Source: Anaerolineae bacterium (GTDB taxonomy: Bacteria; Chloroflexota; Anaerolineae; SpSt-313). Taken from it: a stretch of DNA of 64,000 bases. The DNA is taken from contig DAOUGZ010000024.1 of assembly GCA_034428955.1 (NCBI GenBank), positions 5,804-69,803 on the forward strand, in the 5' to 3' direction. Positions 1 to 64,000 of this stretch are shown one piece after another (position 1 is the first letter of the stretch; the number at the start of each line of letters is the position of its first letter). Position numbers and translations under genes: made by a program. The notes under the pieces are model-generated. The model searched no databases and was not told the DNA's origin. It worked only from the letters and a program-made list of their open reading frames with translations.

Positions 1-120
1 TTCAGCAAGAGCACAAGCAGTTCTGCGCCCCCTGGGCGCCACATAGTTCAGCAAGAGCACAAGTAGTTCTGCGCCCCCTGGGCGCCGCATAGTTCGGCAA
101 AAGCACAAGCAGTCTGGCAT
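1..120. repeat. Tandem direct repeat, unit ~46 bp, ~2.6 copies (ttcagcaagagcacaagcagttctgcgccccctgggcgccacatag). Each unit contains a GCGCC..GGCGC hairpin-capable core.
   Basis: Units at 1-46 and 47-92 differ at 2 positions; a third, degenerate partial unit follows. Seen directly in the sequence. Confidence 0.8.
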
Positions 121-199
121 CTTGGCCGCGCTTCCGAGGCGCCGGTTAGCGACAACCCGCACCACTCGACCCGGCCGCACTCTGTCAATAGGAGGAGGA

Positions 200-1336
200 A
201 TGGCGCCTATGGGTGCCTACCAAGCACCACGTCGAAAGCTTCTCCGCTATTCCATCTCGTTAGGCCTCAGCGTTGCGGGGTGCGGGCTCGTCATACTGGC
301 GCAGCAACTGCCTCCTGTACGCTCCGAGGCCGCACAGGCCTCTGTTCCGAGTGAGCGCCCGTTCCCCGTCGCTGTCAGCGCCCGCGGCCCCCGGCAGGCG
401 GGCTGGGTGCGCCCAGCCGAGGATCTGCCGGTGTTGGCCCTGGGGAGCGTGCAGTCTCTGATGACCAACGATGAGGTCTTGCCGACGGCGACGCTCGAGC
501 CGACACCCACCCTCGCCCCCAGCCCCAGCCCAACCACTCCTCCCCCTGAAGTGGTGGTGTATCAGGTCCAGCCGGGAGATAACTTGTGGATCATCTCCCA
601 GCGCTTCGGCCTGGAGCAGGACACTGTCGTCTGGGCTAATGCGGAGCTGGAGCGTAACCCCGATCAGTTGCAGATCGGGCAAGAGATCTATATCCTGCCT
701 ACCGACGGCGTTTGGCACACTGTGAGCAAGGGCGAGACGCTGGCCTCTATCGCCCAGCGCTACAAGGTGGATGCCCAAACCATCCTCAACTACCCGGGCA
801 ACGACATTACGGACCCGTCGACGATCAAAATCGACCAGAAGCTGATCATCCCCGGCGGGGTCAAGCCGGCCCCAACAGGCGCCGCGGCAGGCCCGGCCAA
901 GGCATCCATCGCCCCGGGTGGGGCGCGGCTTATGATTCCGGCCGGCGCGCCCGCTGTGCCGGTGGAGGCACCGGCCATGCCTGGCCGCTTCCTCTGGCCG
1001 GCGTCAGGGGTCATCACCCAAGGCTATCACAAGTATCACGGGGCCATCGACATTGCCAACAACCAGGGCACGCCCCTCATCGCGCCCGACGGCGGCACGG
1101 TCACCTTTGCCGCTTGGTCCGGCGGGCTGGGCAACGCCGTCCAGATCGACCACGGCGACGGCTTTGCCACGACCTACGGGCACTTGCACACGATCCAGGT
1201 GCAAGTCGGCCAGAGGGTTGAGCGCGGCCAGCAGATCGGCTTGATGGGCACGACCGGTCACTCAACCGGCCCGCACCTGCATTTCATCGTGACCTACAAC
1301 GGCGGCATCCTGAACCCAATGAACTATTTGCCGTAG
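200..1336 (+). CDS. Secreted/membrane-anchored peptidoglycan hydrolase: two LysM domains plus a C-terminal M23 (LytM-type) metallopeptidase domain.
   Basis: ORF 122..1336. In-frame ATG at 200 preceded by GGAGGAGG. N-terminal hydrophobic segment. LysM-like segments (YQVQPGDNLWIISQRFG.. and HTVSKGETLASIAQRY..). M23 motifs HxxxD (HGAIDIA) and HLH (GPHLHF). Confidence 0.85.
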   Translation: MAPMGAYQAPRRKLLRYSISLGLSVAGCGLVILAQQLPPVRSEAAQASVPSERPFPVAVSARGPRQAGWVRPAEDLPVLALGSVQSLMTNDEVLPTATLEPTPTLAPSPSPTTPPPEVVVYQVQPGDNLWIISQRFGLEQDTVVWANAELERNPDQLQIGQEIYILPTDGVWHTVSKGETLASIAQRYKVDAQTILNYPGNDITDPSTIKIDQKLIIPGGVKPAPTGAAAGPAKASIAPGGARLMIPAGAPAVPVEAPAMPGRFLWPASGVITQGYHKYHGAIDIANNQGTPLIAPDGGTVTFAAWSGGLGNAVQIDHGDGFATTYGHLHTIQVQVGQRVERGQQIGLMGTTGHSTGPHLHFIVTYNGGILNPMNYLP

Positions 1337-1464
1337 CGGTCTGTCAGCCTCTGCCGCCGCAGACCGGACTCCAGGCCGGCACGGGGGCGCGAAGCGTATA
1401 GCCCGGTCGCCGGCTCAAGCTATTGCAGTCTGACAGGTTGTTGGCCGTCCGGGCGCAAAGGGAT

Positions 1465-1507
1465 AAACAGGCGCGGCTCTCTCTACAGAGAGGGCCGCGC
1501 CTGTTTT
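1465..1507 (+). terminator. Rho-independent terminator-like hairpin (~18-bp stem) followed by a T-run (ctgttttcg).
   Basis: aaacaggcgcggctctctc ... gagagggccgcgcctgtttt, downstream of the peptidase stop. Confidence 0.6.
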
Positions 1508-1526
1508 CGTCCGCTTCGATTCCGGC

Positions 1527-2042
1527 ATGGATGTTGCTCATAGAGGCAAAAAGCCGGTGAGAGGAGGTTGGGGCTTGAAGGTTGCTGCGGGCGTGCTTGC
1601 TGTTCTGGCCATCGTCATGGCTGTGGTGCCCTCGGTCGCCAACTGCTCGCAGGCGGGCGAGGGGGTGACTCTGGCCAACGGTCGGCGTGCGCCGGCCCCA
1701 TGCCACGGAACGGCGCAGGCCGAGGTGGCGGTGGCGGCGCTGCTCATGGCCGTGGCGGGCCTCCTCGCCTGTAGTTGGCGCCAGGAGACGCGGCTGGCGC
1801 TGGCCGGGTTGGGGTCCATTCTGGGGGCGCTGGCTATCCTGCTGCCGGTGATTCTGATCGGCACGTGTCCTTCATCCGCGGCGCTCTGCAATCGCCTCAT
1901 GCGCCCTGCGCTGATTGCGTCCGGTGCGGGCACAATCCTCACAAGCGTGCTGGTATTTGCCCTGGCCGCCAGGCGTTCCGAGTATGCACAGCGGCCACGG
2001 AACGCCCGCGGGCGCGTACGCTACCTGCGCCGCAACGGCTAG
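1527..2042 (+). CDS. Small 4-TM membrane protein with four conserved Cys (DUF4418-like); tandem paralog 1.
   Basis: Hydrophobic helices. Conserved motifs NC..TLA(N/D)G.R.P..C..TAQAE and LIG.C..S.A.C shared with the next ORF. Start uncertain (ATG 1527, or TTG 1575 after GAGAGGAGG). Confidence 0.6.
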   Translation: MDVAHRGKKPVRGGWGLKVAAGVLAVLAIVMAVVPSVANCSQAGEGVTLANGRRAPAPCHGTAQAEVAVAALLMAVAGLLACSWRQETRLALAGLGSILGALAILLPVILIGTCPSSAALCNRLMRPALIASGAGTILTSVLVFALAARRSEYAQRPRNARGRVRYLRRNG

Positions 2043-2052
2043 TAGTGCACCG

Positions 2053-2103
2053 CAGAGATTCTGATGGGTGCGACTCGCCCCGTGCGGCGCCATGTTACTC
2101 ATA
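2053..2103 (+). repeat. Dispersed ~50-nt intergenic element, copy 1 (agagattctgatgggtgcgactcgccccgtgcggcgccatgttactcata); second copy at 56416-56468.
   Basis: ~85% identity between the two copies. Both begin 10-12 nt after a TAG stop on the + strand. Confidence 0.7.
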
Positions 2104-2168
2104 GGGTCTTGGCGTTTCCTCATGGTACGGATTTTGCTCAGAGAAGGCACATTGTCAGGAGATGGGCC

Positions 2169-2666
2169 ATGAAACTGAGCGCACTTTTGATCGCGCTGTT
2201 GGCCGTCACTGTGGCTGTGGTTCCATTTGTCTTCAACTGCCGAGTTGAGGGCAGGATGATGACGCTGGCCGACGGCGGCCGGATGCCGCCCAGGTGCTAC
2301 TGGACGGCCCAGGCCGAGCTGACGCTGGCTGTGCCGTTGCTGGCGCTGGCCGGGATGCTGGCCTTCAGCCGGCGCAAGGAGGCCCGCCGAGCACTGCTGG
2401 TGCTGGGGGCCATACTGGGCGTCTTGGTCATTCTGCTGCCGGCGCGGCTTATCGGCGTGTGCGCAGATTCGGGCGCATCCTGCAAGCTGATCATGGAACC
2501 GGCGATAATCCTGGCCGGCAGCCTGTTGGCCGGTATCAGCTTGGCCAGCCTGCTGCTTTCCGAGCGCCGGTCCGAGTACGGCGATGAGCCGGTGCGCAGG
2601 CGCCCGCTACACGCAGCGGCCCGGCAGCGTGCCGGCGCTTCTATCGAGACTGGAGATGCGCATTAG
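2169..2666 (+). CDS. Small 4-TM, 4-Cys membrane protein (DUF4418-like); tandem paralog 2.
   Basis: ORF 2064..2666. ATG at 2169 after AGGAGA. Shares TM topology and Cys motifs with 1527..2042. Confidence 0.6.
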   Translation: MKLSALLIALLAVTVAVVPFVFNCRVEGRMMTLADGGRMPPRCYWTAQAELTLAVPLLALAGMLAFSRRKEARRALLVLGAILGVLVILLPARLIGVCADSGASCKLIMEPAIILAGSLLAGISLASLLLSERRSEYGDEPVRRRPLHAAARQRAGASIETGDAH

Positions 2667-2680
2667 AGAGGAGCGGCGGC

Positions 2681-3883
2681 ATGTGCCTCCTCCGCCTGGT
2701 GCGGTATAGCCCTGTGGGCAAGGGACTTGGGGGATGGGCAGCCTTTCTCTCGGCTGCCGTGGTGGCGGCGCTTTCGCTATTGACGGCGCTGATCCTGCAC
2801 GGCGCCGGCGCCTCGCTGGACCTGACTCTCACTCGGCTGGGAGCAGACATCGTCGTCGTCGGCCGGGGGGCCGAAGGTCACCTGGAGAGTTCCCTGGTCT
2901 TGGGTGCGCCGCTGCGGGTGTGGCTGCCGCAGGCGCACCTAGAGCGCATCGCGGCCATTCCTGAGGTGGCTGCCGTCTCGCCCCAGCTCTACCTTTCTGC
3001 GCTCCCTGAGCCCTCCGGCCGTGTCGCCCGGGAGGTCTTCCTCGTCGCCTGCGACCCGGCGACCGATCTATCGCTGCGGCCCTGGCTCGCAGAGGACCTT
3101 GTGGGCCGGCTGCGGCCGAAAGAGGCCGTCGGCGGCAGCAACGTCTCGGTACCCGCGGGCAAGGAGGGCATCAGGTTGTATGGTTCCCTGATTGCCCTAC
3201 GCGCCAACCTGCCGCCGACGGGTACCAACCTGGACCACACCCTCTTCTTCAGCTTTCAGACGGCCTACGATATCGCCGCCAACTCGTACCGGCTGGCCGA
3301 GCAGCCGCTGGTGATCCCGCCGAACAGCATCTCGGCGGCGCTGGTAAAGGTGCGTCCGGAGGCTGACCCGCACCAAGTCGCGTTGGAGATCCGCCGCAGC
3401 GTCCCCGGGGTCACACCCATCGAGCGTGCAGACCTCTTGCCGACGTTCCGAGGGCGAATCGCGGACCTGCGGCGGCGCATGAGGGCTACCTCTTACCCCA
3501 CGCTCGCACTCTTGCCGCCTCTTTTGGGCCTGATCCTGACGTTGACGGCCCAGGAACGGTGGCCCAAGGTCGCCGGCCTGCGCGCACTGGGTGCGACCGG
3601 CCATGATGTACTACGCTGTTTGCTGGCCGAGGCGGCGCTATTGGCCCTGCAGGGCGCGATGCTGGGCACGGCTCTGGCCGTGTTGGCGACGCGCCTTCTC
3701 CGCGAGCGCATCGCCGCCGCGCTCAAGATACCGCTCCTCTTCCCCCCTCTGCCCTCATTGCTGGCGTCGGTGGCCGGGGGCGCGGCTTTGGCATTGGCAG
3801 CGGTCGTGGCGGCTGCCTTGCTCCCGGCTTGGCGGCTCAGCCGGCAGGCGACGAGGCCGGCGACCCAGGGTAGGCCGCAATGA
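2681..3883 (+). CDS. FtsX-like ABC-transporter permease (MacB/LolC-type single FtsX domain). No cognate ATPase gene adjacent.
   Basis: N-terminal TM, large extracytoplasmic domain (..LGADIVVVGRG..), C-terminal 3-TM FtsX domain. RBS GAGGAG before ATG 2681. Confidence 0.7.
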   Translation: MCLLRLVRYSPVGKGLGGWAAFLSAAVVAALSLLTALILHGAGASLDLTLTRLGADIVVVGRGAEGHLESSLVLGAPLRVWLPQAHLERIAAIPEVAAVSPQLYLSALPEPSGRVAREVFLVACDPATDLSLRPWLAEDLVGRLRPKEAVGGSNVSVPAGKEGIRLYGSLIALRANLPPTGTNLDHTLFFSFQTAYDIAANSYRLAEQPLVIPPNSISAALVKVRPEADPHQVALEIRRSVPGVTPIERADLLPTFRGRIADLRRRMRATSYPTLALLPPLLGLILTLTAQERWPKVAGLRALGATGHDVLRCLLAEAALLALQGAMLGTALAVLATRLLRERIAAALKIPLLFPPLPSLLASVAGGAALALAAVVAAALLPAWRLSRQATRPATQGRPQ

Positions 3884-3973
3884 GGTTCCGCCTGTCGAGC
3901 TTGATGTACTTTGCCCAGTGGGCCGAGACCCAATCAGACCGGACATGACGGGCAAGCCGGCCCGCCGCTCTGT

Positions 3974-5044
3974 TCACGGAGTCTCTCCACCGCCCAAAGA
4001 CCTCACGCGGCGCAGAAAGAAAAAGCCGATGGCCAGCGGCAGCCATACGTTCAGCCCGCGGAAGGCGACGGTTATGGCCACCGCACTCGTCGTGGTGACG
4101 CCGAGCGAGGCGAGCACCAGCGCCATAGCGCCTTCGGCCACGCCGATGCCATGGGGGATGATCGTCACGATCGAAAAGACGATATTCAGCATATAGCCGG
4201 CGATCAGAGTTCCCGGGCGCAGCGGCCAGCCATAGGCCAGGGAGAGGGCATAGAGGCTGGCCAGGTTGACGAGGCATGCCGCCATGGCTACGCCCAGGGT
4301 GCTTCCCAGAAGGCGTGGCGCCTCGCTCAGACCCTTGGCTGCCCTGACGTAATCATCCGCCTGCTGCTCCGCCCAGGTCTCCGCCAGCGGCACCGGGCGG
4401 CCGAGTTGCCCCGCCAGCCCATTGACGATGTGCTGCAGGGCGCGGAAGAGGGCGTGAAGCCGGCCGGGCAACCAGCGCCCCAGCAAGATCATCCCGGCCA
4501 GAGAGCCGGTGAAGAGGAGCAGGATGGTGGAGGCGACGATCTGATAGGGCTCCAGGGCTTGCCGGTAGGCGAGGTGATGCAGGCCATAGGCTACCAGCGG
4601 CAGGATGGCCGTCAGGTCGGCGACCAGGACGAGCAAGGCACCCTGAGCGGCGCGCACGGCCGACTGGCCGCGGCGGGCCGCATCGTCGACAACGACTGCC
4701 AGCGCGCTGACGCCCCCAGACGGTACGATGGCTTTCAGGAACAGGGAAGCAAAGAGCACCGGCACAAGGTCGCGCACACGGCTTTCAACGCCGACGCTGG
4801 CCAAGCCGAGCCGATATTCGGCAGCGTACACCAGGTAGAAGGCGCCCTGTAGCAGCGCGGCCGCCAGTATCCATGGCCAACGGCCGCGCCCCAGCGTGCT
4901 GAGGACTCGCACTACCTCTTGTTGGCGCACAGCAACGAGGGCTGCAAAGCCCGTGAGGATTAGGACCAGCAGCCAACGGCGGCGTAGATGGGTGAGCAGG
5001 CGGTGGTGGTGCATCGATGGATCGGATGGGTCTTGGATCGACAC
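3974..5044 (-). CDS. UPF0104/LPG-synthase-TM (flippase-like) family integral membrane protein.
   Basis: ~8 predicted TM helices. Family-typical length and hydrophobic pattern. Divergent from rph. Confidence 0.65.
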   Translation of the reverse strand: MSIQDPSDPSMHHHRLLTHLRRRWLLVLILTGFAALVAVRQQEVVRVLSTLGRGRWPWILAAALLQGAFYLVYAAEYRLGLASVGVESRVRDLVPVLFASLFLKAIVPSGGVSALAVVVDDAARRGQSAVRAAQGALLVLVADLTAILPLVAYGLHHLAYRQALEPYQIVASTILLLFTGSLAGMILLGRWLPGRLHALFRALQHIVNGLAGQLGRPVPLAETWAEQQADDYVRAAKGLSEAPRLLGSTLGVAMAACLVNLASLYALSLAYGWPLRPGTLIAGYMLNIVFSIVTIIPHGIGVAEGAMALVLASLGVTTTSAVAITVAFRGLNVWLPLAIGFFFLRRVRSLGGGETP

Positions 5045-5303
5045 GGAATCTCGTGGCTCCTCACAGTGGCTTGGGGTACCTGATGGCCGGTAGGGTTGGC
5101 GGCATGATGCAGGCTGCTGCGATCCAGGCGGCCGGCCGCTTGCCCGCTTGCTTACTGTTTAACCCCCAATATACCCCCGCGATGTGTAGCAAACTATGGG
5201 CCTGCGTGGCATGCGATTCGCTGAGTCGCTCGCGACGCATGAACAGGAAGCGCCTGCATGCCGCCCCCAGCCGGATGCGGAATGCGGCCGAGGAAGGAAT
5301 GGG

Positions 5304-6026
5304 ATGAGCCGGGCGAGAAGCGACGGACGTGCCCACGATGAGATGCGCCCCGTGGAGATGGTTCTTGACTATCAAGCTTTTGCTGAGGGATCGGCGCTGG
5401 TCAGCGTGGGTGGAACGCGTGTGCTGTGCGCGGTGACGGTCCAGGATGGCATCCCCCCCTGGGTTGTCGGTGCCCCGGGGCAGGGCTGGATTTCGGCCGA
5501 GTACGCCATGCTGCCCCGTTCGACCCGCACCCGGACTTCCCGCGACGGGTCGGCGCGTGAAACCGAGATCTCGCAACTGATCGGGCGTGCGCTGCGCGCC
5601 TCCGTCAATCTACACGCGCTTGGCGAGCGCACGTTTATCGTGGATTGCGATGTGATCCAGGCCGACGGAGGCACTCGCTCAGCGGCCATCACCGGGGGGT
5701 ATGTGGCCCTGGTGCAGGCCGTGCGGCGCCTGATGCGCGAGGGCCGCATACAAGACTCGGTGTGGCGCCCGCCCGTGGCCGGAGTCAGCGTTGCTCTGTG
5801 GCGCGGCGAGGTGGTCCTCGACCCCTGCCATGAGGAGGATATCGAGGCCAATGTGGATTGCGACGTGGCGCTGAACGCCGAGGGGCGGCTCGTAGAGCTG
5901 CATGCGCCCGCTTCCGACCCCTATACGCAGGAGCAACTGGAGGCGATGCTGGCGATGGCCAGGCCCGCAACGCAGCAGTTGATCGAGATGGAGATGCGGC
6001 TGCTGGGCTGGGAGAGGTGGGGTTAG
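5304..6026 (+). CDS. rph: Ribonuclease PH.
   Basis: ATG 5304 after GAGGAAGGA. 240 aa. Signature CDVIQADGGTRSAAITGG and overall RNase PH similarity. Confidence 0.9.
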   Translation: MSRARSDGRAHDEMRPVEMVLDYQAFAEGSALVSVGGTRVLCAVTVQDGIPPWVVGAPGQGWISAEYAMLPRSTRTRTSRDGSARETEISQLIGRALRASVNLHALGERTFIVDCDVIQADGGTRSAAITGGYVALVQAVRRLMREGRIQDSVWRPPVAGVSVALWRGEVVLDPCHEEDIEANVDCDVALNAEGRLVELHAPASDPYTQEQLEAMLAMARPATQQLIEMEMRLLGWERWG

Positions 6027-6472
6027 GGCTCGGCGATCAGCTCCTGCGGCGCCCAGGCCATGGCCTGGGTGTGTAGCCAGGCCAGTTGCCGGTCTGTCTC
6101 CGCCCCCAGGTTGGCACAGACCGATTCCAGTGTCGAGTCGCACAGGACCCGCGCCGCCTGGCCGAGCACGACCCAGCGCAGGTGCACGCTCTGGGCCAGG
6201 AGCCACGCATTCTGTAGGTCTTCCAGCAGGGGGTGCGTCTCTGCGGCAGGGGCCAGCACGGGCAGGCAACTGGCGAGCGCCGCCTCGGCGTTTAGCGGGC
6301 GCCCCGTGAGCTTGCTCAGAACGCGAATGTGCTCTTCGGACCAGGCAGCGAGCCGGGTACCGGTAAAGCCGATATCGAGTTCATCGCTGTGGCGCTCACC
6401 CAGGGCGATCAGCGCGTCTGCCAGTTGCCTCTCGGCAATCAGGAGGAGATCCACATATTCCCATACGCGCAT
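6023..6472 (-). CDS. Hypothetical 149-aa protein encoded immediately downstream of (and overlapping) the molybdoenzyme gene; possible dedicated chaperone/accessory protein.
   Basis: Strong RBS GGGGAGGA 5 nt before ATG 6472. 77-nt overlap with the 3' end of the upstream gene in another frame. Codon usage matches the genome. Confidence 0.45.
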   Translation of the reverse strand: MRVWEYVDLLLIAERQLADALIALGERHSDELDIGFTGTRLAAWSEEHIRVLSKLTGRPLNAEAALASCLPVLAPAAETHPLLEDLQNAWLLAQSVHLRWVVLGQAARVLCDSTLESVCANLGAETDRQLAWLHTQAMAWAPQELIAEP

Positions 6473-8885
6473 ACCTGTCCTCCCCGGCGGTTGGCGCCTT
6501 TCCGATGCGCAGGCGGAAGCGCCTCAGCAGCGAGCGCAATCGCTCACCCAGCGAGGGCTGGGGGATGCCGCAAATGCGCACGGCGGTGTACTTGAGCAGC
6601 GGCTGTTTGCTGACCGGATCCCACTGGCCCAAGGTGAGTTCGTTGGCGGCGCGGATGCGCGAGGGTCCATCCCAGTAGCCGTAGTGAAAGGGCATAAAGA
6701 CCACTCCGGGTGCGATCCTGCCGATTTCCGCCCGTGCCAGGGCCAGCCCCCGGCGCGAACGGACCTCGACCATCTGGCCCGCGACGATGCCCTGGCGGCG
6801 GGCGTCCTCCTCTGAAATCTGCACAAAAGAGTCCGGCGCGGCGTCGTTCAGCACAGGGACGCGCCCCGTCTTGGTGCGCGTCAGCCACTGGTAGACGACC
6901 CGTCCTGTCGTCAGCCAGAGGGGATACTCCTCGTCGGGTGCCTCCGGCAGGGGCGCGCCATCGATGGGCTTGAGCAGCGCTCTGCCCTGCGGGTCTTCTG
7001 CGCTGTAGGCAGAGCGGCCGATCTCGGCGCCGGTCAGCAGATCGTGCCCATAGGTCTGACAATAGTCGGCGCTGGTGTTGAACCGCCCCCCCTCGTACAG
7101 CCGTGGCCGGCCCTCGGGATACTGCTCGTTGCAGGGCCACCGGATGCCCGGGCCGCCGCTGAGCCGGGCATAGCTGAGCCCGCTATAGTCGCAGGGGCGC
7201 CCCCTGGTGCAGGCCTTCCAGGCCTCAAAGGCTCCCTCGGGGTCACTCCATTTGATCAACGGCGCGCCGTCACGGTCGCGCAGGTCCATGAGCCGGGCAT
7301 AGTCGAGAAAGATGTCCAGGTCCGGCCTCGCTTCGCCGGGCGGGCTGGCCGCCGTGTAGGAGATGTGCACCGTCCGGTCGGCAGCGGTGAACGTGCCCGT
7401 CTTTTCGCCCCAGATGGCCGCCGGCAGCACGACATCGGCCAACTGCGCCGTCTCCGTCATGAACGCATCCTGGACGACGAGGAATAGCCCGGCGGAGCGC
7501 AGCGCATTGCGCACGCGCAGCAGGTCCGGCAGCGATACCGCCGGGTTGCTGCCGGTGACCCAGAGCATGCGTATCGAGCCCTCTTCGATGTAGCGCAGTA
7601 TGCGCATGATGTGCGTTGGCGGCCCCCAGCAGGGGATGCGCGAGGGCTCGACGTTCCAGAGGCGCGCCAGTTCGGCCATGTGCTCAGGATTGGCCCAGTT
7701 GCGAAAGGCCGGAAAGGTGCCCGCGCAGCCGGTCTCGTGGACGTTGTGGCTGGCGGGCTGCCCGCTCATGTGCAGGATGCCGCATCCCGGCCGCCCGATC
7801 AGGCCGCGCATGAGGTGCAGGTTGTTGATCTGGACTGCCGTCGCCGTGGCCTGCGCGGACTGGTACACGCCCAACAGTACCGTGGAGACGAGGCTGGGCG
7901 TCGTTCCGAGGATCTGGGCCGCTCCACGTATGTCGTCGACCGGCACGCCCGTTACCGCCTCCACGCGCGCGGGTGACCACTCTCTGACCGATTTCTTTAG
8001 GCGCGCATACCCCAGGGTGTGGGCATCGATATAGGCGCGGTCGACCCAGCCGGATTGGATAATGATGTTGATGAGTCCGCAAAGCAGGGCGGCGTCGGTC
8101 CCCGGGCGCGGGGCCAGGTGGACGTCGGCGGCCTGCGCCGTAGGGGTTTTGCGCGGGTCGATGACGACCAGCCGGGGTGGCCGGGGGCCGGCGCGACGGT
8201 CCAGGATGCGCATCCAGAGCACAGTGTGTTGCTCGGCGACGTTGTGCCCGACGTGCAGGATGGCCTCTGCTGTGTCCAGGTCGCTGAATGAGCCGGGCTG
8301 GCCGTCTGTGCCGAACGACTCCATCAAGGCGGCCGAAGCGCTGGCGGTCGATAGCCGGGTGCTGGCGTCCATGTGCGGGGTACCCAGGCCGGCCTTGCCG
8401 ATAACGGCCAGGGTATAGTACTCTTCCAGAAAGAGCTGGCCACCGGTGTAAAAGGCGATGGCTAGGCTGGTATGATCGGCGCGAATCTGCGCCGAATGCT
8501 CGGCCACCAGGCCCAGCGCCTCCTCCCAACTGACCTCGCTCAGCCGCCCGTTCCGGCGGACTAGAGGGTGGGTGAGCCGGTCGCTACTGGCGTTGGCCAG
8601 CCAGCCGTAGAGCCCTTTGGGGCCGAGCCGGCCGCGATTGGTGCCGTCTGCGCTGCGCCCGCGCACGCCGACCATGCGCCCATCTCGCACGCCAATGTCC
8701 AGCCCGCAACCGTTGGAGCAGAGAACACAGGCCGATTGTACCCAGAACTCGGCCTCAGCCAGTACTCGCTCATCCAAGCGTGTTGGCCAGTCGCCCTCGC
8801 CATAGTAGGGCGTGCGGTACCCCCATATGGACGCAATAGCATCGCGCGACTGGTACTCCTCTGTCTCTCGCCTGCCGAGCATCAT
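6396..8885 (-). CDS. Molybdopterin (Mo-bisPGD) oxidoreductase, nitrate-reductase/formate-dehydrogenase superfamily, cytoplasmic (no Tat signal).
   Basis: 829 aa. N-terminal C-x2-C-x3-C Fe-S motif (SACVLCSNGCG) followed by GRLGPKG where canonical enzymes have GRLC.KG. MopB-type domains and a C-terminal molybdopterin-binding region. Confidence 0.85.
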   Translation of the reverse strand: MMLGRRETEEYQSRDAIASIWGYRTPYYGEGDWPTRLDERVLAEAEFWVQSACVLCSNGCGLDIGVRDGRMVGVRGRSADGTNRGRLGPKGLYGWLANASSDRLTHPLVRRNGRLSEVSWEEALGLVAEHSAQIRADHTSLAIAFYTGGQLFLEEYYTLAVIGKAGLGTPHMDASTRLSTASASAALMESFGTDGQPGSFSDLDTAEAILHVGHNVAEQHTVLWMRILDRRAGPRPPRLVVIDPRKTPTAQAADVHLAPRPGTDAALLCGLINIIIQSGWVDRAYIDAHTLGYARLKKSVREWSPARVEAVTGVPVDDIRGAAQILGTTPSLVSTVLLGVYQSAQATATAVQINNLHLMRGLIGRPGCGILHMSGQPASHNVHETGCAGTFPAFRNWANPEHMAELARLWNVEPSRIPCWGPPTHIMRILRYIEEGSIRMLWVTGSNPAVSLPDLLRVRNALRSAGLFLVVQDAFMTETAQLADVVLPAAIWGEKTGTFTAADRTVHISYTAASPPGEARPDLDIFLDYARLMDLRDRDGAPLIKWSDPEGAFEAWKACTRGRPCDYSGLSYARLSGGPGIRWPCNEQYPEGRPRLYEGGRFNTSADYCQTYGHDLLTGAEIGRSAYSAEDPQGRALLKPIDGAPLPEAPDEEYPLWLTTGRVVYQWLTRTKTGRVPVLNDAAPDSFVQISEEDARRQGIVAGQMVEVRSRRGLALARAEIGRIAPGVVFMPFHYGYWDGPSRIRAANELTLGQWDPVSKQPLLKYTAVRICGIPQPSLGERLRSLLRRFRLRIGKAPTAGEDRYARMGICGSPPDCREATGRRADRPG

Positions 8886-9129
8886 CCCACCTCAGTAGAA
8901 CAGGAGCAAGGTGTGTGCCAGGCTTGTCTGTTACTTCGCTGGCATACACCTTGCTACCGTGGTCGGGAGCCTGGGCGGCCCACCGTGGCCTCGCCAGAGG
9001 GGGTGGCGACCGAAGTGGCCGATCGCATAGATGCTGGTTGCCTGCGTTCCGGTTCCCGCCGGGTAACGCGGGCCATGAGAATCTCTGCGGGCCACTATGA
9101 GGGCCGATCACTCCGTACCGCATATAGGT

Positions 9130-10149
9130 ATGAAGAGAAAAAGCGCGCAACCAAGCCAACGCCACGCCCCATGCGCGTCGCGCCGGTGGCCGGCCACGAC
9201 GGATGGCGCCGGTGACCCGCCTCTGAAGGCAGGCGGGCGCGGCTGTGATGGAGCGGACAACCTGCAGCTTGTCTTCAATGCTGATGACCTGGGCCGGACG
9301 GCGGGCATCAATGTGGCCGTCATGCGCGCCCACGAGGAAGGCATACTGACCAGCGCCAGCCTGATGGTGACCGGTAGCGCCTTTGACGATGCTGTGCGGC
9401 GCGCCCGGGAGCATCCCAGTCTGGCCGTCGGCCTGCATCTGACCCTGGCCGGGGCCGCTGGTGCGTTAGCGCCGCGCCAGGCGCCGCGCTTGCTGGATGG
9501 GCAGGGGCGCCTGCCGCAGAATCCGGCCCTGGCGGGTGTCGCCTACTTTCTCAACCGGGCCGTGCGTTCCGAGTTGCGCAGTGAAATCGCCGCCCAGTTC
9601 GAGCGCTTTGCCGAGACGGGGCTCGATCCCTCCCACCTTGATGGGCACTTTCTCATGCATCTCCACCCTACCATCCTCAGCATGGCCGTGCCGCTGGCTG
9701 AGGAGTATGGGTTTCGCGGCATCCGGTTCCCACGCGACGATCTGCGCCTGATCTTGGGCCTGGACCGCAGCCGGGCAATGGTCAAGGCGGGCTGGGCGGG
9801 GGTCTATGCGCTCCTGTGCCGGCTCGCCGAGCAGCGCCTGAAGCAGAGTTCTGTCGTGTATACCGACCGTGTCTACGGGTTGTTGCAGACGGGGCACATG
9901 CATGAGCAGTTCGTGGCCGGCCTCCTGCGGCGCATCCCAGCCTGGGTTGGGTCAGCCGAAATCTACTTCCATCCCAGTATAGAGGACTCTGGCGAACCGT
10001 ACGGACCAAACCCGGGCGACCTGAAAGCGCTCCTGAGCAACCATGTTCGACAGGCCGTTACAGAACGGAGGGCCAAATTGACCAATTACGCGGCCCTGGC
10101 AGTCAACGGCCATAGGAGGATGGCGTGCCCTGGTCTCTCTTCCTCTTGA
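9130..10149 (+). CDS. hpnK: YdjC-family carbohydrate deacetylase, HpnK-like (hopanoid-biosynthesis-associated).
   Basis: LQLVFNADDLG.. YdjC signature; adjacent and translationally coupled to an HpnI-like glycosyltransferase. Start uncertain (ATG 9130 or 9097; no canonical start near the conserved core). Confidence 0.6.
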   Translation: MKRKSAQPSQRHAPCASRRWPATTDGAGDPPLKAGGRGCDGADNLQLVFNADDLGRTAGINVAVMRAHEEGILTSASLMVTGSAFDDAVRRAREHPSLAVGLHLTLAGAAGALAPRQAPRLLDGQGRLPQNPALAGVAYFLNRAVRSELRSEIAAQFERFAETGLDPSHLDGHFLMHLHPTILSMAVPLAEEYGFRGIRFPRDDLRLILGLDRSRAMVKAGWAGVYALLCRLAEQRLKQSSVVYTDRVYGLLQTGHMHEQFVAGLLRRIPAWVGSAEIYFHPSIEDSGEPYGPNPGDLKALLSNHVRQAVTERRAKLTNYAALAVNGHRRMACPGLSSS

Positions 10150-11288
10150 GCCTTACTGCGGCGAGCTGGATCTATTGGCTTGTGGCGGGTTGGTGCGCGA
10201 CCGAGTTCTTTTCCGAGCCGCAGCCTCAGGCCGATGAGGACCTCCCTCCGGTTTCCATACTGAAGCCGGTGCGTGGCCTCGATGCTGACGCCTACAAGAG
10301 CTTTAGCAGCTTTTTGACGCAGGACTATCCGGCGGACTATGAAGTCCTCTTTGGAGTTTCGGACCCGCTGGACCCGGTTCTGGACCTGGTTACCCGCTTG
10401 CAGTACGAGTTTCCCAAGCGGCAGATACGCGCCTTTGTGGCCCCGCAGCGCGGCGCCAACGACAAGGTCAGCATCCTCTGCCACCTGGCCCAGCAGGCGC
10501 AGTACGATACCTTTGTCATCTGCGATAGCGACATGCGCGTCACGCCCGACTATTTGCGGCGGGTCTGCGCCCCCCTGCGTGACCCCAACGTGGGGCTGGT
10601 GACGACCCTGTACCGGGGAGAACAGGCGGAGACGCTGGCGGCGCGCTTGGAGGCTCAGTTCATGGGGGTGACCTTTCTGCCCTCGGCGCTGGTGGGCCGG
10701 CGTTACCTGAATATGCGCTTTGCCCTTGGGGCGACAAATGTCCTGCGTCGCGAAACGCTGCGCGACATCGGCGGCTTTGAGACCATCCTCAACTACCTGG
10801 CCGACGACTATCAGCTCGGCGCGCGTGTCGCCGATACCGGCCAGCGGGTGCACCTCTCCGACTATACGGCCCAGAGCATCCTCGGCGCCACGACCTTTCG
10901 CGAGCAGTGGGGGCGCGAGGTGCGTTGGGCCAAGTGCTTGCGCGTCAGCCGCCCTATGGAGTACCCGGGCATCCTCTTTATGCTCTGCACACCACTCTCT
11001 GTGGCGACGGCGGCCACGATGGGCTTTTCACCCGTCGGGCTGGGAATCGTGGGCGCTTCGCTGACCCTGCGCTGGCTCGTTTCCTGGCATGTAGCCCGCT
11101 ACGTCCGCGACCGGCTGTTCTTCCGCTACTGGTACTGGCTGCCCCTGCGCGATTTCCTCACGGCGGCCATCTGGTTGGCCGGCGGAGTCGGCGGCCACGT
11201 CTCCTGGCGCGGGCGGCGCTTTGCCCTGCGTGAGGGCGGGCGCCTGCAGCCCCTGCAGCCGATGGTGCCCCAAGAGCCGAGCCCCTGA
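10125..11288 (+). CDS. hpnI: GT2/GT21 membrane glycosyltransferase, HpnI-like (ceramide-glucosyltransferase-like).
   Basis: GTG 10125 after AGGAGGA. Overlaps hpnK by 25 nt. DxD-type motif region (ICDSDM) and C-terminal TM helices. Confidence 0.7.
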   Translation: MPWSLFLLSLTAASWIYWLVAGWCATEFFSEPQPQADEDLPPVSILKPVRGLDADAYKSFSSFLTQDYPADYEVLFGVSDPLDPVLDLVTRLQYEFPKRQIRAFVAPQRGANDKVSILCHLAQQAQYDTFVICDSDMRVTPDYLRRVCAPLRDPNVGLVTTLYRGEQAETLAARLEAQFMGVTFLPSALVGRRYLNMRFALGATNVLRRETLRDIGGFETILNYLADDYQLGARVADTGQRVHLSDYTAQSILGATTFREQWGREVRWAKCLRVSRPMEYPGILFMLCTPLSVATAATMGFSPVGLGIVGASLTLRWLVSWHVARYVRDRLFFRYWYWLPLRDFLTAAIWLAGGVGGHVSWRGRRFALREGGRLQPLQPMVPQEPSP

Positions 11289-11370
11289 GTCCGGGCTCGG
11301 CCGCCTTTGGACATCCACCTTCCTCGTAGTATACTGCTTTCCGCACAGAAGAGAGTTGTAGGTCGGCGGA

Positions 11371-13659
11371 ATGCGGCTCGTTGCTGCGTTGCCTTGGTGT
11401 TCCTTGGTGTTTGTTGTCTTGGAGGGGGCTGGGTCAGGGATGAATACCGGCGCTTTGGCGGGTTCGGGTGTCCATGAGGATTTGGTAGAGCTGCGTCGCC
11501 CTGGCCTGACCCGGCTGTGTCTGGCCGGCCTGTTTGTAGCATGGCTGTGGATTGCCGTTGCGGCTCGCGGCATCTTTTTTGACGAGCCCCAGCAGGTGGC
11601 AACGATTCTGGCTCCCGCCTGGCTGTTCATCGGCTGTGCGGCGGGGCTCTTGCTTCGGGGCCTGCCGCTGGGCTGGCGCAGTACATTCCTGCTGACCGGG
11701 CTGGGCGGCACCTTTGTTCTGAGTTACCTGGCCTCACCGGCCCCCATGTGGCTGTACGGCCAGTCGCTGACTGCGGCTGTGGCCGGGCTGCTCGCCGGGC
11801 TCAATGCCTGCTCCGTGGTGGTTGCCCTGCTCACTCTGGCCTCCATCCTCTGCTTCTGGCGGGATCCAACGGCGGTTAGTCTCATCGATTTTGGCGCGGC
11901 TCTGAGCCTCCTCTGGGCGATGACCCTGATCTCCCGCCTCTCCTCACAGAATCTCTATACAGCCCTGGGCTGGGCGCTTCACAGCCAGGAGCGTGCCTGG
12001 CAGACGGCCAACGAGGTGAGGACGCGGCGGGCGGAACTCAGGCGCACTCTGGATTCGCTCAAGGTCACCCAGGGCATCCTGGAGCGAACCCTCAGCGAAC
12101 TCGAGGCGGCCCGTCTGGAAGCCGAAGAGGCGCGCCAGGTCAAGTCGCGCTTTGTGGCCAACATCAGCCACGAACTGCGCACGCCGCTCAACGTCATTGT
12201 CGGCTTTGCCGAGATGCTCTGCACCCTGCCGGAGACGTATGGGGATTTCCCCTGGCCGGCTGCGCTGCGGCAGGACCTCTTGTCGATCTGGCGCAATGCG
12301 GAGCATCTGCTCAGCATGGTCGATGACGTCCTGGACCTGGCCCAGATTGAGGCGGCACGGTTGCCGGTGCTGCCGGAGATGACCGATCTCGCCCAGTTGA
12401 TCCGCAACACGCTCTCCAGCACGGGTTCCCTGCTTCGCGACGCGAAACTGGAACTGCGCGTCTCACTGCCGGAGGACCTGCCGCCCATCAACGTGGACCG
12501 GGCCCGGATTCGCCAGGTGCTGCTGAACTTGCTGAGCAATGCCGTGCGCTTTACGCGTCAGGGGTATATCGAGGTCGGCGCGCACCTTGTCGACCAAGAG
12601 ATTCACCTATACGTGCGCGATTCGGGGCAGGGCATCCCGCCGGCCAAGCTGGAGACCATCTTTCAGGAATTCGAGCAGGCGGACACGTCCATTCGTCGCC
12701 CCCACCAGGGTGCAGGTCTCGGCCTCGCTATCTCCAGGCATTTTGTCCGCCTGCATGGGGGGCGCATGTGGGCGGAGAGTGAACTGGGCAAGGGGAGCAC
12801 TTTTCATTTCTCGCTGCCCCTGGCCGACAGCGCCGCGTTCCGCTCGCTGCAACCCGGCCGCGCCGTGCCTGAGTATGGCCGCCAGGTGCAGGAGGCGCGA
12901 AGCATCGTTGCTCTGTGCGCAGACCCCCTTGTAGTTCGCCTGCTGGAGCGCCACCTGGAGAATATAAAGGTCTACTGGGCGCAGACTCTATCCGCCGCGG
13001 TGGCGCTGGTTCATGACCGGCACCCCGATGCGGTTTTGGTCGCTGCCGAGTCGTCGAACGGGCTGGATGTGGCGCAGGATCAGGCGCGCGAGCTGATCGA
13101 GGCGGTGGCGCCGTTTGACCTGCCCATCCTCGCCTGCAGCTTTCCGACCGAGCGCCACGCCGGAATGGCGCTGGGCGTGTCCGAGTTTCTGCTCAAGCCG
13201 GTGACTCACAAAGAGGTGGTGGAGGCCATTCGCCGGCTCCACTCGGCGCCCCAGCGGATCCTGATCGTCGATGACGAGCCCGACATGCTGCGCCTGCTGA
13301 CCCGCATTGTCGAGCACGAGTGGACGCAGGCAGAGGTGCTCACCGCCGCATCGGGCGATGATGCTATCGCCATGCTGCCCCAGAAGCCCGACGTCATCCT
13401 CCTGGACTTGCTCATGCCCGGCACCAACGGCGTTGCTGTGCTGCGCGAGTTGCACGCCAACCCCGAGATGGCCGGTATTCCGGTGGCCGTGATCACCGCG
13501 CGGGGGCCGGCCGAGGATCTGGGCGCGGCGCAGCGTGGCGAACTGCACATTATCAAGGGCGCGGGCTTTGCGGCGGGTGAGCTGGTGCGCGTTCTGGGGT
13601 TGATGATGCGGGGCCTGCCGCCTCGCTATGCGGCCGGCCGGGCGCTACAGGGGCTCTGA
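11371..13659 (+). CDS. Hybrid sensor histidine kinase: multi-TM N-terminus, HisKA, HATPase_c, and C-terminal receiver domain(s).
   Basis: H-box SHELRTPLN; G-boxes (GTGLGLAIS); C-terminal REC with LDLLMPG. Confidence 0.8.
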   Translation: MRLVAALPWCSLVFVVLEGAGSGMNTGALAGSGVHEDLVELRRPGLTRLCLAGLFVAWLWIAVAARGIFFDEPQQVATILAPAWLFIGCAAGLLLRGLPLGWRSTFLLTGLGGTFVLSYLASPAPMWLYGQSLTAAVAGLLAGLNACSVVVALLTLASILCFWRDPTAVSLIDFGAALSLLWAMTLISRLSSQNLYTALGWALHSQERAWQTANEVRTRRAELRRTLDSLKVTQGILERTLSELEAARLEAEEARQVKSRFVANISHELRTPLNVIVGFAEMLCTLPETYGDFPWPAALRQDLLSIWRNAEHLLSMVDDVLDLAQIEAARLPVLPEMTDLAQLIRNTLSSTGSLLRDAKLELRVSLPEDLPPINVDRARIRQVLLNLLSNAVRFTRQGYIEVGAHLVDQEIHLYVRDSGQGIPPAKLETIFQEFEQADTSIRRPHQGAGLGLAISRHFVRLHGGRMWAESELGKGSTFHFSLPLADSAAFRSLQPGRAVPEYGRQVQEARSIVALCADPLVVRLLERHLENIKVYWAQTLSAAVALVHDRHPDAVLVAAESSNGLDVAQDQARELIEAVAPFDLPILACSFPTERHAGMALGVSEFLLKPVTHKEVVEAIRRLHSAPQRILIVDDEPDMLRLLTRIVEHEWTQAEVLTAASGDDAIAMLPQKPDVILLDLLMPGTNGVAVLRELHANPEMAGIPVAVITARGPAEDLGAAQRGELHIIKGAGFAAGELVRVLGLMMRGLPPRYAAGRALQGL

Positions 13660-13713
13660 CATGCAAACCTGGTCGCAAGCGGCGGGCTTGTCAGTCCGCC
13701 TCGTAGAACACAA

Positions 13714-14940
13714 CTAGCCGGCCAGGCTGGTCAGGCACTCCAAGAGCTGTGCCTGTCTGACCGGCTTGCGCAGGTAGGCATCGGCGCCCAGCGAAGTTGC
13801 GAGTTGCGGCTCGTCGAGTACAGAGCAGACGACGACCGGAATCCCGGACAACCGGGGCTCTGCCTTGAGTTGCTGTAACACCTCCCAGCCATCGATCTCC
13901 CTCATCATCACATCCAGCACCACCACATCAGGCCGAATCTCCCCGATGCGCTCAGCCGCGTGCAGTGCATCGTCGATGGCGGCGAGCCTGTAGCCGTGGC
14001 CGGCGAGGTAGCGCCGGAAGAGCGCGACCACGTCTTGATTGTCCTCGACGATGGCCACGGTTCGCTCGCGCTCGGCGGCGAGCAGGGAGAGCGCCAGTTG
14101 CCAGGTGTTGCCGGCCTGGTCGCACGTTACGTGCGCTCCCTGGGCACGGGCCAGGACCGTGATCGCCTCCGGCAGGTCGTGCGCTATTGCACCCTCGATC
14201 TCGGCGGAAAGCGTGCATACGACCTGGGCCTGCTGCCTTTCCAGGCGAACCGTCAGCGGCCTGGGGCTTTGCAGGCGGATGGCGTGGGAGAGCGCCGCCA
14301 AGAGCAGTTGGCGGAAGAGGGCGGGGTCACCGCTGATCAGGAGCGGCACGCTCGTGCGCTGTTCGATCAGGGCAGTGCCCTGCTGGGCGGCCAGCGCACG
14401 GGCAGATGTCATGGCGCGCTCGAACTGCTCGCCGGCCTCAAAAACCTGTTGCTCGACGGCGACTCGCGAGATCTCTTGCCACAGCGCATCGTTGCTCGCT
14501 GTGCCGGCGGGCTGGGTGCCCACGGCCGCTTGCTGCCTGTCCAAAAGGGCGATGGCCAGCGCGCGCAGCGCACGCCGCTGCTCGCGTTGGATCTGCCGCC
14601 GGCCGAGGCCCAGTTCCCGCTCCATCTCGGCCAGTTCCTGGCCGAGGACATAGCGGTGATGCAACACGGCATAGGGCCGCCAGGCAGCATCCGCCGGCGG
14701 CGTATCCAGGCTGGGGCGCAATTCCTCAATCAGCGCCAGGATCAGGCGGCGCAGCTTTTGCACCGCCATACGGCTGTCTGCGCCCAGCAGAGGCCGCAGG
14801 CGCTGCAAGAGCGGATGGTTGACCAGGTAGGCATAGTCGTAAAAGTGGCTCATCGCATCGCGCGTTTCGTCGAGAAAGCCGTCAGGGATAGGGTTCAAGA
14901 TTTCTGTCGTTCCTTTGTCGCAGTCGAGTCGCGAATCCAT
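13714..14940 (-). CDS. Response-regulator-type protein: N-terminal HTH-like domain, a degenerate middle domain and a C-terminal receiver domain.
   Basis: C-terminal REC (VAIVEDNQDVV..VVLDVMM..LRKP). Convergent with the hybrid histidine kinase. Confidence 0.7.
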   Translation of the reverse strand: MDSRLDCDKGTTEILNPIPDGFLDETRDAMSHFYDYAYLVNHPLLQRLRPLLGADSRMAVQKLRRLILALIEELRPSLDTPPADAAWRPYAVLHHRYVLGQELAEMERELGLGRRQIQREQRRALRALAIALLDRQQAAVGTQPAGTASNDALWQEISRVAVEQQVFEAGEQFERAMTSARALAAQQGTALIEQRTSVPLLISGDPALFRQLLLAALSHAIRLQSPRPLTVRLERQQAQVVCTLSAEIEGAIAHDLPEAITVLARAQGAHVTCDQAGNTWQLALSLLAAERERTVAIVEDNQDVVALFRRYLAGHGYRLAAIDDALHAAERIGEIRPDVVVLDVMMREIDGWEVLQQLKAEPRLSGIPVVVCSVLDEPQLATSLGADAYLRKPVRQAQLLECLTSLAG

Positions 14941-15011
14941 AGAAACCGGCGTCGCTAGACACTATAATGAATTATAGCGCATTGATGGCTGCTGGCAACG
15001 GAGGCAGTTAA

Positions 15012-15109
15012 TGCTCAACCTTGCGCAAGCTCCAAGGCGTGCCAGCTCGAGGGCAGCTTGCTCAGCCAAGATGTGCTCCGTCAGGACTCGTCTTGGAGCT
15101 CTCGCAAGG
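15012..15109 (+). promoter_or_regulatory. Conserved upstream element, copy A (~98 nt; core CCTTGCGCAAGCTCCAAGG at 15019-15037 with the 10-bp palindrome CTTGCGCAAG).
   Basis: Sequence similarity to copies at 30362-30380, 35731-35749 and 44838-44856 (minus). ~75% identity over ~90 nt with the copy upstream of the DNA methyltransferase. Confidence 0.6.
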
Positions 15110-15134
15110 ATTAAAGGAGTTAGAGGAACCACTC

Positions 15135-17462
15135 GTGGAACGCACAAAAGATGCTCTCGACCAGGTCTATACTTGCGAGGTGTTGGTGATTGGCTCTGGT
15201 GTGTCGGGCTACTGCGCCGCCATCCAGGCCGGCCGGGCAGGCTGCCGGACCATACTGCTGGAAAAGGATGCCGTCCTGGGCGGCAACTCGGGACCCGACT
15301 GTGGCGTGGGCATCACCGGCGCTGACCGCTACAACCCCTACGGCACCGAGACTGGCCTGATTCACGAGCTGCAGGAAGATGCGGCCTGGGCCATGGCCTT
15401 TACGCAGCTTCAGCCCCATGCCATGCCCTACAACATCTCGCGGCGCAATGAGGCCATCGTGCAGCAAAGGCTCGAGGAAGCGGGCGTGCGCGTGCTCAAG
15501 CGCCATTACGCGCGCCGACCCGTGCTGGGCGCGGATGGACGGATTACGGCCGTCATCGTCGAGGACCTGGCGGCTTTCCAGACGGTGCGCATCGACGTGG
15601 AGAGGGTGGTCATCGAGGCTTCCGGCGACGGCGAGATTGGCTTGCTGGCCGGCGCGGACTATGACCAGGGCTCTGAGGCGCAGAGTGAGTACGGCGAGCG
15701 CTCGGCCCTGCCCACGCGCTCCAGTTGGGTGCAGGGCACGAGCCTGGTGGCCATCGCGCAAAAGACCGATCACGAGGTCGTTTTTATCCCGCCGGCGGAC
15801 CTGCCGCCGTTCCAGCCTCGCGTCTGGCAGGGACAGATCGGCTCGCTTGTGCACCATCATGACGGCTGGTTCAAGGGCCCCGAGGGGATTCGCTTCCTCT
15901 ACGTCACCGAAGCCGGCGGCAACATGGATACCGTGCGCCAGGACGGCGAGGTTTACGAACTGCTGCTCAAGCAACTCTGGGCAGAGTGGGACCATATCAA
16001 GAACGGCCCTCACCGCGAGGAGGCGCACAATTGGGACCTGCTCTGGGTCAGCCCCAAGGCGGGCAAGCGCGAGAGCCGCCGCCTGCTGGGCGATGTGGTA
16101 CTGACCCAGACCGACCTCGAAGAAGGGCGTCTGTTCCCCGATGATATCGCCTATGGCGGCCACGATCTGGACGACCACCGCCCACTGGGCTCGGGCGGCA
16201 ACATCTTTGCCCACAGCGTGCCGCCGATGTACGGCATTCCCTACCGTGCTTGCTACTCGCGCAACGTGCCCAATCTGCTCCTGGCAGGGCGTCTGATCTC
16301 GGCGACCCATCTGGCCCACTCTTCCACGCGCCTTATGCGCACCGGCGGCGCCATCGGCCAGGCGGTGGGGCTGGCGGCGGCGCTCTGCTGCCGATACGGG
16401 TGCACGCCGCGCCAGGTGTACGAGGCGCATCTGGACGAGCTACAGCGCGAATTGCTCCTGGCCGACGGCACCATCCTGGCGCGCCCGCTGCCCGCCGAGG
16501 GCGACATGGCGCGCTCGGCGGCCGTGACAGCCACTAGCGAGCTGCGCTACAACGACCAGGAGCCGGGCGAGTTCGTCCCCTTGATTACCCAGGCCGGCGT
16601 GGTGCTCTGGGACTGGCCGGCCGTGCTCGAGTCTGTAGAGGTGTGCCTGCGCAATGATACGGCCGAGCCGCAGCCGCTCGTGCTGACGGTGTATCGCGCC
16701 CGGCGCGAACGCAAGTGGAAGAGCATGGACGAGTACGAGGCTCACGCCCGCGACGACCTGCGCGATACGGCCTTTGCGGAGCTGGGGCGCGTTTCGGTTA
16801 CGGTGCCGGCCGGGCACTGCGGTTGGCTGCCCATTGCATTCGCAGAGCCGATGGAGCTGGGCGAGAAAGACTGCGTTAGCGACGACGACCGGGTGATCAT
16901 CGCCCTGGGCGAGAATCAGGCCCTGCAATGGGCGCTGGCCGGCAGGCCGCTGGCCATCGCCGAGATGGTGGAGCACGCCCACTTTAGCCCGTGCTGGCGG
17001 CGCCTGGGCGTCATGGCCACCCTGCGTATGGCGCCCGCTCCGCCGTTGGGCGAGGCGACCAATGCCGTCGACGGTTACCACCGCCGGTTCTCCAGTGGGC
17101 CTACCCACATGTGGATGTCCGACCCGGCCCAGGGCCTGCCGCAGGACCTGCTGCTCACCTGGCCCGAGCCGGTTACCGTTAGCGAGGTCTGTGTGACCTT
17201 TGATAACCTCTGCCGCCTGCGTCACGAGAACCCGTGGGAGAACGCCACCCGTGTGGCGCCCCATCTGGTGCGGGCCTACGAACTGGCCTACTGGCAGGGC
17301 GACGGCTGGCAAGAGCTGGCCCAAGTAGAGGACAACTACCATCGCTTCCGCCAACACCGCTTTGCGCCGATCACGACCGACCGCATCCGGCTACGGGTTG
17401 TGGCCGTGTATGGGGGCCAGGCCCAGGCACGTGTCTATCAGGTGCGTGTGGGTAGACGCTAG
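15135..17462 (+). CDS. FAD-dependent oxidoreductase (GIDA/FAD_oxidored-type Rossmann N-terminus) with a C-terminal discoidin/F5-8-like domain.
   Basis: VLVIGSGVSGYCAAIQAG dinucleotide-binding motif. Start uncertain (GTG 15135, or TTG 15021 lying inside the conserved element). Confidence 0.7.
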   Translation: MERTKDALDQVYTCEVLVIGSGVSGYCAAIQAGRAGCRTILLEKDAVLGGNSGPDCGVGITGADRYNPYGTETGLIHELQEDAAWAMAFTQLQPHAMPYNISRRNEAIVQQRLEEAGVRVLKRHYARRPVLGADGRITAVIVEDLAAFQTVRIDVERVVIEASGDGEIGLLAGADYDQGSEAQSEYGERSALPTRSSWVQGTSLVAIAQKTDHEVVFIPPADLPPFQPRVWQGQIGSLVHHHDGWFKGPEGIRFLYVTEAGGNMDTVRQDGEVYELLLKQLWAEWDHIKNGPHREEAHNWDLLWVSPKAGKRESRRLLGDVVLTQTDLEEGRLFPDDIAYGGHDLDDHRPLGSGGNIFAHSVPPMYGIPYRACYSRNVPNLLLAGRLISATHLAHSSTRLMRTGGAIGQAVGLAAALCCRYGCTPRQVYEAHLDELQRELLLADGTILARPLPAEGDMARSAAVTATSELRYNDQEPGEFVPLITQAGVVLWDWPAVLESVEVCLRNDTAEPQPLVLTVYRARRERKWKSMDEYEAHARDDLRDTAFAELGRVSVTVPAGHCGWLPIAFAEPMELGEKDCVSDDDRVIIALGENQALQWALAGRPLAIAEMVEHAHFSPCWRRLGVMATLRMAPAPPLGEATNAVDGYHRRFSSGPTHMWMSDPAQGLPQDLLLTWPEPVTVSEVCVTFDNLCRLRHENPWENATRVAPHLVRAYELAYWQGDGWQELAQVEDNYHRFRQHRFAPITTDRIRLRVVAVYGGQAQARVYQVRVGRR

Positions 17463-17492
17463 AGAGCCCATCCGATTGAAAATCGGGGCTCT
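17463..17492 (+). terminator. Hairpin terminator (agagccc-atccgattgaaaatcgg-ggctct).
   Basis: Inverted repeat directly after the stop at 17462. Confidence 0.5.
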
Positions 17493-17681
17493 GGGAGCCT
17501 GCGCCGACGGGGCCGTGGCGGCCAGCGCCACAGCGCCCCCAGGAGCGACTTCAAGTCGTCGGCTCGGAAGTGACCATATCGTATGGGCCGGCCAGCGGCA
17601 AGATCAATGAGTGTTTCAGGATGGCGAGGTCTGGCTGGCAGCCTCGCCGAGAGAGTAGGATTGTTCACAGGGAGGTACGAC

Positions 17682-19073
17682 ATGAGTCTTGATCGTTCCA
17701 TCAGCCGTCGTGACTTTTTGCGGGCTGCGGCAGCCGTGGGGGCGAGCATCGTCGCCGCCGCATGTGCGCCTCAGGCGACACCTGCGCCGCAGTCCCAGCC
17801 GACCAGCGCGTCGGGGCAGGCGACCGAGCCAACTGCTGCCGCGGCTCCGGCGCCCGCAGAGGCTACGACCATCTCCTACTGGCACATCTGGGGTGGCGAC
17901 CGTGTTGACCAGTTGCAGCAGGTGCTCGACCAGTTCATGGTCGAGAATCCGGCCATCAAGGTTGAGCCGCTTCTGTTGCCCAACCCGGGCTACGCCGACA
18001 AGATCATCACCGCCCTGGCCGGCGATGCCCCCGACCTGACCATGGTCTACACCGACGAGTTTGCTCCCTCGGCCCGGCGGAACGCTCTGCTTGCCGTGGA
18101 CGAGCGCATGGACAAGGACGGCCTGAGCCAGGACGTGTGGTACCCCGGCGTGTGGGCCATGAGCCAGTGGCAGGGCAAGACCTTTGGCCTGCCCTTTGTC
18201 GGCAACTTTTTGCAGATGCTCTACTGGAACACCGATGACCTCGAAGCGGCCGGCCTTGATGCCGAGAAGGGCCCCGAGACCTGGGCCGAGTTGACCGAGT
18301 TGGCGTCCAAGCTGACCGAAACCAACGACGACGGCACGATCAAGCGCCTGGGCTACCAGCCGATGGGCATGGGCGATTGGGTCCAGGCGGCCTACCACAA
18401 TGGCCTGAACCTCCTCGGCGACGGCACGCCCGAGACGATTGCCATCAACGATGCCAAGTCGGTGGAGGCGTTGCAGGCCGTTGTCGAATGGTACGACGTC
18501 CAGGGCGGCTATGATGCCGTCGGTGCAGCGCTCACAGGCTGGGGCAACCAGCAATTGGGCAACCCGATGATCGCCGGTGTCACCTCCTGCATCCGCTCGG
18601 GGGTGTTCACGGTCAACGTCATCAACCAGCAAAAGCCTGACCTGCCCTACAGGATCGGCAAGGTTCCCTACGGGCCGCAGGGCGAGTTTGTTGACCTCAT
18701 CGAGGCGGCCTGGTGCAACTGCATCCCGGCCAAGGCCAAGCACCCCGACCAGGCATGGGAACTGGCCAAGTACCTCTCGGCGGGCGACGGCCACCTCAAG
18801 TTCATGGTCGATATGCAGAGCCGGCCGGCGATGGTCAAGGAGTACAACGAGGCTCCCTACGATGAAGCCGCCCGCGCGGGCAACCCCTACTGGGACATCG
18901 TCTTGGAGATCCTCAACGGCAAGCAGGTTAGCTACCCGGTCAGCGACAAACTCACGCCCTACGTCAAGCTGATGACCGAGGCCTTTGACTCGGTGATGCT
19001 GCAGCAGCGCACCCCTGAAGAGGCCGCCAACTGGGCCCAAGAGGAGGTCGTCAAGGCCTTCCAGGAGGCATAG
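17682..19073 (+). CDS. Sugar ABC-transporter substrate-binding lipoprotein (family 1), Tat signal.
   Basis: ATG 17682 after GGGAGG. SRRDFLRAAAAVGASIVAAAC (twin-Arg motif plus lipobox). Confidence 0.85.
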   Translation: MSLDRSISRRDFLRAAAAVGASIVAAACAPQATPAPQSQPTSASGQATEPTAAAAPAPAEATTISYWHIWGGDRVDQLQQVLDQFMVENPAIKVEPLLLPNPGYADKIITALAGDAPDLTMVYTDEFAPSARRNALLAVDERMDKDGLSQDVWYPGVWAMSQWQGKTFGLPFVGNFLQMLYWNTDDLEAAGLDAEKGPETWAELTELASKLTETNDDGTIKRLGYQPMGMGDWVQAAYHNGLNLLGDGTPETIAINDAKSVEALQAVVEWYDVQGGYDAVGAALTGWGNQQLGNPMIAGVTSCIRSGVFTVNVINQQKPDLPYRIGKVPYGPQGEFVDLIEAAWCNCIPAKAKHPDQAWELAKYLSAGDGHLKFMVDMQSRPAMVKEYNEAPYDEAARAGNPYWDIVLEILNGKQVSYPVSDKLTPYVKLMTEAFDSVMLQQRTPEEAANWAQEEVVKAFQEA

Positions 19074-19090
19074 GAGACTATCGGAAGTAA

Positions 19091-19130
19091 AGGGGGACTC
19101 GTGGGGGGCCTTCCCCCACGAGTCCCCGCG
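19091..19130 (+). terminator. Perfect 15-bp stem-loop (gggggactcgtggggg / cccccacgagtcccc) between the binding-protein and permease genes; likely intra-operon attenuator or mRNA stabiliser.
   Basis: Seen directly in the sequence. Confidence 0.6.
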
Positions 19131-19154
19131 GACTCCTTCAGGTTGGAGGCTACT

Positions 19155-20069
19155 ATGCTCGCAAGCCGCTGGTGGCAGGGCCTGTCGCAATCCAAACGGC
19201 GCAACATCACGGGGTATGCTTTCCTCAGCCCCTGGCTGATCGGCCTGCTCACGTTCACGCTGTTCCCCGTTGTCGCTGTTTTCGTTCTGAGCTTTACGCG
19301 CTATGGCGTGTTCGACACGCCGGCGTGGGAGGGCCTGGCCAACTATCGCAAAATCTTTGATGATCGCTACTTTTGGATCTCTCTGGGCAATACCGCCTAC
19401 TATGTCTTTCTCTCTGTACCCCTGCACGTCGCTGTCGGCTTTTTGCTGGCGCTGGGCCTGAACGCCAAGGTCCGGGGTGTGACCCTCTATCGTGCCCTCT
19501 TTTACGTGCCCTCAATCGTCCCCCAGGTGGCAGGGGTGTTGCTCTTTACTTGGCTCTTCCAGCCGCAGATCGGCCTCGTCAACTATTTGCTGCGCCTGGT
19601 GGGCATGCAGGGGCCCAACTGGCTGGGCCGCCCGGAATGGGCCAAGCCGGCCATCATCATCATGGGCATGTGGGGCGTTGGCGGCGGTATGATCGTCTAC
19701 TTGGCCGGGCTGCAGTCGATCCCGCAGCATCTGTACGAAGCGGCCGAGATTGATGGAGCCAATGAGTGGCACCAGTTCTGGGCCGTCACCGTGCCGATGA
19801 TGACGCCGACGATTTTCTTTAATGTGGTCATGGGGCTGATCAACAGCTTCCAGGTCTTTACCACGGCCTATGTGGCCACAAACGGCGGACCGATGAACTC
19901 GACCCTTTTCTACATGCTCTACCTCTACCAGATGGGCTTCCAGGAGTTCAGGTTGGGTTATGCTTCTGCGTTGGCCTGGATCCTCTTTGTACTGGTCCTG
20001 CTGCTGACCCTATTGGTCTTCCGTTCGGGGCAGTCTTGGGTCTACTACGAAGCCGGTGAGGGGAGGTAG
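19155..20069 (+). CDS. Sugar ABC-transporter permease (MalF/UgpA-like).
   Basis: ATG 19155 after GGAGG. 6-TM protein with an EAA-like loop. Confidence 0.85.
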   Translation: MLASRWWQGLSQSKRRNITGYAFLSPWLIGLLTFTLFPVVAVFVLSFTRYGVFDTPAWEGLANYRKIFDDRYFWISLGNTAYYVFLSVPLHVAVGFLLALGLNAKVRGVTLYRALFYVPSIVPQVAGVLLFTWLFQPQIGLVNYLLRLVGMQGPNWLGRPEWAKPAIIIMGMWGVGGGMIVYLAGLQSIPQHLYEAAEIDGANEWHQFWAVTVPMMTPTIFFNVVMGLINSFQVFTTAYVATNGGPMNSTLFYMLYLYQMGFQEFRLGYASALAWILFVLVLLLTLLVFRSGQSWVYYEAGEGR

Positions 20070-20071
20070 CC

Positions 20072-20968
20072 ATGGCCGATATGTACACGGTTCGCAAGGG
20101 CTCGGCTCAGAGCGGGGTCTCCTGGTTTGCGCTCAAATCGGTCCGCCGGCGCACGAAAACGGCCCTCTTGTACGTCATCCTGAGCCTGGTGGCGGCTCTG
20201 TTCTCGTTGCCGCTTGTTTGGATGCTCTCTACATCACTAAAGTCCATCCCGCAGCAGAATGCCTGGCCGCCCGTGTGGATTCCGAGCCCACTCGTCTGGC
20301 AGAACTATCCTGATGCTTTCAGCTTTTTGCCCCTGGGGCGCTATGCGCTGAACACCATTGTCATCGTCGTGCTCACGCTCATAGGCACGTTTATCTCCTG
20401 CCCCCTGGTGGCCTACGCCTTTGCTCGCATCCGCTTCAAGGGCCGTGACCCACTTTTCATTGTGCTCATTGCCACGATCATGCTGCCCGGCATCATACGG
20501 CTGATCCCAACCTACTTGATGTATCACAAGCTAGGCTGGCTGAACACTTATCTGCCCATGGTTGTGCCGGCGTTCTTTGGCAATCCCTTCTACATCTTTT
20601 TGTTGCGCCAGTATTTCCGCACCTTCCCGGAGGATCTGGCCGATGCGGCGCGGGTAGACGGCACTACGGAACTCGGCATCCTGTGGCGGATCTTTCTGCC
20701 CATGTCGGGGCCGGCCTTGGCTGTGGTGGCCATCTTTTCCTTCCAGGGGCAGTGGAATGACTTTTTCGGTCCCTTGATCTATATCAACAAGGACTCGATG
20801 CGTACCCTGGCTCTGGGGCTCTACTACTTCCGGGCTTATCAGGATACAACGAACTGGGGGCAGATGATGGCGGCCGCCTCGGCCATGACGGTCCCCGTCC
20901 TGGTCCTCTTTGCCCTCTTCCAGCGCCAGTTCATCCAGGGCGTGGCCCTCACCGGCATGAAGGGCTGA
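20072..20968 (+). CDS. Sugar ABC-transporter permease (MalG/UgpE-like).
   Basis: RBS GGGAGG. TM topology and conserved permease loop. Confidence 0.85.
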   Translation: MADMYTVRKGSAQSGVSWFALKSVRRRTKTALLYVILSLVAALFSLPLVWMLSTSLKSIPQQNAWPPVWIPSPLVWQNYPDAFSFLPLGRYALNTIVIVVLTLIGTFISCPLVAYAFARIRFKGRDPLFIVLIATIMLPGIIRLIPTYLMYHKLGWLNTYLPMVVPAFFGNPFYIFLLRQYFRTFPEDLADAARVDGTTELGILWRIFLPMSGPALAVVAIFSFQGQWNDFFGPLIYINKDSMRTLALGLYYFRAYQDTTNWGQMMAAASAMTVPVLVLFALFQRQFIQGVALTGMKG

Positions 20969-20973
20969 CCGCG

Positions 20974-22110
20974 ATGCCGGTGATGAACTCGCGCGAGCGC
21001 TTGTTGACGGCCCTGCGTGGTGGCCGGCCGGACCGCGTGCCCATTGTGGTGCGGGGGGTCAACCCCTACGCCAAGCACATGAACTGGCGCGGCGAGGCCG
21101 ACCCCAGCTACCGCCCGCTGCTCGATTTGGTGCGCGAGCACTGCGACGTGGAGCACCTCTGGAGCGCGGGGCGAGGCTTCTTTCTCAACGAGGTCGAGCT
21201 TGCGCTCACCTCCGAGGTCAAGGAGCAGGGCGGTTGGCGTACGGCCCAGCAGACGCTGCAGACGCCGCGCGGCCCGCTGACGGCCGTGCGGCAGGTCGGT
21301 CAGGACGGCTATGCCTCGCATGCTACCCTCAAGCACTGGATTGCTGAGGAGGAGGACGTCGCGCGCTTTCTCTCCCTCCCCTACGAGCCGGCCAAGCCCG
21401 ACCTGGCGCCCTATCACTCTGCCGTCGCCGAACTCGGCGAGCACGGCTACGTTCTGCCCTACCTCGATGATCCGATAGGGCTCGTACACGCCCTGCTCGG
21501 CTCCGAAACGTTGGCTATCTGGACGGTGCAGGCCCCCCATCTCTTGCAGCGGTTGCTTGCGGCCATGGCGGAGCGATTGCACGCCTACCTGCAGGCGCTC
21601 TTGGAGGCGGGGGTGCAGCCGGTGGTGGGGTTGCAGGGCGCGGAGGCCGTTCTGCCGCCCCTCGTCTCGCCGCGCCTGTTCGATGAACTGGTGCTGCGCT
21701 ACGATGCGCCACTCGTCGACCTGGCCCATCGTTACGGCTGCCTCGTGGTGATGCACTGCCACGGCCCCCTCAATGCCGTGCTGGAGCGTTTTGCCGATAT
21801 GGGCCTCGATGCGCTCCACCCCATCGAGGCCCCGCCCATGGGCGATGTGACCCTTGCCGGCGCCAAGAGCCGGATCGGCGATGCGGTGTGCCTGATGGGC
21901 AATATCCAGATCGGCGACATCATGGAGCGTGAGCGGGCCACGATCGTCGAACAGACCCGGGCAGCCGTCCGTGCCGCTGCCCCGGGCGGTGGCTTTGTGC
22001 TCACCCTCACCGCCACGCCCTTTGAGCGCGTGCTCTCGGCGCGCACTCGCGACAACTTGCAGGCCATGGTCGAGGCCGCTTTGGAATGTGGGGACTATTC
22101 TCTACTCTGA
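20974..22110 (+). CDS. Uroporphyrinogen-decarboxylase (URO-D) family protein (MtaA/HemE-like fold), function in this sugar locus unknown.
   Basis: N-terminal ..RERLLTALRGGRPDRVPI.. and overall URO-D-like pattern. Confidence 0.6.
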   Translation: MPVMNSRERLLTALRGGRPDRVPIVVRGVNPYAKHMNWRGEADPSYRPLLDLVREHCDVEHLWSAGRGFFLNEVELALTSEVKEQGGWRTAQQTLQTPRGPLTAVRQVGQDGYASHATLKHWIAEEEDVARFLSLPYEPAKPDLAPYHSAVAELGEHGYVLPYLDDPIGLVHALLGSETLAIWTVQAPHLLQRLLAAMAERLHAYLQALLEAGVQPVVGLQGAEAVLPPLVSPRLFDELVLRYDAPLVDLAHRYGCLVVMHCHGPLNAVLERFADMGLDALHPIEAPPMGDVTLAGAKSRIGDAVCLMGNIQIGDIMERERATIVEQTRAAVRAAAPGGGFVLTLTATPFERVLSARTRDNLQAMVEAALECGDYSLL

Positions 22111-22120
22111 GGAGACAAGT

Positions 22121-24586
22121 ATGCGCCCAACCGTACATATGATCGGCCAGGCCCACCTGGACCCCGTCTGGCTCTGGTGCCGGAGCGAGGGCCGGGCGGA
22201 GGCCCTGGCGACCAGCCGCTCCGCCGTCGACCGGCTGCGCGAGTACCCCGGCTTTCACTATACCCGTGGCGAGGCTCAGATCTATGAGTGGATCGAGGAG
22301 GAGTGCCCCGAGCTGTTCGCCGAGATCTGCGAGCTGATCCGTGCCGGGCGCTGGCACGTGGTCAACGGCATGATCGTCCAGCCGGACATGAACTTGCCGC
22401 AGGGCGAGTCCTTCGTCCGCCAGGCGCTCCTGGCCAAGCGCTACTTGCAGCAAAAGCTCGGCGTCGACGTGCGCATCGCCTACTGCGTGGACTCGTTCGG
22501 GCACGCCGGCACGCTGCCGCAGATCCTCAAAAAGTGCGGTTTCGACTACTATGTCTTTATGCGCCCCCAGGCCCACGAGAAGGACCTGCCCGCCCAGGCC
22601 TTTTGGTGGGAGGCGCCGGACGGCTCGCGCCTGCTCGCCTACCGTATTGCCGGGGCGTATCATTCGGCGCGAGTATCGATCGAGCAACACATCGGTCGCG
22701 CCCTGGAGGCCAAGCCGCCCCAACTCGCCGATACCATGTGCTTCTTTGGCGTCGGCAACCACGGCGGCGGGCCGACCAAGGCGCAGATCGAGGAGGTCCT
22801 GGCGCTGGCTCAGGCCCGCGACGATGTGGAAATCCGCTTCGACCATCCCCAGGCCTACTTTGACGCCATCGCCCCCCAGGCCGGCGAGTTGCCCGTCGTG
22901 GCCGATGAGCTCCAGTTCCACGCTGCCGGCTGCTACTCGGTGAACAGCGCCCTCAAGCGCGCCCACCGCCGCGCCGAGTGCGCCCTGCTCCTGGCCGAGC
23001 GCATGGCCGTGCTGGCCGAATGCTGGACGGGCCGCCCCCCCGACCGCGACGCCCTGCGCCGCCTCTGGCACGACGTGGCCTTTAACCAGTTCCACGACAT
23101 CCTGCCCGGCTCCAGCATCAAAGAGGCCGAAGACGAGGCCATCATGGCCTTTGACCGCGCCACCCTCGGCGCGCGCGAGCTGGCCAACACGGCCGGCCGG
23201 CTGATCGGCGCGCGGGTCGATACCCGCGGCCCGGGCAGCACCGTCCTGCTCTTCAATCCCTTCCCCTATGCGCGGCAGGAGTACGTCGAGTACGAGCCCT
23301 GGACCGACTGGCAGCGCTGGAAGCCCTTTGGCTGGGGGCTGGTGGATGAAGCGGGCGTGCCCGTGCCGCACCAGACGGTCGAGCCCCATTCGGCCACGAG
23401 CCGCGACGACCGGGGCATCGATCGCTTGGTCTTCCGCGCCGAGCTGCCGCCCCTCGGCTACCGTCTCTACCGCTTTGCGCCGGGGTTGCCGGTGGCCGCG
23501 GCCGAGGTGGAGGGCGGCGCCGTGCGGGCCTCCGCGCAGGGGTTGGAGAACGACCTCGTCGCCTTCCGGCTGGACCCGGCAACGGGCGCCATCGCCTCGT
23601 GTGTGGACAAGGCGACCGGCATCGAGTTGGTGGGCGCGGGGCGCTGGAACGTGGCCCAGGTGCTGGAGGATACGAGCGACACCTGGTCGCACGGGGTGCG
23701 CGAGTTCGGCCCCGTCGTGGGCGAGTTCGGCCGGCCCACGGTGACCGTGGGCGACGAGGGCCCCTTGCAGGCTTCGCTCTTTGTCGAGCGCTCGTGGGAG
23801 GGGAGTACGTGGCTGCAGCAGCTCGTGCTGCGCGCCGGCGAGCGGGAGCTGCTGGTGCGCAACTGGTTGCACTGGCAGGGCCGCTGGCGCATGGTCAAGC
23901 TGGCCTTTGATGTGGCCGTGAGCGAGCCGGAGGGCTATCGCGACGTGCCCTTTGGCGCCTTCCGCGCACCCGATGACGGCGCAGAGACACCCCTGCAGAT
24001 GTGGCTGGATGTGAGTGGTTTTTCTGCCCCGCCCGAGGGAGAGCGGGCTATGGCGGGGTTGGCTGTCCTGAACGACGGCAAGTACGCCGGCGATGTGTGC
24101 GGCTCGACCCTGCGCCTGACCATCCTGCGCTGCCCGCCCTACGCCTACCACATCCCCCACGTGCCCGGCAGCAAGCAGCGCTACGACTGGGTGGACCAGG
24201 GCCTGCAAGAGTTCAGCCTCATCCTGCGGCCGCACCTGGGGAGCTGGCGCGAGGCGGGGGTTGTGCGCCGGGCGCGGGAGCTGAACCTGCCCGTCTTGCC
24301 GGTGACGATGTACGCCCACCCGGGCGAGCTGCCGGCGGCGCACAGCGCGGCGCGCCTGGAGGGCGACGAGTTGGAACTGACGGCACTCAAGCCGGCGGAG
24401 GACGGCGACGGCTACATCGTGCGCATCGCCGACCGGCACGGCTATGGCGGGGTGGGCGAGTTGGTCTGGCAGGGCGAGCGAGTGCCCTTGGCCTGCAAGT
24501 CGTGGGAGGTGCTCACCCTGCGCCTGGTGCAGCGCGACGGCCGCTGGCGCGCCCTGCCCTGCGACATGATCGAACGGCCGGTTTGA
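22121..24586 (+). CDS. GH38 alpha-mannosidase.
   Basis: ATG 22121 after GAGGAG. HMIGQAHLDPVWLW GH38 N-terminal motif. ~820 aa. Confidence 0.8.
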   Translation: MRPTVHMIGQAHLDPVWLWCRSEGRAEALATSRSAVDRLREYPGFHYTRGEAQIYEWIEEECPELFAEICELIRAGRWHVVNGMIVQPDMNLPQGESFVRQALLAKRYLQQKLGVDVRIAYCVDSFGHAGTLPQILKKCGFDYYVFMRPQAHEKDLPAQAFWWEAPDGSRLLAYRIAGAYHSARVSIEQHIGRALEAKPPQLADTMCFFGVGNHGGGPTKAQIEEVLALAQARDDVEIRFDHPQAYFDAIAPQAGELPVVADELQFHAAGCYSVNSALKRAHRRAECALLLAERMAVLAECWTGRPPDRDALRRLWHDVAFNQFHDILPGSSIKEAEDEAIMAFDRATLGARELANTAGRLIGARVDTRGPGSTVLLFNPFPYARQEYVEYEPWTDWQRWKPFGWGLVDEAGVPVPHQTVEPHSATSRDDRGIDRLVFRAELPPLGYRLYRFAPGLPVAAAEVEGGAVRASAQGLENDLVAFRLDPATGAIASCVDKATGIELVGAGRWNVAQVLEDTSDTWSHGVREFGPVVGEFGRPTVTVGDEGPLQASLFVERSWEGSTWLQQLVLRAGERELLVRNWLHWQGRWRMVKLAFDVAVSEPEGYRDVPFGAFRAPDDGAETPLQMWLDVSGFSAPPEGERAMAGLAVLNDGKYAGDVCGSTLRLTILRCPPYAYHIPHVPGSKQRYDWVDQGLQEFSLILRPHLGSWREAGVVRRARELNLPVLPVTMYAHPGELPAAHSAARLEGDELELTALKPAEDGDGYIVRIADRHGYGGVGELVWQGERVPLACKSWEVLTLRLVQRDGRWRALPCDMIERPV

Positions 24587-24628
24587 TGGCCATTCACCCC
24601 GAGGGTCGTGCGGGGCGCTCCCCCCCTT

Positions 24629-26341
24629 CTAAGAGCCGGCGAAGAGCGAGGTATACTCAAAGCGGCAGACATCGACCGGCCCACGGTCTGTGAGCTTGAG
24701 CGCGAGGATGACGGGCAGCGCCAGGAAGGAGAGGCTCATGAAGGGGTCTGGCAATGGGCAGCCCAGGGCGCAGGTCACCGCCAAGAGTTCCTCGAGCTGC
24801 GCCGCCACCGCTTCCAGCGGCTGAGGCGACATCAGCCCGGCAATCGGCAGGGGCACGGCCCCACGGACCTCGCCATCCGCCGCCACCACCAGGCCGCCGC
24901 CCAGGCTGATGACGTGCCGGACGGCAGCCAGCATGTCCGCATCGTTGGCCCCGGCGACGATGATGTTGTGCGAGTCGTGCGCCACCGAGGCGGCGATGGC
25001 CCCCTGGCGCAGGCCCAGCCCACGGACAAAGCCCAGGCCGACGCGGCCGGAAGCCAGGTGCCGCTCCACCACGGCCAGCTTGAGGATGTCGCGCTGTACA
25101 TCGGCCACCGCCTCGCCGTTCTCCTGCCGCACAGGCAGCAGCAGCTTGTCCGTGACGATCTGCCCAGGGCGCAGGCCGATCACCCAGGCCTGCGAGCCCG
25201 TCGCCGGCACACGGAAAGAGTCCTCATCCGGCGGGCGCGCATTCATCGTGCTGCGAACGGGCGGCGGCGCGGCGAGGCGCAAGCTCGGTAATAGCGCCCC
25301 ATCGCGGGCTACGAGGCGGCCATGGCGCAGGACCATCTCGGCACGGATGTCCTGCAGGTCGCTCAAGACGACCAGATCGGCCCTGCGCCCAGGCGCCACG
25401 GCTCCCTGGTCGTGCAGGCGAAAGTACTCGGCGGGGTTGATCGTGGCCATGCGAATAGCCGTGATGGGGTCCAGCCCGGCGCCCACAGCCTCGCGCAGGA
25501 GATGATCTATGTGCCCCTCGCGCAACAGGTCGAGGGGATGGCGGTCGTCGGTCACAAACAGGCAGCGGCGCGCATTGTGCGCGTTCACCAGGGGGAGGAG
25601 GTCGTGCAGATTGCGGGCGGCCGAGCCCTCGCGAATCATGATGTGCAGGCCGAGGCGTAGCTTTTCCTGCGCTTCGGCGACCGTCGTGCACTCGTGGTCC
25701 GACCCGATGCCGCCGGCCACATAGGCGTTCAGGTCCTTGCCGGAAAGCCCGGGCGCGTGCCCATCGATCGGCCGGCCGGCGGCGGCCTCGATCTTGGCCA
25801 TCACCTCCGGCTCGGTCGAGAGCACGCCGGGGTAGTTCATCATCTCCGCCAAGCCCAGGACCCACTTGTCCGCCAGGAGGGGGAGTATATCCTCGGCGGA
25901 GAGCTGGGCGCCGGTCGTCTCCAGGTTTGTCGGCGGGACGGCCGAAGGCGCCATCACATAGACGCTGAGCGGGTTGTGCTTGCTCGCCTCCAGCATGTAG
26001 CGCACGCCGGCCAGGCCAAGGACGTTGGCAATCTCGTGCGGGTCGGCGATGACGGTGGTGGTGCCCAGAGGTACGACGGCACGGGCGAACTCAGGCACGG
26101 CCAGCATGCTGCTTTCGATGTGCACGTGCCCGTCGATAAAGCCGGGGCAAACGTAGCGCCCCGCGAGGTCGATCTCGTCGCGGGCGCGATATTCGCCCAG
26201 CCCGGCGATGTAGGAGTGGGCAATAGCCACATCGGCAGCGAACACATCCCCCGAGAAGACATCCACTACCCGCGCATTCCTGAGGACCAGCTCCGCCTCA
26301 GCCTCGCCGCGCGCCACGCGGATTAACTCTTCCTGCAGCAT
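24629..26341 (-). CDS. ade: Adenine deaminase.
   Basis: CPGFIDGHVHIESS metal-binding motif. 570 aa amidohydrolase. Confidence 0.85.
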   Translation of the reverse strand: MLQEELIRVARGEAEAELVLRNARVVDVFSGDVFAADVAIAHSYIAGLGEYRARDEIDLAGRYVCPGFIDGHVHIESSMLAVPEFARAVVPLGTTTVIADPHEIANVLGLAGVRYMLEASKHNPLSVYVMAPSAVPPTNLETTGAQLSAEDILPLLADKWVLGLAEMMNYPGVLSTEPEVMAKIEAAAGRPIDGHAPGLSGKDLNAYVAGGIGSDHECTTVAEAQEKLRLGLHIMIREGSAARNLHDLLPLVNAHNARRCLFVTDDRHPLDLLREGHIDHLLREAVGAGLDPITAIRMATINPAEYFRLHDQGAVAPGRRADLVVLSDLQDIRAEMVLRHGRLVARDGALLPSLRLAAPPPVRSTMNARPPDEDSFRVPATGSQAWVIGLRPGQIVTDKLLLPVRQENGEAVADVQRDILKLAVVERHLASGRVGLGFVRGLGLRQGAIAASVAHDSHNIIVAGANDADMLAAVRHVISLGGGLVVAADGEVRGAVPLPIAGLMSPQPLEAVAAQLEELLAVTCALGCPLPDPFMSLSFLALPVILALKLTDRGPVDVCRFEYTSLFAGS

Positions 26342-26433
26342 GGCCGTCAGGGTCAGCCTCCTTCACTTTTCAACATTATATCATAGCTGTCGGGCCGCAA
26401 CAAGGGCTTGCCGGGCGCTCAACCTTTGGCCCC

Positions 26434-26461
26434 TTGACAGGCAACCGCCAATCGCTATATG
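26434..26461 (+). promoter_or_regulatory. Sigma70-like promoter (TTGACA - 16 nt - TATATG) upstream of the PEP-utilising gene.
   Basis: cttgacaggcaaccgccaatcgctatatgat. Confidence 0.45.
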
Positions 26462-26513
26462 ATGAAGCGGTCCAGCTATTCTTGGAGGGGATCAAGACGT
26501 GAAGGAAACCGGC

Positions 26514-29100
26514 ATGATACGCTATATCCTTTCTCTCTCTGACCCAGACGCCACCCTGGAAAACGTCGGCGGCAAGGGCATGTCGCTGGCCCGGATGCTG
26601 CATGCGGGGCTACCCGTGCCAGACGGCTTTCACGTCACGACACAGGCCTACCGCCGCTTCGTTGCCGAGAACGGGATTCAGGTTCGGATACGGCAGGAAC
26701 TCGAGGGAGCGGACCCGGCCGATCCGGCCACGCTCGAGGCGGCTTCCGAGCGCATCCGCGCTGCTTTCGCTGCAGGCACCACCCCACCCGAGATCGTCGC
26801 GGCTGTTGCAGCGGCCTATGAGGCGTTGCAGAACACTCCGGTTGCCGTGCGCTCATCGGCCACCGCCGAGGACCTGCCCGGTGCTTCTTTTGCCGGCCAG
26901 CAAGAGACCTATCTCAACATTCGCGGCAGCGATGCTGTTCTAGACGCCGTGAAAAAGTGCTGGGCGTCGCTGTGGACGGCGCGAGCCATCGCCTATCGCC
27001 TCAAGAACAACATCGAGCAAGACAGCGTCGCCCTGGCGGTGGTGGTTCAGGAATTGGTTTTGGCCGATGCCGCCGGGATCATGTTCACGGCCAACCCGTT
27101 GAACGGCAAGCGCGATGAACTGGCCATCAACGCCGCCTGGGGCCTGGGCGAGGCGATCGTCTCGGGCGCGGTGACTCCGGATACGATCACCATCAGCAAA
27201 GCCACGGGGCGGGTGCTTGCCCAGGAGACGGCAGAAAAGGCGCTGATGACCGTGCGTACGGAGCAGGGCACCCGCGAGGTCCCCGTGCCTGCATCGCAGC
27301 GGAAAAAGGCCGTGCTCAGCAAGGCGCAGACGGCCGAGCTGGCGCGCCTGGGGGTAGCCATCGAGCGGCTGTACGAGATGCCCATGGATGTCGAATGGGC
27401 GCTGGCGGGCGGCCGGTTCCATATCGTGCAGGCCCGCCCTATTACCGCGCTGCCCGAGCCCCCCCGTGGAGTGGAATCGCCCCGACCCAACTGCCGTCTA
27501 TGCGCGCGGCAGCCTGGCGGAACACATTCCATCCCCTGTCACCCCGCTGTTTGCGACCCTGGGGCTGGAAATTGCCAACCGGGCCACTCAACGGATGTGG
27601 GATCGACTGATAGGCAAGGGCGCCCGGAGCCTGGTAGCGGGTGACGGGTTCTATGTGCCCATCAACGGCTATGTGTTCGGCGGAATCCACATGCGCGGTA
27701 GGCACCTGTTGGCGGTCATCAGCATGTCTATCCGGCAGGTCCCCCTCATATTCCGTGGCAGCGTGGCGCGCTGGCAGGCCGCTCGCCGGGTATTCGCCTC
27801 TGTGGTCGAGGAATGGGAACGGAAACCGATCGAGTCCCTATCGGCTACCGAGTTACTGGCAGGCGTGCGCACCGTCTTTGGTGCCGCCTGCCGCTACTTT
27901 ACCGAGATCCAGACGACCCTGCCCGCCGCATCGAGCAGCGAGGTGCTCTTCGCCCGGCTGTACGACAGGCTGATCCGCCGCAAGCAGGACCCCCCAGCCG
28001 CAACCTTCCTGCTCGGCTCTGATACGGCCGCCTTGCGGGCCGAAAAGTCTCTGTTCGACATCGCCGAGTGGATGAGAGGCAATCCGCCTCTGGCCGGCTA
28101 TGCCCTGCAAACCCCAACCGAGAAGCTGGAGACCGATCTGGGGCAGGAGGCGCCTCCGGAGGGGCTCTCTGCCGACCTGTGGGCCGAGTGGCGACGGCGC
28201 TTCCGTCGCCACCTGGACGAGTTCGGCCGCACAGCGTACGAGTTCGATTTCGCCCAGCCCACGCCGCAGGAAACGCCCGGCCCCATGCTGGACGCCATCA
28301 AGGGCTTTCTCGCCGGCAAGGCCGGCAGCCCCTACTGTCGCCAGCGTGAAGCCATCGCAAAGCGGGAGCAGGCCACGCAGGCCGTGCTCGAGCGGGTCGG
28401 CTGGCCGCGCAAGGGCTGGTTCCTCAAGCTGCTGCGCTGGGCGCAGGATACGGCGCCGATGCGTGAAGACAGCATCTTTGACATGGGCATGGGCCACCCG
28501 CTGATTCGCCGCATGCTGGCCGAGCTCGGGCGCCGCATGGTTGCCGGCGGAGCCATCGCTCAGGCCGGGGACATCTACTGGCTCGAAAAGGCGGAAGTGG
28601 AAGAACTGGCCACCGCCCTCGCCAACGGCAACCCGCTGCCCGACCTGACTGGGCGCGTCCCGCCGCGCAAGGAGCAGTGGCAGTCCGCGCTCAAGATCAG
28701 CCCGCCGGTCATGCTGCCGGAGAAATCGGGCTGGTCCAAGCTGGTGCACGGCGCGGAGGCCGAGAAGAAGAACGGCAAGGTCGTGTTGAAAGGCGTGGGT
28801 ACCAGCGGCGGCCGCGTCACGGCTCCGGCCTGCGTGGTGTTCGGCCCGGAGGATTTCGGCCGGCTCAAGCCCGGCGATGTGCTGGTGGCCGTCACCACCA
28901 CGCCGGCCTGGACCCCGCTGTTCGCGCTGGCCTCGGCGGTGGTCACCGATATCGGCGGGCCGCTCAGCCATAGCAGCATCGTCGCCCGCGAGTACGCCAT
29001 CCCGGCGGTGATGGCCGCCCGGGGTGCGACCCGTTCCCTCCGCAGTGGGCAGGTGGTCACGGTAGATGGGAACGCAGGGACGGTGACCCTGGAGGATTAG
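26514..29100 (+). pseudogene. PEP-utilising enzyme (rifampicin phosphotransferase / PEP synthase-like; ATP-grasp N-terminus plus C-terminal phospho-His mobile domain). Split into two frames by a +1 frameshift in a C7 tract at 27459-27465.
   Basis: ORFs 26499..27644 and 27388..29100. Removing one C restores ..PITALPEPPVEWNRPDP... N-terminus MIRYILSL..VGGKGMSLA; C-terminus ..GGPLSHSSIVAREYAIPAV... Confidence 0.7.
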
Positions 29101-29133
29101 CCCCTGGGTGCGCCTCAAAAGACATAGAGTTAG

Positions 29134-29162
29134 TTGACTCCTTTTCCACTGCCCTTTATACT
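29134..29162 (+). promoter_or_regulatory. Sigma70-like promoter TTGACT - 17 nt - TATACT.
   Basis: gttgactccttttccactgccctttatact, ~40 nt upstream of ATG 29203. Confidence 0.5.
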
Positions 29163-29202
29163 ATGATCTGATCGGCCGGCAGGTTTGGTTCATGGAGGAA
29201 CG

Positions 29203-30231
29203 ATGATGAGATGCCTCGCCATCGTCGTCACCTTCGCCTTGCTGGCGACCATGTCCGTCCTGGCCCACACTGCCGTCTCGTCCCCGACCTATGGGCCGGC
29301 GCTCATCGCCCTGAGCGCCCTGGCCTCGACCCTTTTGGGCGGGTGGCTGGCCCGCCGGGTGGAGGCCCTGGAAGCCTCGCTCCACGTCGAGAGGAAGCAA
29401 AGAGCCGAGTTCGAACGCCACAGCCGCGCGATGTATGCCGAGCTAGAGTCCAAACTGGAGCAACGCACAGCCGAACTGGTGCGCGAGCGCGATATCACCG
29501 TGCGCACGGAAAAGCTGAACTCGCTCAGCCGGCTCGTCGGCGGTGTGGCCCACGAACTCAACAACCCGCTGACGGCCATTCTGGGCGAAGCGACAATCCT
29601 CCGCAAGGCCGCCCCACCCGAGGTGCGGCGCGGCCTGCGGGTGATCGAGCAACAGGCTGCCCGCTGCGCCAGCTTGATCCGCGACCTGGGGGCGTTTGCC
29701 GGCCTCGAGCAGGGCAAGGCCCAGCTTCTCGACGTCCATGCGCTTTTGGAGGGAGCTCTGTCGCAGGTGATCATGGTCGCCCCGAGTCAGGATGTAAAGG
29801 TGGTCCGGCAGTATTGGCAGGCCCCATTGGTGACCACTGGGAACATGGAACAACTGCAGGAAGCCCTGGTCAATGTCATCCACAACGCCTATCAGGCCAT
29901 GTCCGGCAGAGAGACCGGGCAGTTGACGCTGCGCACCCGGCCGCAGGAGGGTGGGGGCATCTGTGTAGAGGTAGTGGACACGGGCGTGGGCATCGAGCCG
30001 TCGATCCTGCCCTACATCTTTGACCCCTTCTACAGCCGGCCACGGACGCGGGCGAGCGCACAGGTCGGGCTGGGCCTCAGCATCGCGCACGGGCTGATCC
30101 GAGCGCACGGCGGGCGCATCAGTGCCGAGAGCCAGATGGGTCACGGCACCACGGTGTTTATTGCCCTGCCGCAGGGTGAGCTAGAGATAGCGAGCCACCA
30201 CGAGCACACGGCCGGCACGGAGGTGGCCTGA
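29203..30231 (+). CDS. Sensor histidine kinase (2 TM, HisKA, HATPase_c).
   Basis: H-box VAHELNNPL; N/G boxes. Confidence 0.8.
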   Translation: MMRCLAIVVTFALLATMSVLAHTAVSSPTYGPALIALSALASTLLGGWLARRVEALEASLHVERKQRAEFERHSRAMYAELESKLEQRTAELVRERDITVRTEKLNSLSRLVGGVAHELNNPLTAILGEATILRKAAPPEVRRGLRVIEQQAARCASLIRDLGAFAGLEQGKAQLLDVHALLEGALSQVIMVAPSQDVKVVRQYWQAPLVTTGNMEQLQEALVNVIHNAYQAMSGRETGQLTLRTRPQEGGGICVEVVDTGVGIEPSILPYIFDPFYSRPRTRASAQVGLGLSIAHGLIRAHGGRISAESQMGHGTTVFIALPQGELEIASHHEHTAGTEVA

Positions 30232-30244
30232 GAGCCAGGGTCCG

Positions 30245-30292
30245 GTGTTCAGAGCGCCACGGTGAGTCCTCACCGTGGCGCTCTGAACACCG
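30245..30292 (+). repeat. Perfect 23-bp inverted repeat with 3-nt loop (ggtgttcagagcgccacggtgag tcc tcaccgtggcgctctgaacacc).
   Basis: Begins 14 nt after the stop at 30231; no T-run follows. Confidence 0.8.
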
Positions 30293-30361
30293 CTGCAGGT
30301 CTTGCCCTTCCGTTTTGACTCCTCCACTTCCCCATACTACAATGACCTTGGTTGTTCTGCA

Positions 30362-30380
30362 CCTTGCACAAGCTGCAAGG
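30362..30380 (+). promoter_or_regulatory. Conserved motif, copy D: CCTTGCACAAGCTGCAAGG (perfect 7-N5-7 dyad), 80 nt upstream of the dehydrogenase start.
   Basis: 18/19 identity to the copy A core. Confidence 0.55.
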
Positions 30381-30459
30381 CTGCTGAGCGCCGCGCTCGG
30401 CGGCGTGGGAGCCGCCCCGGCTTACCCGCCAGGATTCCAGCAGCCTATCGGAGGAAACT

Positions 30460-31542
30460 ATGCCCAAGCCCGAAACCATGCAGGCCGTTGTATGCCATGC
30501 CCCGCAGGATTACCGTCTGGAAACGGTGCCCGTGCCCCAGGTAGGTGCGGGGGAGGTGTTGGTCCGCGTCAAAGCAGCCGGTGTGTGCGCCAGCGACGTC
30601 AAGGCATTCTACGGCGCGCCGCGCATCTGGGGCGGCGAAGGCTTTCCGGCCTACACGATCGCCCCGGTGATCCCAGGGCACGAGTTCGTGGGCGAGGTGG
30701 TCGAACTCGGCGAGGGGGCCGCGGAAAAGTATGGCCTGGCCCTCGGCGACAAGGTCGTCTCGGAGCAGATCATCCCCTGCGGCGAGTGCCGCTATTGCCG
30801 GCGCGGCCAATACTGGATGTGCCAGGTACACCACATCTATGGCTTTCACGGTGGCTTTGACGACGGCGCCTGGGCCGAGTACATGAAGCTCCCCGTCGGC
30901 GCCCTGAACTACAAGGTCCCCGCCTCCGTGCCTGACGATCAGGCGGCGCTCGTCGAGCCTCTGGCCTGTGCCATTCACGCCGTCGAGCGCGGCGAGATCA
31001 AGCTGGGCGACGTGGTCGTGATCGCGGGTATGGGCCCCATCGGCCTGTGCATGCTGCAGACGGCCCGCCTCCAGTCACCGGGGCTGCTCATCGCGCTGGA
31101 TGCCAAGGCCGACCGCGTGGCCAAGGCCCTCCAGCTCGGCGCCGATCTAGCGCTGGATGTGACGCAGGAGGATGTGATCGCGCGCGTGTTGGAGCTGACC
31201 GACGGTTACGGCTGCGACGTCTACATCGAAGCCACGGGCCACCCGGCTGCCGTGAACCAAGGGCTGCAGATGATCCGCAAGCTGGGCACCTATGTCGAGT
31301 TCAGCGTCATGGCCGGGCCCAGCTCGGTCGACTGGTCGATCATCGGCGACCAGAAAGAACTCAACATCCACGGCGCCCACCTGAGCCCCTACCGCTACCC
31401 CCTGGCCATCGACTATATCGCCAGCGGCAAGGTCAACGTGGAGGCGCTCATCAGCCACCGCTTTGCCCTGGCCGACTATCTCAAAGCCATCGAAACGGCG
31501 CACAGCGCAAAGGGATCTTCGAAGGTGCTTCTGATTCCATAA
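30460..31542 (+). CDS. Zn-dependent medium-chain dehydrogenase (polyol/threonine/sorbitol dehydrogenase-like).
   Basis: GHEFVGEV.. catalytic Zn motif; structural Zn Cys cluster CGECRYCRRG; GMGPIGL NAD-binding motif. Confidence 0.85.
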   Translation: MPKPETMQAVVCHAPQDYRLETVPVPQVGAGEVLVRVKAAGVCASDVKAFYGAPRIWGGEGFPAYTIAPVIPGHEFVGEVVELGEGAAEKYGLALGDKVVSEQIIPCGECRYCRRGQYWMCQVHHIYGFHGGFDDGAWAEYMKLPVGALNYKVPASVPDDQAALVEPLACAIHAVERGEIKLGDVVVIAGMGPIGLCMLQTARLQSPGLLIALDAKADRVAKALQLGADLALDVTQEDVIARVLELTDGYGCDVYIEATGHPAAVNQGLQMIRKLGTYVEFSVMAGPSSVDWSIIGDQKELNIHGAHLSPYRYPLAIDYIASGKVNVEALISHRFALADYLKAIETAHSAKGSSKVLLIP

Positions 31543-31547
31543 TGAGC

Positions 31548-31628
31548 GGTGGTCAGTAGTCAGTAGACGGTGGCTGTCCCCTGTCTACTGACTACTGACC
31601 ACTGTCTACTGTCCACCGTCTACTGACC
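31548..31628 (+). repeat. Complex inverted/direct repeat: perfect 20-bp stem (31549-31568 with 31583-31602) plus a second, mutually exclusive pairing (31557-31571 with 31612-31626); repeated TCTACTG units.
   Basis: Seen directly in the sequence; lies between the dehydrogenase stop and the next gene. Confidence 0.75.
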
Positions 31629-31643
31629 GGATTGGAGGAATCC

Positions 31644-32129
31644 ATGCCCGAGGAGAGACAAAAGCCACGTTACACCGGCATGTTCAAGCATGTGGATAAG
31701 GAAGGCGGTTACTCCCTTTGGCTGCCCACCGGCTGGCGGCAGATCGATATGGTGGACGGCCACCACGGCGTCATCTTTACCCCCTCCTCCGATAGCTATG
31801 ACACCAGTTTCAGCGCCGAGAAGCACGTGCTCGAGTACACCGTCCGAGAAAAGGACGCGCCCGTACTGCGCAAGGGCTTTGCGGCGGGGCTGGCGGCGCT
31901 GCCCGGCGTCGAGGTCGAGTCTCAGCAAGAGAACATTACCCCTACGTTGAAGACGCTGGAAGCGCGCTTTACCTTCCTTGAGGGCGAGGCGCGCCGCAAG
32001 CGCTGGGTGCGCGTCGTGTACTGGGGCAAGGGCCAGCTTACCCTCATCGCCCAGGGCGCCACACCCGAAGAGTTCGACTATTGGCTGCCCATGTTCTTCA
32101 ACACCATGATGACGGTCGAGATCCACTGA
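31644..32129 (+). CDS. Hypothetical cytoplasmic protein with PsbP/DUF1795-like signature.
   Basis: ATG 31644 after GGAGGA. ..GGYSLWLPTGWRQIDMVDGHHGVIFTP.. resembles the PsbP-fold N-terminal motif. Confidence 0.5.
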   Translation: MPEERQKPRYTGMFKHVDKEGGYSLWLPTGWRQIDMVDGHHGVIFTPSSDSYDTSFSAEKHVLEYTVREKDAPVLRKGFAAGLAALPGVEVESQQENITPTLKTLEARFTFLEGEARRKRWVRVVYWGKGQLTLIAQGATPEEFDYWLPMFFNTMMTVEIH

Positions 32130-32135
32130 CCCGCG

Positions 32136-32738
32136 ATGGCAGAGAATCTCATCGAATGCCCCTATTGCCAGGCCGAGTGGCCGGTTCCTGAGGATCGTGC
32201 GTGGCAAACCTGCGAGGGCTGCGGGCGCGAGTTGCACATCGCATCTCAGCAGGCCTTTGCCCGCGGGCGAGACCACTTTCTGGCCGGGCAAGAGGCCTGG
32301 GCCGCCGCGCTGGACCGCAAACGCAAGCCGGCATACGGGCCGCAAGCCGAGTGGGCCATCCGCGCCATGCAGCAGGCCCACTCGGCGCTCAGCGAGGCTC
32401 TGCGCTTCCGGCTCGCCGACGAACAGCGTGAATACGCCGTCGAGATGATGGCCGAGATCTGCCGGCTGTTCAATGAGCGAGGGATGATTTCTCCGCTGGA
32501 GGCGAGCTATTGGATGCGAGTCACTGTGGAACAGAACTCGCTACGCGAGTGCGACGAGTTGCGCGCCAAGCTGGCCGACCCCGCCCACCGCAGCCTCCTG
32601 TGGCTCCCCCAGCGCCTGCACTGGCGACTGCGCTTCTTCCAGCTCACCCGCGCCCTCAAGCGGCTGGACCGGCAACTGCAAGCCCTGGAGCAAGCCATCT
32701 GCTTCGTCGACCCCCCTCACGCCCGCCGAGCATGCTGA
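32136..32738 (+). CDS. Hypothetical protein with N-terminal zinc ribbon (CPYC..CEGC) and a helical C-terminal region.
   Basis: 7-nt spacing from the upstream ORF; genome-typical codon usage. Confidence 0.5.
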   Translation: MAENLIECPYCQAEWPVPEDRAWQTCEGCGRELHIASQQAFARGRDHFLAGQEAWAAALDRKRKPAYGPQAEWAIRAMQQAHSALSEALRFRLADEQREYAVEMMAEICRLFNERGMISPLEASYWMRVTVEQNSLRECDELRAKLADPAHRSLLWLPQRLHWRLRFFQLTRALKRLDRQLQALEQAICFVDPPHARRAC

Positions 32739-32862
32739 CGCGGCCCTCCCGCAGGTTCCAGGACTCACTACGATAGCGGACCTGGCACATCCTCGGCGAG
32801 CCTGACGGGAGCAGCCAATCGCCTGACCTGCGGGAGCAGGAGCGAGTAGCCTACGAGAGGAG

Positions 32863-35709
32863 CTATTCCTGGCTCCCCATCCTCAGCACCTGGAACAGCC
32901 GCGACTGCACGGCCTCTCGGATTAGCCCGTTCTGGGCGATGAGCTGCACCAGGGCAAAGACGGCGGCCATGGCGATGATGCTCTGCCGGTCCAACAGGAG
33001 CTGCAGGGGCGGCAGCGGCAGCGAGCCGTCGGGTGTGGAGACGCGAAAGTAGGGGATGAACAGACGCGAGGCTTCGACGCCGATGGCGACCCCCGCCAGA
33101 ATCCCCACAGCGAGCACGATCAGGTACTCGAGCTGCACCTGAAAGGCCAACTGCCGGCGGCTGATGCCCATGGCCCGCAGGGTGGCAAAGCGGAAGAGGC
33201 GCTCGCGCATCGACTTGTGATACTGGATCAAGAGCCCAACGCCGGATAGGGCCAGCGAGGCCAAAAAGCCGACGGTCAGCGTCCCATAGATGCCAATCCG
33301 CTCCTTCTTTTCCATCTCTTCTGTGACCAGCGTGTACACATTCTTGTAGGTCACGTCGCTTTTCATGACGCGCGCGAGCGCACCCGCCAGTTCCTCCGGC
33401 TCCGTCTGCGACCAGTCGGCCTTGAGCCAGATGTCGTAGGTGCTCACTCCACCGGTCGTGTCGATGAGATAATCCATACTGCCGACGAGCGCCGCAACTT
33501 CCTCTTCGTAGACGGTCGGGAAATAGTCGTACACGCCGACGATGGTCACAGGCACCTCAAAGCGGTTAGTCCCATCAGGGCTCACGCGGATCTTGATCGA
33601 GTCCCCGACCTGGCGCGCGGAGGCGGCCAGGAACTGGCGCGATACGAGGACGCCGTCGGGGTGCAGCGCCAGGCGGTTCATCAGCGCGCCCAGCGATTCG
33701 TCGCCAAAGTCGGGCCGGAAGGCGGCCACAGAGGTAATCTGAACCCGGTCCACCGCCAGGTAGCGGGCACTGAGGGTTGTCCTGTCGTCCACCGGCACAT
33801 CGGCGCGATAGCTGCCGACGGCGGTGCCGCCCGTGATGCCCGGGATAGCCAGGAGCTGGTCCCAGGGGATCGACCAAGCGGCCGCATTCGCCGGCTCTCC
33901 GGCCGCGGCAAGCCCACTGCTCGGGTCGATGCCGGCGGCCTCGACACTCATCGCCGGAAAGACAATGTCGCTCCCGAGCCGGTAGTACATGCGGTCCACG
34001 AGCCATTGGTCCAGGCTGGCAGCCATCGAGGCCATGAAGACCCCGACGCTCAGCGAGGCCATAATCAGGAGCAGCGAGTTCATGTACTGTCGGCCCTGAC
34101 GGCCCAACTGGCGCAGGGTCAGGCAGCCCACCAGAGGCAGGTGGCCGGAGAGCAATCGGTCCAGCAGGCGCATCAAGCCGGGGAAGAGCTGGGCTGAGAT
34201 CAGCGAGGCAGCCAGCATAGAGAGCACCGGCACCAGAAAGACCAGCGGATCTCGGAAGACGTCGCCAGAGGACTCGTAACCCAGGACGGCGATTGTGCCC
34301 TGCTGCTTGAGCTGATAATAGGCATAGGCTGTGGGGACGATCAAGAGGACGTCAAAATAGAGCCAGATCCACAGCGAGCCCTCATACTGCCGGCTGGCCG
34401 CTCGGGCATAGTCGATGATGCTCCAACGCGCCTGGCGGATGACCGGCCACAGGCGCGCCAGGAGCGCCACGGCCAGGGTCAGCAGGATAAGCCAGGGGTT
34501 GACGCCGGCCAGCGTAACGTCGAGCGGGCTGCGGGGCACAAAGCGCAAAAAGCTGCTCGCATGTCCCATCAGGCGCGCGACCCCTAGGCCGGTAAGCACC
34601 CCCAGCGGGGCGCCAAACAGGATCAGAATGATGCCCTCCCAAAAGCTGGCCTGCACAACCTGGCTGGAGCCCATGCCGCGGCTGACCATGGTCGCTGTGA
34701 CCTGCCGCTGGCCCTCAACAACGATGCCGGCCACCAGGGTCAGAAAGTAGAGCAAAAAGCCAACGATCGGCACGCTAAAGCTAAAGAGCAGGAGGGTCAG
34801 CGGGCGGCGCCGGCCCAGAAACGCTTCCAGGGTAGCCAGCGGCGAGACGTCGCAGCGCACATCGGGCAGCCATTGGCGGATCTGCACATCGGCGCGCTGA
34901 AAGCCCTTCACATAGCGGTCCGCATACTCGGGTACAAAGCCCCTCTCGTCGAGGTTGATCGCCCAAGAGACAGACCCCACCGGCGTGTTCCCCAGATGAG
35001 GCTCGATCCGCGCCTGATAGTCCTCCGGCTGGACGAGCAGGACCATGCGCAGATTGCCGTTGGGATCCGAGGGCCAATAGGGGTCCTCCGGGTCCTTGGG
35101 CAGCCAAGTGCCGGCAATGCGCGCCTTGATCGGCTGGCGGCCCAGGATCGGCTGGACGACGAACTCTTCGCCGGCGACGATGCCCATCTCCATCGCCCAG
35201 GACTCGTGCAGCCAGACGTTCAGCGCCTCGCCGGAGGACGGGGTGTCGATCGGGTCGCCGCTGACGATCTCCATATGCTCCTGAATATGGGTGACAAAGC
35301 CCGCCTTGGTGTTCCCCAGAAGCGTGCCTGCGGCGCCGTAGGGGCTATCCTCGGCGGTCTTGAGCATCAGCCCGACGGACTCGACCGTCACCTCGGACCG
35401 TTCCACAGGGATGCCCAGGTTGGTCTCGTAGGCCGAGGCGATGCTGGCCGCCATGTCCAGGCATTGCTGGGATGAGATGGGCGTCCGCGAGGAGGGGAGA
35501 TAGTACACGCGCAGCGCCAGAGGGGGGCGCCCGACCCGCTCCGACAGCTCCTGCAGCTCGTCCTCCATAATCGCCCGGCTGACGGCCTGGGCAAAAATGG
35601 GGATGCTCACCGCTAGACCCACCGCTAGAGCAATACCGATTACTGATAGCACCGCCAGCCAGGGCTGGCCCCGCAACCGTTTCCAAGCAATCCACAGCAT
35701 ACCAATCAT
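32863..35709 (-). CDS. Large ABC-transporter permease with two FtsX domains (10-TM, MacB/YtrF-like, ~948 aa).
   Basis: Two FtsX-like 3-4-TM blocks each following a large extracytoplasmic domain. RBS GGAG 7 nt before ATG 35709. Confidence 0.8.
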   Translation of the reverse strand: MIGMLWIAWKRLRGQPWLAVLSVIGIALAVGLAVSIPIFAQAVSRAIMEDELQELSERVGRPPLALRVYYLPSSRTPISSQQCLDMAASIASAYETNLGIPVERSEVTVESVGLMLKTAEDSPYGAAGTLLGNTKAGFVTHIQEHMEIVSGDPIDTPSSGEALNVWLHESWAMEMGIVAGEEFVVQPILGRQPIKARIAGTWLPKDPEDPYWPSDPNGNLRMVLLVQPEDYQARIEPHLGNTPVGSVSWAINLDERGFVPEYADRYVKGFQRADVQIRQWLPDVRCDVSPLATLEAFLGRRRPLTLLLFSFSVPIVGFLLYFLTLVAGIVVEGQRQVTATMVSRGMGSSQVVQASFWEGIILILFGAPLGVLTGLGVARLMGHASSFLRFVPRSPLDVTLAGVNPWLILLTLAVALLARLWPVIRQARWSIIDYARAASRQYEGSLWIWLYFDVLLIVPTAYAYYQLKQQGTIAVLGYESSGDVFRDPLVFLVPVLSMLAASLISAQLFPGLMRLLDRLLSGHLPLVGCLTLRQLGRQGRQYMNSLLLIMASLSVGVFMASMAASLDQWLVDRMYYRLGSDIVFPAMSVEAAGIDPSSGLAAAGEPANAAAWSIPWDQLLAIPGITGGTAVGSYRADVPVDDRTTLSARYLAVDRVQITSVAAFRPDFGDESLGALMNRLALHPDGVLVSRQFLAASARQVGDSIKIRVSPDGTNRFEVPVTIVGVYDYFPTVYEEEVAALVGSMDYLIDTTGGVSTYDIWLKADWSQTEPEELAGALARVMKSDVTYKNVYTLVTEEMEKKERIGIYGTLTVGFLASLALSGVGLLIQYHKSMRERLFRFATLRAMGISRRQLAFQVQLEYLIVLAVGILAGVAIGVEASRLFIPYFRVSTPDGSLPLPPLQLLLDRQSIIAMAAVFALVQLIAQNGLIREAVQSRLFQVLRMGSQE

Positions 35710-35730
35710 TATCGACTCCAGGTTGCTCGA

Positions 35731-35749
35731 CCTTGCGCAAGCTCCGAGA
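35731..35749 (+). promoter_or_regulatory. Conserved motif, copy C (CCTTGCGCAAGCTCCGAGA; palindrome CTTGCGCAAG at 35732-35741), 23-32 nt upstream of the divergently read permease start.
   Basis: Flank gctcgacc matches the gctcaacc / gctcagcc flanks of the other copies. Confidence 0.55.
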
Positions 35750-35848
35750 CTCGCCGGCCTACACGGAAAGCGGTTTCACCGCCAAGGCTGCCAAGTGACG
35801 CAAAGGAAACCTGCATAGAGTTGCGCACCCGTCGGGTGGCCGCCTATA

Positions 35849-35892
35849 GCAGAGCGGGCTCCCACGCCCACGGCGATGGGAGCCCGCTCTGC
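35849..35892. terminator. Perfect 15-bp stem / 14-nt loop hairpin (gcagagcgggctccc ... gggagcccgctctgc) between the small membrane-protein gene and the permease.
   Basis: Seen directly in the sequence. Confidence 0.6.
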
Positions 35893-35910
35893 TGGGGGTG
35901 GGATTTGCAA

Positions 35911-36309
35911 TCAAAAGATGAACTGCAGCGCCAAACTCACCAGGAGGACGCCGGCTTGGATGGCCGTGACCTTGAGCACGCGCCGGTAAAAGAGCCCCTG
36001 GCGCATCCCGGCCCGGTAATAGTACTCAAAGAACACAGAGAGTGCAACTCCGGCACAGGCTAGAACGAGCAGCATGCCCCGATCGATGGCGCCGATAGTC
36101 CAGCCATAGTCGCTGCGCCCAACCACTAGCCCCTGCAAGCGCTCGACCGTCACCTGGCGAAAGGCCCACCACTCCATAAACTCTTGCAGGGCAGCGCGAG
36201 CGAACAGAACGTCGAGCAGGAGCAGCGCCGTAGACCCTAACCAGGAGACGACGTACAGCACCGTCTCCCACCAGCGAACCGGCCTTTGCTCGATACTATC
36301 CAAGAACAC
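35911..36309 (-). CDS. Small 4-TM membrane protein (hypothetical), last gene of the opp-type operon (14-nt overlap with the oppF-like gene).
   Basis: Hydrophobic profile and overlap with the upstream gene. Confidence 0.5.
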
Positions 36310-37375
36310 CTCGCAACTGCAGATCGCGGGCCAGGTGGCAGCTCACAAAATGCCCGGGGCTGACCTCCTCCAGCTTGGGTTCCTCCTTGGCGCACACGTC
36401 TTTGGCGTAGCGACAGCGCGGATGGAAATAGCACCCCGAAGGCGGGTTGGCGGGGTTGGCCACCTCGCCGGGCAGCTTGATCGGGCGGTCCCTCCGCCGC
36501 GGGTCCGGCTTGGGCACCGCCGCCATCAAGGCCTCGGTGTACGGGTGCTTGGGATAGTTGTACAGGTTCTCGGTGCTCGCCACCTCCACCAGCTTGCCCA
36601 CGTACATCACGGCCACCCGGTCGCTGATATGCTCCACCACGCTCAGATCATGGGCGATAAAGATGTAGGTCAGGCCAAACTGGGCTTGCAGGTCCTCCAG
36701 CAGATTGAGCACCTGCGCTTGAATCGAGACGTCCAGCGCCGAGACCGGCTCGTCGCAGATGATTAGCTCGGGGTTCAGGGCCAGCGCACGGGCGATGCCC
36801 AGGCGCTGACGCTGGCCGCCGCTAAAGGCGTGCGGGTAGCGGCTCATGTACTCGGGGCGCATGCCTACGGTGCGCAGGAGGTCGGCGACGCGGTCTTTTA
36901 GCTCCTGGCCCTGGGCCACCTTGTTGATAATCAGCGGCTCGCCCACAATGCGCTCGACGGTCATGCGCGGGTTCAGCGAGGAGAAGGGGTCCTGGAAGAT
37001 GATCTGCATATTCGGCCGCACCGCTGCCAGCTCCTGGCGTGTCATCTGCTCCAGGTTCACCCAGCCCAGCTTGGGGTCGTTGAAGCGAATCTCCCCGGCT
37101 GTGGGCGGCATGAGCCGCAGGATGGTGCGCCCGGCTGTGGTCTTGCCGCAGCCGCTCTCGCCCACCAGGCCCAGGGTCTCGCCGCGACGCACGAACAGGT
37201 CCAGGCCGTCAACCGCCCGCACTGTGCCGGTGACCCGCCGCAGCAGACCCGTCTGCACGGGAAAGTGCTTCTTCAGCCCCTTGACATCCAGAAGCAGGTC
37301 CCCTTGCCCCTGGCCCGAGATAAGCCCATCGCGCGCAAGTCCCGTGGGGCTGGGCTTGGCATCCACATTCATCAC
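36296..37375 (-). CDS. oppF: Oligopeptide/dipeptide ABC-transporter ATP-binding protein (OppF/DppF-like).
   Basis: Walker [10 protein letters not shown]; signature LSGGQRQR; C-terminal oligopeptide-type extension. Confidence 0.85.
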
Positions 37376-38481
37376 TCTTCCTCCCCCGCTTCCGAGTGCA
37401 AGAAGCAGCGCACAGTGTGCCTCTTACCCAGATCCGTCTCCGCCGGCACCCGCACATCGCAGACCCCCGCCATGAACGCGTTGCAGCGCGGGTGGAAGGG
37501 GCAGCCCTTGATGCTCGCGTACGGGTCCGGCACCACGCCCCGGATCGGCTGCAGCCGGGCCTTGGTGCGGCTGCCGACGTGGGGGATCGAGTTGAGCAGG
37601 GCCTTGGTGTAGGGATGCTGCGGGTCGTAAAAGAGGTCCTCCACCGACGCATATTCGACGATCCGCCCCAGGTACATCACGGCCACCGTGTCGCACATCT
37701 GGGCCACCACCCCCAGGTTGTGGGTGATGAAGACGATGGTCATGCCCATCTCGGCCTGCAACTCGCGCATCAGGTCCAGAATCTGGGCCTCGGTCGTCAC
37801 GTCCAGCGCCGTCGTCGGCTCGTCCGCAAAGAGCACCGACGGCGCGCACGAAAGCCCCATGGCGATCATGGCGCGCTGACGCATGCCCCCCGAGAGTTCG
37901 TGCGGGTAGCGCCGCACGACGTTGCTGGGGTTGGGCATGCCGACACGATCCAGGATGTCTATCGCGCGCTCTTCGGCTTCCTGCTTGCTGCAATGCTGGT
38001 GGAGCAGGATGGCCTCCATGATCTGGTCGCCGACGGTGTACGAGGGGTTCAGCGAGGTCATCGGCTCCTGAAAGATCATGGCCAGCTCGGCGCCGCGGAT
38101 GCTGCGAATGACCGGGCCATGGGGGTCCAGGTCCGTGAGGTTCACATCCTCGGTGATCGTGCGGCTCGCGTTCCGCTCCCGCGTGCGGTGGAGGTGGATC
38201 TCGCCCTTGACGATGCGGCCCGGATGCGGCACGAGGCGCATGATCGACAGGGCGGTGACGCTCTTGCCGCAGCCGCTTTCCCCCACCACACCCATCACCT
38301 TGCCGGAGGGCACGTCAAAGCTCACGCCGTTCAGCGCCCGCGATACGCCCAGATCGGTGTAAAAGTAGGTGTGCAGGTTCCTCACCCGCAGGATGGCGCC
38401 GGACTCCGCCACGGCTGATCCCTTTTGCTCGCTCATCGCGTATCCGCCTCCCATCCTAGATCGAGTAGGGATCAACGGCAT
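37372..38481 (-). CDS. oppD: Oligopeptide/dipeptide ABC-transporter ATP-binding protein (OppD/DppD-like).
   Basis: Walker A GESGCGKS; LSGGMRQR; 4-nt overlap with oppF. Confidence 0.85.
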
Positions 38482-39601
38482 CGCGCAAGCCGTCGCCCAA
38501 GAAGCTGTAGAAAAGGACAGTCAGAATGACTGCGACACCGGGGATCATCAACCAGGGATGCTGGAGCACCACCGGCACCTGCTGAGCATCTCTGAGCAGG
38601 GCGCCCCAACTGACCAGGGGCGGCAGGATGCCCAGGCCGAGGAAGCTCAGCGAGGTCTCACCGAGGATCATGTTCGGGATGGCCAGCGCCGCCACCACGA
38701 TGATGTGGCTGGCTGCGTTGGGCAGCATGTGGATGAAAATGACGCGCGCATCCGAGGCCCCCGCCGCCAACGCCGCCTGCACAAAGTCCGCCTGCCGGTA
38801 GGCCATGACCTTGGCCCGCAGTTGCCGCGCCAGGCCCGTCCAGCCCACCAGCGAGAGGATGACGGTAATCAGAAAGTAGCGGTGCAACCCCGTAAAGCTC
38901 TGCGTGATGGGCGGCAAAGCCGCCGCCAGCGCGGCCCACAGGGGCACGGTGGGGAAGGCCATGATGATTTCGATGATGCGTTGCATCACGTCGTCGGTCA
39001 TGCCGCCATAGTAGCCGGACATGGTGCCCATGATCGACCCCAGGATGATGCCCAGAGCCACGCCGAGCAGGCCGATGGTCATCGACACCTGGCCGCCCAT
39101 CAGGATGCGCGCCAGCATATCGCGCCCGAGGGAATCAGCCCCCAGCAGGTAGAGCCGCTGGTCGCCCTCCAGGCCGAACAGGTGGACGTCGGACTTGATG
39201 AACCCGAACAAGGTGTAGGGGTCGCCGCGCACAAGGAACTTGATGGGGATCTTTTTGGTATAGTCGACCTGAAAGACGAATTTAAATTTCTCCTCGTCGA
39301 GGACTGTCGACATCTGATAGGTGTATGGGCGCAGGCTGAACCGTCCGCCCGGCCCGATGAAGGTGATGGGGCTGGGTCCACCATAGACATAATCGTGATT
39401 CTGCAACTGATAGTCGTTGGGCGCCAGGAAAGGACCAAGGAAAACGAGCACGTACATGACAAGCAAGCCGATCAGGCCGGTCATGGCCAGCCGATTGCGA
39501 CCAAAGCGCAACCGCATCAGTTTCCATTGGGACATCTGCCCCACGTCGCTGATCGGCTCGGCTACCCCATGCGCTTGCGGCAATGCGGTCTCTTGAGCCA
39601 T
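38456..39601 (-). CDS. oppC: Peptide ABC-transporter permease (OppC/DppC-like).
   Basis: TM topology; extended N-terminus typical of OppC. Confidence 0.85.
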   Translation of the reverse strand: MAQETALPQAHGVAEPISDVGQMSQWKLMRLRFGRNRLAMTGLIGLLVMYVLVFLGPFLAPNDYQLQNHDYVYGGPSPITFIGPGGRFSLRPYTYQMSTVLDEEKFKFVFQVDYTKKIPIKFLVRGDPYTLFGFIKSDVHLFGLEGDQRLYLLGADSLGRDMLARILMGGQVSMTIGLLGVALGIILGSIMGTMSGYYGGMTDDVMQRIIEIIMAFPTVPLWAALAAALPPITQSFTGLHRYFLITVILSLVGWTGLARQLRAKVMAYRQADFVQAALAAGASDARVIFIHMLPNAASHIIVVAALAIPNMILGETSLSFLGLGILPPLVSWGALLRDAQQVPVVLQHPWLMIPGVAVILTVLFYSFLGDGLRDAVDPYSI

Positions 39602-39628
39602 CTGCTTCCCCCTTGTCTCTTCTGGCGC

Positions 39629-40612
39629 CTACTCGAACCGGATCCGCGGGTCCAGCCAGGCCAGCATGATATCCGCCAACAGATTGCCGACCAGCAAGAG
39701 CACCGCCAGGAACATCAGGAAGGTTGCCCCCAGATACATGTCCTGCTGCTGCAAAGCCCGGAAATAGAGGGGCCCGGTTGTCGGCATGTTCAGCACGATA
39801 GCCACAACAGTCTCGCCCGAGATGATACCCGGCAGGCTCATCCCCAGGACCATGACCAGGGGGTGCAGGGCATTACGCACGGCGTGCTTCCAGATCACAG
39901 TGCGCTCAGTCAACCCCTTGGCCCGCGCCGTCTGCACGTACTGCATGTTCAGCACATCCAGCAGGTTGCCGCGCATCACCCGGCTGAGCCAGGCCGTGCT
40001 GCTGGCGCCGATGACCACGATCGGGAGCCAGAGATGCTTGAGGAGGTCCACGAGCTTGCCCAGGCTCCAGGGTGCGTTCTGATACTCTTGGGAGAACAGG
40101 CCACCGACCTCCTGGCCGAGCACCCGCTGGGCAAAGACCATCAGGACCAGAGCCAACAGGAAGGCGGGGACCGAGAGGCCGATGAACTGCAGGACGGTGA
40201 TGGCATAGTCGGGGATGGTGTAGCGATGAGTCGCCGAGTAGACACCCACAAAGATGGAGACTACCCAACTGAACAACATGGTGAACAGCGAGATCATCAC
40301 CGTATAGCCCAATCTGCCCCAAAGCAGATTGGAGACCGGCAAGTGGTACATGAAGGATTCGCCAAAGTCGCCCCGCACAAAGCCGGAGAACCACTTCCAG
40401 AACTTGATGTATACAGGATCGTGCACCCCGTAGCGGATCTCGAGCGCCTTGATCTGCTCCGGCGCCAGGTTCCCACCCACCTGACGCAGCCGGTTGAGCT
40501 CAAACTCGAGATAGGAGCCTGGCGGCAGTTCGATGATGATAAAGCCGATGATGGCGACAAAGGCCAGCGTGACGAGCATATAGCCCGATCGCCGCATGAT
40601 GTATCTGAGCAT
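39629..40612 (-). CDS. oppB: Peptide ABC-transporter permease (OppB/DppB-like).
   Basis: ORF 39629..40705; likely start ATG 40612 (MLRYIMRRSGYML..). Confidence 0.8.
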   Translation of the reverse strand: MLRYIMRRSGYMLVTLAFVAIIGFIIIELPPGSYLEFELNRLRQVGGNLAPEQIKALEIRYGVHDPVYIKFWKWFSGFVRGDFGESFMYHLPVSNLLWGRLGYTVMISLFTMLFSWVVSIFVGVYSATHRYTIPDYAITVLQFIGLSVPAFLLALVLMVFAQRVLGQEVGGLFSQEYQNAPWSLGKLVDLLKHLWLPIVVIGASSTAWLSRVMRGNLLDVLNMQYVQTARAKGLTERTVIWKHAVRNALHPLVMVLGMSLPGIISGETVVAIVLNMPTTGPLYFRALQQQDMYLGATFLMFLAVLLLVGNLLADIMLAWLDPRIRFE

Positions 40613-40796
40613 GGCACCCCCCAGAGCGTGTCTTGAAACCCAGCCGAAGCAACCTCCAAAACCGGCTGCAGCCTGGGCGCCGGCAACCTGCCGGCGCAGG
40701 GTCAAGGAAGCTGCTTGGCTATGAAGACAACCGGTAGCCTGCCCGAGAGAGCATGCTCTCTCGGGCAGGCCGTCGGTACTGCAACACCACTTGCCC

Positions 40797-42929
40797 TTAC
40801 GCCTTGTAGGCGTAGGTCTCTGGGTTGGTCACCGCCGGGTAGGGGATGATCCAGGGGTTGACGAACCCACCCAGCCGGAGCTGTTCCTTCGTCGGCACGT
40901 TCATCAGCTTTTTGCTGACAAAGATGATGCGCGGATAGTTCGCCACGCTGCCGATGAAGAAGGGGCCCTGGTCGATGTGGATGTTGATCATATCCCACAC
41001 ATAGTGGTGGCGCTTGAGATCGTCGACCTCGACCATGGCCTTGAGGTAGATCTCGGTCAGGTCCTTCACCGGGCCGTCAGTGTAGCCGGCCTCGGTGGAG
41101 GCCCAGCGCGGCGGCTGGCGGTCCCATGGGCTCTTGTCCAGCTCCGAGTCCTCCTGCGGGGTGCCGACCAGCATCAGGCGGTTGCCGCACAGCGGCGCCC
41201 AGCGTTCGGGCTCGTTCGGGACCATCCAGGAGGGGTAGAGCAGATGGTCGGGGCCGTCGCCGACCTCCCAGTTGGTGTGGATGTCCCCCTGGCCGCCCCT
41301 CCACATGGGGCCGAACTCGGCGGGTGGGACCTGGTTGATAATGATGCTCAGACCGATGTCTTTCCAGTTCTTCTCAACGATCTGAAGGACGTTCATGCAC
41401 TCGGCGCCGGCATCGGCCGGGACGTCGATGCTGATATCGAGCTTGCTGCCGTCCGGATACTCGCGGATCCCGTCGCCGTCGGCATCGACGACGCCAATCT
41501 CGTCGAGAATGGCCATGGCCTTCTCAGGATTGTACTCCATATAGGCCGACCGGGCCTTCTCGTACAGAGCCTGGGCCTCTTCGTTAAAGTTGTACTCGAT
41601 GGCCTTGGGGCTCATGGTGCCGGTGGTCGGGATGCCGGTGTTGTAGTAGACAATCCTCTGGATCGTCGGCCGGTCCATGGCGTAGGACATGGCCTGCTTG
41701 AACTTGGGATTGCGATAGAGCTCGCGCTTCTTGTCGTCGGGATGGTCATAGTTCCAGAAGTACATCATGCCCGTGCCGGAGCCCGAGTCCCACAGGCGAA
41801 CTTCATAATTGCCCGTGTCCTCGCTCTCCTTGAGGGTCGAGATGTCCGCCAGGGTGGCGCCATGAAAGTGCACAAAGTCGATGCCGCCCTGCATGATGGT
41901 GAGCTTTTGGACCTCGGCATCCTGGACCTGGGTCTCGTCGATGCCGTCGATGTACGGCAACTGGTTGCCCTCGGTATCCACGGCATAGTAGTAGGGGTTG
42001 CGCTCCCACGTTCTGCTCTCGGCTGCCGTGTACACGGTGCAGATCCAGGGATTCAGCGAGGGGCAGTCCGGATTCTGCCGGAAGAGGATCTTTTGGTCGT
42101 GCTCCTCAAAGTCCGTGACAGCGGGGTTGTACTTGGGGTGGAACTGCTGCATATAGTGCTTGGGCGCGATCCAGCGCGGGCCGATGGCGCCGTTGACCCA
42201 CATCGCCAGGCGCTTGGCCGTGAGCGGCGTGGGCTCGATGTACTTGAGGGTGAGGGTATAGTCGTCGACCTTGATGAACTCGACCAGCTTGCCGCCGGCG
42301 GAGCCAAAGTCGGGCGGTTGGTCGGAATGGTCCTGGTTGAGGACGAGATCCTCCCACCAATACAGGACGTCATCCACCGTGCAGGGCTCGCCGTCGGACC
42401 ACTTGAGCCCCTCGCGGATGTGCACCGTCCACTCGGTGTTATCGTCGTTGGACTCCCACCAGTCGCACATGCCGGGGGCGATGCCCATGCCGTCATCGAT
42501 CCAGCGCAGGGGCGAGTGCCCATACTGGCTCTCTTCCCAGGCGTTGCCCAAGTCACCAGTGAAGGTGCGGATGCGGCCGCCATACTGGCCGATGCCGTCC
42601 ACCGGCGAAAGGACGAGGGGGACCTTGGGCAAGCGATCCGCCAGCGGGGGCAGATCACCCGCCGCGACCCTTTCAGCCAGAGCGGGCGCTTCCTTGAGCG
42701 ATGTCTCGGGTGCCACCGTCGGCACGGGGGTAGCAGTCGCCGCCTGGGTCGGGATGGGGGTCGGCTTGTCCGCCGGGGCGGTGGTAGCCGCAGGCACCGG
42801 CGTGGCCTCCGCAGGCGGAACTTCCGGCTGCGGCTGGCCGCCACAGGCGGTCAACGCCACGCCCACAGCGGCCATAGCCGAACCGAACAGGAAATCACGA
42901 CGGCTAACCTTCATCGTTCTCTTTGACAT
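40797..42929 (-). CDS. oppA: Peptide/nickel ABC-transporter substrate-binding lipoprotein (family 5), Tat signal.
   Basis: ATG 42929 after AGGAGGA. MSKRTMKVSRRDFLFGSAMAAVGVALTAC. ~710 aa with Pro/Thr-rich linker. Confidence 0.85.
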   Translation of the reverse strand: MSKRTMKVSRRDFLFGSAMAAVGVALTACGGQPQPEVPPAEATPVPAATTAPADKPTPIPTQAATATPVPTVAPETSLKEAPALAERVAAGDLPPLADRLPKVPLVLSPVDGIGQYGGRIRTFTGDLGNAWEESQYGHSPLRWIDDGMGIAPGMCDWWESNDDNTEWTVHIREGLKWSDGEPCTVDDVLYWWEDLVLNQDHSDQPPDFGSAGGKLVEFIKVDDYTLTLKYIEPTPLTAKRLAMWVNGAIGPRWIAPKHYMQQFHPKYNPAVTDFEEHDQKILFRQNPDCPSLNPWICTVYTAAESRTWERNPYYYAVDTEGNQLPYIDGIDETQVQDAEVQKLTIMQGGIDFVHFHGATLADISTLKESEDTGNYEVRLWDSGSGTGMMYFWNYDHPDDKKRELYRNPKFKQAMSYAMDRPTIQRIVYYNTGIPTTGTMSPKAIEYNFNEEAQALYEKARSAYMEYNPEKAMAILDEIGVVDADGDGIREYPDGSKLDISIDVPADAGAECMNVLQIVEKNWKDIGLSIIINQVPPAEFGPMWRGGQGDIHTNWEVGDGPDHLLYPSWMVPNEPERWAPLCGNRLMLVGTPQEDSELDKSPWDRQPPRWASTEAGYTDGPVKDLTEIYLKAMVEVDDLKRHHYVWDMINIHIDQGPFFIGSVANYPRIIFVSKKLMNVPTKEQLRLGGFVNPWIIPYPAVTNPETYAYKA

Positions 42930-42956
42930 CTGTGTCCTCCTTGAAAAGATGCCCAC

Positions 42957-43888
42957 CGGTACGGATGATCATTACGCGCCGGCATTTCGCTTCGCGCCCC
43001 TCTATCACCTCCCTCCATCGCAAGCTGCCTACAGCTACTCGGTGCCCGCAGGCCTGGGCCAAAGACCGGTAAAGTTGGTCATCGCGGCGACCCACCTGCA
43101 GCCATCCTACACGGCGGCCCTAGGTGGCTGTCCCCATCCCGTTGGAGCATAGATTGCCCAAGCTGGCTGTGCGCCACTGGAGCGCCTGCCGCGTTGGCGA
43201 TCGGCGCACCGGTTGATAAGAGCGGCCACCTGAGCGGCTATTCCAACACCCCACGAACCGGCGGATGATCCGGCCGCCGAAGCCAGAGCGCAAGACGGCG
43301 CAATGCGCCTTTCTGGGGCGTTGTCGACGCGCGGCGCACGAGGATCAACCCAGCAGCCATAGCCGGGCTCCTTGTGCACGCTCCCATTTGGCTAAAACAG
43401 TCAGACCAAGAACAACGGTTGTGGGAACTCGAGCTACAAAACAGAACCTTGGGATAGAACGAAAGGAAGCAAATCACCCCGAGTTAACAGGCGCCCGTCG
43501 AGGTTGCGGGCAGCCCGAGCGGATCCGGCACATTGGAGCAAGACGTCATCATCAAGGGCCAACGACAGATCACAAACTTGCGGCAAATGACCTTGAGGGC
43601 GAGAAACAGAAGAGAAACACGAGGAAAAAACAAGACAAGGGCGGGTTCCCGGCGCACAAATGGCCCTGCGCAGCACCGGCCTGTAGGAGTCAACAGCCTG
43701 AGGTAGGAGATATGCTTGGAAGCCGGTTGCCAGAGTGAGGTTCCAGATCACCATTCCACCCATGACTTTCAGGTCCCAATCCGCAGCCTTTGCGGATGCC
43801 CTGCCCGCTAGACGACCTTGAGGCATTTCCAGTATAGCATGCAATGCAGAGGCTGTCAACAGTGTGGGTGGGCCACAAAGATTGCATC
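42957..43888. other. ~930-bp non-coding region with locally reduced GC and A/G-rich tracts; no ORF with genome-typical GC3.
   Basis: All ORFs here have mixed third-position composition and low-complexity translations. No tRNA, tmRNA or RNase P signatures found by eye. Confidence 0.5.
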
Positions 43889-44737
43889 TTACTCCTTGCG
43901 CATGATCAGCACATTCTGATGGATGATATTGGGCACATAGGCATAGGGGTAACCGTAGGGGCGGATGCGCGTGCCGGTGGCGTACCAGATGTGCACGCCT
44001 TTGAGGACAAAGCCCACTTCCTTGTAGCGCTCGGCGAGGTGGTAGGCGGTGGGGATGTACTCGCCGCCCTGATAGGCATCGCGCACGATCAACACCAGGT
44101 AGCGCCGCGGCCGCAGCACGCGCAGGAGCTTGACCCCGATGCGTTGCATGGCCGCGAAAAAAGCCGCAAAGCTGTCGAGGTTGCTCAGATCGGCCGGATC
44201 ATCGCTATACTCGACATAGCCGCTACGACGATTGGGCCGGTTGTAACCGGCGTTCGCCGCCGCGCCGGACATGGTCTGCCGCAGACGGATCGAGTAAGGG
44301 GGATCGGTGGCGATGAGGTCCACGCTGTCATCGGCCAGAGCATCGAGGAGCGCCTCGCAGTCGCCGCAGAGCACCGGATGCGGCCGGATGCCCTCTCGCT
44401 CGCAGACCTGGCGGTAGATGGCAATCGAGCGGGGGTTGATCTCCATCCCCAGCGAACGGCGGCCCGCCAGGTGGGCGCCGAGCAGCGTCCCGCCCGCCCC
44501 GGCAAAGGGGTCCAGCACCAGGCCATCGCGCTTGGTAAAGAACTCGATGATACTCTGCATGAGCTGCGGCGGCTTGTTGCCGCCTTGGCGCCGCCGCAGG
44601 TCGTGGCCCAGGATGGAGGGGTAAGACGTCCTGAGTACGCTCTTGGTAAAGTACATCCACTCCGCGCCGCTCAGTTCATTCAACTGGTTCTGGGGATGCA
44701 CCCCACCATTGGTCTCTCCGTCGCCGCGTTCGGCCAT
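43889..44737 (-). CDS. DNA methyltransferase, likely N6-adenine (FxGxG motif I followed ~60 aa later by DPPY motif IV); no restriction endonuclease gene adjacent.
   Basis: DPFAGAGGT and DPPY motifs. ATG 44737 after AAGGAG; the longer TTG-initiated ORF to 44854 lies inside the conserved upstream element. Confidence 0.8.
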   Translation of the reverse strand: MAERGDGETNGGVHPQNQLNELSGAEWMYFTKSVLRTSYPSILGHDLRRRQGGNKPPQLMQSIIEFFTKRDGLVLDPFAGAGGTLLGAHLAGRRSLGMEINPRSIAIYRQVCEREGIRPHPVLCGDCEALLDALADDSVDLIATDPPYSIRLRQTMSGAAANAGYNRPNRRSGYVEYSDDPADLSNLDSFAAFFAAMQRIGVKLLRVLRPRRYLVLIVRDAYQGGEYIPTAYHLAERYKEVGFVLKGVHIWYATGTRIRPYGYPYAYVPNIIHQNVLIMRKE

Positions 44738-44744
44738 CCATACT

Positions 44745-44856
44745 CCTTCGTTATCAAATCCGAAACTTTGCGAAAGCCTCAGGTCGACTCCCAACCCGAC
44801 ACGGCGTGGCTGAGCAAGTTGCCCCCGGGCCGGCGAGTCTTGGAGCTTTTGCAAGG
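44745..44856 (-). promoter_or_regulatory. Conserved upstream element, copy B (core CCTTGCAAAAGCTCCAAGA at 44838-44856 on the minus strand; ~75% identical to copy A over ~90 nt).
   Basis: Fills the intergenic space between the SPFH-gene stop and the methyltransferase ATG. Confidence 0.6.
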
Positions 44857-44867
44857 CTGAGCGCGTG

Positions 44868-45872
44868 TTACTCCACTGGCGTCGGGCTCTGCGCCTGCAG
44901 CCCGTTCAGGTCCAGGATGAACGGGTTATCCGAGGGCAGCAGGATCGTGCTGATGTTGGGTGCCAGCTTTTCGATGTAACGATAGGTCAGCAGGTTCGGG
45001 TTCTGGCTCAGGGCATCGCTAACCAGGCGCAGGGCTTCCGCCTCGCCCTCGGCCTTGGTAATCGCCGACTGCTTTACACCCTCCGCCTCGACCTTTTTGC
45101 GCTCGGCCTCCTGCTGCTCCTTCTGAAGCACGAACTCCATCTGCTCCGCCTGCTGCTGGGCAATCTGTTTCTGCTCAATCGACTTGGCATACTCGTCCGT
45201 AAAGTTGACGTTGCGGATATCAAAAGAGAGCAACACAAAGCCCGCTTCCTCAAAGCGCTCGCGCAGCGCCGTCTCGATCTCGGTCTGAATCTCTTTGCGC
45301 TTGGGGCCATAGACGTCGGTAACCGTGTTCTGCGAGACGTACAGGCGAACAATCGAGCGGATAGCCGGGCGAATGAGCACCGTATCGTACGTCTGCCGAT
45401 ACTTGTCGTGGACGTAGGCAGCCTTGCGCGGGTCGATGGCATAGCGCGTCGAGGAGTCGATGCCGACCTGCAGCCCCTCTTCGGTCGGCGACCAGAGCGA
45501 GTCATCACGGGCAACCTGGGCCTCATCAGCAATGCCGCTCATCGTGTACACCTGCTCCATAGTGCTGTAGCGGTACACCGTATTGATATAGGGCACAATC
45601 ACGTGCATCCCAGGCATGAGCGGCTCGGGCTGGGTGCCGCTGAACGAGTTGAACACCACGCCAACCTCGCCGGCGTCGATGACCACGATGCTTGCTCCCA
45701 ACGTGCTGCAGGTGACGGCGATGGCCAGCAGGATCAACGCTCCGGGAATCGAGATCGTCTTCTTTTTGCCCAAAGGCTGCTGCACACTGCGCACTACTCC
45801 CCAGATCAAATAACCGCCCAGGGCAAGCCAAAAGAGAATGGCCACTCCACTTAGCACGCTCGCGAATGCCAT
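44868..45872 (-). CDS. SPFH/band-7 (prohibitin/HflC-like) membrane protein.
   Basis: N-terminal TM; SPFH domain; C-terminal coiled-coil (..QQQAEQMEFVLQKEQQEAERKK..). RBS GGAGGA. Confidence 0.85.
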   Translation of the reverse strand: MAFASVLSGVAILFWLALGGYLIWGVVRSVQQPLGKKKTISIPGALILLAIAVTCSTLGASIVVIDAGEVGVVFNSFSGTQPEPLMPGMHVIVPYINTVYRYSTMEQVYTMSGIADEAQVARDDSLWSPTEEGLQVGIDSSTRYAIDPRKAAYVHDKYRQTYDTVLIRPAIRSIVRLYVSQNTVTDVYGPKRKEIQTEIETALRERFEEAGFVLLSFDIRNVNFTDEYAKSIEQKQIAQQQAEQMEFVLQKEQQEAERKKVEAEGVKQSAITKAEGEAEALRLVSDALSQNPNLLTYRYIEKLAPNISTILLPSDNPFILDLNGLQAQSPTPVE

Positions 45873-46199
45873 CGAGATCCTCCTTGCATGAACCAGTGGA
45901 AACGGGTGGGAAGGAGTGCCGGAGCGCAGAGCAATGGCGCGTCCACGGCCCGGCCCAGGCGCGACACTGGGCGCAACTCCCTATAAAGTATAGCACATAA
46001 CACCCTTTCTTGCATGACCTCTGCATCTTTGACAGCCTCCGGCACCTGGGCTACCATTACCCGCGGGCGGCCGCGCTCCCCTCCCGCAGGTTCCGCGACT
46101 CACGCGGAATGGCGAGCCGAGCTTCCCAGGCAGGCGTCTCAGCCGGCAAGCGCTGCTGACCTGCGCGAGGGGGACGCATCGAGTAGAAGTGAGGAGACC

Positions 46200-46358
46200 G
46201 TGAGGGAACCCGGCGTTCGGCCCTGGTTCTGGATTACCATCATTCTGGCAATCGTTCTGTTGGCGTTGATCATCCGAGGCTACTGGGAATGGGCCATAGT
46301 TGCGCTGCTTGCAGCAATGGTCCTCGCCCGCCTGCCCGTTATTCGTTGGCCATCCTGA
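46200..46358 (+). CDS. Possible small (52-aa) single/double-TM membrane protein.
   Basis: GTG 46200 after GAGGAG (short spacer). Hydrophobic C-terminal half. Weak evidence. Confidence 0.3.
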   Translation: MREPGVRPWFWITIILAIVLLALIIRGYWEWAIVALLAAMVLARLPVIRWPS

Positions 46359-46368
46359 GGAGTAACCC

Positions 46369-47322
46369 ATGCCCGACCTGATCACCTTTGGCGAGACGAT
46401 GGTCCTCTTTAGCCCGCTCTCCGAGGGACCCCTGCAGTACGTCTACCACTTTGAGAAACGCTTTGCGGGCGCAGAGAGCAACGTGGCCATCGCCACCGTG
46501 CGCCTGGGCCACTCGGCCGGCTGGATCAGCCGCCTGGGTGACGATGATTTCGGCCGCTACATCCTCTGTGGCCTGCGCGGCGAGGGGGTCGATACGAGCC
46601 AGGTGCGCCTCAGCGCCGCGCAGCCCACCGGCGTTTTCTTTCGCTCGCGCGGCTCCGTCGGCGGCGGGAGCGAAACCTTTTACTACCGGCACAACTCGGC
46701 GGCCTCGCAACTGGCCCCAGAGGACCTGGACCCGGCCTACTTTCAGGGGGCGCGCGTGTTGCACCTCACGGGCATTACGCCGGCCCTGAGCGCCGACTGC
46801 CGCGCCGCCACCTATCGGGCCATCGAGTTGGCCCGTCAGGCCGGGCTTTTGATCTCCTTCGACCCCAACCTCCGCCTCAAGCTGTGGCCAGTCGACGAGG
46901 CCCGGCGCGTGCTCTGCGACCTGGCCTCGCGCGTCGATATCGTCCTGCCCGGGCGCAGCGAGTGCGCCATCCTCTACGGCACCGAAGACGAGCGCAAAGC
47001 CGCCGGGGCCATCCTGGCCGCCGGCGCGCGCCTGGTCGTGGTCAAACTGGGGACGGAAGGGGCCTATATCCGCACAGCCGGCGAGGAACTGCGCGTGCCG
47101 GCTGTGCCCGTGGGCCAGGTCGTCGATCCCATCGGCGCCGGCGACGGCTTTGCCGCCGGCTTTCTGGTAGGTCAGATGGAAGGCCGCTCGCTGGCCGAGT
47201 CCGCCCGCCTCGCCGTCACCATCGGTGCCTTTGCCACCGCCACGGCGGGCGATGTGGAGGGCTACCCCAGCCGCGCGCGCGTAGAGGCCTACTGGGCCGG
47301 CCGCGCCCCCCGCGAGCGCTAG
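46369..47322 (+). CDS. kdgK: PfkB-family sugar kinase (2-dehydro-3-deoxygluconokinase-like).
   Basis: N-terminal GETMVLF.. and C-terminal DPIGAGDGFAAG PfkB signature. Confidence 0.8.
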   Translation: MPDLITFGETMVLFSPLSEGPLQYVYHFEKRFAGAESNVAIATVRLGHSAGWISRLGDDDFGRYILCGLRGEGVDTSQVRLSAAQPTGVFFRSRGSVGGGSETFYYRHNSAASQLAPEDLDPAYFQGARVLHLTGITPALSADCRAATYRAIELARQAGLLISFDPNLRLKLWPVDEARRVLCDLASRVDIVLPGRSECAILYGTEDERKAAGAILAAGARLVVVKLGTEGAYIRTAGEELRVPAVPVGQVVDPIGAGDGFAAGFLVGQMEGRSLAESARLAVTIGAFATATAGDVEGYPSRARVEAYWAGRAPRER

Positions 47323-47362
47323 TGCGCGCATCCCAAACTCGCCGGAAACACAAAGACCGTAT

Positions 47363-47401
47363 ACCAAGTGTTCATGGGTGCGGCGCTCATGAACACTTGG
47401 T
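47363..47401. repeat. Perfect 14-bp inverted repeat (accaagtgttcatg / catgaacacttggt) with 11-nt loop.
   Basis: Seen directly in the sequence, 40 nt after the kinase stop. Confidence 0.7.
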
Positions 47402-47509
47402 GATATGTGCCCGTTCACTCAGCAACGATAGCGCTGATTACCGGCTTGAGGCTCCGGCCTTTCGCCGCTATAATTCGCCGCAGATCACAGGAATGGAGGA
47501 TGCCCCGTA

Positions 47510-48733
47510 ATGGCCGAGCCCCGTACCTATCGCCCCTGGCCCCCGGCGTTGATGACCTCCGAGCCGGGTTCCTTTGCCGAGGCGACCATCGTCCGCCGCA
47601 AACCGCAGATCATCCGCGACGTGCTGTGCGACAACGACTATCCCCCCGAGATCGCCCACGCCTTGCGTGCATTGGCGGTCGAGATCGAGAGCCGCGAAAT
47701 CCAGCCGCTGGTCGAGCCGGCGCCGGACCTGGATGAGTGGCAGGCGCAGTGGTGCCCCTACGCCGGGCTCACCTGGCGGCAGGTGCCCTGGTATTTTGCC
47801 GAGGCATTCTTTTATCGGCGCCTGCTGGAGGCGGTGCGCTACTTCCAGCCCGGCCTCTGGCAGGGGCACGACCCCTTTGCCCTTCAGAAGCGACGCCAGA
47901 TCGATGGACCCGCCGGGGCGCTCGAACAGGCGGCCGAGCTGCTCCCCGAGCTGCCGCCGGACCCCGTCGAGGCAGCCCATGCGCTGATCTATGCCTCGCT
48001 TTGGGGCAATCGCGTGGACCTCTCCAACAGCCAGATCCTGGCCGGGGCGGCGCTGCAGGCAGGCCACCCGCACGATGTGCTGATCGACGACAGCCCAGAG
48101 TTGCTGGCCTACCTGACCGGCCAGGGGCCGCACGCCCGCGTCGACTTTATCTGCGACAACGCCGGCCCCGAGGCCGCCTTTGACCTGCTGCTGACCGATG
48201 CCATCCTAGAGCAGGGATGGGCCCGCCGGGTGCGCATGCACCTCAAGCCCTATCCCTTCTTCGTCTCCGACGCCATGCCCAGGGATGTACGCGAACTCAT
48301 CGTCAGGCTGCAGGGAGCGCCGGAGTCGCTGACCCGCGCCGCCGGAGACCGCCTGGCCAGCCGCCTGCAGGCGGGAGCTCTGGAGCTGGTGGACCACCCC
48401 TTCTGGGGCAGTGCCCGCCACTTTGTCGAGATGCCGAGTGAACTGCGCGCCGAGCTGGGGCAGGCCGGTCTCGTGCTCATCAAGGGCGACGCCAACTACC
48501 GGCGCCTCCTCGGAGACCGCCACTGGCCATCTACAGAGCGGCTGGAGGAGATTGCCGGCTACTTCCCCGTGCCCTTTGCCGTGCTGCGCACCCTGAAGGC
48601 GGAGATCATGGTCGGGTTGGAGGAGGGGCAGGCCGAACTCTTGGCGAAGGAAGACGCAGACTGGCTCATCAATGGCCGGCGCGGGATCATCCAATTTGTC
48701 GTGCCCGCCGGGGAAGAGCCGCTGTTCAAATAA
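47510..48733 (+). CDS. DUF89/ARMT1-like damage-control phosphatase family protein.
   Basis: C-terminal ..LIKGDANYRRLLGDR.. signature and overall length (~407 aa). Confidence 0.7.
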   Translation: MAEPRTYRPWPPALMTSEPGSFAEATIVRRKPQIIRDVLCDNDYPPEIAHALRALAVEIESREIQPLVEPAPDLDEWQAQWCPYAGLTWRQVPWYFAEAFFYRRLLEAVRYFQPGLWQGHDPFALQKRRQIDGPAGALEQAAELLPELPPDPVEAAHALIYASLWGNRVDLSNSQILAGAALQAGHPHDVLIDDSPELLAYLTGQGPHARVDFICDNAGPEAAFDLLLTDAILEQGWARRVRMHLKPYPFFVSDAMPRDVRELIVRLQGAPESLTRAAGDRLASRLQAGALELVDHPFWGSARHFVEMPSELRAELGQAGLVLIKGDANYRRLLGDRHWPSTERLEEIAGYFPVPFAVLRTLKAEIMVGLEEGQAELLAKEDADWLINGRRGIIQFVVPAGEEPLFK

Positions 48734-48840
48734 CCGCCTCAGGGGGCGCATAAACTGCAAACGGCCAAAGCCGTCACTACGTGGGAGGGAGTTGCCTCAG
48801 TCCATGTAGTGACCGCTTCAGCGGTTCCCGCCCCAGGGGT

Positions 48841-49218
48841 CTACCTGGTGGGTGGAGCATCTCCCTCTTCCGCTGAGAGGAGCCGGCCGACGACCTCTTC
48901 GAGGGTATCCAGGTCAAAGGGCTTGGGCAAGAGTAGCGTGCCGGGGCAGTCACCCGCAGACAGCCTGCCGGCCGTCATGAGGATGACAGGAATTGATGCC
49001 GTATCGGGGGAGGCGTGGAGCTGCTGGCAGAGTTCCAGGCCGTTCATGATCGGCATCATGATATCGGTCAGCACCAGATCCGGGTGCTCGCGGCGGGTTA
49101 CATCCAGGGCCGCGCGGCCGTCATAGGCACGAAGCACGCGATAGCCGATGTCTTCCAGCAAAGAGCCGACAAACTCGACCACCGCTTCCTCGTCATCGAC
49201 CACGAGAACAGTCTTCAC
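48841..49218 (-). CDS. Single-domain response regulator (CheY-like receiver).
   Basis: VLVVDDE.. D-box; ..LVLTDIMMP..; conserved Lys (LPKP). Confidence 0.8.
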   Translation of the reverse strand: MKTVLVVDDEEAVVEFVGSLLEDIGYRVLRAYDGRAALDVTRREHPDLVLTDIMMPIMNGLELCQQLHASPDTASIPVILMTAGRLSAGDCPGTLLLPKPFDLDTLEEVVGRLLSAEEGDAPPTR

Positions 49219-49590
49219 GACGGCTCCTTACACAGGCCTCAGGCGAGCCCAGGTGCGCCACCACGCTTCAGGAGTGCCGGGGTCACACAGGTCCGAGCAG
49301 ATCCTCCGGCGCCGCAAGCGGCGCGTCTTGACTGTCCGCATCTCTGTGCAGCACGGCTGGGCATGGCCCGTCGGCCCGACCGTGCTCGGACGCCACAGCC
49401 CGGCCTGCACCGGCAATGCACTGCATCTGGCCAATCCTAGCAAATCCTAGGCCAGCGCGACGAGGCCGATCAACACCAGTTCCGTCTGTCCACATCGGAG
49501 TCGCTCAATAGCGCGCAACTCCCTCATTCGAGGCGCCGTCGCACGTCTGAGTCGGCCGGTGATGCATGGTGTGGCTCTTGTAAAGCCAAG

Positions 49591-49623
49591 AAGGCGGGGG
49601 AAGGAAAACTCCCCCCGCCTTCC
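49591..49623 (-). terminator. Intrinsic terminator-like hairpin downstream of dnaK (ggcggggg..ccccccgcc).
   Basis: aaggcgggggaaggaaaactccccccgccttcc, 15 nt after the dnaK stop. Confidence 0.65.
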
Positions 49624-49637
49624 TCAGGCAGATGTCA

Positions 49638-51545
<1,908 letters not shown>

Positions 51546-51688
51546 GGGTTGAGCCTCCTAGATAATGAAACGTCAAACGTCATGCGTCAAACGTGATATA
51601 CGCTGCGTACTGCGTGATGCGTGCTGCGTAAGGTAGCCTGCAGCGGCAAACGCCGCAACGAGAGAGGTTACGCAGTACATAGTACGCA

Positions 51689-52300
51689 TCACGTATCAGC
51701 CCCGGCTTGCTCTTCTTCAGTTCCTCCGGTTGCCTCGTCCGTTACGGTGGGCGTCACAGCGACCTTGACCATCGCCGGCCGCAGGATGCGCCCGTGATAC
51801 TCGTAGCCACACTGCAGGTCGGCGACGACCTGCCCATCGGGGTAGGCGGTCGTCTCCTCGCGCAGCACCGCGTGGTGCCGTTCGGGGTCGAACATCTGGC
51901 CGGTCGCCTCAAAGCGCTTGAGCCCCGCTTGCTCGAGGGTTTGCTCGAACTTGCGTCGGATGAGCAGGATGCCCTCAACCCAGCTCAACTGGCTGAGGTC
52001 GGCCGGCAGGGTGGCCATCGCCCGGTCCAGATCGTCGAGGACGGGCAGCAACTGAGTCAGTAGCAGGCTGTTGGCGAAACGGGTAGACTCCTCGCGCTCG
52101 CGCTCGGTGCGCTTGCGATAGTTGGAGAACTCGGCCGCCGTACGGCGCCATTGATCCAGATACTCTTCTGCCTGACCCTTGGCCTTTTCCAACTCCGCTG
52201 CCAGGTCCTCCTGGGCCGGCTGCACGGACTCGGCCTCCGGCGCTCCATCCGGGGTCGTGGGCTGTGCGGACTCTGTGCCCCTCTCGTTCTCATCAACCAT
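51689..52300 (-). CDS. grpE: Nucleotide-exchange factor GrpE.
   Basis: GrpE C-terminal domain signature; position between hrcA and dnaK. Confidence 0.9.
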   Translation of the reverse strand: MVDENERGTESAQPTTPDGAPEAESVQPAQEDLAAELEKAKGQAEEYLDQWRRTAAEFSNYRKRTEREREESTRFANSLLLTQLLPVLDDLDRAMATLPADLSQLSWVEGILLIRRKFEQTLEQAGLKRFEATGQMFDPERHHAVLREETTAYPDGQVVADLQCGYEYHGRILRPAMVKVAVTPTVTDEATGGTEEEQAGADT

Positions 52301-52340
52301 GATTGGCGTTCCACCTCCATCACAGCGAGCTGCAATCTCA

Positions 52341-53375
52341 TCAATACCCGTGCATCTGCTCGACCAGGTTGCTCAGCAGGCGCGCCACAAAACGCACTGC
52401 CGAGATGGCCCGGCCGTAGGGCATGCGCGTGGGGCCAAGAACCCCCACCACGCCGTTAGCCTCACCCCGCACCCCATAGGGTGACAAGACAAGGCTATAG
52501 TCTTCCATATCTCCCCAGCGCCCCTCTCCGCCGATGATGACCTGCACGCCGTTCGCCCACAGAACGTCGGCGATGATAGCCTCCAGCAGGCTGCGCCGTT
52601 CCAGCAGCTCCACCACTTGGCGGAACTTGTCCACCTCGGCAAACTCGGGCTGGCGCAACACCTGCAGCAGCCCGTCGCGGTGGATATCACTCTCCATCCG
52701 CCGGTCCATCTGCTGCATCTGGCTGACGATACATTCCAGGACGTGCCGCTCCAGCCCCGAAAGGTTGGCGTGGGCCAGGGGGCCGGTGCGAATCTCGCTG
52801 GTGTTGGCCGTGCCCAGGAGCGCGTTCAGGCGGTTCGTCGCCTGAGTCAGCTCCTCTTCGCTCGTCGCCGCCGGCAGCGGCATCACCTGTTGGCGGATGC
52901 TGCCGTCATGGCAGATGAGGATGAGCAAAGCAGTGACCTCGCTGAGCGAGATCAGTTCGACATGCCGGAAACGAGTCTGAGGGGCGCGAGGCGCCGTGAC
53001 TAGAGAGGCGCTGCTCGCCGCCTGCGCCAGCACAGCCGCCGCCAACTTCATCCACTGCCCCAGGTCCAACTGAACCTGGTGGAACTGGTGGCTGATCATG
53101 CGCTGCTCACTGGGGGGCAACTCGGTATCCCGCATCAGCCGGTGCACAAAGTAGCGATACCCCTTGTCGGTCGGCATGCGGCCGGCCGAGGCATGGGTCT
53201 GCATGAGGTATCCCTCGCGCTCCAGGAAGGCAAACTCGGAGCGCACCGTGGCCGGGCTGACGTCCAGGCCGTAGCGTTGCACAATGGCCTTGGAGCCAAC
53301 CGGCACGGCCAGCGCAATATACTCACGCACGACGATACCGAGGATTTCCTCTTGCCGGCGGGTCAGTTGCTCCAT
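52341..53375 (-). CDS. hrcA: Heat-inducible transcription repressor HrcA.
   Basis: N-terminal winged-helix (..LTRRQEEILGIVVREY..VGSKAI..); length 344 aa; CIRCE operator upstream. Confidence 0.9.
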   Translation of the reverse strand: MEQLTRRQEEILGIVVREYIALAVPVGSKAIVQRYGLDVSPATVRSEFAFLEREGYLMQTHASAGRMPTDKGYRYFVHRLMRDTELPPSEQRMISHQFHQVQLDLGQWMKLAAAVLAQAASSASLVTAPRAPQTRFRHVELISLSEVTALLILICHDGSIRQQVMPLPAATSEEELTQATNRLNALLGTANTSEIRTGPLAHANLSGLERHVLECIVSQMQQMDRRMESDIHRDGLLQVLRQPEFAEVDKFRQVVELLERRSLLEAIIADVLWANGVQVIIGGEGRWGDMEDYSLVLSPYGVRGEANGVVGVLGPTRMPYGRAISAVRFVARLLSNLVEQMHGY

Positions 53376-53458
53376 ATCGGAGTCCCCTCTAGTATCGGAC
53401 AGATTGGGCGCTCAGCCCAGCCCCTGCATAGGGCAGGCTGCCAGATGCAGAAGCAGGC

Positions 53459-53485
53459 TTAGCACTCGCCAGTCGCGAGTGCTAG
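53459..53485. promoter_or_regulatory. CIRCE operator (TTAGCACTC-N9-GAGTGCTAG).
   Basis: Near-perfect match to the CIRCE consensus. Lies immediately downstream of a TTGACA - 16 - TATCAT promoter (minus strand, 53488-53515) driving hrcA-grpE-dnaK. Confidence 0.85.
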
Positions 53486-53487
53486 TA

Positions 53488-53515
53488 TGATAGCACGAAG
53501 AGCGCCAACTGTCAA
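53488..53515 (-). promoter_or_regulatory. hrcA promoter (-35 TTGACA at 53510-53515, -10 TATCAT at 53488-53493, minus strand).
   Basis: Seen directly in the sequence; canonical spacing, abutting CIRCE. Confidence 0.55.
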
Positions 53516-53575
53516 GGGGTATGGCGCAAACATTAGCAGGTATATCGGAGGAAACTTGATAAGAGCATTATCAAG

Positions 53576-54766
53576 TTAGGAAGGCAGCAAGCGCCGAGGC
53601 AGGACCCCATTGCCCTGTACGTCGGCGGCATCGTGAAAGGCCGCGAGTTCACTCAGGGCTGTGGAGAATGCCGACTGGAAGGCCGCATCCTCGTACAGCG
53701 ACTCGTCGGCCAGGTGGATGCCCTGTACGATCAAGCGCCGGCGCGACCAGCTCATCTGCGGCTCAATGCGCCCCACCAGCGTATCGCCATAGAGGATGGC
53801 CAGCGCGTGGGCCGAGAACTGCCGGCGCAGCGCGGCCGCGCGCGATGCAGGCTGGCGCCAATCGTAGGCAAAAAAGTCCCGAGCGCGCTGGCTGTCCCAA
53901 ACGACCGGGTCGAGGGGCGAGAGAAAGAAAACGTGCGGCGCAGACGGCCCAGGCTGCGCGCCAAGCGGCAGCCAATCAGCCGGCAACAGGTAGGTCTCGA
54001 AAGGGTCCTCGACCCGCACCTGGATCACCTTGCCCTCCGCCAAGAGCTCGTCCATCACCCGGTTCTTTTCGCGTTTCATCGCCGCCAGGCCCAGGCGCGC
54101 GCGCGAGCCGATCCCATTCAGGACCTGGCTCCAACTGGTTCGGGTCATCGGCGCCAGGATGCACAGAGCGCGCCAGGCCAGTGTGTGCAGGCGCTCGTGG
54201 AGCGGCAGGGAATGGCGCTGACAATCCGGCAGAACGCGCTCCGCCAGGTCATAGACCTCCTGGCCGATCTCGCGATCATCGACCAGGATAGCTCCGCTGC
54301 TGTGGAGATCGTGGATGGCGCGCCCGATGGCCCGCCGGTCGGTCTTGCCCTGGCCGCGCAGAAAGAACTGTAGGTCGCGCAGAGTAGCCGCGCCCTCGTC
54401 CTCGAGGTAACCCAGCACCAGGTCCCCCAGAGACCCCGGGCGTGATGCAGCCTGGATGCGCTCGGGGTCATAGATCAGCACATAGTCCTCAGCCGGCAGC
54501 ACCCCAGGCAGATGCAGGCAATGCTCGAACAGGCGCCCGCGCTCGTAGAGAGCGGTTTCCAGGCCGCCGATGCGGTAGGCCTGGACGCGGCCAAAGAGGG
54601 CGATATCGTGGCTGGGCGCCAGGGCGTGGGTGCGCAGCTCCAGGGGCAGGAACCCCTGGCGGCTGACCCAGGTGACGGCGCCATCCATCCCTCTCAGGCG
54701 CCGCTCTCCCAAGAGTCCTTGCCGGCGCAGCAACAGGCGCCTCAGCTCTTTGCGCGTGGTGAGCAT
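53576..54766 (-). CDS. Winged-helix DNA-binding protein of the AlkZ/YcaQ-like (HTH_42/DUF1006) family; putative DNA glycosylase.
   Basis: N-terminal MLTTRKELRRLLLRRQGLLG.. typical of the family. ORF extends to 54856; ATG 54766 preferred. Confidence 0.6.
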   Translation of the reverse strand: MLTTRKELRRLLLRRQGLLGERRLRGMDGAVTWVSRQGFLPLELRTHALAPSHDIALFGRVQAYRIGGLETALYERGRLFEHCLHLPGVLPAEDYVLIYDPERIQAASRPGSLGDLVLGYLEDEGAATLRDLQFFLRGQGKTDRRAIGRAIHDLHSSGAILVDDREIGQEVYDLAERVLPDCQRHSLPLHERLHTLAWRALCILAPMTRTSWSQVLNGIGSRARLGLAAMKREKNRVMDELLAEGKVIQVRVEDPFETYLLPADWLPLGAQPGPSAPHVFFLSPLDPVVWDSQRARDFFAYDWRQPASRAAALRRQFSAHALAILYGDTLVGRIEPQMSWSRRRLIVQGIHLADESLYEDAAFQSAFSTALSELAAFHDAADVQGNGVLPRRLLPS

Positions 54767-54982
54767 TCGATCCTCCTTGACGCACTCTGGTGACTGTGCT
54801 ATCTTCACCGCCAATGGGCAACGGTCACCACGACACCCCCGGCTGGCTGAACGCATGGATGGCGCCGGCCCGCGGCGGGCCTCCAGGTCAGGGCTGGGTA
54901 CTGGTCAGCCCCGCATCCCTGGTTGTTCGGTTGGCGGCGGCCAGCAGAATCTATGCAAGCCACTACTACTCAGGAGTATGCT

Positions 54983-56413
54983 ATGGCCCGTTATGAAGAT
55001 GCCGACTGGCGCGACTCGATGCGTATCCGCTACGACTATACGAACATGCTGGCTGATGTAGTGGGCGAGAAGCGTGGCGCCTCTGAGAACGATGTGAACC
55101 AGATGAGCTTTCGCCTCGCAGCCGCCCTCGACGTGCTGCGCATGCGCCGTGGCCCCAAAGACCTCGCCTGGACGGACCTGCCCTACCAGGAGGACATGGT
55201 CCTCGACATCCTCTCCTACGCGCGCGAGGTCGAAGGCGTCTACGACGACATCCTCGTCCTCGGCATCGGCGGATCGGCCCTGGGCGTGACAGCCCTCAAG
55301 ACGGCGCTCCTGCCGTTCTATTCCGATATAATGTCGCCCGAAGAGCGCCGACACCCCCGTTTGACCGTGCTCGATAACGTCGACCCCGACTGGGTCATGG
55401 CCGCCCTGCAGCGGTTGGACCCCGAACGCACGCTCTGCCTCGTCATCAGCAAGTCGGGCAGTACGACGGAGACGATGGCCCAATTCCTCATTGCCCGCAC
55501 TTGGCTCAGAGAGCGCCTGGGCGACGGCGCCGCCTGCCACATCGTGGCCATTACGGATCCGGAAAAGGGTCCCTTGCACGACATCGCCGAGCGTGAGGGC
55601 TATCGCACCTTCCCGATACCCCGGGGGGTCGGCGGGCGCTATTCCGTCCTTTCGCCGGTGGGGCTCGTCCCTGCGGCCCTGGTGGGCATCGACATCCAGG
55701 AACTGCTGGCCGGCGCCGCCTATTGCGACAAGCTCTGCAGCGTGAAGGACCTGTACAAGAACCCGGCCGGCATGAGTGCTGCCCTGCAACGCCTGGCCTA
55801 CGACCGGGGCCAGCGCATCTCGGTCATGATGCCCTACAGTCAGCGCCTGCGAGACATCGCCGACTGGTTCCGGCAGCTCTGGGCCGAAAGTCTGGGCAAG
55901 AAGATGAACACCCTGGGCCGCCGCGTGCACCTGGGGCCGACGCCCGTCCTGGCCCTGGGCACGACCGACCAGCACTCGCAGATTCAGCTCTATGTCGAGG
56001 GCCCGCCGGACAAGGTCATTAACTTTGTCGCTGTTGAGCGCTTTGCCGAGGAAGGCCCAATCCCCGCGACCGGCGAGGAAGATGGCGAGATCGCCTTCCT
56101 GGGCGGGCACACCCTGGCCGAACTGATCAATGTGGAGCGCGAGGCGACCATGGCCGCGCTCACCGAGGCCGGCCGCCCGAATTGCACCCACTTTCTCCCG
56201 GAGGTCAACGCTTTCACCGTCGGCCAGTTCCTGTACATGCTGGAGATGCAAACGGCCATCGCTGCCCTCTTCTTTGCCGTCAATGCCTTCGACCAGCCCG
56301 GCGTAGAGGCGGGCAAGGTGGCAACCTATGCCCTGCTCGGCCGGCCCGGCTATGAGGAGCGGGCAATCGAGATGCGCTCGGCCCAGGCCGCGCGGCCGCG
56401 CCACGTTATCTAG
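54983..56413 (+). CDS. pgi: Glucose-6-phosphate isomerase.
   Basis: ATG 54983 after AGGAG; ISKSGSTTET signature. Confidence 0.9.
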   Translation: MARYEDADWRDSMRIRYDYTNMLADVVGEKRGASENDVNQMSFRLAAALDVLRMRRGPKDLAWTDLPYQEDMVLDILSYAREVEGVYDDILVLGIGGSALGVTALKTALLPFYSDIMSPEERRHPRLTVLDNVDPDWVMAALQRLDPERTLCLVISKSGSTTETMAQFLIARTWLRERLGDGAACHIVAITDPEKGPLHDIAEREGYRTFPIPRGVGGRYSVLSPVGLVPAALVGIDIQELLAGAAYCDKLCSVKDLYKNPAGMSAALQRLAYDRGQRISVMMPYSQRLRDIADWFRQLWAESLGKKMNTLGRRVHLGPTPVLALGTTDQHSQIQLYVEGPPDKVINFVAVERFAEEGPIPATGEEDGEIAFLGGHTLAELINVEREATMAALTEAGRPNCTHFLPEVNAFTVGQFLYMLEMQTAIAALFFAVNAFDQPGVEAGKVATYALLGRPGYEERAIEMRSAQAARPRHVI

Positions 56414-56415
56414 TA

Positions 56416-56468
56416 ATAGAGATTCTGATGGATGCGAACCGCCCCATGCGACGCCATGTTACTCATCA
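56416..56468 (+). repeat. Dispersed ~50-nt intergenic element, copy 2 (tagagattctgatggatgcgaaccgccccatgcgacgccatgttactcatca).
   Basis: ~85% identical to 2053-2103; begins 3 nt after the pgi stop. Confidence 0.7.
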
Positions 56469-56660
56469 AGACTGGTGCAGCGCAACAATAGTCGTGTTCC
56501 ACGGACCCTGACGCGCTTGGCCCGTCAGGCATGTGACGCAACACCAGACCATACTGCTTGCATCAGATCACTATCGTTTTTCCGTCAGTAGCCAGGGATT
56601 CGGATTTCCTGTATAATGGCAGCAGCAGGTTGAACCCATGGAAAAACGAGGTCTAACCGT

Positions 56661-58022
56661 ATGGCGGAGTCTCACGACGCTCGGTGCATGTCGTCCGCTC
56701 CTCAGGCGGATGCACTGAGCGCCGACGCTCTGTACAAACAGGGCATGGCCCATTACCGCCGTCGTCAGTGGCGCCAGGCCTGGGCAAGTTTCCAGGGGCT
56801 GAAGCAGGCGGACCCGAGTTGTCGAGAGATCGATACACTGCTCGACGAACTGGATATTTTTATCCGTCTGGAATCGCTCACTTCTACGCCTTCCCCCGAC
56901 GAGGCTTGTGAGCCTGTCGCGTCGTCACCCTCGCCCTCATCTCATCTACAAACGCTTGTGGGGCCCGCACTGGCCAGGCCCATCTGGCGCCCACTGGCCG
57001 TTGCCGGCATCTTGCTATTGGCCTGCCTGATATACGGTGCGGCGAACCCGCATCTCGTCCAGCGTATGGCGGATCTGCGCGCGCGCGCGCAGGCCCACCA
57101 GGCGGCCGGGCAGTGGAATGAAGCCATCAACACCTACGAGCGGCTGCTTCTCTTCGCCCCGAGCGATTGGCAGGTCCGCAAGGCGCTCTCGGCAAGCTAT
57201 GACGAGCGAGGCCAGCAGCGCGCAGCGCAAGCTGAAGCCCTGGAGGAGCGTGCCCAATACCGCGAGGCCGCGCAGCAATGGGAGATGGCCCTAGCCGATT
57301 TCGAGGCGGCACGCGACGTTGCTCGCTCCGAGAGCGGTCCGGCGCCCCAAATCACCCTGGCCCAACAGCGCCGCCACGCGGCTGGCCTGATGGACGGGGC
57401 TATCAGATTGGCCGAAAAGGGGCGCTGGATAGAAGCTATCCAAACCTTGCAGACGCTGAGCGCCGAGCAGCCCGGCTACCGCACGGCCGAGGTGCAGGCC
57501 CACCTGAGCTACGCCTGCCTGCAGGCCGGCAACGCTCGCATCACCTCCGCCACTAGCCCCAGCGGGGTGCGCGAGGGCATCCGCCTGATCGAGCAAGCCC
57601 GCGCTGCCCAGCCGGAGAGCGCCGCGGCCCGTATTGTCCTGGCCCAGGCGCGCATCTATCTGTGGGCACTGGCCGGCATCGAGAGCGAACAATGGAATCT
57701 GGCCGTCTGCACGCTGCAGGGCCTGCTGCGGGCCAACCCAGGCTATGCTGGGGGGCGAGCGAGTGACCTCCTCTGCCAGGCACTCATGCAGCGCGCCGCC
57801 GCTCGCTATCAGGCGGGCGACCTGCGCCTGGCGCTGGACGACTATGAGGTCGTGGCCAACAGCGGCTGCGCCCAGCAGCCCGAAGCCGCACGAATAGCGG
57901 GCAATATCGCCATGGCCCTCACCCCGACCGCTACGCCCACCACCCGGCCGACGCCAACGGCGATGCCGACGCTCTCGCCGACCCCGGCTCTCATGGTCAC
58001 GCCCACGCCCGCACAGCCCTAG
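56661..58022 (+). CDS. Membrane-anchored TPR-repeat protein with C-terminal Pro/Thr-rich tail.
   Basis: TM segment (LAVAGILLLACLIYGAA); multiple TPR-like helical repeats. Confidence 0.65.
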   Translation: MAESHDARCMSSAPQADALSADALYKQGMAHYRRRQWRQAWASFQGLKQADPSCREIDTLLDELDIFIRLESLTSTPSPDEACEPVASSPSPSSHLQTLVGPALARPIWRPLAVAGILLLACLIYGAANPHLVQRMADLRARAQAHQAAGQWNEAINTYERLLLFAPSDWQVRKALSASYDERGQQRAAQAEALEERAQYREAAQQWEMALADFEAARDVARSESGPAPQITLAQQRRHAAGLMDGAIRLAEKGRWIEAIQTLQTLSAEQPGYRTAEVQAHLSYACLQAGNARITSATSPSGVREGIRLIEQARAAQPESAAARIVLAQARIYLWALAGIESEQWNLAVCTLQGLLRANPGYAGGRASDLLCQALMQRAAARYQAGDLRLALDDYEVVANSGCAQQPEAARIAGNIAMALTPTATPTTRPTPTAMPTLSPTPALMVTPTPAQP

Positions 58023-58040
58023 AGCCTATCGGAAAGAATT

Positions 58041-59132
58041 GTGAAGAGCACCGTATTGCGATGGGGAAGGCGCCTGTATCACGCCCTCCGCGCCAGGCAG
58101 AACACCCGCTGGGCGCAGGCCGGCTGGCTGCTGGTGGGCTTTGGCCTGCCGCTCCTAGCCTTTCCCCTGGCCCGCCGTGCCCCCCAAGGCGGCTATTGGG
58201 AACCGGTCAGCGCGTTGGCCGCGCCGGCGAGCGTGCACCTGGTAGCCTCAGGCGCTGCGGAAGGGCAAACGGTCCTCTATGTGGCCGTTGAGGATTGGGG
58301 CATCTTTCGCTCTGAAGACGGTGGCAGAAACTGGGCTGCGGCCAATCGCCTGCCACGCGATGAACAGGGCAGGCTGCATATCGAGGCCATAGCCGTCTCG
58401 CCGCAAGACCCGCAGGTCGCCCTGGCCATGGTCGACAATGAGGCCGTCGCCGGTTGGGCACCAATATACAAAACGGCGGACGGCGGGCGCACCTGGATCG
58501 CGCGGCGTGGCTTGCTCCCCCTCAACCTAGAGGCTATCGCCATCGGCCCAGCCGGAACCGCCTACGCCGCCCACGGCTGGCGCATCTACCGCAGCCCCAA
58601 CGAGGGCGATACCTGGCTCCAGGCGGGCCGGCGCCCTCCGGCCGGGCGCGCCTTGGCCATCGCCGAGGACGGTGTGACGGGCGCTCTCTATGTGGGCACC
58701 GAGGATCAGGGTCTGTGGGCCACGATGGATAACGGGATGAGTTGGTATCCCTCTCTCCCCCATCGCTCCGTGTATGCCATCGCCGCCTCCGACAGCGGCT
58801 GGGTCTACGCCGGCACCCAGGATGGGCTCTACTGCAGCACAGACCACGGCGCTTCCTGGCGCGCACTGGGACCTCTGGGCATGGACGGCCACCCAGACGC
58901 GCTAGCCGTCCGCTCCGGGTCGCCGGACAGTCTCTTCGTCAGCCTGGAGGGCCGGGCGATCCTTCACTCTCCGGATGGTGGCGCCAACTGGCAGGCCCTG
59001 CCGCCGGTACCTGTCGGGGTCGAGGTCACCGCGCTGGCCGCCGACCCGCTCTCGCCCGAGCAACTCTACGTGGGTACCACCCGCGGGCTCTGGCGTTGCC
59101 GCCTGCAGCCCCCGTCCGCCGGGGGAGGGTAG
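58041..59132 (+). CDS. BNR/Asp-box repeat beta-propeller protein (Ycf48/sialidase-like), N-terminal TM/signal.
   Basis: Six S-x-D-x-G-x-(T/S)-W Asp-box repeats (SEDGGRNW, TADGGRTW, SPNEGDTW, TMDNGMSW, STDHGASW, SPDGGANW). Confidence 0.7.
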   Translation: MKSTVLRWGRRLYHALRARQNTRWAQAGWLLVGFGLPLLAFPLARRAPQGGYWEPVSALAAPASVHLVASGAAEGQTVLYVAVEDWGIFRSEDGGRNWAAANRLPRDEQGRLHIEAIAVSPQDPQVALAMVDNEAVAGWAPIYKTADGGRTWIARRGLLPLNLEAIAIGPAGTAYAAHGWRIYRSPNEGDTWLQAGRRPPAGRALAIAEDGVTGALYVGTEDQGLWATMDNGMSWYPSLPHRSVYAIAASDSGWVYAGTQDGLYCSTDHGASWRALGPLGMDGHPDALAVRSGSPDSLFVSLEGRAILHSPDGGANWQALPPVPVGVEVTALAADPLSPEQLYVGTTRGLWRCRLQPPSAGGG

Positions 59133-59140
59133 AGGTCACT

Positions 59141-61411
59141 GTGATCGCATCTAGGGATGGCACGAACCGGTCACCTCGCCTGGATGCCCTCCTGGCCGAT
59201 GAAGGCCGCCTGGGCACGCCCCTACGCGCCCTCCTGTGGCTTGCCGGGCTCATGCTCCTGCGGGCCGTGCATGGGGGCAGCCTCTCCGCCGGCGCCTCAT
59301 GGGTGTTGCGGCTCTATCTGGCCATCATCCTTCTCATCGCCGCGGCCGTCGTGCTACGGCTCACCCCCGTCGGGCGGCGGCTCCGTTCCGACGACCTGAG
59401 TCGCTCGCTGCTGCTGGGCGCCTCGCTCGTGGACCTGCTGTTCATCAGCCTGCTCGTCTTCCACAGCGGCGGCCCCCTCAGCGACGCCGCCCTGCTCTAC
59501 CCCCTGCTGATGCTGCGAGTAGCCACCCTGTACCCTACCCTGCCCGAGAGCGCCGCCGTGGCCGTTCTGTGTGGGCCGGCCTACGCGGGCACGCTCTATC
59601 TGCAGGCCGGCGGCTGGTTCTTCCTCACCCAGCCGTTCTTTGTCTGGCGATATCTGGCCCTGTTCGCCGCTTCACTGGGCGGGCTCGCGCTCGGTTGGAC
59701 CCTCGCCGGCTACCAGCGCCGCTTGCAGGAGGTCGAGGCCCGCTTGAACTCGAGCCGCGGCGACATGGCCCGCCAGACGTTGACCCTGCAGCAGACCGCC
59801 GCTGACCTCAGCCGGCGCGTGCAGCAACTGCGGATGCTCCAGGAAGGCATCAAGGCCATCAACTCGTCGCTGGCCCTGGAAGACTTGCTGACCCTGATCG
59901 TCACCAACGCCGCCCAAGTTGTGCGCGAGGCACGCTGCTCCCTGGCTCTCGTCGATGACGACTCCGGCTTTGCCTCGGTGCGCGCCGTATCGGACCTGCC
60001 GGCAGACCGCATGCGGGCTACCCACCTGGCCGCCGGCGAAGGGATCGTCGATTGGGTCGTCCGCACCGCCATGCCGGCGCGCATCGCTCGCGCGGCGGAT
60101 GACCCGCGCATCAAGGGAACGCCCGACCCCGGCGTCGCTTCACTGATCAGCGTACCGCTAACCGCCGGTGGCCGCGTGCTCGGCGCCCTCACGGCCACTG
60201 CCCCCAATGAGGATGCCTTTTCCGATGAGGACCTGGAAGCGCTGGCCGCCTTTGCCGCCCAGGCCGTGGTGGCCGTCAAGAACGCCCGACTATATCAGAG
60301 CGTTCAACAGCGGCGTAGCGAGCTGGAGGCCATGCTGCGCGGCATCGGCGACGCCGTCATCGCCACGGACTCGCGCCTGCGCCTGACTCTGCTGAACCCC
60401 ATCGCCGCCCGCGTTTTCGGCGTCTCCCCGGGGGTCACGGCCGGCCAGCCCCTGCCGGAGATCATCGCCAACCCCGACCTGATCGCCCTTTCTGCCGATG
60501 CTCTGAAAGGGGGCGAGGAATCGCTCATCCGCGAGTTCGCCTTGCCTACCGAGCCGGGAGGGCAACCGCCGCGCTTTTACCAGGCCCTGGCCTCACCGGT
60601 GCGCGACGAGGAGGGGGAGGTGGGCGGCATCGTCATCGTCCTGCGGGATATCACCGAGCAGCGCGAACTAGATAGGGTCAAGTCGGACTTTTTGTCCGTC
60701 GTTTCCCACGAACTCAAGACGCCCCTGCATTCGATCAAGGGCTTTGTAGACATCATCCTCATGGGCAAGACGGGTCCGGTTACCGCCACCCAACGCGACT
60801 TTTTGGGCACCGTGAAGCAGCAGGCCGACGCTCTGCAGAGTATGATCAATGACCTGCTCGAGTTCTCGCGTCTGGAAGCGGGGCGCGTCCGCCTGCGCAT
60901 CGAGCGCCTGCTGTTGGGGCAGTTGGTACGCGGAGTGGTGGCGCGCCTGGAACCGCTGGCCGAGGAGGCGGGCCTGAGCCTGGTGAACGAGGTTCCCGGC
61001 GATATGGGGCTCATCTCGGCCGACGAGGCGCGCATCGAGCAGGTCGTCACCAACCTGCTCTCCAACGCCATAAAGTTCACGCCCCAAGGCAGTGTGACCA
61101 TCAGCGCCGTCGACCTGGGCGATGAGGTCCAGGTCACCGTGGCTGATACCGGCATCGGCATCCCCGCCGGGCAACTGGAGCGCATCTTTCAGCGCTTTTA
61201 CCAGGTGGACGGCACGGTCACCCGCTCCTACCGCGGCGCCGGGCTGGGTTTGACAATCTGCAAACATATTGTAGAGTATCATGGAGGGCGCATATGGGTG
61301 GAAAGCACGGAGGGCCAGGGCAGCGCCTTTCACTTTGTGCTGCCCAAGAGCCAGCATGATCCCGACGCCCCACCCATCAGCTTCTCCGTTCTGCCGCCCA
61401 GCCGTTCCTAG
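59141..61411 (+). CDS. Sensor histidine kinase: multi-TM N-terminus, GAF, PAS, HisKA and HATPase_c.
   Basis: GTG 59141 (ORF extends upstream, overlapping the previous gene). H-box SHELKTPL; G-boxes GAGLGLTICK. Confidence 0.8.
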   Translation: MIASRDGTNRSPRLDALLADEGRLGTPLRALLWLAGLMLLRAVHGGSLSAGASWVLRLYLAIILLIAAAVVLRLTPVGRRLRSDDLSRSLLLGASLVDLLFISLLVFHSGGPLSDAALLYPLLMLRVATLYPTLPESAAVAVLCGPAYAGTLYLQAGGWFFLTQPFFVWRYLALFAASLGGLALGWTLAGYQRRLQEVEARLNSSRGDMARQTLTLQQTAADLSRRVQQLRMLQEGIKAINSSLALEDLLTLIVTNAAQVVREARCSLALVDDDSGFASVRAVSDLPADRMRATHLAAGEGIVDWVVRTAMPARIARAADDPRIKGTPDPGVASLISVPLTAGGRVLGALTATAPNEDAFSDEDLEALAAFAAQAVVAVKNARLYQSVQQRRSELEAMLRGIGDAVIATDSRLRLTLLNPIAARVFGVSPGVTAGQPLPEIIANPDLIALSADALKGGEESLIREFALPTEPGGQPPRFYQALASPVRDEEGEVGGIVIVLRDITEQRELDRVKSDFLSVVSHELKTPLHSIKGFVDIILMGKTGPVTATQRDFLGTVKQQADALQSMINDLLEFSRLEAGRVRLRIERLLLGQLVRGVVARLEPLAEEAGLSLVNEVPGDMGLISADEARIEQVVTNLLSNAIKFTPQGSVTISAVDLGDEVQVTVADTGIGIPAGQLERIFQRFYQVDGTVTRSYRGAGLGLTICKHIVEYHGGRIWVESTEGQGSAFHFVLPKSQHDPDAPPISFSVLPPSRS

Positions 61412-61510
61412 CCTTAAATCTGTGCCTGGCAGCAGCCGGCCCAGAGAATCCGCTCCGGCCCTATGCAAAGCATGGTGCCGGGATGCCACAGCGCAAGAGT
61501 GAAGGTAGCC

Positions 61511-62557
61511 ATGGACTCTACCCATATCAAGACCGTTCGCTACTTTATCGCCGGCCTGGGGGCCATCGGCCGGCGCTTTGTGGGGTTGACCCAAAGCCAA
61601 GGGGCGCTGCTCGCGGGGCGCTATGGCCTACGCCTGCTGGCGGTGGGCGCGGCCGACTCCTCCGGCGCCGCTCTGGATTCCGCAGGGCTCGACCCGGGCC
61701 GGATTGTCGCCCTGAAGGAGGCCGGCCAGGGCGTGGCCACCTACCCCGGCACCGGGCGGCCACACATGCCCGTCGACGCGGCGTTGGCCCAGTCGCAGAT
61801 CGACCTCCTGGTCGAGGCGACGCCGACCAACCTGCGAGACGCCCAGCCCGGCCTGGGCTGCATCCGCGCCGCCCTCTCGCGCGGGGTGCCCGTCGTCACG
61901 GCCAGCAAGGGCCCGCTTGTGCTCGCCTATCAAGAGTTGGCCTCCCTGGCACAGCAGATGGGGGCGCGGCTGGCCTTCAGCGGCGCCGTGGCCGGCGGCC
62001 TGCCCACCATCAACCTGGGCCGGCGCGACCTGGCCGGCGCCACGGTGCAGCGGGTCGAAGGCATCTTTAATAGCACCACCAACTATATCCTCACCACCAT
62101 GGCCGAAGAGGGCCTCCACTTCAGTGCAGCCCTGGCCGAGGCCCAGCGCCGCGGCGTCGCCGAGGCCGACCCCAGCCTGGATGTAGACGGCCTGGACGCC
62201 GCAGCCAAACTGCTCATCGTCGCCAACAGCGTCCTGGCGCAGCCCACTGCCCTGGCCGATATCGCCGTCGAGGGCATCCGCGGCATCTCGACGGAACGCC
62301 TGGCCGAGGTGGGGCGCCAGGGGCGGGTGCTCAAGCTGCTGGCCCTGGCCGAGCGGGTGGGAGATGTCTACCGCCTCTCCGTTCGCCCCACAGCACTCGA
62401 GCGCAGCCACCCCCTGGCCCAACTGCGTCCGTGGGAGATGGGCGTGCGCTACACGACCGATACCATGGGCGTCATCTACTCGGTGATCGATGAACCGGAC
62501 CCGTTGCCGACCGCGGCAGCGGTGTTGCGCGATGTGATCGACGTCCTCGGCGGATAG
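61511..62557 (+). CDS. hom: Homoserine dehydrogenase.
   Basis: ATG 61511; NAD-binding N-terminus; ..GIFNSTTNYILTTM.. catalytic-region signature. Confidence 0.85.
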   Translation: MDSTHIKTVRYFIAGLGAIGRRFVGLTQSQGALLAGRYGLRLLAVGAADSSGAALDSAGLDPGRIVALKEAGQGVATYPGTGRPHMPVDAALAQSQIDLLVEATPTNLRDAQPGLGCIRAALSRGVPVVTASKGPLVLAYQELASLAQQMGARLAFSGAVAGGLPTINLGRRDLAGATVQRVEGIFNSTTNYILTTMAEEGLHFSAALAEAQRRGVAEADPSLDVDGLDAAAKLLIVANSVLAQPTALADIAVEGIRGISTERLAEVGRQGRVLKLLALAERVGDVYRLSVRPTALERSHPLAQLRPWEMGVRYTTDTMGVIYSVIDEPDPLPTAAAVLRDVIDVLGG

Positions 62558-62568
62558 GGAGAGGAGAG

Positions 62569-63999
62569 ATGCTGCGCGCCATCGGCATCGACCTAGGAAC
62601 CAGCAAGGCCGCCGTCAGCACGCTGCAGCGCGGCGAGGCGGTGGCCGTCTTTGGCCGCGAGCGTAGCCCGCTGGTTCCCTCGCTGCTGGGTTTCGGCCCG
62701 GCCGGCCGCCTGCTGCTGGGGCAGGAGGCGCGCACCCTGGGCGGCGAGGCTGCCGTGCACGTGGGCTCGCTCTTCCGCCCGGAAGCCGGCCGCTTGCCGC
62801 GCACGCCGCGCAGCCGGCGGCATACGCCGGTCGACCTTGTGGCCCTCTTCCTGGCCCAGCTCCGCCAGGGGGCCGAGGCGGCCCTCGGCGAGCCCGTGCG
62901 CCGGGCCGTGCTGACGGCCCCGGTCTCGGCCGGCCAGGCCCAACTGGCTGTGCTGCATGAGGCTGCCGCCCTGGCCGGGCTCTACACCCTGGCTATCATC
63001 CCTGCGCCCCTTGCCTTCCTCCTGGCCTATGCTATCGAGCACCCCCAGAGCCCGCATCGCCTGGTCCTGGTCTTTGATCTGGGCGCCGGTGGGCTCGATG
63101 TGACCGTGGCGCGGCTCTTCCATGGGGCGATGACCGTGCTGGGGCTGGCCGGTGAGGACTGGCTGGGGGGAGAGGACCTGACCGACACGATCGTCGCGGC
63201 GCTGCTCCGGCGCCTGCAGGCCGAGCGCCGGCTGCCTCTCGACGAGAGCCAGGCCGCCCGCCGGCGCCTGCGCCGGCGCCTGCATCTTGTGGCCGAGGAG
63301 GCCAAGGTGGCTCTCTCGACCGTCGATCGCGTGACCATCCCACTGACTCGAAAGACAACGGGTTTCGCCGTGAACCTGAGCGAGACGGTGACCCAGGGCG
63401 AGTACGAGGCGTTGATCCGGCCCCGCCTGGACGAAGCCCTTGAGGTCTGCAACCGGGCGTTGCTGGCCGCCGGGCTGGCGAGGGAGCGGATCGACGGCAT
63501 CCTGCTGGCGGGCGGCTCCAGCCGTATCCCCTTCGTCCAGAACCTGCTCGCGCAGCATTTTCCCAATGCCCACCTGCTGCGCGACGTGAACCCGCTGCTG
63601 GGCGCGGCCATGGGCGCCGCGCTGATGACGGGGCTGCTGCCGGAGGTGCCCTGCCCCGCCTGCGGCCGCCGTAACCCTATCGAACGGCTCGCCTGCGCGG
63701 GCTGTGGAACCGCTCTGGCCGGCGAGGAACGGGTGACCTGCCCCCGCTGCTTCCTGCTCAACGATGCCCGGCGGCGCGCCTGCCGCGGGTGCGGGGGGTC
63801 ACTGCGCGGCGCCCTTCTACAGAGCACGCGGGCCCACCCGGCGCATCACACCTGTTGCCCGCGCTGCGGCGTGCCCATGCCCCACAGCCGGGCCACCTGC
63901 GCCGCCTGCCACGCTCCACTCGGCGAGCCCCAACCCACCGGCCTGCGCTGCCCCCACTGCACTGAGGTATTGCCGGCGGGCAGCTATGCCTGCCCGGCC
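62569..63999 (+). CDS. Hsp70-family (DnaK-like) ATPase domain fused to C-terminal repeated C-x2-C zinc-ribbon modules; 3' end beyond the window (partial).
   Basis: ATG 62569 after GAGGAG. IGIDLGTSKAAV.. and ..LLAGGSSRIPFVQ.. actin-fold motifs, then CPACGRR..CAGCG..CPRC..CRGCG..CPRCG..CAAC..CPHC.. . No stop before 64000. Confidence 0.75.
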   Translation, partial: MLRAIGIDLGTSKAAVSTLQRGEAVAVFGRERSPLVPSLLGFGPAGRLLLGQEARTLGGEAAVHVGSLFRPEAGRLPRTPRSRRHTPVDLVALFLAQLRQGAEAALGEPVRRAVLTAPVSAGQAQLAVLHEAAALAGLYTLAIIPAPLAFLLAYAIEHPQSPHRLVLVFDLGAGGLDVTVARLFHGAMTVLGLAGEDWLGGEDLTDTIVAALLRRLQAERRLPLDESQAARRRLRRRLHLVAEEAKVALSTVDRVTIPLTRKTTGFAVNLSETVTQGEYEALIRPRLDEALEVCNRALLAAGLARERIDGILLAGGSSRIPFVQNLLAQHFPNAHLLRDVNPLLGAAMGAALMTGLLPEVPCPACGRRNPIERLACAGCGTALAGEERVTCPRCFLLNDARRRACRGCGGSLRGALLQSTRAHPAHHTCCPRCGVPMPHSRATCAACHAPLGEPQPTGLRCPHCTEVLPAGSYACPA

Positions 64000-64000
64000 T

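Follow-up and report, generated by a model that had tools for sequence, protein, structure and literature searches.

An FtsX-type permease without an adjacent ABC ATPase, preceded by two neighbouring genes for small cysteine-containing membrane proteins, was noticed in a 64,000-nt stretch of DNA from an Anaerolineae bacterium, which will be referred to as the window. The question is whether this locus represents a new machine or a derivative of a known one, and what the small proteins might do in it. We argue, with moderate confidence, that a widespread DUF4418-FtsX-ABC module gave rise to the locus as a remodelled, lineage-specific branch that is either ATPase-independent or decaying, and that the module itself is probably copper-related. 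The features of the locus are compiled in Table 1.

Table 1. Features of the DUF4418-FtsX locus, in positions of the window.
Feature	Position	Strand	Details
Hairpin	1465..1506	+	20-bp near-perfect inverted repeat, 95% complementary, 2-nt loop, followed by TTTTCG
Direct repeats	1531, 2092, 2131		ATGTTGCTCATAG at 1531, ATGTTACTCATAG at 2092, ATTTTGCTCAGAG at 2131
Leader motif GGCATGGATGTTGCTCATAGA	1524..1544	+	Repeats D1/D3; 31 nt before copy 1 start; homologous to 2124-2144
DUF4418 copy 1	1575..2042	+	Pfam PF14387, E 1.7e-11; 155 aa, TTG start
Extra 13-nt leader motif copy ATGTTACTCATAG	2092..2104	+	D1; in the spacer between the DUF4418 genes
Leader motif GGTACGGATTTTGCTCAGAGA	2124..2144	+	D3, 81% identical to 1524-1544; 25 nt before copy 2 start
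DUF4418 copy 2	2169..2666	+	Pfam PF14387, E 1.1e-17; 165 aa
FtsX-type (type VII ABC) permease	2681..3883	+	Pfam PF02687, E 1.4e-9; 400 aa
Spacer, FtsX stop to LPG_synthase_TM stop	3884..3973		90 nt, from the ORF map
LPG_synthase_TM gene	3974-5044	minus	Pfam; convergent, next after FtsX

Both small proteins belong to the DUF4418 family, as had been supposed in the first-pass annotation of this DNA. The HMM search gave 44.9 bits for copy 1 and 64.8 bits for copy 2, both above the Pfam gathering cut-off of 27, and the paralogy read from the two adjacent ORFs on the same strand was borne out by 49-51% amino acid identity (51% over 132 aa, E 2e-35). The bounds proposed for copy 2 hold and its product is identical to the public protein P0001, but the start assigned to copy 1 at 1527 is probably wrong. 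Translation of copy 1 most likely begins at the TTG at 1575, following gagaggagg, since the resulting 155-aa product equals the public gene call P0131 and its N-terminus MKVAA fits the MK start of the family. Exact matches in public data were found neither for the products of FtsX and the long form of copy 1 nor for the convergent gene translated from either of two alternative starts. NCBIfam and a PDB sequence search yielded no specific family for DUF4418, and no functional study of DUF4418 was found in the literature; the sole mention found was a Bifidobacterium longum transcriptome table, in which DUF4418 and an adjacent ABC permease are down together.

Each copy carries four TM helices and four cysteines, C24, C43, C98 and C105 in copy 2 numbering. 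The suggested conservation of this arrangement was confirmed by its presence in 51-52 of the 52 DUF4418 proteins of related loci, and cysteine occupies the four positions in 91-99% of 150 cluster representatives (50% identity clustering). A lack of conserved cysteines in homologues, which had been named as part of a refuting outcome, is not seen, the four residues being near-invariant. They were also expected to face one side of the membrane, and all four indeed fall into two predicted outer loops, two per loop; by the positive-inside rule, the loop RRKEARR and the Arg-rich tail read from the sequence would be cytoplasmic. An AlphaFold model of copy 2 is a four-helix bundle with long helices at moderate confidence (pLDDT 72), for which Foldseek retrieved generic four-helix bundles from the PDB, none at E ≤ 0.001 (best E 1.4). 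The family motif P-M-K-C-(H/Y/F)-W-T-A sits at the start of helix 2. Its methionine (Met41), present in 141 of the 150 representatives, is absent from both window copies, which read PPRC (PPRCYWTA) in copy 2 and PAPC (PAPCHGTA) in copy 1, the more divergent copy, in which W45 is additionally replaced by G. The window copies share the four-helix layout and four cysteines with the uncharacterised small membrane proteins of PF14387, but differ from them by their tandem genes, by the Arg-rich C-terminal tails of 20-30 aa, by the missing Met of the M-x-C motif and by the loss of W45 in copy 1.

A leader repeated before both genes had been taken as a sign of a recent local duplication. Repeats do exist upstream of both copies, and the positionally equivalent 15-mer GATKTTGCTCAKAGA occurs in the window at 1530 and 2130 only, with 0.18 occurrences expected by chance; the pattern originally quoted, however, has no literal match. 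The recent date is contradicted by the genes themselves. The copies are 62% identical in nucleotides and 51% at third codon positions, which is near saturation, and the same codon is used at only 46% of the amino acids conserved between them. Since synonymous sites are saturated and copy 2 is nearer to orthologs elsewhere (P0002 66%, L004 55%) than to copy 1 (49%), the duplication is, judged by sequence divergence, not recent but old.

To place the locus, 51 related loci, mostly from Chloroflexota, were collected with a search based on a six-sequence alignment. The order DUF4418, one or two FtsX, ABC ATPase was found in 39 of the 51, in agreement with the association of DUF4418 with FtsX/MacB-type transporters named in the first-pass annotation, and this canonical order also surrounds the FtsX relatives P0013 (55% identity) and P0016 (51%). 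The ATPase of the relatives is of the LolD/FtsE/MacB type. Tandem DUF4418 genes were not found at any of the 51 loci. At L008 and L012 DUF4418 occurs without FtsX, and at L020 with a 61-aa FtsX remnant only; these loci are precedents for loss of the transporter half with DUF4418 kept.

The window deviates from the canonical order in its missing ATPase. The interval between FtsX and the convergent gene is the slot filled by the ABC ATPase gene in relatives, and tblastn with their cognate ATPases detected no ATPase similarity in it, the 3′ junction of FtsX being read from one assembly. Absence of a cognate ATPase nearby had been claimed from the immediate surroundings and extends to the entire 64 kb, in which MacB/LolD-type ATPases and FtsE are lacking. 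Walker A and LSGG motifs are found in the window only in OppD/F-like genes (36296-38481, minus strand), and three cognate ATPases from relatives matched by tblastn only these genes, at about 30% identity. An ATPase just outside the window, which would have undermined the claim, is likewise absent from the 1285 nt upstream covered by the independent Logan contig L057, where a divergent aldehyde:ferredoxin oxidoreductase gene was found.

The predicted FtsX-type permease, 15 nt past DUF4418 copy 2, was verified by a Pfam FtsX match of 38.5 bits (cut-off 25.5) over residues 284-389. A first TM segment is followed by about 220 extracytoplasmic residues and then by three more TM segments, and the protein is 52-62% identical to a DUF4418-linked clade. 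NCBIfam assigned no specific family to it, and the matches to MacB and LolC in the PDB sequence search were non-significant (best E 0.37). The MacB-like periplasmic core (PF12704) showed no match at E < 0.01 to the window FtsX, while some homologs have a precomputed or weak match.

Comparison with the clade revealed extensive motif loss. An extracytoplasmic Cys-Cys after an SPQ(L/V)(Y/F) strand is present in 99-100% of 117 homologs and spans Chloroflexota, Budvicia, Oxalobacter, Clostridia and Bathyarchaeota, but reads Gly-Arg in the window. Three further motifs (N-terminal F-R-S/T, post-TM2 E-R-x-R-E-x-G and C-terminal (M/I)R(E/x)), which we take from published MacB and LolCDE structures to be the ATPase contacts, are kept in 29 diverse relatives. 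In the window FtsX the N-terminal LAWRNI..FRS has become LVRYSPVGKGLGGW, the post-TM2 NERRRELGV has become QERWPKVAG and the C-terminal DPA.AMRE has become RPATQGRPQ. Overall, the protein is off consensus at 33 of 138 conserved columns compared to a median of 4, more than any other of the 118 homologs. L056, the nearest relative at 62% identity, still has the Cys-Cys and the coupling motifs and holds 64 of 71 conserved columns, compared to 54 of 71 for the window protein. In a rate test the window FtsX was below L056 in similarity to all 117 outgroups (46% vs 58%).

These losses bear on the possibility that FtsX is fully functional within an ordinary split ABC system, in which a MacB/LolD-type ATPase from another part of the genome supplies the energy and the motifs have co-adapted to that ATPase. 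Such an arrangement would fit the intact ORF with its native codon bias (GC3 0.81) and the four TM segments, all recognisable in the alignment; moreover, the ATPase search covered the 64 kb window and 1.3 kb upstream out of a 70.5 kb contig, and the Bathyarchaeota locus L029 likewise has an FtsX without adjacent ATPase. L029, however, retains the coupling motifs and the Cys-Cys, none of which remain in the window protein, and even the subunits of two-FtsX operons that lack the Cys-Cys still carry the coupling motifs. Together with the acceleration of the window branch in 117 of 117 comparisons and the lack of such an ATPase across 1.3 kb on the upstream and 60 kb on the downstream side, this leads us to consider a trans-acting ATPase unlikely.

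Alternatively, the whole locus might be a non-functional relic, its three decaying ORFs being open merely because stops are rare in DNA of 66% GC. Besides the loss of the ATPase and the deviation of FtsX, the near-invariant Met missing from both DUF4418 copies and the loss of W45 in copy 1 would agree with this, L020 offers an example of such decay, and a scan of JGI metagenomes with the window FtsX returned a single relative at 30% identity and no close one with eroded motifs. Nevertheless, the reading frames, about 2.1 kb in all, carry no frameshift and hardly any indels relative to homologs, Shine-Dalgarno sequences are kept ahead of all three starts, and the GC1/2/3 periodicity resembles that of neighbouring genes, with native GC3 values of 0.79-0.81 across the locus. 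Both DUF4418 copies retain the four cysteines as well as the Pro/Gly landmarks, copy 2 shows little acceleration (37.1% vs 39.2%), and the identical sequence was recovered in two further sequencing runs (Logan contigs L001 and L057). We regard a complete relic as rather improbable.

What the module may do is suggested by its genomic surroundings. Copper-handling genes lie within 10 kb in 33 of the 51 related loci, while the remaining 18 have none in the available sequence. The types encountered are multicopper oxidase, cupredoxin, a CuA-like COX2 domain, YtkA/FixH and HMA-type Cu P-type ATPase; DsbD_2 and FTR1/P19/FtrD were also counted. At one further locus by Pfam annotation (L012), HTH-NosL and CopC-CopD flank the DUF4418 gene that lacks FtsX, and a NosD-like gene is located downstream in L054/L055. 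These clusters provide a candidate metal for the metal or redox site proposed in the first-pass annotation, and on the basis of gene neighbourhood a copper role of the DUF4418-FtsX module is probable. A literature search for FtsX in connection with copper returned nothing relevant. Since copper genes are absent from the 64 kb window, the function suggested for the family may not hold here.

The same cysteines could instead belong to a DsbB/VKOR-like thiol oxidoreductase acting on the FtsX Cys-Cys or on client disulfides, and not to a metal site. DsbB and the DUF4418 proteins have in common a layout of four TM helices and two outer loops that bear two cysteines each; the neighbourhoods repeatedly contain DsbD_2 reductant-transfer proteins and thioredoxin-type partners, and VKOR was among the weak Foldseek matches (E 2.8, TM-score 0.39). 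However, with spacings of C-x18-C and C-x6-C the DUF4418 proteins lack a CXXC, and the fold matches are non-significant, so that we think an oxidoreductase of this type improbable. Finally, an FtsEX-EnvC/PcsB-like regulator of cell-wall hydrolysis, with the DUF4418 proteins as unrelated passengers, was rejected as extremely improbable: FtsX proteins do control M23-like and other hydrolases, and the gene immediately upstream, read in the same direction, encodes an M23 peptidase with two LysM domains, but the hairpin between the genes is likely an intrinsic terminator of that gene which would set the DUF4418 operon apart, FtsX falls into the DUF4418-linked clade and matches none of the NCBIfam cell-division models (FtsX_Gneg, FtsX_Gpos, FtsX_actino; its relative L004 does so weakly, far under cut-offs), no M23 gene recurs beside DUF4418 at the 51 related loci, and FtsE is missing. 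Concerning other signals, positions 1300-4100 contain no Rfam match and a sigma-70 scan gave no plus-strand promoter.

For the family as a whole we propose a type VII (mechanotransmission) ABC complex, driven by ATP, that would act at the external face of the membrane. The extracytoplasmic domain of FtsX would bring the conserved Cys-Cys, and DUF4418, as a four-helix partner in physical contact with it, would display its four cysteines and the Met-x-Cys-His/Tyr motif on that side too. The complex would most likely handle Cu(I), or maintain copper-binding thiols in a competent state, on behalf of copper proteins outside the cytoplasm. In the window the ATPase gene has disappeared, FtsX has shed both the Cys-Cys and the three ATPase-contact motifs and evolved faster, and the DUF4418 gene underwent an old duplication, with the four cysteines retained by both copies. 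With the ATPase gone and the FtsX motifs lost, the transporter half would no longer be an ATP-driven machine. FtsX may now be a passive membrane partner or heading for loss, its intact ORF of 400 codons arguing against simple pseudogenisation. The DUF4418 pair remains clearly constrained and probably retains, by itself, a cysteine-based metal or thiol function. Taken alone, the locus most likely represents a derived remnant and no new machine.

A bolder version of this proposal, which we offer only tentatively and hold to be of low probability, would make DUF4418 the membrane subunit, with a cysteine-based role in Cu(I) binding or thiol relay, of an unrecognised type VII ABC machine that moves copper to or from extracytoplasmic cuproproteins (multicopper oxidases, cupredoxins, CuA centres, P19). 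The window would then represent a minimal state consisting of two diverged paralogs without ATP drive, with FtsX serving as scaffold only.

Several known systems can be compared with the remodelled module. With the type VII ABC systems MacB, LolCDE and FtsEX the window shares the FtsX C-terminal domain and the TM layout, but it lacks the ATPase gene, and erosion has affected the coupling motifs at the N-terminus, after TM2 and at the C-terminus. In Campylobacter jejuni, the iron-uptake cluster FTR1-P19 (CJJ81176_1649-1656) encodes thioredoxins and an ATPase besides two FtsX-type permeases, and the substrate of the permeases is stated as unknown (PMC6083913). Relatives in Desulfovibrio and Oxalobacter place DUF4418-FtsX-ABC right after FTR1, P19, FtrD, two FtsX and an ABC ATPase, whereas these partner genes are absent from the window and the published cluster description lists no DUF4418-like gene. 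Copper-trafficking accessory proteins have published roles in copper supply to oxidases, the YtkA domain having been connected with the assembly of CuA and CopC-CopD with the import of copper (PMC13344008). Genes of this kind (YtkA/CtaK, CopC-CopD/YcnJ, NosL, NosDFY) flank DUF4418 modules in relatives but not in the window; their products have no sequence relation to DUF4418 or to this FtsX, and the link is one of neighbourhood.

Copper delivery outside the cytoplasmic membrane is poorly understood, particularly for multicopper oxidases and cupredoxins and for bacteria beyond the model Proteobacteria and Bacillus. DUF4418 together with a Cys-Cys-bearing MacB-type mechanotransducer, recurring inside copper-protein operons of several phyla and of Archaea, is a testable candidate for that step. 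The value of the locus lies mainly at the level of the family, the window's own contribution being smaller: it demonstrates that ATPase, Cys-Cys and coupling helices are dispensable parts, and that the four cysteines of DUF4418 are what survives a breakdown of the module.

The two DUF4418 genes and the gene for the FtsX-type permease form a compact unit of three genes on the (+) strand, enclosed by a hairpin and a convergent gene from which just 90 nt separate the FtsX stop codon. Pfam searches, gene layout and ATPase searches demonstrated that the first-pass annotation of this locus was right in substance. The 5′ end of its ORF for copy 1 (1527-2042), however, is probably too long; the preferred start is TTG 1575, which is preceded by gagaggagg and yields an N-terminus (MKVAA) aligning with the MK start of the DUF4418 family. 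The public gene call P0131 corresponds exactly to the resulting 155-aa product. Shine-Dalgarno sequences at the right distance were found before both copy 2 and FtsX.

Features of the DUF4418-FtsX locus and of other parts of the window
Feature	Position	Strand	Basis or remark
46-nt tandem repeat	1-113		2.5 copies, 92% matches
LysM x2 / M23 peptidase gene	200-1336	+	start ATG 200 after AGGAGGAGGA
Strong hairpin, 20-bp stem then TTTTCG	1465-1506		repeat analysis and sequence reading
DUF4418 copy 1	1575-2042	+	Pfam PF14387, 44.9 bits (cut-off 27)
DUF4418 copy 2	2169-2666	+	Pfam PF14387, 64.8 bits (cut-off 27)
FtsX-type permease, 400 aa	2681-3883	+	Pfam PF02687, 38.5 bits (cut-off 25.5)
LPG_synthase_TM gene, convergent	3974-5044		
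829-aa ORF	6396-8885	-	clusters with molybdopterin oxidoreductase-like ORFs
Two adjacent OppD/OppF-like ATPase genes	36296-38481	-	~30% identity to MacB-type ATPases

At the window start, the tandem repeat precedes the LysM/M23 peptidase gene. Fewer repeat copies are present there in L057, an independent Logan contig, and the copy number thus varies between samples. The start of the peptidase gene agrees with a 378-aa call on L057, and the mechanical ORF from 122 is thus too long.

Scanning one genome per GTDB species resulted in 49 related loci, mostly from Chloroflexota (Anaerolineae), the rest from Bathyarchaeota, Acidobacteriota, Desulfovibrionaceae, Oxalobacter, Budvicia and Clostridia; together with L002 and L003, obtained by an exact-product look-up, 51 loci were analysed. 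The proposed association of DUF4418 with FtsX/MacB-type transporters was confirmed by the gene order DUF4418, one or two FtsX, ABC ATPase in 39 of them, and by the same order in L053, L054 and L055, relatives of the window's FtsX from the protein database. As the ATPases of the relatives are of the LolD/FtsE/MacB type, the canonical module represents a type VII ABC system preceded by a DUF4418 gene. Tandem DUF4418 genes were detected in none of the 51 loci.

The window locus is a derived variant of this canonical DUF4418-FtsX-ABC module. Motif and tblastn searches of the 64 kb revealed no MacB/LolD-type ATPase; they yielded only the OppD/OppF-like genes, which are the window's only ABC ATPases and are unrelated to the FtsX locus. 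The 1.3 kb upstream, covered by L057, carries a divergent aldehyde:ferredoxin oxidoreductase gene, consistent with the earlier statement that no ABC ATPase is encoded nearby. The lack of an adjacent ATPase alone is not decisive, since the FtsX of L029 (Bathyarchaeota) also has no neighbouring ATPase, yet has kept all motifs. What marks the window locus is ATPase loss combined with the loss of FtsX motifs.

This erosion of FtsX, absent from the first-pass annotation, is the most telling feature of the locus. The window's FtsX deviates at 33 of 138 columns conserved to at least 90%, the highest count of 118 sequences (median 4). According to the alignment, the Cys-Cys is replaced by Gly-Arg, the N-terminal LAWRNI.GNAFRS by LVRYSPVGKGLGGW, NERRRELGVLRALGATR after TM2 by QERWPKVAGLRALGATG and the C-terminal DPA.AMRE by RPATQGRPQ, and several conserved methionines are changed to leucine or valine. 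The N-terminal, post-TM2 and C-terminal cytoplasmic motifs are presumably the ATPase-contact elements, by analogy with the solved MacB and LolCDE structures. The losses are not random, and the erosion is targeted. They are also lineage-specific: the closest relative L056, whose FtsX shares 62% identity across the first 184 residues and whose DUF4418 is 66% identical to copy 2, retains LAWRNIAGNVFRS, ASCCS and PMKCYW. Conserved FtsX columns are kept at 64 of 71 positions in L056 vs 54 of 71 in the window, and the window's protein is less similar than that of L056 to all 117 outgroups (mean identity 46.1% vs 58.3%). The FtsX branch is accelerated, whereas DUF4418 copy 2 is barely so in the same test (37.1% vs 39.2%). 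Judged by its sequence, the window permease is classed as an FtsX-domain protein which does not pass as an ATP-coupled type VII permease.

The four cysteines noticed earlier in the small proteins are nearly completely conserved. C24, C43, C98 and C105 (copy 2 numbering) are present in 51, 52, 52 and 52 of 52 DUF4418 proteins from related loci. An exhaustive profile search of 1.84 billion proteins gave 1,113 clusters at 50% identity, and among the best 150 representatives the same residues occur in 115/127, 147/149, 140/143 and 135/138. The motif P-M-K-C-(H/Y/F)-W-T-A around the second cysteine is near-invariant, with Met in 141 of these 150. Neither window copy has this Met (PPRCYW and PAPCHG), and in copy 1 the Trp is missing as well; the small proteins are classed as DUF4418 proteins whose M-x-C motif is atypical. 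An AlphaFold model (pLDDT 72) consists of a four-helix bundle whose loop 1 contains a short hairpin. The positive-inside rule makes a cytoplasmic location probable for the RRKEARR loop and the Arg-rich tail, which would put all four cysteines at the outward-facing helix ends.

In the 117 FtsX homologs, the Cys-Cys of the extracytoplasmic domain (…SPQLYL.(S/T)L..ASCCS…) and a Cys in TM1 are 99-100% conserved, and the Cys-Cys is retained across Chloroflexota, Budvicia, Oxalobacter, Clostridia and Bathyarchaeota. Two-FtsX operons (L006, L013, L014, L028) encode a first subunit without it and a second subunit with it, suggesting an asymmetric heterodimer; cytoplasmic coupling motifs are present in both subunits. 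The FtsX Cys-Cys and the cysteines of DUF4418 probably share one side of the membrane, consistent with, though no proof of, a shared metal or thiol chemistry.

The DUF4418 duplication is real but old, not recent as initially proposed. The two proteins share 51% identity and their coding DNA 62%, with only 51% at third codon positions (genome GC3 0.8), and the same codon is used at only 46% of the conserved residues. Outside orthologs are closer to copy 2 (66% for P0002, 55% for L004) than copy 1 is (49%). Copy 1 forms a long branch, yet its best match is copy 2. The leader reported before both genes was recovered as a shared element (GATGTTGCTCATAGA 31 nt before the copy 1 start, GATTTTGCTCAGAGA 25 nt before that of copy 2) with only these two matches in 64 kb (0.18 expected by chance), which supports a tandem duplication that took in the upstream region. 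A third copy of 13 nt is located at 2092. Being better preserved than synonymous sites, the element may be functional; it matched no Rfam family.

Clustering all flanking ORFs and annotating the cluster representatives showed that copper dominates the neighbourhood of the module, with at least one copper-related gene within 10 kb or less in 33 of 51 loci, in several independent arrangements. DUF4418-FtsX-ABC is preceded by multicopper oxidase, Cupredoxin_1 and a small unknown protein, an arrangement that in L054/L055 continues downstream with a NosD-like protein plus a multihaem cytochrome; by a fusion of a COX2-like cupredoxin with a Fer4_5 membrane domain (C-x3-C-x3-H-x2-M motif); or, in Desulfovibrio and Oxalobacter, by FTR1, P19, FtrD, two FtsX and an ABC ATPase. 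In L004, L005 and L010 it lies between a YtkA/FixH-like protein and DsbD_2 followed by an HMA/ATPase-cat_bd P-type ATPase. An FtsX-less DUF4418 in a Chloroflexia MAG (L012, 8778-14207) has as its neighbours an HTH-NosL fusion, DsbD_2 and a CopC-CopD fusion, a putative compact copper-handling island. Published roles are CuA assembly for the YtkA domain (CtaK) and copper import for CopC-CopD (YcnJ) (PMC13344008); the description of the Campylobacter P19 cluster says expressly that the substrates of its FtsX-type permeases are unknown (PMC6083913). DUF4418 itself appeared in only one paper of the literature searched, as a transcriptome-table entry. The metal or redox site suspected earlier thereby gains a specific candidate, copper or copper-related thiol chemistry, from the neighbourhoods of relatives, but the window itself contains none of these copper-related genes anywhere in its 64 kb.

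Five loci (L032, L036, L037, L040, L048) have in common a conserved block upstream of DUF4418, made up of a multihaem cytochrome, a TatC-like protein, a cupredoxin, a TAT-signal iron-sulfur protein resembling reductive dehalogenase with a small membrane anchor, and a COX2-like/Fer4_5 membrane protein, as well as a PQQ-type beta-propeller downstream of the ABC ATPase. The ORFs clustering with the window's 829-aa ORF lie near DUF4418 in L012, L024, L045 and L052, a weak recurrence that may be coincidental.

All three ORFs of the window locus are open and near indel-free in alignments, have kept their ribosome-binding sites and show the GC1/2/3 pattern of neighbouring genes, and identical sequence was assembled from two further sequencing runs. 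These observations speak against long neutral decay; at least for the DUF4418 pair, they make it more likely that the fold has remained under selection. DUF4418 occurs without FtsX in L008 and L012. A clear case of a decaying transporter half next to a kept DUF4418 is L020, in which a 61-aa C-terminal FtsX remnant (10504-10686; 54% identity to the window's FtsX at residues 329-389) directly follows an intact DUF4418 gene beside multicopper oxidase genes. This suggests that DUF4418 can work on its own and that the transporter half is what can be dispensed with. At the level of the family, the pattern worth following is the combination of copper operons with a MacB-type machine that carries a Cys-Cys and has a four-cysteine partner.

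Follow-up and report, generated by a model that had tools for sequence, protein, structure and literature searches.

The 64-kb stretch of DNA analysed here (the window) derives from an uncultured Anaerolineae (Chloroflexota) MAG and carries two tandem genes coding for DUF4418 membrane proteins (PF14387; paralog 1 at 1575–2042 and paralog 2 at 2169–2666, both on the + strand). The two proteins are 51% identical and their coding DNA about 60–70%, and the genes are separated by a spacer of 126 nt. The leader of the first gene is delimited by a terminator-type hairpin (1461–1512, + strand, -42.7 kcal/mol, z = -9.7) that follows an M23 peptidase gene. At the far side of the window, pgi, coding for glucose-6-phosphate isomerase (54983–56413, + strand), precedes a TPR operon, which has a sigma-70-type promoter of its own (TAGCCA-17-TATAAT, 56589–56617, + strand) that is conserved in relatives. 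In a distant relative, a DUF4418/FtsX membrane-protein operon adjoins copper-oxidase and cupredoxin genes.

The DUF4418 spacer and the spacer downstream of pgi each contain one copy of a non-coding repeat of 49 nt. The first copy, L1 (2054–2102), begins 11 nt past the TAG (2040–2042) of DUF4418 gene 1, and the second, L2 (56418–56466), 4 nt past the TAG of pgi (56411–56413); the conserved TPR-operon promoter, which is separate from L2, follows about 120 nt further on. Both copies are on the + strand, as given in the original prediction, whose limits (2053–2103 and 56416–56468) and identity (~85%) were refined here to the exact coordinates above and to 44 of 49 positions (90%) aligned in register, with mismatches at element positions 15, 21, 22, 29 and 34. 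In line with the earlier statement that the flanks lack homology, the similarity ends sharply at both edges and the 60 nt on each side are unrelated. The repeat is genuine and the pair is not expected by chance: a 20-mer from the 5' half, searched with up to three mismatches, matched L1 and L2 only (0.00 matches expected, 100 shuffles). An nhmmer search with a two-copy profile found no further copy within the window.

The differences between the copies are not spread evenly along the element. A 5' block of 14 nt, AGAGATTCTGATGG (2054–2067), and a 3' block of 15 nt, CGCCATGTTACTCAT (2088–2102), are identical in L2 (56418–56431 and 56452–56466), and a variable GC-rich core of 20 nt between them (2068–2087; 56432–56451 in L2) holds all five differences. 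The same two blocks were found without the core in a short form, S1 (GATTCCGGCATGGATG-TTGCTCATAGAGGCA, 1518–1548, + strand), which lies between the terminator hairpin and DUF4418 gene 1, 33 nt upstream of the TTG start at 1575. A partial recurrence upstream of this gene had been noted before at 1538–1550; it is real, and it is larger than first claimed, with both end blocks (GATTCCGGCATGGATG|TTGCTCAT) present and the GC-rich core absent, and is placed at 1518–1545. The part missing from the short form comprises the core plus the following CGCC (24 positions), and all five L1/L2 differences fall within it, for which a combinatorial calculation gives a chance of C(24,5)/C(49,5) = 0.02 (p about 0.02–0.05). 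A two-block pattern with a variable gap, designed after the sequences had been seen, matched exactly three sites (1518–1541, 2057–2102 and 56421–56466).

A degenerate short form, S2 (2113–2149, + strand), precedes the second DUF4418 gene by 27 nt. The S2 core GGATTTTGCTCAGAGAAGGCA (2129–2149) and that of S1 agree at 18 of 20 positions once a single gap is allowed (counted on the alignment), a degree of similarity which, set against 51% protein and about 60–70% coding-DNA identity of the paralogs, fits constraint on the leader core; local gene conversion instead of selection could also account for it. The leader core was not seen in the more distant DUF4418 loci examined. The similarity of the long to the short forms is only moderately significant: in local alignment against a pre-specified 64-nt S1 region, p was 0.002–0.02 for L1 and 0.02–0.06 for L2 (0.002–0.06 overall), and with cheap-gap scoring S1 was not among the best matches of the whole window. 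The resemblance of L1 to the gene 1 leader runs beyond the L1/L2 boundary (ATGTTGCTCATAGAG vs ATGTTACTCATAGGG), suggesting, together with the p-value of 0.002–0.02, that L1 is native to the DUF4418 locus. The position of the copies directly after stop codons, which had been regarded as a special feature, does not warrant that emphasis, since there are two copies only and TAG is the commonest stop in the window, ending 22 of 45 genes; moreover, S1 sits upstream of a gene and follows a terminator hairpin rather than a stop. It is the DUF4418 leaders, rather than stop codons, to which the element seems to be related in a meaningful way. The stop context TAGTA was likewise rejected as part of the element, because TAG is so frequent (22/45) and TAG followed by TA also occurs at a third, unrelated gene.

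An ATG lies inside the 5' block of both copies (2064 and 56428), from which a peptide M(G/D)A(T/N)RP(V/M)RRHVTH could be read; on this reading the element would begin a small protein or extend one at its N terminus. Each of the upstream ATGs (1527 and 2064) shares its frame with the DUF4418 gene downstream of it, and the long and short forms differ by exactly 24 nt, a multiple of three equal to 8 codons. Against this, the in-frame GC3 of the putative extensions is 0.44–0.54 compared with 0.79–0.80 in the genes proper, strong SD sequences stand ahead of the annotated starts 1575 and 2169, at which independent gene calls also begin, and in the closest homologue an in-frame stop stands shortly before the MKLS start. 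The open reading frame in L2 ends after 21 codons, and in each open frame the changes between L1 and L2 are one synonymous vs three non-synonymous, that is, only one of four changed codons is synonymous. When the six-frame translations of both copies were concatenated and compared with 5.8 billion predicted proteins, no match was obtained at E ≤ 10, and none of these proteins contains the peptide. We consider a coding role very unlikely.

The element also showed no sign of a stable RNA fold. Its minimum free energy was -7.5 to -12.1 kcal/mol, with z-scores of +0.3 to +0.9 relative to shuffled sequences on both strands and of -0.55 and -0.12 when flanks were included, and the whole spacers were likewise without structure, whereas genuine hairpins of the same genome reached z-scores of -7.6 and -9.7. 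The consensus fold (RNAalifold) amounted to only -7.5 kcal/mol, with many G-U pairs and no compensatory change. Rfam gave no match at gathering thresholds across the whole window, and at E ≤ 10 only noise matches, all outside the element, in two 401-nt regions. A 3'-UTR-derived RNA was one of the candidates originally put forward; a structured one is not borne out by these results. The earlier view of the element as too short for an IS and devoid of a terminator hairpin or T-run was upheld: folding revealed no such hairpin, the element has no T-run, and a scan of 1300–2800 and 56000–57000 detected no terminator-like site. No promoter-like site on the + strand overlapped L1 or L2, the sole + strand match of the scan being 56589–56617, and by direct reading SigmaE-type (TCTGAT), sigma-54 and ECF promoters were rejected, since the two copies do not share a suitably spaced match to a -35 or -24 element. 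A small regulatory RNA or 3'-UTR element acting via structure or base-pairing would agree with the location in transcribed-looking spacers, sense to the flanking genes, and with the fact that all five variable positions are unpaired in the consensus; given the weak, uncompensated fold and the lack of any family match or of a promoter or terminator consensus, we regard it as improbable.

Among the known classes of short repeats, REP/BIME elements, which are repetitive extragenic palindromes tagged with GTAG or CGTC and mobilised by RAYT transposases (PMC3733652, PMC2817692), resemble the element in being short (20–50 nt for REPs), intergenic, lineage-specific and often located just downstream of genes. 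Members of the class are recognised by a stable stem-loop, a terminal GTAG/CGTC tag (PMC3733652), more than 100 copies per genome and a cognate RAYT gene. The element, by contrast, contains no palindrome or stable hairpin and has only two full copies in 64 kb; GTAG is found only in the flank of L1 (2042–2045), where L2 has GTAA, CGTC is in neither copy, and no HUH/Y1 transposase domain or RAYT gene was detected among the window proteins. The REP-like nature suggested originally is not supported, the hairpin and a shared tag both being missing. Miniature inverted-repeat transposable elements (MITEs, PMC3184786) likewise are non-coding, have sharp limits and are lacking at the orthologous sites of relatives, but 49 nt is shorter than typical, and neither terminal inverted repeats nor a target-site duplication is present: the ends AGAGATTCTGATGG and ATGAGTAACATGG match at ~7 of 13 terminal positions by inspection, and the flanks are GCACCGC|...|AGGGTCT for one copy and CTAGTAAT|...|CAAGACT for the other. 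This class was rejected as well.

An integron attC site would share the location directly after a stop codon and a length of ~50–60 nt, but the element has no R''/R' core sites (RYYYAAC ... GTTRRRY) and no imperfect palindrome. Its 3' end GTTACTC fails at two R positions and there is no RYYYAAC at its 5' end; no integron integrase was found, and on either side lie housekeeping genes in conserved synteny. Missing core sites and hairpin led us to reject attC. Direct repeats of att-like length and the same orientation, 54 kb apart, could in principle be the attL and attR of an integrated island or prophage. In relatives, however, the gene order HrcA-AlkZ-pgi | TPR-BNR-GAF kinase is unbroken across the position of copy 2, from which it follows that the copies are not att sites of an island; the interval holds housekeeping genes and no integrase, and there is no tRNA gene, leaving this reading with next to no credibility. 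A diversity-generating retroelement (TR/VR), raised because four of the five differences are A in L2, was dismissed since the window has no RT, neither copy is coding and most of the changes are ordinary transitions. Likeness to dif/Xer sites (GGTGCG ... ATGTTA) was rejected on direct reading, because the spacing does not fit and inverted arms are missing.

In line with a lineage-specific origin, the element did not follow pgi in any of four related lineages, nor did it occur anywhere in the relative DNA examined. Relatives have an extra ORF of 151–158 aa between pgi and the TPR gene that is missing in this lineage, which indicates that the L2 spacer has been remodelled. When the pgi spacer was aligned with one relative (L013) to locate an empty site, only the promoter block aligned, and a precise insertion site is for this reason not definable. 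Searches with the pattern ATTCTGATGGN{16,26}GCCATGTTAC returned only chance matches with unrelated cores (five in the GTDB species representatives, a set that does not include the source genome, and six in the JGI metagenomes). IMG/VR gave 0 matches with this pattern and with a core-anchored one, and blastn against plasmids and phages only insignificant matches of 20–30 nt.

The main rival explanation is that L1 and L2 belong to a lineage-specific, multi-copy dispersed family with further copies outside the window. Such a family would be non-palindromic, with conserved termini used by a transposase or recombinase, or would be spread by recombination, and the leader short forms would be old, decayed copies. 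A genome-wide family accounts more easily than a single ectopic event landing nearby for the presence of two copies, 54 kb apart, in an arbitrary 64-kb window; with even spacing, a genome would be expected to hold about 100 of them. Sharp boundaries, termini that are identical while the core varies, and absence from orthologous sites in relatives point in the same direction. In addition, the 5' edge of L1 is where one Logan contig (L012) begins, at window position 2052, and where another from a different sample (L016) ends, at 2065, as expected of repeat-branching assembly graphs; two independent assemblies breaking here hint at graph breaks induced by a repeat or by polymorphism. The 14-nt overlap of these contig ends, however, fits a simple k=31 repeat break poorly. 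Neither the 64 kb nor the further 1.3 kb covered by L016 holds a third long copy. Terminal inverted repeats, target-site duplication and hairpin are lacking, and the neighbourhood is free of mobile-element genes, with no gene for a transposase, an integrase or an RT anywhere in the window. The empty peptide search, which suggests that no copies have been swallowed by gene calls, is weak evidence against the family. On balance we judge a dispersed family possible but rather unlikely. A more specific version, in which the copies would be two of many of an undescribed non-palindromic short interspersed element with asymmetric 14–15-nt termini and a variable core, moved by a single-strand or recombinase mechanism, preferring the first bases after stops and leaving the leader short forms as internally deleted relics, seems distinctly less plausible still.

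The reading that we tentatively prefer, with rather less than even confidence, is that the element is a lineage-specific DNA module, possibly a protein-binding site, derived from the DUF4418 leader and copied once to another site. The 49-nt element would then be a non-coding, unstructured, DNA-level module of this Anaerolineae lineage, and neither an autonomous nor a hairpin-based mobile element. It would be related to the leader that precedes the two tandem DUF4418 paralogs, with L1 standing just upstream of S2, and L2 downstream of pgi would be the long form copied secondarily to an ectopic site. We infer that copying proceeded from L1 to L2, presumably through a rare duplication, non-homologous or templated, whose target spacer was rearranged in this lineage. 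Species-specific duplicated promoter, operator or leader segments, cis-regulatory modules that paralogous genes share, offer a parallel: the element stands in sense orientation upstream of genes, a related core precedes both DUF4418 paralogs, and a variable spacer separates conserved end blocks in the absence of RNA structure. The element differs from such segments in that it contains no sigma-70 consensus and L2 lies upstream of an unrelated operon with its own conserved promoter; the absence of a promoter consensus and of an identified regulator also counts against the leader-copy reading. If functional, the module would most likely serve as a cis-element, bound by a protein or lying close to a promoter, with the end blocks as the part that is recognised. 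A protein-binding site is, among the candidates named in the original prediction, the one that survives and that we favour.

Short lineage-specific intergenic repeats are common in bacterial genomes, and on present evidence this one matters little, being a fairly ordinary example from an uncultured member of the Anaerolineae. Only if many copies were present genome-wide would the element become more interesting, since REPs and MITEs are mobilised in ways that would not serve an element lacking both a palindrome and inverted repeats, and a different mechanism would be needed. If the end blocks are the binding site of a regulator, they would link the DUF4418/FtsX membrane-protein operon with the TPR/BNR/GAF-kinase operon, which would be modestly useful.

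In-register comparison of the two long copies of the 49-nt repeat, L1 (2054–2102) and L2 (56418–56466), both on the + strand, showed matches at 44 of 49 positions (90%, rather than the ~85% originally reported), with a likeness that breaks off sharply at both ends and unrelated 60-nt flanks on each side. The original prediction of a two-copy direct repeat was thus confirmed, while its limits (2053–2103 and 56416–56468) had to be redrawn. A 20-mer from the 5' half of the element, with up to three mismatches, matched in the window at L1 and L2 only (0.00 matches expected in shuffles), the pair was also recovered as one family by a general repeat search, and nhmmer with a profile of both copies found no further copy in the window. 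All five differences (element positions 15, 21, 22, 29 and 34) fall within the GC-rich centre, and the two end blocks, AGAGATTCTGATGG (5', 14 nt) and CGCCATGTTACTCAT (3', 15 nt), are free of differences; by our own calculation, all five would lie among the 24 central positions with a probability of ~0.02 (0.05 when the adjacent pair is taken as a single event). L1 starts 11 nt past the TAG of the first of two tandem DUF4418 membrane-protein genes (PF14387; 1575–2042 and 2169–2666, +), and L2 starts 4 nt past the TAG of pgi (54983–56413, +).

The previously noted partial recurrence upstream of DUF4418 gene 1 was borne out by exact matches of the 15-mer ATGTTRCTCATAGRG at 1531–1545 and 2092–2106, which run 4 nt past the L1/L2 boundary. 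The pattern GATTCYG-N0-2-ATGGRTG-N0-30-TTRCTCAT, drawn up after the sequences had been seen, has exactly three sites (1518–1541, 2057–2102 and 56421–56466). The first of these is a short form, S1, which lacks 24 nt of core, so that one block directly adjoins the other; it is preceded by a strong terminator hairpin and followed, 33 nt on, by the start of gene 1. Local alignment with the pre-specified 64-nt leader of gene 1 gave p-values of 0.002–0.02 for L1 and 0.02–0.06 for L2, which is moderate evidence that both copies are kin to this leader. A degenerate short form, S2 (2129–2149), is found 27 nt before the start of gene 2. The S1 core GGATGTTGCTCATAGA-GGCA and S2 GGATTTTGCTCAGAGAAGGCA match at 18 of 20 positions, though the paralogous proteins are only 51% identical and their coding DNA about 60–70%, which argues for conservation of a non-coding core in the DUF4418 leaders. 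L1 resembles a longer version of this core, placed directly upstream of S2; L2 has the long-form-specific core and 5' extension in common with L1 and is without the leader-like 3' flank. In a distant relative (L020 1668–6292, GCA_036705545.1), a single DUF4418 gene directly follows multicopper-oxidase and cupredoxin genes, a neighbourhood that hints at a putative copper-related role. A position immediately after stop codons did not hold up as a property of the element, since n = 2, 22 of the 45 genes here have TAG as their stop, an unrelated gene likewise has TA next to its TAG, and S1 comes after a terminator hairpin, not a stop codon.

The element itself is non-coding and unstructured, as judged from folding, Rfam, promoter/terminator and coding tests. 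On both strands, folding of the 49-mers was no stronger than that of shuffled sequence (z +0.3 to +0.9), and the same held for the element with its flanks (z −0.55 and −0.12) and for the whole spacers (z +0.29 and −0.94); the consensus fold of L1 and L2 (−7.5 kcal/mol) contained many G-U pairs and zero compensatory pairs, whereas genuine post-gene hairpins here are far stronger (z −9.7 at 1460–1516 and z −7.6 at 30236–30300). Rfam, which had been suggested as a check, gave zero matches in the window at gathering thresholds and none on the element at E ≤ 10. No promoter or terminator consensus overlapped the element on the + strand, in agreement with the original remark that a canonical terminator hairpin or T-run is lacking. 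A small RNA, including the 3'-UTR-derived RNA considered originally, is therefore disfavoured. A small ORF is disfavoured as well, because codon changes in each of the three open frames were one synonymous versus three non-synonymous, GC3 of the ATG-initiated frame was 0.44–0.54 versus 0.79–0.80 in adjacent genes, and none of 5.8 billion predicted proteins contained the element translations; moreover, the nearest DUF4418 homologue has an in-frame stop directly upstream of its MKLS start.

The main rival explanation, which we regard as somewhat less likely than the favoured one, is a multi-copy dispersed family with its other copies outside the window. In its favour, two copies in a random 64-kb window would imply many per genome if evenly spread, and two independent Logan assemblies (SRA runs SRR8925734 and SRR13001968) have a contig end at the 5' edge of L1: contig L012 starts at 2052 and contig L016 ends at 2065, and neither differs from the window where compared. 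Such breaks may reflect a repeat-induced graph break, strain polymorphism or low coverage. Against the rival, the 14-nt overlap of the contig ends is unlike a simple k=31 repeat break, a third long copy was not found, and the element is without inverted termini, target duplication or hairpin. Its likeness to REPs (PMC3733652, PMC2817692) and MITEs (PMC3184786) is limited to small size, intergenic position and lineage specificity; the defining palindrome and tag of the former and the inverted repeats of the latter are absent, as are the core sites of attC, and the REP-like nature listed among the original candidates is not supported.

Other features were observed in the window. A second, larger dispersed family (~100–110 nt, consensus GCTCAACCTTGCGCAAGCTCCAAGGC...CTTGGAGCTCTCGCAAGG) has copies at 15012–15120 (+), 30355–30450 (+), 35724–35830 (+) and 44755–44862 (−); the first forms a long hairpin (15008–15125, −50.1 kcal/mol, z −3.1), the others fold more weakly or have only the 5' half in common, and Rfam gave no match to the family at the gathering threshold. 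The family may represent a MITE-like or structured-leader element. A 46-nt unit is present in three tandem copies (100%, 96% and 63%; 1–138) upstream of an M23/LysM peptidase gene. The first unit is missing from contig L016 (1180–1423), which no longer agrees with the window upstream of position ~27, pointing to a variable copy number or to differing assemblies. A perfect palindrome (24+24 nt, 2-nt spacer; 30243–30292), 12 nt past a histidine-kinase gene ending at 30231, is probably a terminator or hairpin repeat (−49.3 kcal/mol as RNA, z −7.6). Two domains that usually belong to a single polypeptide, PPDK_N and the PEP-utilisers mobile domain, are here divided between overlapping open frames (26466–27644 and 27358–29100); the gene may be split or frameshifted, or a sequencing error may be responsible.

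The window comes from an uncultured Anaerolineae bacterium and consists of housekeeping DNA, in which no transposase, integrase, RT or tRNA genes were found. Its closest pgi relatives are just 75–84% identical, and the element was absent after the pgi stop in four relative lineages: L013–L015 (pgi identity 80%), L017/L018 (78%), L019 (78%) and L023 (84%, with just 18 nt visible past the stop). No copy was detected by nhmmer in any fetched relative locus, and searches of genome, metagenome and viral collections and of plasmids/phages, which do not include the source genome, returned chance matches only. L017, L018 and L019 carry an ORF for a membrane-anchored protein of 151–158 aa between pgi and the TPR gene, which is missing from the window, indicating that this spacer has been remodelled here. 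Pfam gave no match for this protein, which has a TM segment at its N terminus (L017 11437–11913; L019 3149–3604), and its ORF is absent from window positions 56414–56660 and likewise from L013. A promoter block, TTCCGTCAGTAGCCAGGGATTCGGATTTCCTGTATAATGG (TAGCCA-17-TATAAT; 56576–56620), is strongly conserved upstream of the relatives' TPR operon (L013 5573–5619; L019 3840–3880; L017 11960–12000), and L013 keeps it although its downstream gene encodes a GAF-PAS kinase. The order HrcA-AlkZ-pgi / TPR-BNR-GAF kinase is kept across L2 in relatives, which rules out L1 and L2 as att sites of a 54-kb island.

The most fitting label for the element is a duplicated leader segment or a short intergenic repeat specific to the species, a known and common kind. 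Tentatively, we favour an origin of the element from the DUF4418 leader, as a DNA module peculiar to this lineage; L2 would be a secondary, ectopic copy in the remodelled spacer, and both the direction and the mechanism of copying are putative. If the element is functional, its identical end blocks would likely be the target of a DNA-binding protein.

Follow-up and report, generated by a model that had tools for sequence, protein, structure and literature searches.

A serine-type branch of a large unnamed MopB family with a three-cysteine cluster motif and a ferritin-like partner

MopB enzymes drive much of the redox cycling of N, S, As, Se and Cl. To our knowledge new catalytic clades in this superfamily are rare, and those that were found have repeatedly exposed new metabolisms. 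The nearest characterised relatives of the proteins described here are NapA, NasA/NarB and FdhF. The monomeric periplasmic nitrate reductase NapA of D. desulfuricans (PDB 2NAP/2JIM) has the same domain order, the same C-x2-C-x3-C spacing and the same G-x-L-[C]-x-K-G context, while NasA, NasC and NarB are cytoplasmic MopB enzymes of similar size, and theirs is the name used by automated annotation. The much more distant DorA, TorA, BisC and pyrogallol transhydroxylase (E 1e-13 to 1e-14) have a Ser Mo ligand, and their substrate pocket is neutral or less anionic. Among MopB catalytic subunits, AioA/IdrA are the sole well-known cases in which three N-terminal Cys bind a [3Fe-4S] cluster (PMC10100899).

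The gene studied here occupies positions 6396..8885 on the minus strand of the window, that is, the 64,000-nt stretch of Anaerolineae DNA that was analysed. Its translation has 829 aa, although translation probably begins at the second ATG (8882), which gives 828 aa and matches the NCBI call. Matches to PF04879 (Molybdop_Fe4S4, 43 bits, aa 48-95), PF00384 (Molybdopterin, 185 bits) and PF01568 (Molydop_binding, 100 bits), all above gathering cutoffs, together with the NapA alignment show that it encodes a Mo/W-bisPGD-type protein of the MopB/DMSO reductase superfamily, as an earlier note on this DNA had proposed; it would be the catalytic subunit. The nearest solved relative is NapA (2jim), which aligns over the full length with E 3e-112 and approximately 35% identity. 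No named NCBIfam family is matched at or above its curated cutoff. Formate dehydrogenase alpha (TIGR01591) scores 478 bits against a cutoff of 666; at the ligand position a Ser-Thr pair stands in place of the Sec/Cys-His of that family, and its catalytic Arg is replaced too. The NasA/NasC/NarB group follows as the next best named match. NapA scores 338 bits against 904, and QrcB and NuoG are among the weaker matches. No Moco riboswitch, other RNA, promoter or terminator was found around the locus, and no moa, moe or mob gene among the window ORFs tested.

The protein begins with an acidic leader (aa 1-52, 8730..8885, minus strand) that is specific to the family and conserved in 120 homologs as RDSIxxIWGxRTPY..WPxRxDER..WVQSAC. 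Approximately 41 of its residues make up the part shared throughout the family (in fuller form RDSIADIWGxRTPY..WPxRVDER..WVQSAC), while approximately 10 are specific to the clade. With a net charge of -4, a maximum KD value of 0.68, no hydrophobic stretch and no Tat motif, it lacks the features of the NapA Tat signal. The earlier note was thus right to call it a non-Tat leader, but the length of about 55 aa given there has to be corrected to the 52 residues that precede the first Cys. In an AF2 model of family member P0023, pLDDT is below 50 over the first 19 or so leader residues.

The cluster site follows directly. The motif C53-x2-C56-x3-C60 (8706..8729, minus strand; SAC53VLC56SNGC60G) is present in 120 of 120 homologs and aligns to Cys13/16/20 of NapA. 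Further on, in G85RLG88PKG91, the phmmer alignment places Gly88 exactly under the fourth cluster Cys of D. desulfuricans NapA (LLCLKG). The Gly88 codon, GGC at 8622..8624 on the minus strand, is a single base from TGC. A sequencing error is ruled out by the family as a whole: of the 120 best homologs, 118 keep GRLGPKG, and Gly occupies the fourth position in all 80 genome loci with a readable motif. The Cys-to-Gly substitution noted earlier therefore holds and is a family trait.

The family has a second peculiarity in a Cys pair absent from both NapA and FdhF, Cys559 and Cys565 (CTRGRPC, 7191..7211, minus strand). Cys559 is found in 120/120 homologs and Cys565 in 119/120, at positions where NapA has Val527 and Tyr533; Cys585 (116/120) and Cys609 (113/120) are nearly as well kept. 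Since the pair co-occurs with the loss of the canonical fourth Cys, its members could be replacement cluster ligands, or could form an extra Cys4 site with Cys585 and Cys609. Dias et al. in 1999 reportedly placed NapA residues ~517-561, which are homologous to the Cys559/Cys565 segment, in cluster-binding domain I. These observations are the basis for supposing a normal [4Fe-4S] cluster with no special redox property, its fourth ligand having moved to Cys559, to Cys565, or to an acidic residue (Asp, Glu) or His in the leader or partner. We regard this as possible, but would bet against it: the four Cys could equally build a separate Zn or Fe-S site, and the surroundings of Gly88 are otherwise intact, with the Gly leaving a cavity like that of 3-Cys sites. 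By analogy with arsenite oxidase a [3Fe-4S] cluster is plausible and would be the simplest reading, with a [4Fe-4S] cluster completed by Cys559/565 as its alternative. The analogy, drawn in the earlier note, is however weakened, because the invariant Cys559/Cys565 could supply the missing ligand.

Within this family the window copy belongs to a small branch with an altered active site. Its Mo-ligand motif reads RLSTAS instead of RLCMAS as in NapA, with Ser179 (codon 8349..8351, minus strand) at the position of NapA Cys140. Ser is found here in 13 of 13 members of the window clade and Cys in 107 of 107 other sampled members, as well as in 80/80 loci. The 13 proteins come from Anaerolineae-like MAGs and form a monophyletic sister clade with normal branch lengths. 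At ten positions where conservation among Cys-type members reaches at least 95%, all 13 carry consistent changes. The window motifs TRLSTAS, NVHE and YQWL stand against TRLCTAT (Mo-Cys), NTRE (Arg) and YHFH in the mainstream, which retains both the Mo-Cys and the equivalent of NapA Arg354. That Arg has mostly become His in the Ser clade (His383 in the window protein). Ser374, at the position equivalent to FdhH Arg333, is Asn in Cys-type members. Small or apolar residues replace several polar ones in the pocket and two pocket His are lost; the remodelled pocket is less cationic. The Ser ligand, this remodelling and the hpnI/hpnK context described below had escaped the earlier note.

Loss of the Cys ligand and the Arg could mean loss of catalysis, and the Ser-type protein would then be a dead MopB scaffold with a structural or electron-transfer role, as in Nqo3/NuoG, ActB and QrcB; the missing pocket His and the weak QrcB and NuoG matches fit with this. 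We nevertheless consider it improbable. Ser is a genuine Mo ligand in DMSO/TMAO reductases and pyrogallol transhydroxylase, and the two MGD-binding Pfam domains score strongly. Because the same replacements occur in 13/13 members on branches of normal length, they point to selection on a new pocket and not to decay. Synonymous sites are saturated, since amino-acid identity is 66-72%. DorA, TorA and BisC are free of Fe-S clusters; the Ser here arose inside a NapA/Fdh-like scaffold.

The MopB gene overlaps by 77 nt, in the +1 frame, with a gene for a 149-aa protein (6023..6472, minus strand) to which it is translationally coupled. A Shine-Dalgarno sequence, GGGGAGGA, lies 5 nt upstream of its ATG. 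The partner is all-helical and has a four-helix-bundle ferritin fold, with no detectable sequence homology to the ferritin-like superfamily; among solved structures, sequence searches returned no relatives, just designed helical repeats. Compared with Dps-like PA4880, thioferritin, mini-bacterioferritin and YciE/DUF892-type proteins, it is tied to MopB and lacks the E/ExxH motifs. The canonical di-iron set E...ExxH...E...ExxH is absent, and only E14 and E95 lie mid-helix, with Ser at position 95 in the window copy. The family conserves a set of its own (Y6, E14, H28, W44, D85, Q105, D112, R128, Q129, W132); in the Ser clade, to which the window copy belongs, the partner has lost some conserved residues. 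A kinship with hemerythrins, hinted at by hemerythrin neighbours, was rejected at an hhalign probability of 0.1%. A Fe-S or Zn centre built from H28, C38, C99 and C119 was also rejected as a family feature. These residues are near-invariant in one alignment (A6) biased to Cyanobacteria and Bacteroidota, but in a phylogenetically broad locus set the counts are just 60/75, 35/75 and 46/75, and the window partner carries G38 and R99. A redox role of the partner is speculative, since ExxH di-iron motifs are missing and not all members share its conserved Cys residues.

The partner is adjacent to or fused with the MopB gene in approximately 74 of 81 loci and is represented by 2,565 clusters when sequences are grouped at 90% identity, or 1,293 when grouped at 50%. 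It occurs as a separate coupled protein, as a C-terminal domain of the enzyme (homology in the fusions, E 4e-28) and as an N-terminal cytoplasmic domain of an HPP-type channel. The model of the fused member P0023, of no more than moderate confidence (pTM 0.71), has a low-confidence linker and leader and is uninformative on docking geometry. The earlier note had suggested a dedicated maturation chaperone, and the dedication to the enzyme is clear. A role as a functional analogue of TorD/NarJ rather than as a subunit would suit a small, all-helical protein encoded next to the enzyme, and the conserved leader could serve as a chaperone-binding remnant signal. NarG has such an N-terminal remnant signal, bound by its chaperone. 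We give this role little credence: the 149-aa ORF has no TorD/NarJ-family match in Pfam or NCBIfam, its fold is ferritin-like, and a transient chaperone would hardly be joined for good to the C-terminus of the enzyme or to HPP channels.

The family to which these two genes belong is large. At least 587 species genomes encode it, spread over bacterial phyla and Methanobacterium, with members in Cyanobacteria, Bacteroidota, Nitrospira, anammox bacteria, Deinococcus, Actinomycetota, Acidobacteriota and Chloroflexota. Its hallmarks are a C-x2-C-x3-C-x27-G site, an acidic leader of approximately 40 aa and an obligate ferritin-fold partner of approximately 150 aa. GRLGPKG, the leader, Cys559/Cys565 and the partner place the window copy in the family, while it lacks the active-site motifs and the anion-channel neighbours of the mainstream. 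Anion channels (HPP, SLAC1, ClC) are encoded near approximately 34 of 80 loci, or about 43% of Cys-type loci, and near none of the Ser-clade loci. HPP was found in 16/80 Cys-type loci, each time directly after the partner gene; this count was made with a stand-alone HPP profile and is separate from the partner-HPP fusion proteins also observed. SLAC1 occurs in 14 Cys-type loci and ClC in five, within 1.5 kb. The passage of PMC7438415 that cites Maeda 2014 describes HPP proteins as nitrite transporters. Since the mainstream keeps the Mo-Cys and NapA-type Arg and has anion channels nearby, its sequences suggest oxyanion chemistry of a nitrate- or nitrite-like kind. For the whole family, in which anion channels are enriched beside the genes, the earlier view that the substrate cannot be inferred was thus too pessimistic.

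A rival reading would make the enzyme an ordinary ferredoxin-dependent assimilatory nitrate reductase of the NasA/NarB type. Several homologs carry the JGI label 'ferredoxin-nitrate reductase', NasC (E 1e-123) and NasA of the halophilic type (E 1e-112) are among the best NCBIfam matches, and the window protein is cytoplasmic. The scores, however, reach roughly a third of what the curated cutoffs demand (411 vs 1100 for NasC and 375 vs 1000 for NasA). In the window copy a 3-Cys site replaces the 4-Cys FS0, and the Mo-ligand position is not Cys-Met. Besides the fourth cluster Cys and the Mo-ligand Cys, the substrate Arg has changed as well. Nitrate/nitrite assimilation genes were not seen as recurrent neighbours of Cys-type loci, and neither the window nor the Ser-clade loci hold any nir or nrt genes; the nirA/nirBD/nrt linkage of the Nas systems is missing. 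We know of no obligate ferritin-like partner in Nas/NarB systems, and we think this assignment very unlikely. The family is at present annotated either generically or, wrongly, as nitrate reductase, and no description of it was found in the literature searched. Certain uncharacterised MopB proteins are dispensable for nitrate assimilation (PMC7816997).

Rieske genes accompany a few loci, as a DUF2231-Rieske-hemerythrin protein directly upstream in three Acetobacteraceae and a FAD-Rieske protein downstream in one Nitrospira. Despite these and the 3-Cys motif, an AioA/IdrA-like enzyme whose high-potential [3Fe-4S] cluster feeds a Rieske protein can practically be dismissed, since similarity to the distantly related AioA is weak (E 6e-26, against 3e-112 for NapA; arsenite_ox_L 151 bits vs a cutoff of 359), the AioA site has Ser after ~70 residues where this family has Gly after 27, the AioA Mo has no protein ligand where this family has Ser or Cys, and AioA is exported with its Rieske subunit and has no ferritin-like partner, whereas here there is no Tat export, and Rieske genes are missing around the window copy and from most loci.

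The Ser clade also differs from the mainstream in its neighbourhood. Divergent from the MopB gene are hpnK (9097-10149, plus strand; NCBIfam HpnK 261.8 bits vs cutoff 232.6) and hpnI (10125-11288, plus strand; HpnI 343.6 bits vs cutoff 310), an arrangement shared by 7 of 9 Ser-clade loci. In locus L082 HpnI and HpnK likewise exceed their NCBIfam equivalog cutoffs. A flippase-like LPG_synthase_TM membrane protein (HpnL/AglD-like, PF03706) is encoded at 3974..5044 on the minus strand, and such a gene lies near the module in 8/9 loci. The conserved linkage comprises hpnI/hpnK, flippase-like, GT4 glycosyltransferase and AI-2E permease genes, and it has persisted although the neighbour proteins are just 42-73% identical. 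Together with the TRLSTAS, NVHE and YQWL motifs, the hpnK/hpnI, RNase PH and flippase-like neighbours of the window copy mark a distinct Ser-type subclade. Neither shc nor hpnH was found among the ORFs tested in the 64-kb window, and HpnI domains have been reported solely in genomes with both SHC and HpnH (preprint 10.1101/2025.07.29.667474). A radical SAM gene in locus L084 was considered as HpnJ, an assignment that was not supported. The hpn linkage could also be synteny inherited inside one lineage, with no functional link.

Our preferred explanation, to which we give somewhat better than an even chance, is that the overlapping gene pair codes for the two subunits of a cytoplasmic molybdoenzyme of a widespread unnamed MopB branch, and that the window copy is a neofunctionalised Ser-type member. 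Compared with NapA, the ferritin-like protein would take the place of NapB/NapD, as a structural or electron-transfer adaptor able to dock the enzyme to an anion channel. The Mo-Cys, Arg-containing mainstream would turn over some small oxyanion, with nitrate/nitrite metabolism as the likeliest setting. In the Ser clade, hpnI/hpnK together with flippase-like, GT4 and AI-2E genes have taken over from anion channels as genomic partners, and the window copy would be functional, act on a less anionic substrate and possibly be tied to glucosaminyl-hopanoid or membrane-lipid modification.

A more specific joint version, in which the Ser-type enzyme and partner form a lipid-tailoring molybdoenzyme and the mainstream is a [3Fe-4S] oxyanion oxidoreductase docked to HPP, SLAC1 or ClC channels, is unlikely as a whole. 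The NapA/Fdh-type scaffold would here be re-tooled through Cys to Ser, Arg to His and an apolar pocket for O2-independent hydroxylation, dehydrogenation or reduction of a glucosaminyl-bacteriohopanepolyol or related membrane glycolipid made by the adjacent HpnI, HpnK, GT4 and flippase genes. If true, this would be the first molybdenum enzyme of hopanoid or membrane-lipid side-chain chemistry, and the mainstream would be an unrecognised, very widespread player in nitrite/nitrate handling, methanogens included.

The window gene is a genuine but uncharacterised type of molybdenum enzyme, on a rare branch of a large unnamed family. To the MopB superfamily it would add three new features: a 3-Cys proximal cluster that is conserved outside AioA/IdrA, a subunit with a ferritin fold, and the physical fusion of that subunit to channels of the HPP nitrite-transporter type. 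Together they lead to the hypothesis, open to test, that oxyanion redox chemistry is coupled to channels. With its re-tooled active site the Ser-type subclade amounts to a natural experiment, and it may connect molybdenum enzymology with hopanoid and membrane-lipid modification, which would be relevant to the interpretation of lipid biomarkers.

The MopB gene of the window (6396..8885, minus strand) translates into 829 residues containing all three Pfam domains of Mo/W-bisPGD (MopB) enzymes. Two ATG codons stand in succession at its start (8879-8905), and the GAGGTGG Shine-Dalgarno sequence is better spaced for the second (8882), in agreement with the 828-aa NCBI call (P0001). The cluster motif C53-x2-C56-x3-C60 is followed after 27 residues by GRLG88PKG. 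A phmmer alignment (E 3e-112) pairs G88 with the fourth [4Fe-4S] cysteine (LLCLKG) of D. desulfuricans NapA, so the Cys-to-Gly substitution reported in the earlier note is real; a single base separates its codon, GGC, from TGC. The leader, put at about 55 residues in that note, comprises 52 residues ahead of the first Cys and is acidic (net charge -4). Since it has neither a hydrophobic stretch nor an S/T-R-R-x-F-L motif, the view that it is not a Tat signal stands.

Gly at the fourth cluster position is a family trait. Exact GRLGPKG was found in 118 of the 120 best homologs (62-72% identity) and in all 80 genome loci with a readable motif. These loci come from a scan in which each species was represented by a single genome and which found the family in at least 587 species. 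Hosts in the scan include Cyanobacteria, Bacteroidota, Nitrospira, Brocadiaceae, Thermithiobacillus, Deinococcus, Actinomycetota, Acidobacteriota, Chloroflexota, Verrucomicrobiota and the archaeon Methanobacterium. The leader is likewise kept family-wide (RDSIADIWGxRTPY..WPxRVDER..WVQSAC), with about 10 additional N-terminal residues in the clade of the window protein. These family-level features are solid. For every named NCBIfam family the window protein falls short of the curated cutoff (score/cutoff: Fdh-alpha 478/666, NasC 411/1100, NapA 338/904, AioA 151/359), and it does not show the defining features of Nas/NarB, NapA, Fdh or AioA enzymes.

A 2023 survey (PMC10100899) names AioA and IdrA as the sole MopB catalytic subunits known to carry a [3Fe-4S] cluster. 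By analogy with these two, we tentatively favor a [3Fe-4S] cluster at the three-Cys site, in what is a rough split between four readings. A second set of cysteines, C559, C565, C585 and C609 (aa 559-609; window 7191-7211 and 7059-7133), forms the pattern C-x5-C-x19-C-x23-C. C559 is present in 120 and C565 in 119 of 120 homologs, both are missing from NapA and FdhF, and C585 and C609 are also highly conserved among the 120; NapA shares only the C585 and C609 positions. The homologous NapA segment reportedly lies in the cluster-binding domain I. Because C559 and C565 are invariant and family-specific and map to that domain, a [4Fe-4S] cluster with C559 or C565 as relocated fourth ligand is possible, if doubtful, and the four together could form an additional, separate Cys4 metal site. 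The available model of a fused protein is only moderately confident (pLDDT 78, pTM 0.71). Less likely is a [4Fe-4S] cluster in which one Fe site is open or has a ligand other than Cys, and a cluster of another type is improbable.

The overlapping 149-aa gene (6023..6472, minus strand), noted previously for its strong ribosome binding site, also proved genuine: it overlaps the MopB gene by 77 nt and has the Shine-Dalgarno sequence GGGGAGGA 5 nt before its ATG. Its ferritin-like product aligns with the last ~150 residues of those family members that are ~950 aa long (E 4e-28). At about 74 of 81 loci an HMM of this partner detected a copy, either fused or immediately downstream and on the same strand. 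The partner family comprises 2,565 clusters at 90% identity and 1,293 at 50%; no sequence relatives were found in Pfam, NCBIfam or the PDB. Canonical ExxH di-iron motifs are absent, and the partner has its own conserved residue set instead. A kinship with hemerythrins, which sometimes adjoin it, was rejected, as no relation was detectable. At seven genome loci the partner domain forms the N-terminus, and an HPP transmembrane domain the C-terminal half, of one protein; about 18 of the 150 top-ranking library representatives have this fusion, with the layout confirmed in seven of seven tested. The gene had been proposed to encode a dedicated maturation chaperone, but permanent fusion, whether to the enzyme or to a membrane channel, fits the role of a subunit or adaptor better.

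The overlap between the MopB tail and the partner start measures 50-77 nt in the window (6396-6472) and at loci L081, L082, L086, L087 and L089, and in every case the partner is read in frame +1 with respect to MopB. The MopB tail encoded there is Arg-rich and poorly conserved. A fusion product made by frameshifting is conceivable, because other lineages fuse both proteins in frame. A Blastocatellia MAG (L041, 3634-5460) encodes the partner domain together with a metallo-beta-lactamase-fold domain in one 608-aa protein.

In mainstream members of the family the Mo ligand is still Cys (TRLCTAT) and the counterpart of NapA Arg354 is kept (NTRE); the Fdh His/Arg pair is missing from these proteins. 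Anion channels are the commonest neighbors of these Cys-type modules: HPP, whose gene invariably comes next after that of the partner, in 16 of 80 loci from about eight phyla, SLAC1/TehA in 14 (each within 808 nt of the module) and ClC in five (within 1.5 kb). Proteins with a hemerythrin domain recur as well, as do DUF7009 and, among Acetobacteraceae, a DUF2231-Rieske-hemerythrin protein. Nitrite is transported by HPP proteins (Maeda et al. 2014, cited in PMC7438415). On the simplest reading, the Cys-type enzyme would be a cytoplasmic oxyanion oxidoreductase, most likely nitrate- or nitrite-related, which the ferritin-like domain would dock to an anion channel.

Several neighborhoods have further components. 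Three Methanobacterium loci (L036 13549-15421, L044 13522-18339, L075 13598-18056) encode a fused MopB-ferritin-like protein of 979 aa, with an HPP protein and two to four tandem hemerythrin genes after it; a nitrate-reductase-like module is unexpected in these strict anaerobes. In Acetobacteraceae MAGs (L065 1956-3947, L066 7897-9987, L072 7631-9985) three domains (DUF2231 membrane, Rieske [2Fe-2S] and hemerythrin) are united in one protein of 660-780 aa, and the end of its ORF abuts the start of the fused MopB gene; it is a candidate electron-transfer partner reminiscent of AioB. A ~140-aa DUF7009 protein lies 79-365 nt upstream of MopB at six loci of Chitinophagaceae and relatives (L013, L014, L018, L029, L033, L049), and in a Nitrospira MAG (L048, 14103-15650) an FAD-dependent oxidoreductase (DAO)-Rieske fusion lies downstream of a 1035-aa fused MopB-partner.

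At the Mo-ligand position of the window protein stands Ser179. The same Ser occurs in its 12 nearest relatives, which are 66-72% identical to it, all come from metagenomes and include one named Anaerolineae; Cys occupies the position in the remaining 107 sampled homologs and in all 80 genome loci. Its likeness to DMSO/TMAO reductases is limited to this Ser. The 13 Ser-type sequences group together as a monophyletic sister clade, and their branches are of normal length. Ten positions at least 95% conserved in Cys-type members are altered alike in this clade (G144A, G174A/S, C179S, N374S, T378A, T382A/V, A387C, A426I/V, N501S and H668L/Q/M), His replaces the Arg354 equivalent in 8 of 13 members, and YQWL stands in place of YHFH. 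Judged from these substitutions, the predicted pocket is coordinately re-tooled to be less polar and less cationic, rather than decayed.

Genomic context also differs between the two types. An anion channel is absent from all nine distinct Ser-type loci; hpnK/hpnI lie divergently upstream in seven, a flippase-like LPG_synthase_TM gene is present in eight, an AI-2E-family permease in seven and a GT4 glycosyltransferase in most. HpnI and HpnK exceed their curated cutoffs. The neighbors share only 42-73% identity from locus to locus and the outer flanks vary, so the gene block has been kept over considerable divergence; inherited synteny is a possible explanation of the hpn linkage. HpnI domains have been reported only in genomes with SHC and HpnH, and HpnL has been placed in the AglD/LPG-synthase-like family (preprint 10.1101/2025.07.29.667474). 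Neither shc nor hpnH was found among the window ORFs tested.

In the window, a convergent RNase PH gene (5196-6026; TIGR01966, 254 bits) lies between the partner and the flippase-like gene, where other Ser-clade loci have the AI-2E permease, and its end overlaps the partner stop codon by 4 nt. In the stretch 11371-14940, a 762-aa hybrid histidine kinase/response regulator comes directly after hpnI and is followed by a 408-aa protein, convergent and bearing a receiver domain at its C-terminus; other Ser-clade loci have ERCC3-like helicases at this position. Two tandem DUF4418 proteins precede an FtsX-like permease at 1527-3883, and a second, large FtsX-domain protein is encoded at 32863-35709.

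Searches of the full-text literature returned no description of a GRLGPKG-type family, a ferritin-like MopB subunit, a partner-HPP fusion or a molybdoenzyme in hpn clusters. The uncharacterized mycobacterial MopB proteins MSMEG_6816 and MSMEG_2237 (PMC7816997) are candidate leads. As with the role proposed for the family, we infer the function of the Ser clade: its enzyme would have shifted to a different, less anionic substrate, and may be tied to glucosaminyl-hopanoid or membrane-lipid modification.

Follow-up and report, generated by a model that had tools for sequence, protein, structure and literature searches.

The question raised by this locus is what kind of element precedes two unrelated genes of an Anaerolineae bacterium, one encoding an FAD-dependent oxidoreductase and the other a DNA methyltransferase. 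In both copies, here called A and B, a TTG-initiated reading frame continues in phase into the downstream gene. The preliminary description had preferred a non-coding role, namely a structured leader or an extended operator, over an N-terminal extension, and had kept a conserved leader peptide as a live option. The 64,000-nt stretch of DNA that was analyzed as a whole is referred to as the window. We consider it fairly likely that A, B and a third copy C, and probably also a fourth copy D, belong to a small, non-coding, lineage-specific family of imperfect-palindrome repeats resembling MITEs or ERIC sequences. A dispersed palindromic repeat accounts better for the observations than a leader or operator serving the downstream genes.

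Copies of the element in the window

Four copies were recognized, of which D is an additional locus absent from the preliminary description.

15013..15109, + strand: copy A, an imperfect palindrome of ~97 nt, full-length and best preserved (nhmmer E 8e-29)
44766..44862, - strand: copy B, full length, decayed
35725..35786, + strand: copy C, the left ~60% of the element, with an indel (nhmmer E 2e-9)
30356..30389, + strand: copy D, similar in the core alone (16/18; 71% over 35 nt; E 0.027)

The likeness of A and B had been put at about 75% over about 90 nt, and an ungapped identity of 73.7% over 95 nt was obtained here. Within the 64-kb window, A (15013-15107, + strand) matched B (44862-44768, - strand) with a blastn E value of 1.4e-11, and a repeat search of the window returned the same pair (100 nt at 73%). 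The limits first given for B, 44745-44856, were slightly off; the homology covers 44768-44862 and identity beyond it is 33%. The described exchange of CTCGAG in A for CCCGGG in B was present in the alignment. We found no support for a link between these XhoI/SmaI-like palindromes and the adjacent DNA methyltransferase, and set the idea aside.

The conservation between A and B was arranged in blocks. The left end (21/24), the apex (17/19) and the right end (14/20) were more conserved than the two interior blocks (8/13 and 11/21), which is the pattern expected if the ends and the apex are the recognized parts. The element is laid out as 18-nt inverted ends, a 6-nt left extension GCTCRR that has no mirror on the right end, and a conserved apex GGCARCTTGCTCAGCCA. 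Copy A also matched its own reverse strand (nhmmer E 4e-6). The inverted ends of A are the following.

15019..15036, + strand: left terminal core of A, CCTTGCGCAAGCTCCAAG, which holds the TTG and a 10-nt perfect palindrome CTTGCGCAAG
15092..15109, - strand: right terminal core of A, matching the core in inverted orientation (16/18)

Allowing up to three mismatches, the core CCTTGCGCAAGCTCCAAG was found at five sites in the window against 0.14 expected, every one of them intergenic. Two of these sites are the inverted ends of A and one is locus D (30362). The right arm of B agrees with the core at 13/18 positions (our own count from the sequence), and no inverted core pair other than that of A was found in the 64-kb window. 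Copy C is 86% identical to B over 35 nt. The segment GACTCGCCGGCC is common to B and C and differs in A, while the apex is common to A and B and differs in C; such a mosaic of shared segments suggests a larger family.

All four loci fall within the ~10% of the window that lies outside long ORFs. Copy A is located in the 5' UTR of the FAD-oxidoreductase operon, with the GTG start 25 nt downstream, and copy B between the stop codon of an SPFH/Band_7 gene (44868) and the methyltransferase ATG (44737). Copy C lies 16 nt upstream of the start of an FtsX-like gene (35709, minus strand) and points away from it. Copy D precedes a Zn-alcohol-dehydrogenase gene (ATG 30460), within its 5' UTR, and lies 18 nt downstream of a promoter-like TTGACT-17-TACAAT. 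The genes flanking the copies are unrelated to one another, and the orientation of C is opposite to that of its neighbouring gene. The genes and promoters around A and B are listed below.

15135..17462, + strand: FAD-dependent oxidoreductase (PF12831), 775 aa, GTG 15135 being the true start
43889..44737, - strand: N6/N4 DNA methyltransferase (PF01555), 282 aa, ATG 44737 being the true start
14940-14968, + strand: sigma-70-like promoter, TAGAAA-17-TATAAT
14998-14971, - strand: divergent sigma-70-like promoter, TTGCCA-16-TATAAT

The + strand promoter places copy A inside a + strand transcript. The divergent promoter block (14940..14998) was partly conserved in the relative L045.

Relatives and wider searches

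The element was absent from the orthologous intergenic regions of nine relatives over the two loci. The relatives compared were L012 and L043-L046 at the FAD locus, and L013-L016 and L047 at the methyltransferase locus. The neighbouring genes of the element are syntenic housekeeping genes. At the FAD locus the spacer is 104 nt in the relatives versus 194 nt here, and that between the SPFH and methyltransferase genes is 77-80 nt (L015, L016 and L047) versus 130 nt here; the intergenic flanks of the relatives have diverged too far for an exact empty site to be delimited at either locus. With the element missing there, it cannot be regarded as a leader or operator conserved with these genes, and the role first proposed for it is not supported.

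In L014, the SPFH-to-methyltransferase spacer contains a RAYT-like Y1 transposase flanked by repeat arrays. The presence of a different mobile repeat system in the same spacer suggests that this site accepts such elements. The L014 transposase had no tblastn match in the window, and the element showed no similarity to the L014 repeats.

Further copies were not detected in species-representative genomes, JGI metagenome contigs, viral contigs or plasmids, the last also giving nothing by BLAST. Neither nhmmer nor a core search with four mismatches found a copy in ~250 kb of the relatives' loci (partly redundant), and none was present in ~150 kb from the closest DnaK relatives (90-92% identity). 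The core pattern CTCNNCCTTGCNNAAGCTCCNAG had three matches in species-representative genomes, six in JGI metagenomes and none in viral contigs. These were chance-like matches in unrelated organisms and were confined to the pattern, except for a doubtful 33-nt match in L004. The apex pattern occurred in 16 viral contigs, again with no similarity outside it. Neither the window nor the genome, metagenome, viral and plasmid collections yielded a parent IS or transposase sharing these ends, which could still be carried elsewhere in the host genome. A limited check of the literature returned nothing specific on the palindrome, on Chloroflexi MITEs or on such a family in Anaerolineae.

Comparison with known repeats

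Bacterial MITEs are non-coding elements of 70-300 bp with terminal inverted repeats of 15-30 bp, such as Correia/NEMIS of Neisseria and RUP of Streptococcus pneumoniae (PMC3733652). The present element, at 95-97 nt, has no credible coding capacity, given the lack of a significant codon signal and of peptide relatives. Terminal inverted repeats of 18 bp (16/18) are present in copy A; in B the right arm is down to 13/18. As in MITEs, the copies are all intergenic and occur in either orientation relative to neighbouring genes, some are truncated or decayed, and the ends are better conserved than the interior. The relatives, within their diverged flanks, lack the element at the orthologous sites. 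Its dispersal was counted in one 64-kb window, where two copies are full-length, one is partial and one is core-only. It differs from MITEs in that no parent IS or transposase with its ends was found, no target-site duplication is demonstrable and the left GCTCRR extension (6 nt) is not mirrored on the right. TTAA is present 1 nt outside each end of A, with no equivalent at B, where the nearest direct repeat is TAAC, 4 and 15 nt away.

The ERIC or IRU sequences of Enterobacteriaceae are imperfect palindromes of ~127 bp that lie in transcribed intergenic regions and affect mRNA stability. Here, too, the entire element is an imperfect palindrome, beyond inverted ends alone, and its location in 5' UTRs and intercistronic spacers would cause it to be co-transcribed as a long hairpin. 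It differs from ERIC in having no sequence relationship to it, in its host phylum (Chloroflexota) and in being known from four loci in 64 kb.

REPs are 20-40 bp in length and end in GTAG or CGTC (PMC3733652). The element and the REP/BIME sequences associated with RAYT (REPtrons) are both extragenic palindromic repeats, and the L014 RAYT-like Y1 transposase occupies the same spacer as B does here. However, the element is ~95 nt long without a terminal tag and the window has no Y1 transposase. GTAG/CTAC is absent from A and B, and CGTC is internal in A and absent in B, so assignment to the REPs was rejected. Rickettsia palindromic elements are inserted in frame within ORFs (PMC3733652). They are likewise palindromic, of similar size and open in several frames, and can seem to add residues, but the present element precedes the true start codons, and the homologues show that the extension does not belong to the proteins. 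An integron attC site was rejected: the left end of A, GCTCAAC, fits RYYYAAC, unlike GCTCAGC in B and GCTCGAC in C, the right end lacks a complementary GTTRRRY, and the neighbours are not cassettes. An IS200/IS605 end was also considered and rejected.

Transposition, or copying, into intergenic DNA is the most likely origin of the copies. Later decay would have left A nearly intact, degraded the right arm of B, reduced C to a partial copy and left only the core at D. If transcribed, as 5' UTR in A and D and as intercistronic spacer in B, the element would form a long stem-loop just before the RBS. Such a stem-loop could change mRNA stability, processing or read-through, and an effect on the mRNAs carrying it is possible. 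Both the mobility of the repeat and any function that it may have are inferred. The family would be a previously undescribed small repeat family in Anaerolineae, of a kind already known; the finding is real but ordinary, and no open question hinges on it. Should the complete genome turn out to contain many copies, the family could be useful as a strain marker, or as a case of inserted hairpins taking over 5'-UTR or terminator positions.

Folding of the element

Alternatively, the element could be a cis-acting structured RNA, a 5' leader or intercistronic hairpin located ~25-30 nt before the start codon, which controls translation, RNase processing or read-through. We regard this as unlikely. 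The long-range pairing reported earlier was real in A, where the arms are the inverted 18-mers (16/18), but B pairs much less well. A 131-nt region around A folded with -53.1 kcal/mol (z = -3.0), forming a long hairpin in which GGAG of the right arm pairs with CUCC of the core. The z-scores of B (-0.43) and C (-0.29) were no better than those of shuffled sequence. Some A/B differences keep local palindromes, as in CTCGAG versus CCCGGG; against this, threading the structure of A onto B broke 10 of the 32 pairs, with one compensatory change. The hairpin of B is decayed. Neither strand folded consistently better (for B, -41.2 antisense versus -37.9 sense).

The placement of A and B speaks for such a role. 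Their orientation is alike, and the distance from TTG to start codon is 114 nt in A and 117 nt in B. We estimate the chance of sharing both orientation and start-codon distance at ~5%, so that a position-dependent cis function keeps some plausibility. In the relatives, unrelated strong hairpins occur at both of the same intergenic positions, suggesting that a hairpin there may matter. However, the element itself is not conserved upstream of the orthologous genes, and copy C has no gene downstream of it in its own orientation. Rfam identified no family, whether the whole window was searched at gathering thresholds or A and B by E-value; the matches were noise, namely miRNA-precursor models (E 0.5-6). 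A riboswitch or leader family was rejected on the combined basis of the orthologues without the element, the unrelated downstream genes, the ratio of compensatory to broken pairs and the lack of an Rfam match.

The core as an operator

A second alternative, which we hold to be improbable, is that the 18-nt core is the operator of a lineage-specific DNA-binding regulator. Copy A would then be an inverted operator pair, and the regulon would consist of the gene beside C and those that follow A and D. The core is the best-conserved part of the element and recurs at D, which shares little else. It has dyad symmetry, both as the perfect 10-nt palindrome CTTGCGCAAG and as CCTTG-N9-CAAGG, and lies just downstream of sigma-70-like promoters, 18 nt past the -10 in D and ~45 nt in A. 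A common, carbohydrate-related control of the oxidoreductase/sugar-ABC operon and the Zn-dehydrogenase is plausible. On the other hand, the A/B homology of 95 nt is far longer than a protein-binding site and includes the conserved apex, which an operator does not need. Beyond the palindrome the conserved core continues asymmetrically, as GCTCC-AAG. Promoter-like sites were not seen near B, which directly follows a stop codon, or at C. The orthologous promoters of the relatives have no such core, and no candidate regulator was identified.

The element could also be, instead of selfish DNA, a lineage-specific cis-regulatory module with a long hairpin, a conserved 18-nt core recognized by a protein or RNase, and a conserved apex. 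It would have been recruited ~25-30 nt before the starts of several unrelated genes, where it replaces the unrelated hairpins of the relatives and places these genes under common transcriptional or post-transcriptional control. We consider this quite unlikely.

The TTG reading frames

The weakest alternative, and a very improbable one, is that the TTG frame is translated, giving either an N-terminal extension or a leader peptide upstream (MRKLQ..PARGQLAQPR..) borne by the element. The two frames are as follows.

15021..15134, + strand: spurious TTG-initiated extension, 38 codons upstream of the oxidoreductase gene
44738..44854, - strand: spurious TTG-initiated extension, 39 codons upstream of the methyltransferase gene

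As described before, the frames of the peptides LRKLQGVPARGQLAQPR.. (A) and LQKLQDSPARGQLAQPR.. (B) are open and in phase with the downstream genes, and copy C has a 21-codon ORF. The peptide of C departs from those of A and B after residue 9 and ends after its 21 codons, and D has no corresponding ORF. The earlier observations on ribosome binding sites were also reproduced. At both TTGs the nearest GGAG is 16 nt upstream, too distant to serve as an RBS, whereas GAGGAA/GGAG precedes GTG 15135 and ATG 44737 by ~5-6 nt.

Homologues support the downstream starts. In 118 of 119 oxidoreductase homologues the Rossmann motif lies 9-37 residues from the N-terminus; here it begins at 19 from the GTG and would begin at 57 from the TTG. 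The four closest methyltransferase homologues all start at the position of ATG 44737. The gene records agree, as P0001 (775 aa) and P0121 (282 aa) are 100% identical to the two proteins and start at GTG 15135 and ATG 44737, respectively.

The differences between A and B were flat over the three codon positions (7/8/9). Amino-acid identity was highest in the TTG frame (20/31 versus 14-17 in the five other frames), but its permutation P of 0.06, obtained before correction for six frames, was not significant after it. Codons 8-17 (PARGQLAQPR) have only synonymous A/B differences; however, the three transitions spaced with period 3 equally keep overlapping DNA palindromes (AGCT to GGCC, CTCGAG to CCCGGG). 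A profile of the two TTG peptides, searched against 1.84 billion representative proteins, returned one low-complexity protein and nothing real. Homologue N-termini, codon signal and peptide search therefore agree with the original preference for a non-coding role, and they largely exclude the leader peptide or extension. The sense frames contain few stop codons (none in any frame of A, none in two of the three of B), and both starts lie ~115 nt away in the same phase; the TTG ORFs are thus by-products. What looks like a 'conserved peptide' is conservation of the nucleotides seen through one frame, a reading-frame accident. In GC-rich genomes, stop-free palindromic repeats can mimic conserved N-terminal extensions or leader peptides in this way, and the present case shows how they may be dismissed during annotation. 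A 104-codon ORF starting from an SD-plus-ATG at 15000-15013 is out of the oxidoreductase frame and absent in B and C, and we judged it spurious.

Distribution and anatomy of the repeat element

The repeats A, B and C, and probably a fourth locus D, fairly probably constitute a small family of non-coding, imperfectly palindromic repeats of the MITE/ERIC-like kind. This is supported directly by a 95-nt homology, inverted terminal cores and placement between genes in unrelated contexts and differing orientations, and also by absence at orthologous sites and lack of coding signal. Five sites matching the 18-nt core CCTTGCGCAAGCTCCAAG with at most three mismatches were detected in the window (0.14 expected), namely A-left, A-right (inverted), B-left, C and D. 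The D core (30362-30379, 16/18 to the core) was absent from the preliminary description.

Copies of the element and their contexts
15013-15107, plus strand: A, downstream of a divergent promoter-like pair and within the 5' UTR of an FAD-oxidoreductase/sugar-ABC operon
44862-44768, minus strand: B, directly past an SPFH stop codon, ahead of a DNA methyltransferase gene
Copy C: ahead of an FtsX-like permease gene by 16 nt and oriented away from it
30356-30389: D, 18 nt past a promoter-like site (TTGACT-17-TACAAT), within a Zn-alcohol-dehydrogenase 5' UTR

All four loci fell within the approximately 10% of the window outside long ORFs, and their gene contexts were mutually unrelated. The likeness of A and B, previously put at about 90 nt, was borne out by an ungapped alignment of 95 nt with 73.7% identity (blastn within the window, E 1.4e-11), and a repeat search of the window returned the same pair over 100 nt at 73%. 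Directly outside this stretch identity was 33%. The limits earlier assigned to B were a few bases off, the homology extending from 44862 (six bases upstream of CCTTG) to near 44766. The long-range pairing described in A was real, the same 18-mer standing at both ends in inverted orientation (16/18). Searching the window with a profile of copies A, B and C recovered some 60 nt of C (E 2e-9), the reverse strand of A (E 4e-6) and, weakly, D (E 0.027); A is therefore a near-complete imperfect palindrome.

Conservation between A and B fell in blocks.

Identity of A and B by block
Left end: 21/24
Interior 1: 8/13
Apex: 17/19
Interior 2: 11/21
Right end: 14/20

Since GACTCGCCGGCC was common to B and C, with A differing, and the apex was common to A and B, with C differing, this mosaic suggests a larger family.

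Orthologous loci in related genomes

The host is an uncultured member of the Anaerolineae; the DnaK of the window matched proteins from related MAGs at 89-92% identity, and those MAGs that carry names were Anaerolineae bacteria. At the oxidoreductase locus, five syntenic relatives (L012 and L043-L046) have the response regulator, the divergent promoters and the oxidoreductase in the same order, share even part of the promoter block, and lack the element. At the methyltransferase locus, the gap between the SPFH and methyltransferase genes was just 77-80 nt in L015, L016 and L047, without the element, and L013 contained 688 nt of unrelated sequence there. Some 150 kb of sequence surrounding DnaK in the nearest relatives contained no copies. 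The element is thus lineage-specific at both sites, and this speaks against its being a conserved regulatory leader.

The same spacer in L014 (1060-2125; ENA ERZ4756918 NODE_17880) encoded a 111-aa Y1_Tnp protein (PF01797, RAYT-like) flanked by three direct repeats of about 101 nt upstream and three inverted copies downstream, each with a GCCC-TAC-GGGC hairpin (GTAG on the opposite strand). This arrangement is a REPtron-like unit.

Structural and regulatory alternatives

The preliminary description preferred a structured leader or extended operator; its non-coding character was correct, while the regulatory roles were not supported by the orthologous loci, pairing or Rfam. That the element is a cis-acting structured RNA serving the downstream gene seems unlikely. 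A and B do share orientation and a near-equal distance to the start codon (TTG at 114 versus 117 nt), the 131-nt region of A folded at -53.1 kcal/mol (z = -3.0), and relatives carry strong, sequence-unrelated hairpins at the matching intergenic positions: a 5'-UTR region with a fold of -53 kcal/mol at the position of A (L012 9945-9985), and a 16-bp stem past the SPFH gene at that of B (L015 1197-1233, L047 1075-1120). However, threading the structure of A onto B kept 19 pairs and broke ten, with a further two altered on a single side and one on both; the folds of B (z = -0.43) and C (z = -0.29) were not above those of shuffled sequence, B folded better as antisense than as sense, and Rfam gave no match to the element.

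It is similarly improbable that the 18-nt core is an operator for a DNA-binding regulator, a role with which its position just past promoter-like sites at A and D would agree. Both alternatives could draw on the 10-nt word TGCCAGCTCG, shortly followed by GCAGC, which is common to the interior of A (15040-15058) and the orthologous oxidoreductase 5' UTR in L045 (about 1160-1185); the word also occurs in L043, L044 and L046, and at the three positions where A differs from B these relatives side with A. The sharing between A and L045 (P about 0.015 by shuffling) is probably due to chance after several comparisons.

Coding potential

An N-terminal extension or leader peptide was largely excluded by homologue N-termini, recorded starts, and the lack of codon signal and peptide relatives. 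The frames opening at TTG inside the palindromes of A and B do translate in phase with the downstream genes, and C has a 21-codon ORF, as reported before. The recorded starts are the downstream ones (oxidoreductase P0001, 775 aa; methyltransferase P0121, 282 aa). Of 119 oxidoreductase homologues, 118 have the start of their GxGxxG motif 9-37 residues in from the N-terminus (mode 19); in the window protein the motif begins at 19 from the GTG and would begin at 57 from the TTG. Of the methyltransferase homologues, the nearest four (80-83% identity) begin where the ATG at 44737 lies; longer ones have an N-terminal segment that is unrelated. Neither TTG has a usable ribosome-binding site, as had been stated, although GGAG lies 16 nt upstream of both, too far; the SD-like sequences claimed for the downstream starts were found about 5-6 nt upstream of both.

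Differences between A and B were spread over codon positions as 7/8/9. The TTG frame gave an amino-acid identity of 20/31, against 14-17 for the remaining five (permutation P = 0.06 for the TTG frame alone, non-significant after six frames), and the all-synonymous run PARGQLAQPR reflects three period-3 transitions that also keep overlapping DNA palindromes, plus a few other changes. Because stops are lacking in every sense frame of A and in two of three in B, an open upstream extension is expected, and the coincidence reduces to shared phase only (about 1 in 3). A two-peptide profile run against 1.84 billion representative proteins matched solely a low-complexity repeat protein. The element is non-coding, and the upstream ORF extensions arise by accident of reading frame.

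At the left edge of A, GGAGG followed after 6 nt by ATG (15000-15013) opens a 104-codon ORF (15011-15325) outside the oxidoreductase frame; this ORF is Arg-rich, has no counterpart in B or C, and was judged spurious.

Comparison with known elements

The element fits the size, inverted-repeat and non-coding criteria of MITEs (PMC3733652); no parent IS was found, and the copies known are the four loci of the 64-kb window. It falls outside the REP definition, which calls for 20-40 bp and a GTAG or CGTC tag (PMC3733652), and was rejected as an attC site or riboswitch. Taken as a MITE/ERIC-like family, its copies would have landed in intergenic DNA and then decayed to differing extents. Searches for a transposase, an unambiguous target-site duplication and an exact empty site of the element found none; it may be mobile, and its hairpin may affect mRNAs containing it. 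The repeat family itself is new, the type of element already known.

Other repeats in the window

Directly past a histidine-kinase gene, 24-bp arms form a perfect inverted repeat around a 2-nt loop (30243-30292); it is probably a terminator, though without a T-run. At the start of the window (1-138), a 46-nt unit, TTCAGCAAGAGCACAAGCAGTTCTGCGCCCCCTGGGCGCCACATAG, is repeated head to tail in three copies (96% and 63% relative to copy one), which lack spacers and are therefore not CRISPR-like. A separate 49-nt pair (2054-2102 and 56418-56466, 90% identity, AGAGATTCTGATGGRTGCGA..GCCATGTTACTCAT) lies at or beside gene boundaries, one copy overlapping a listed ORF start, and resembles a further small dispersed element or a common signal.
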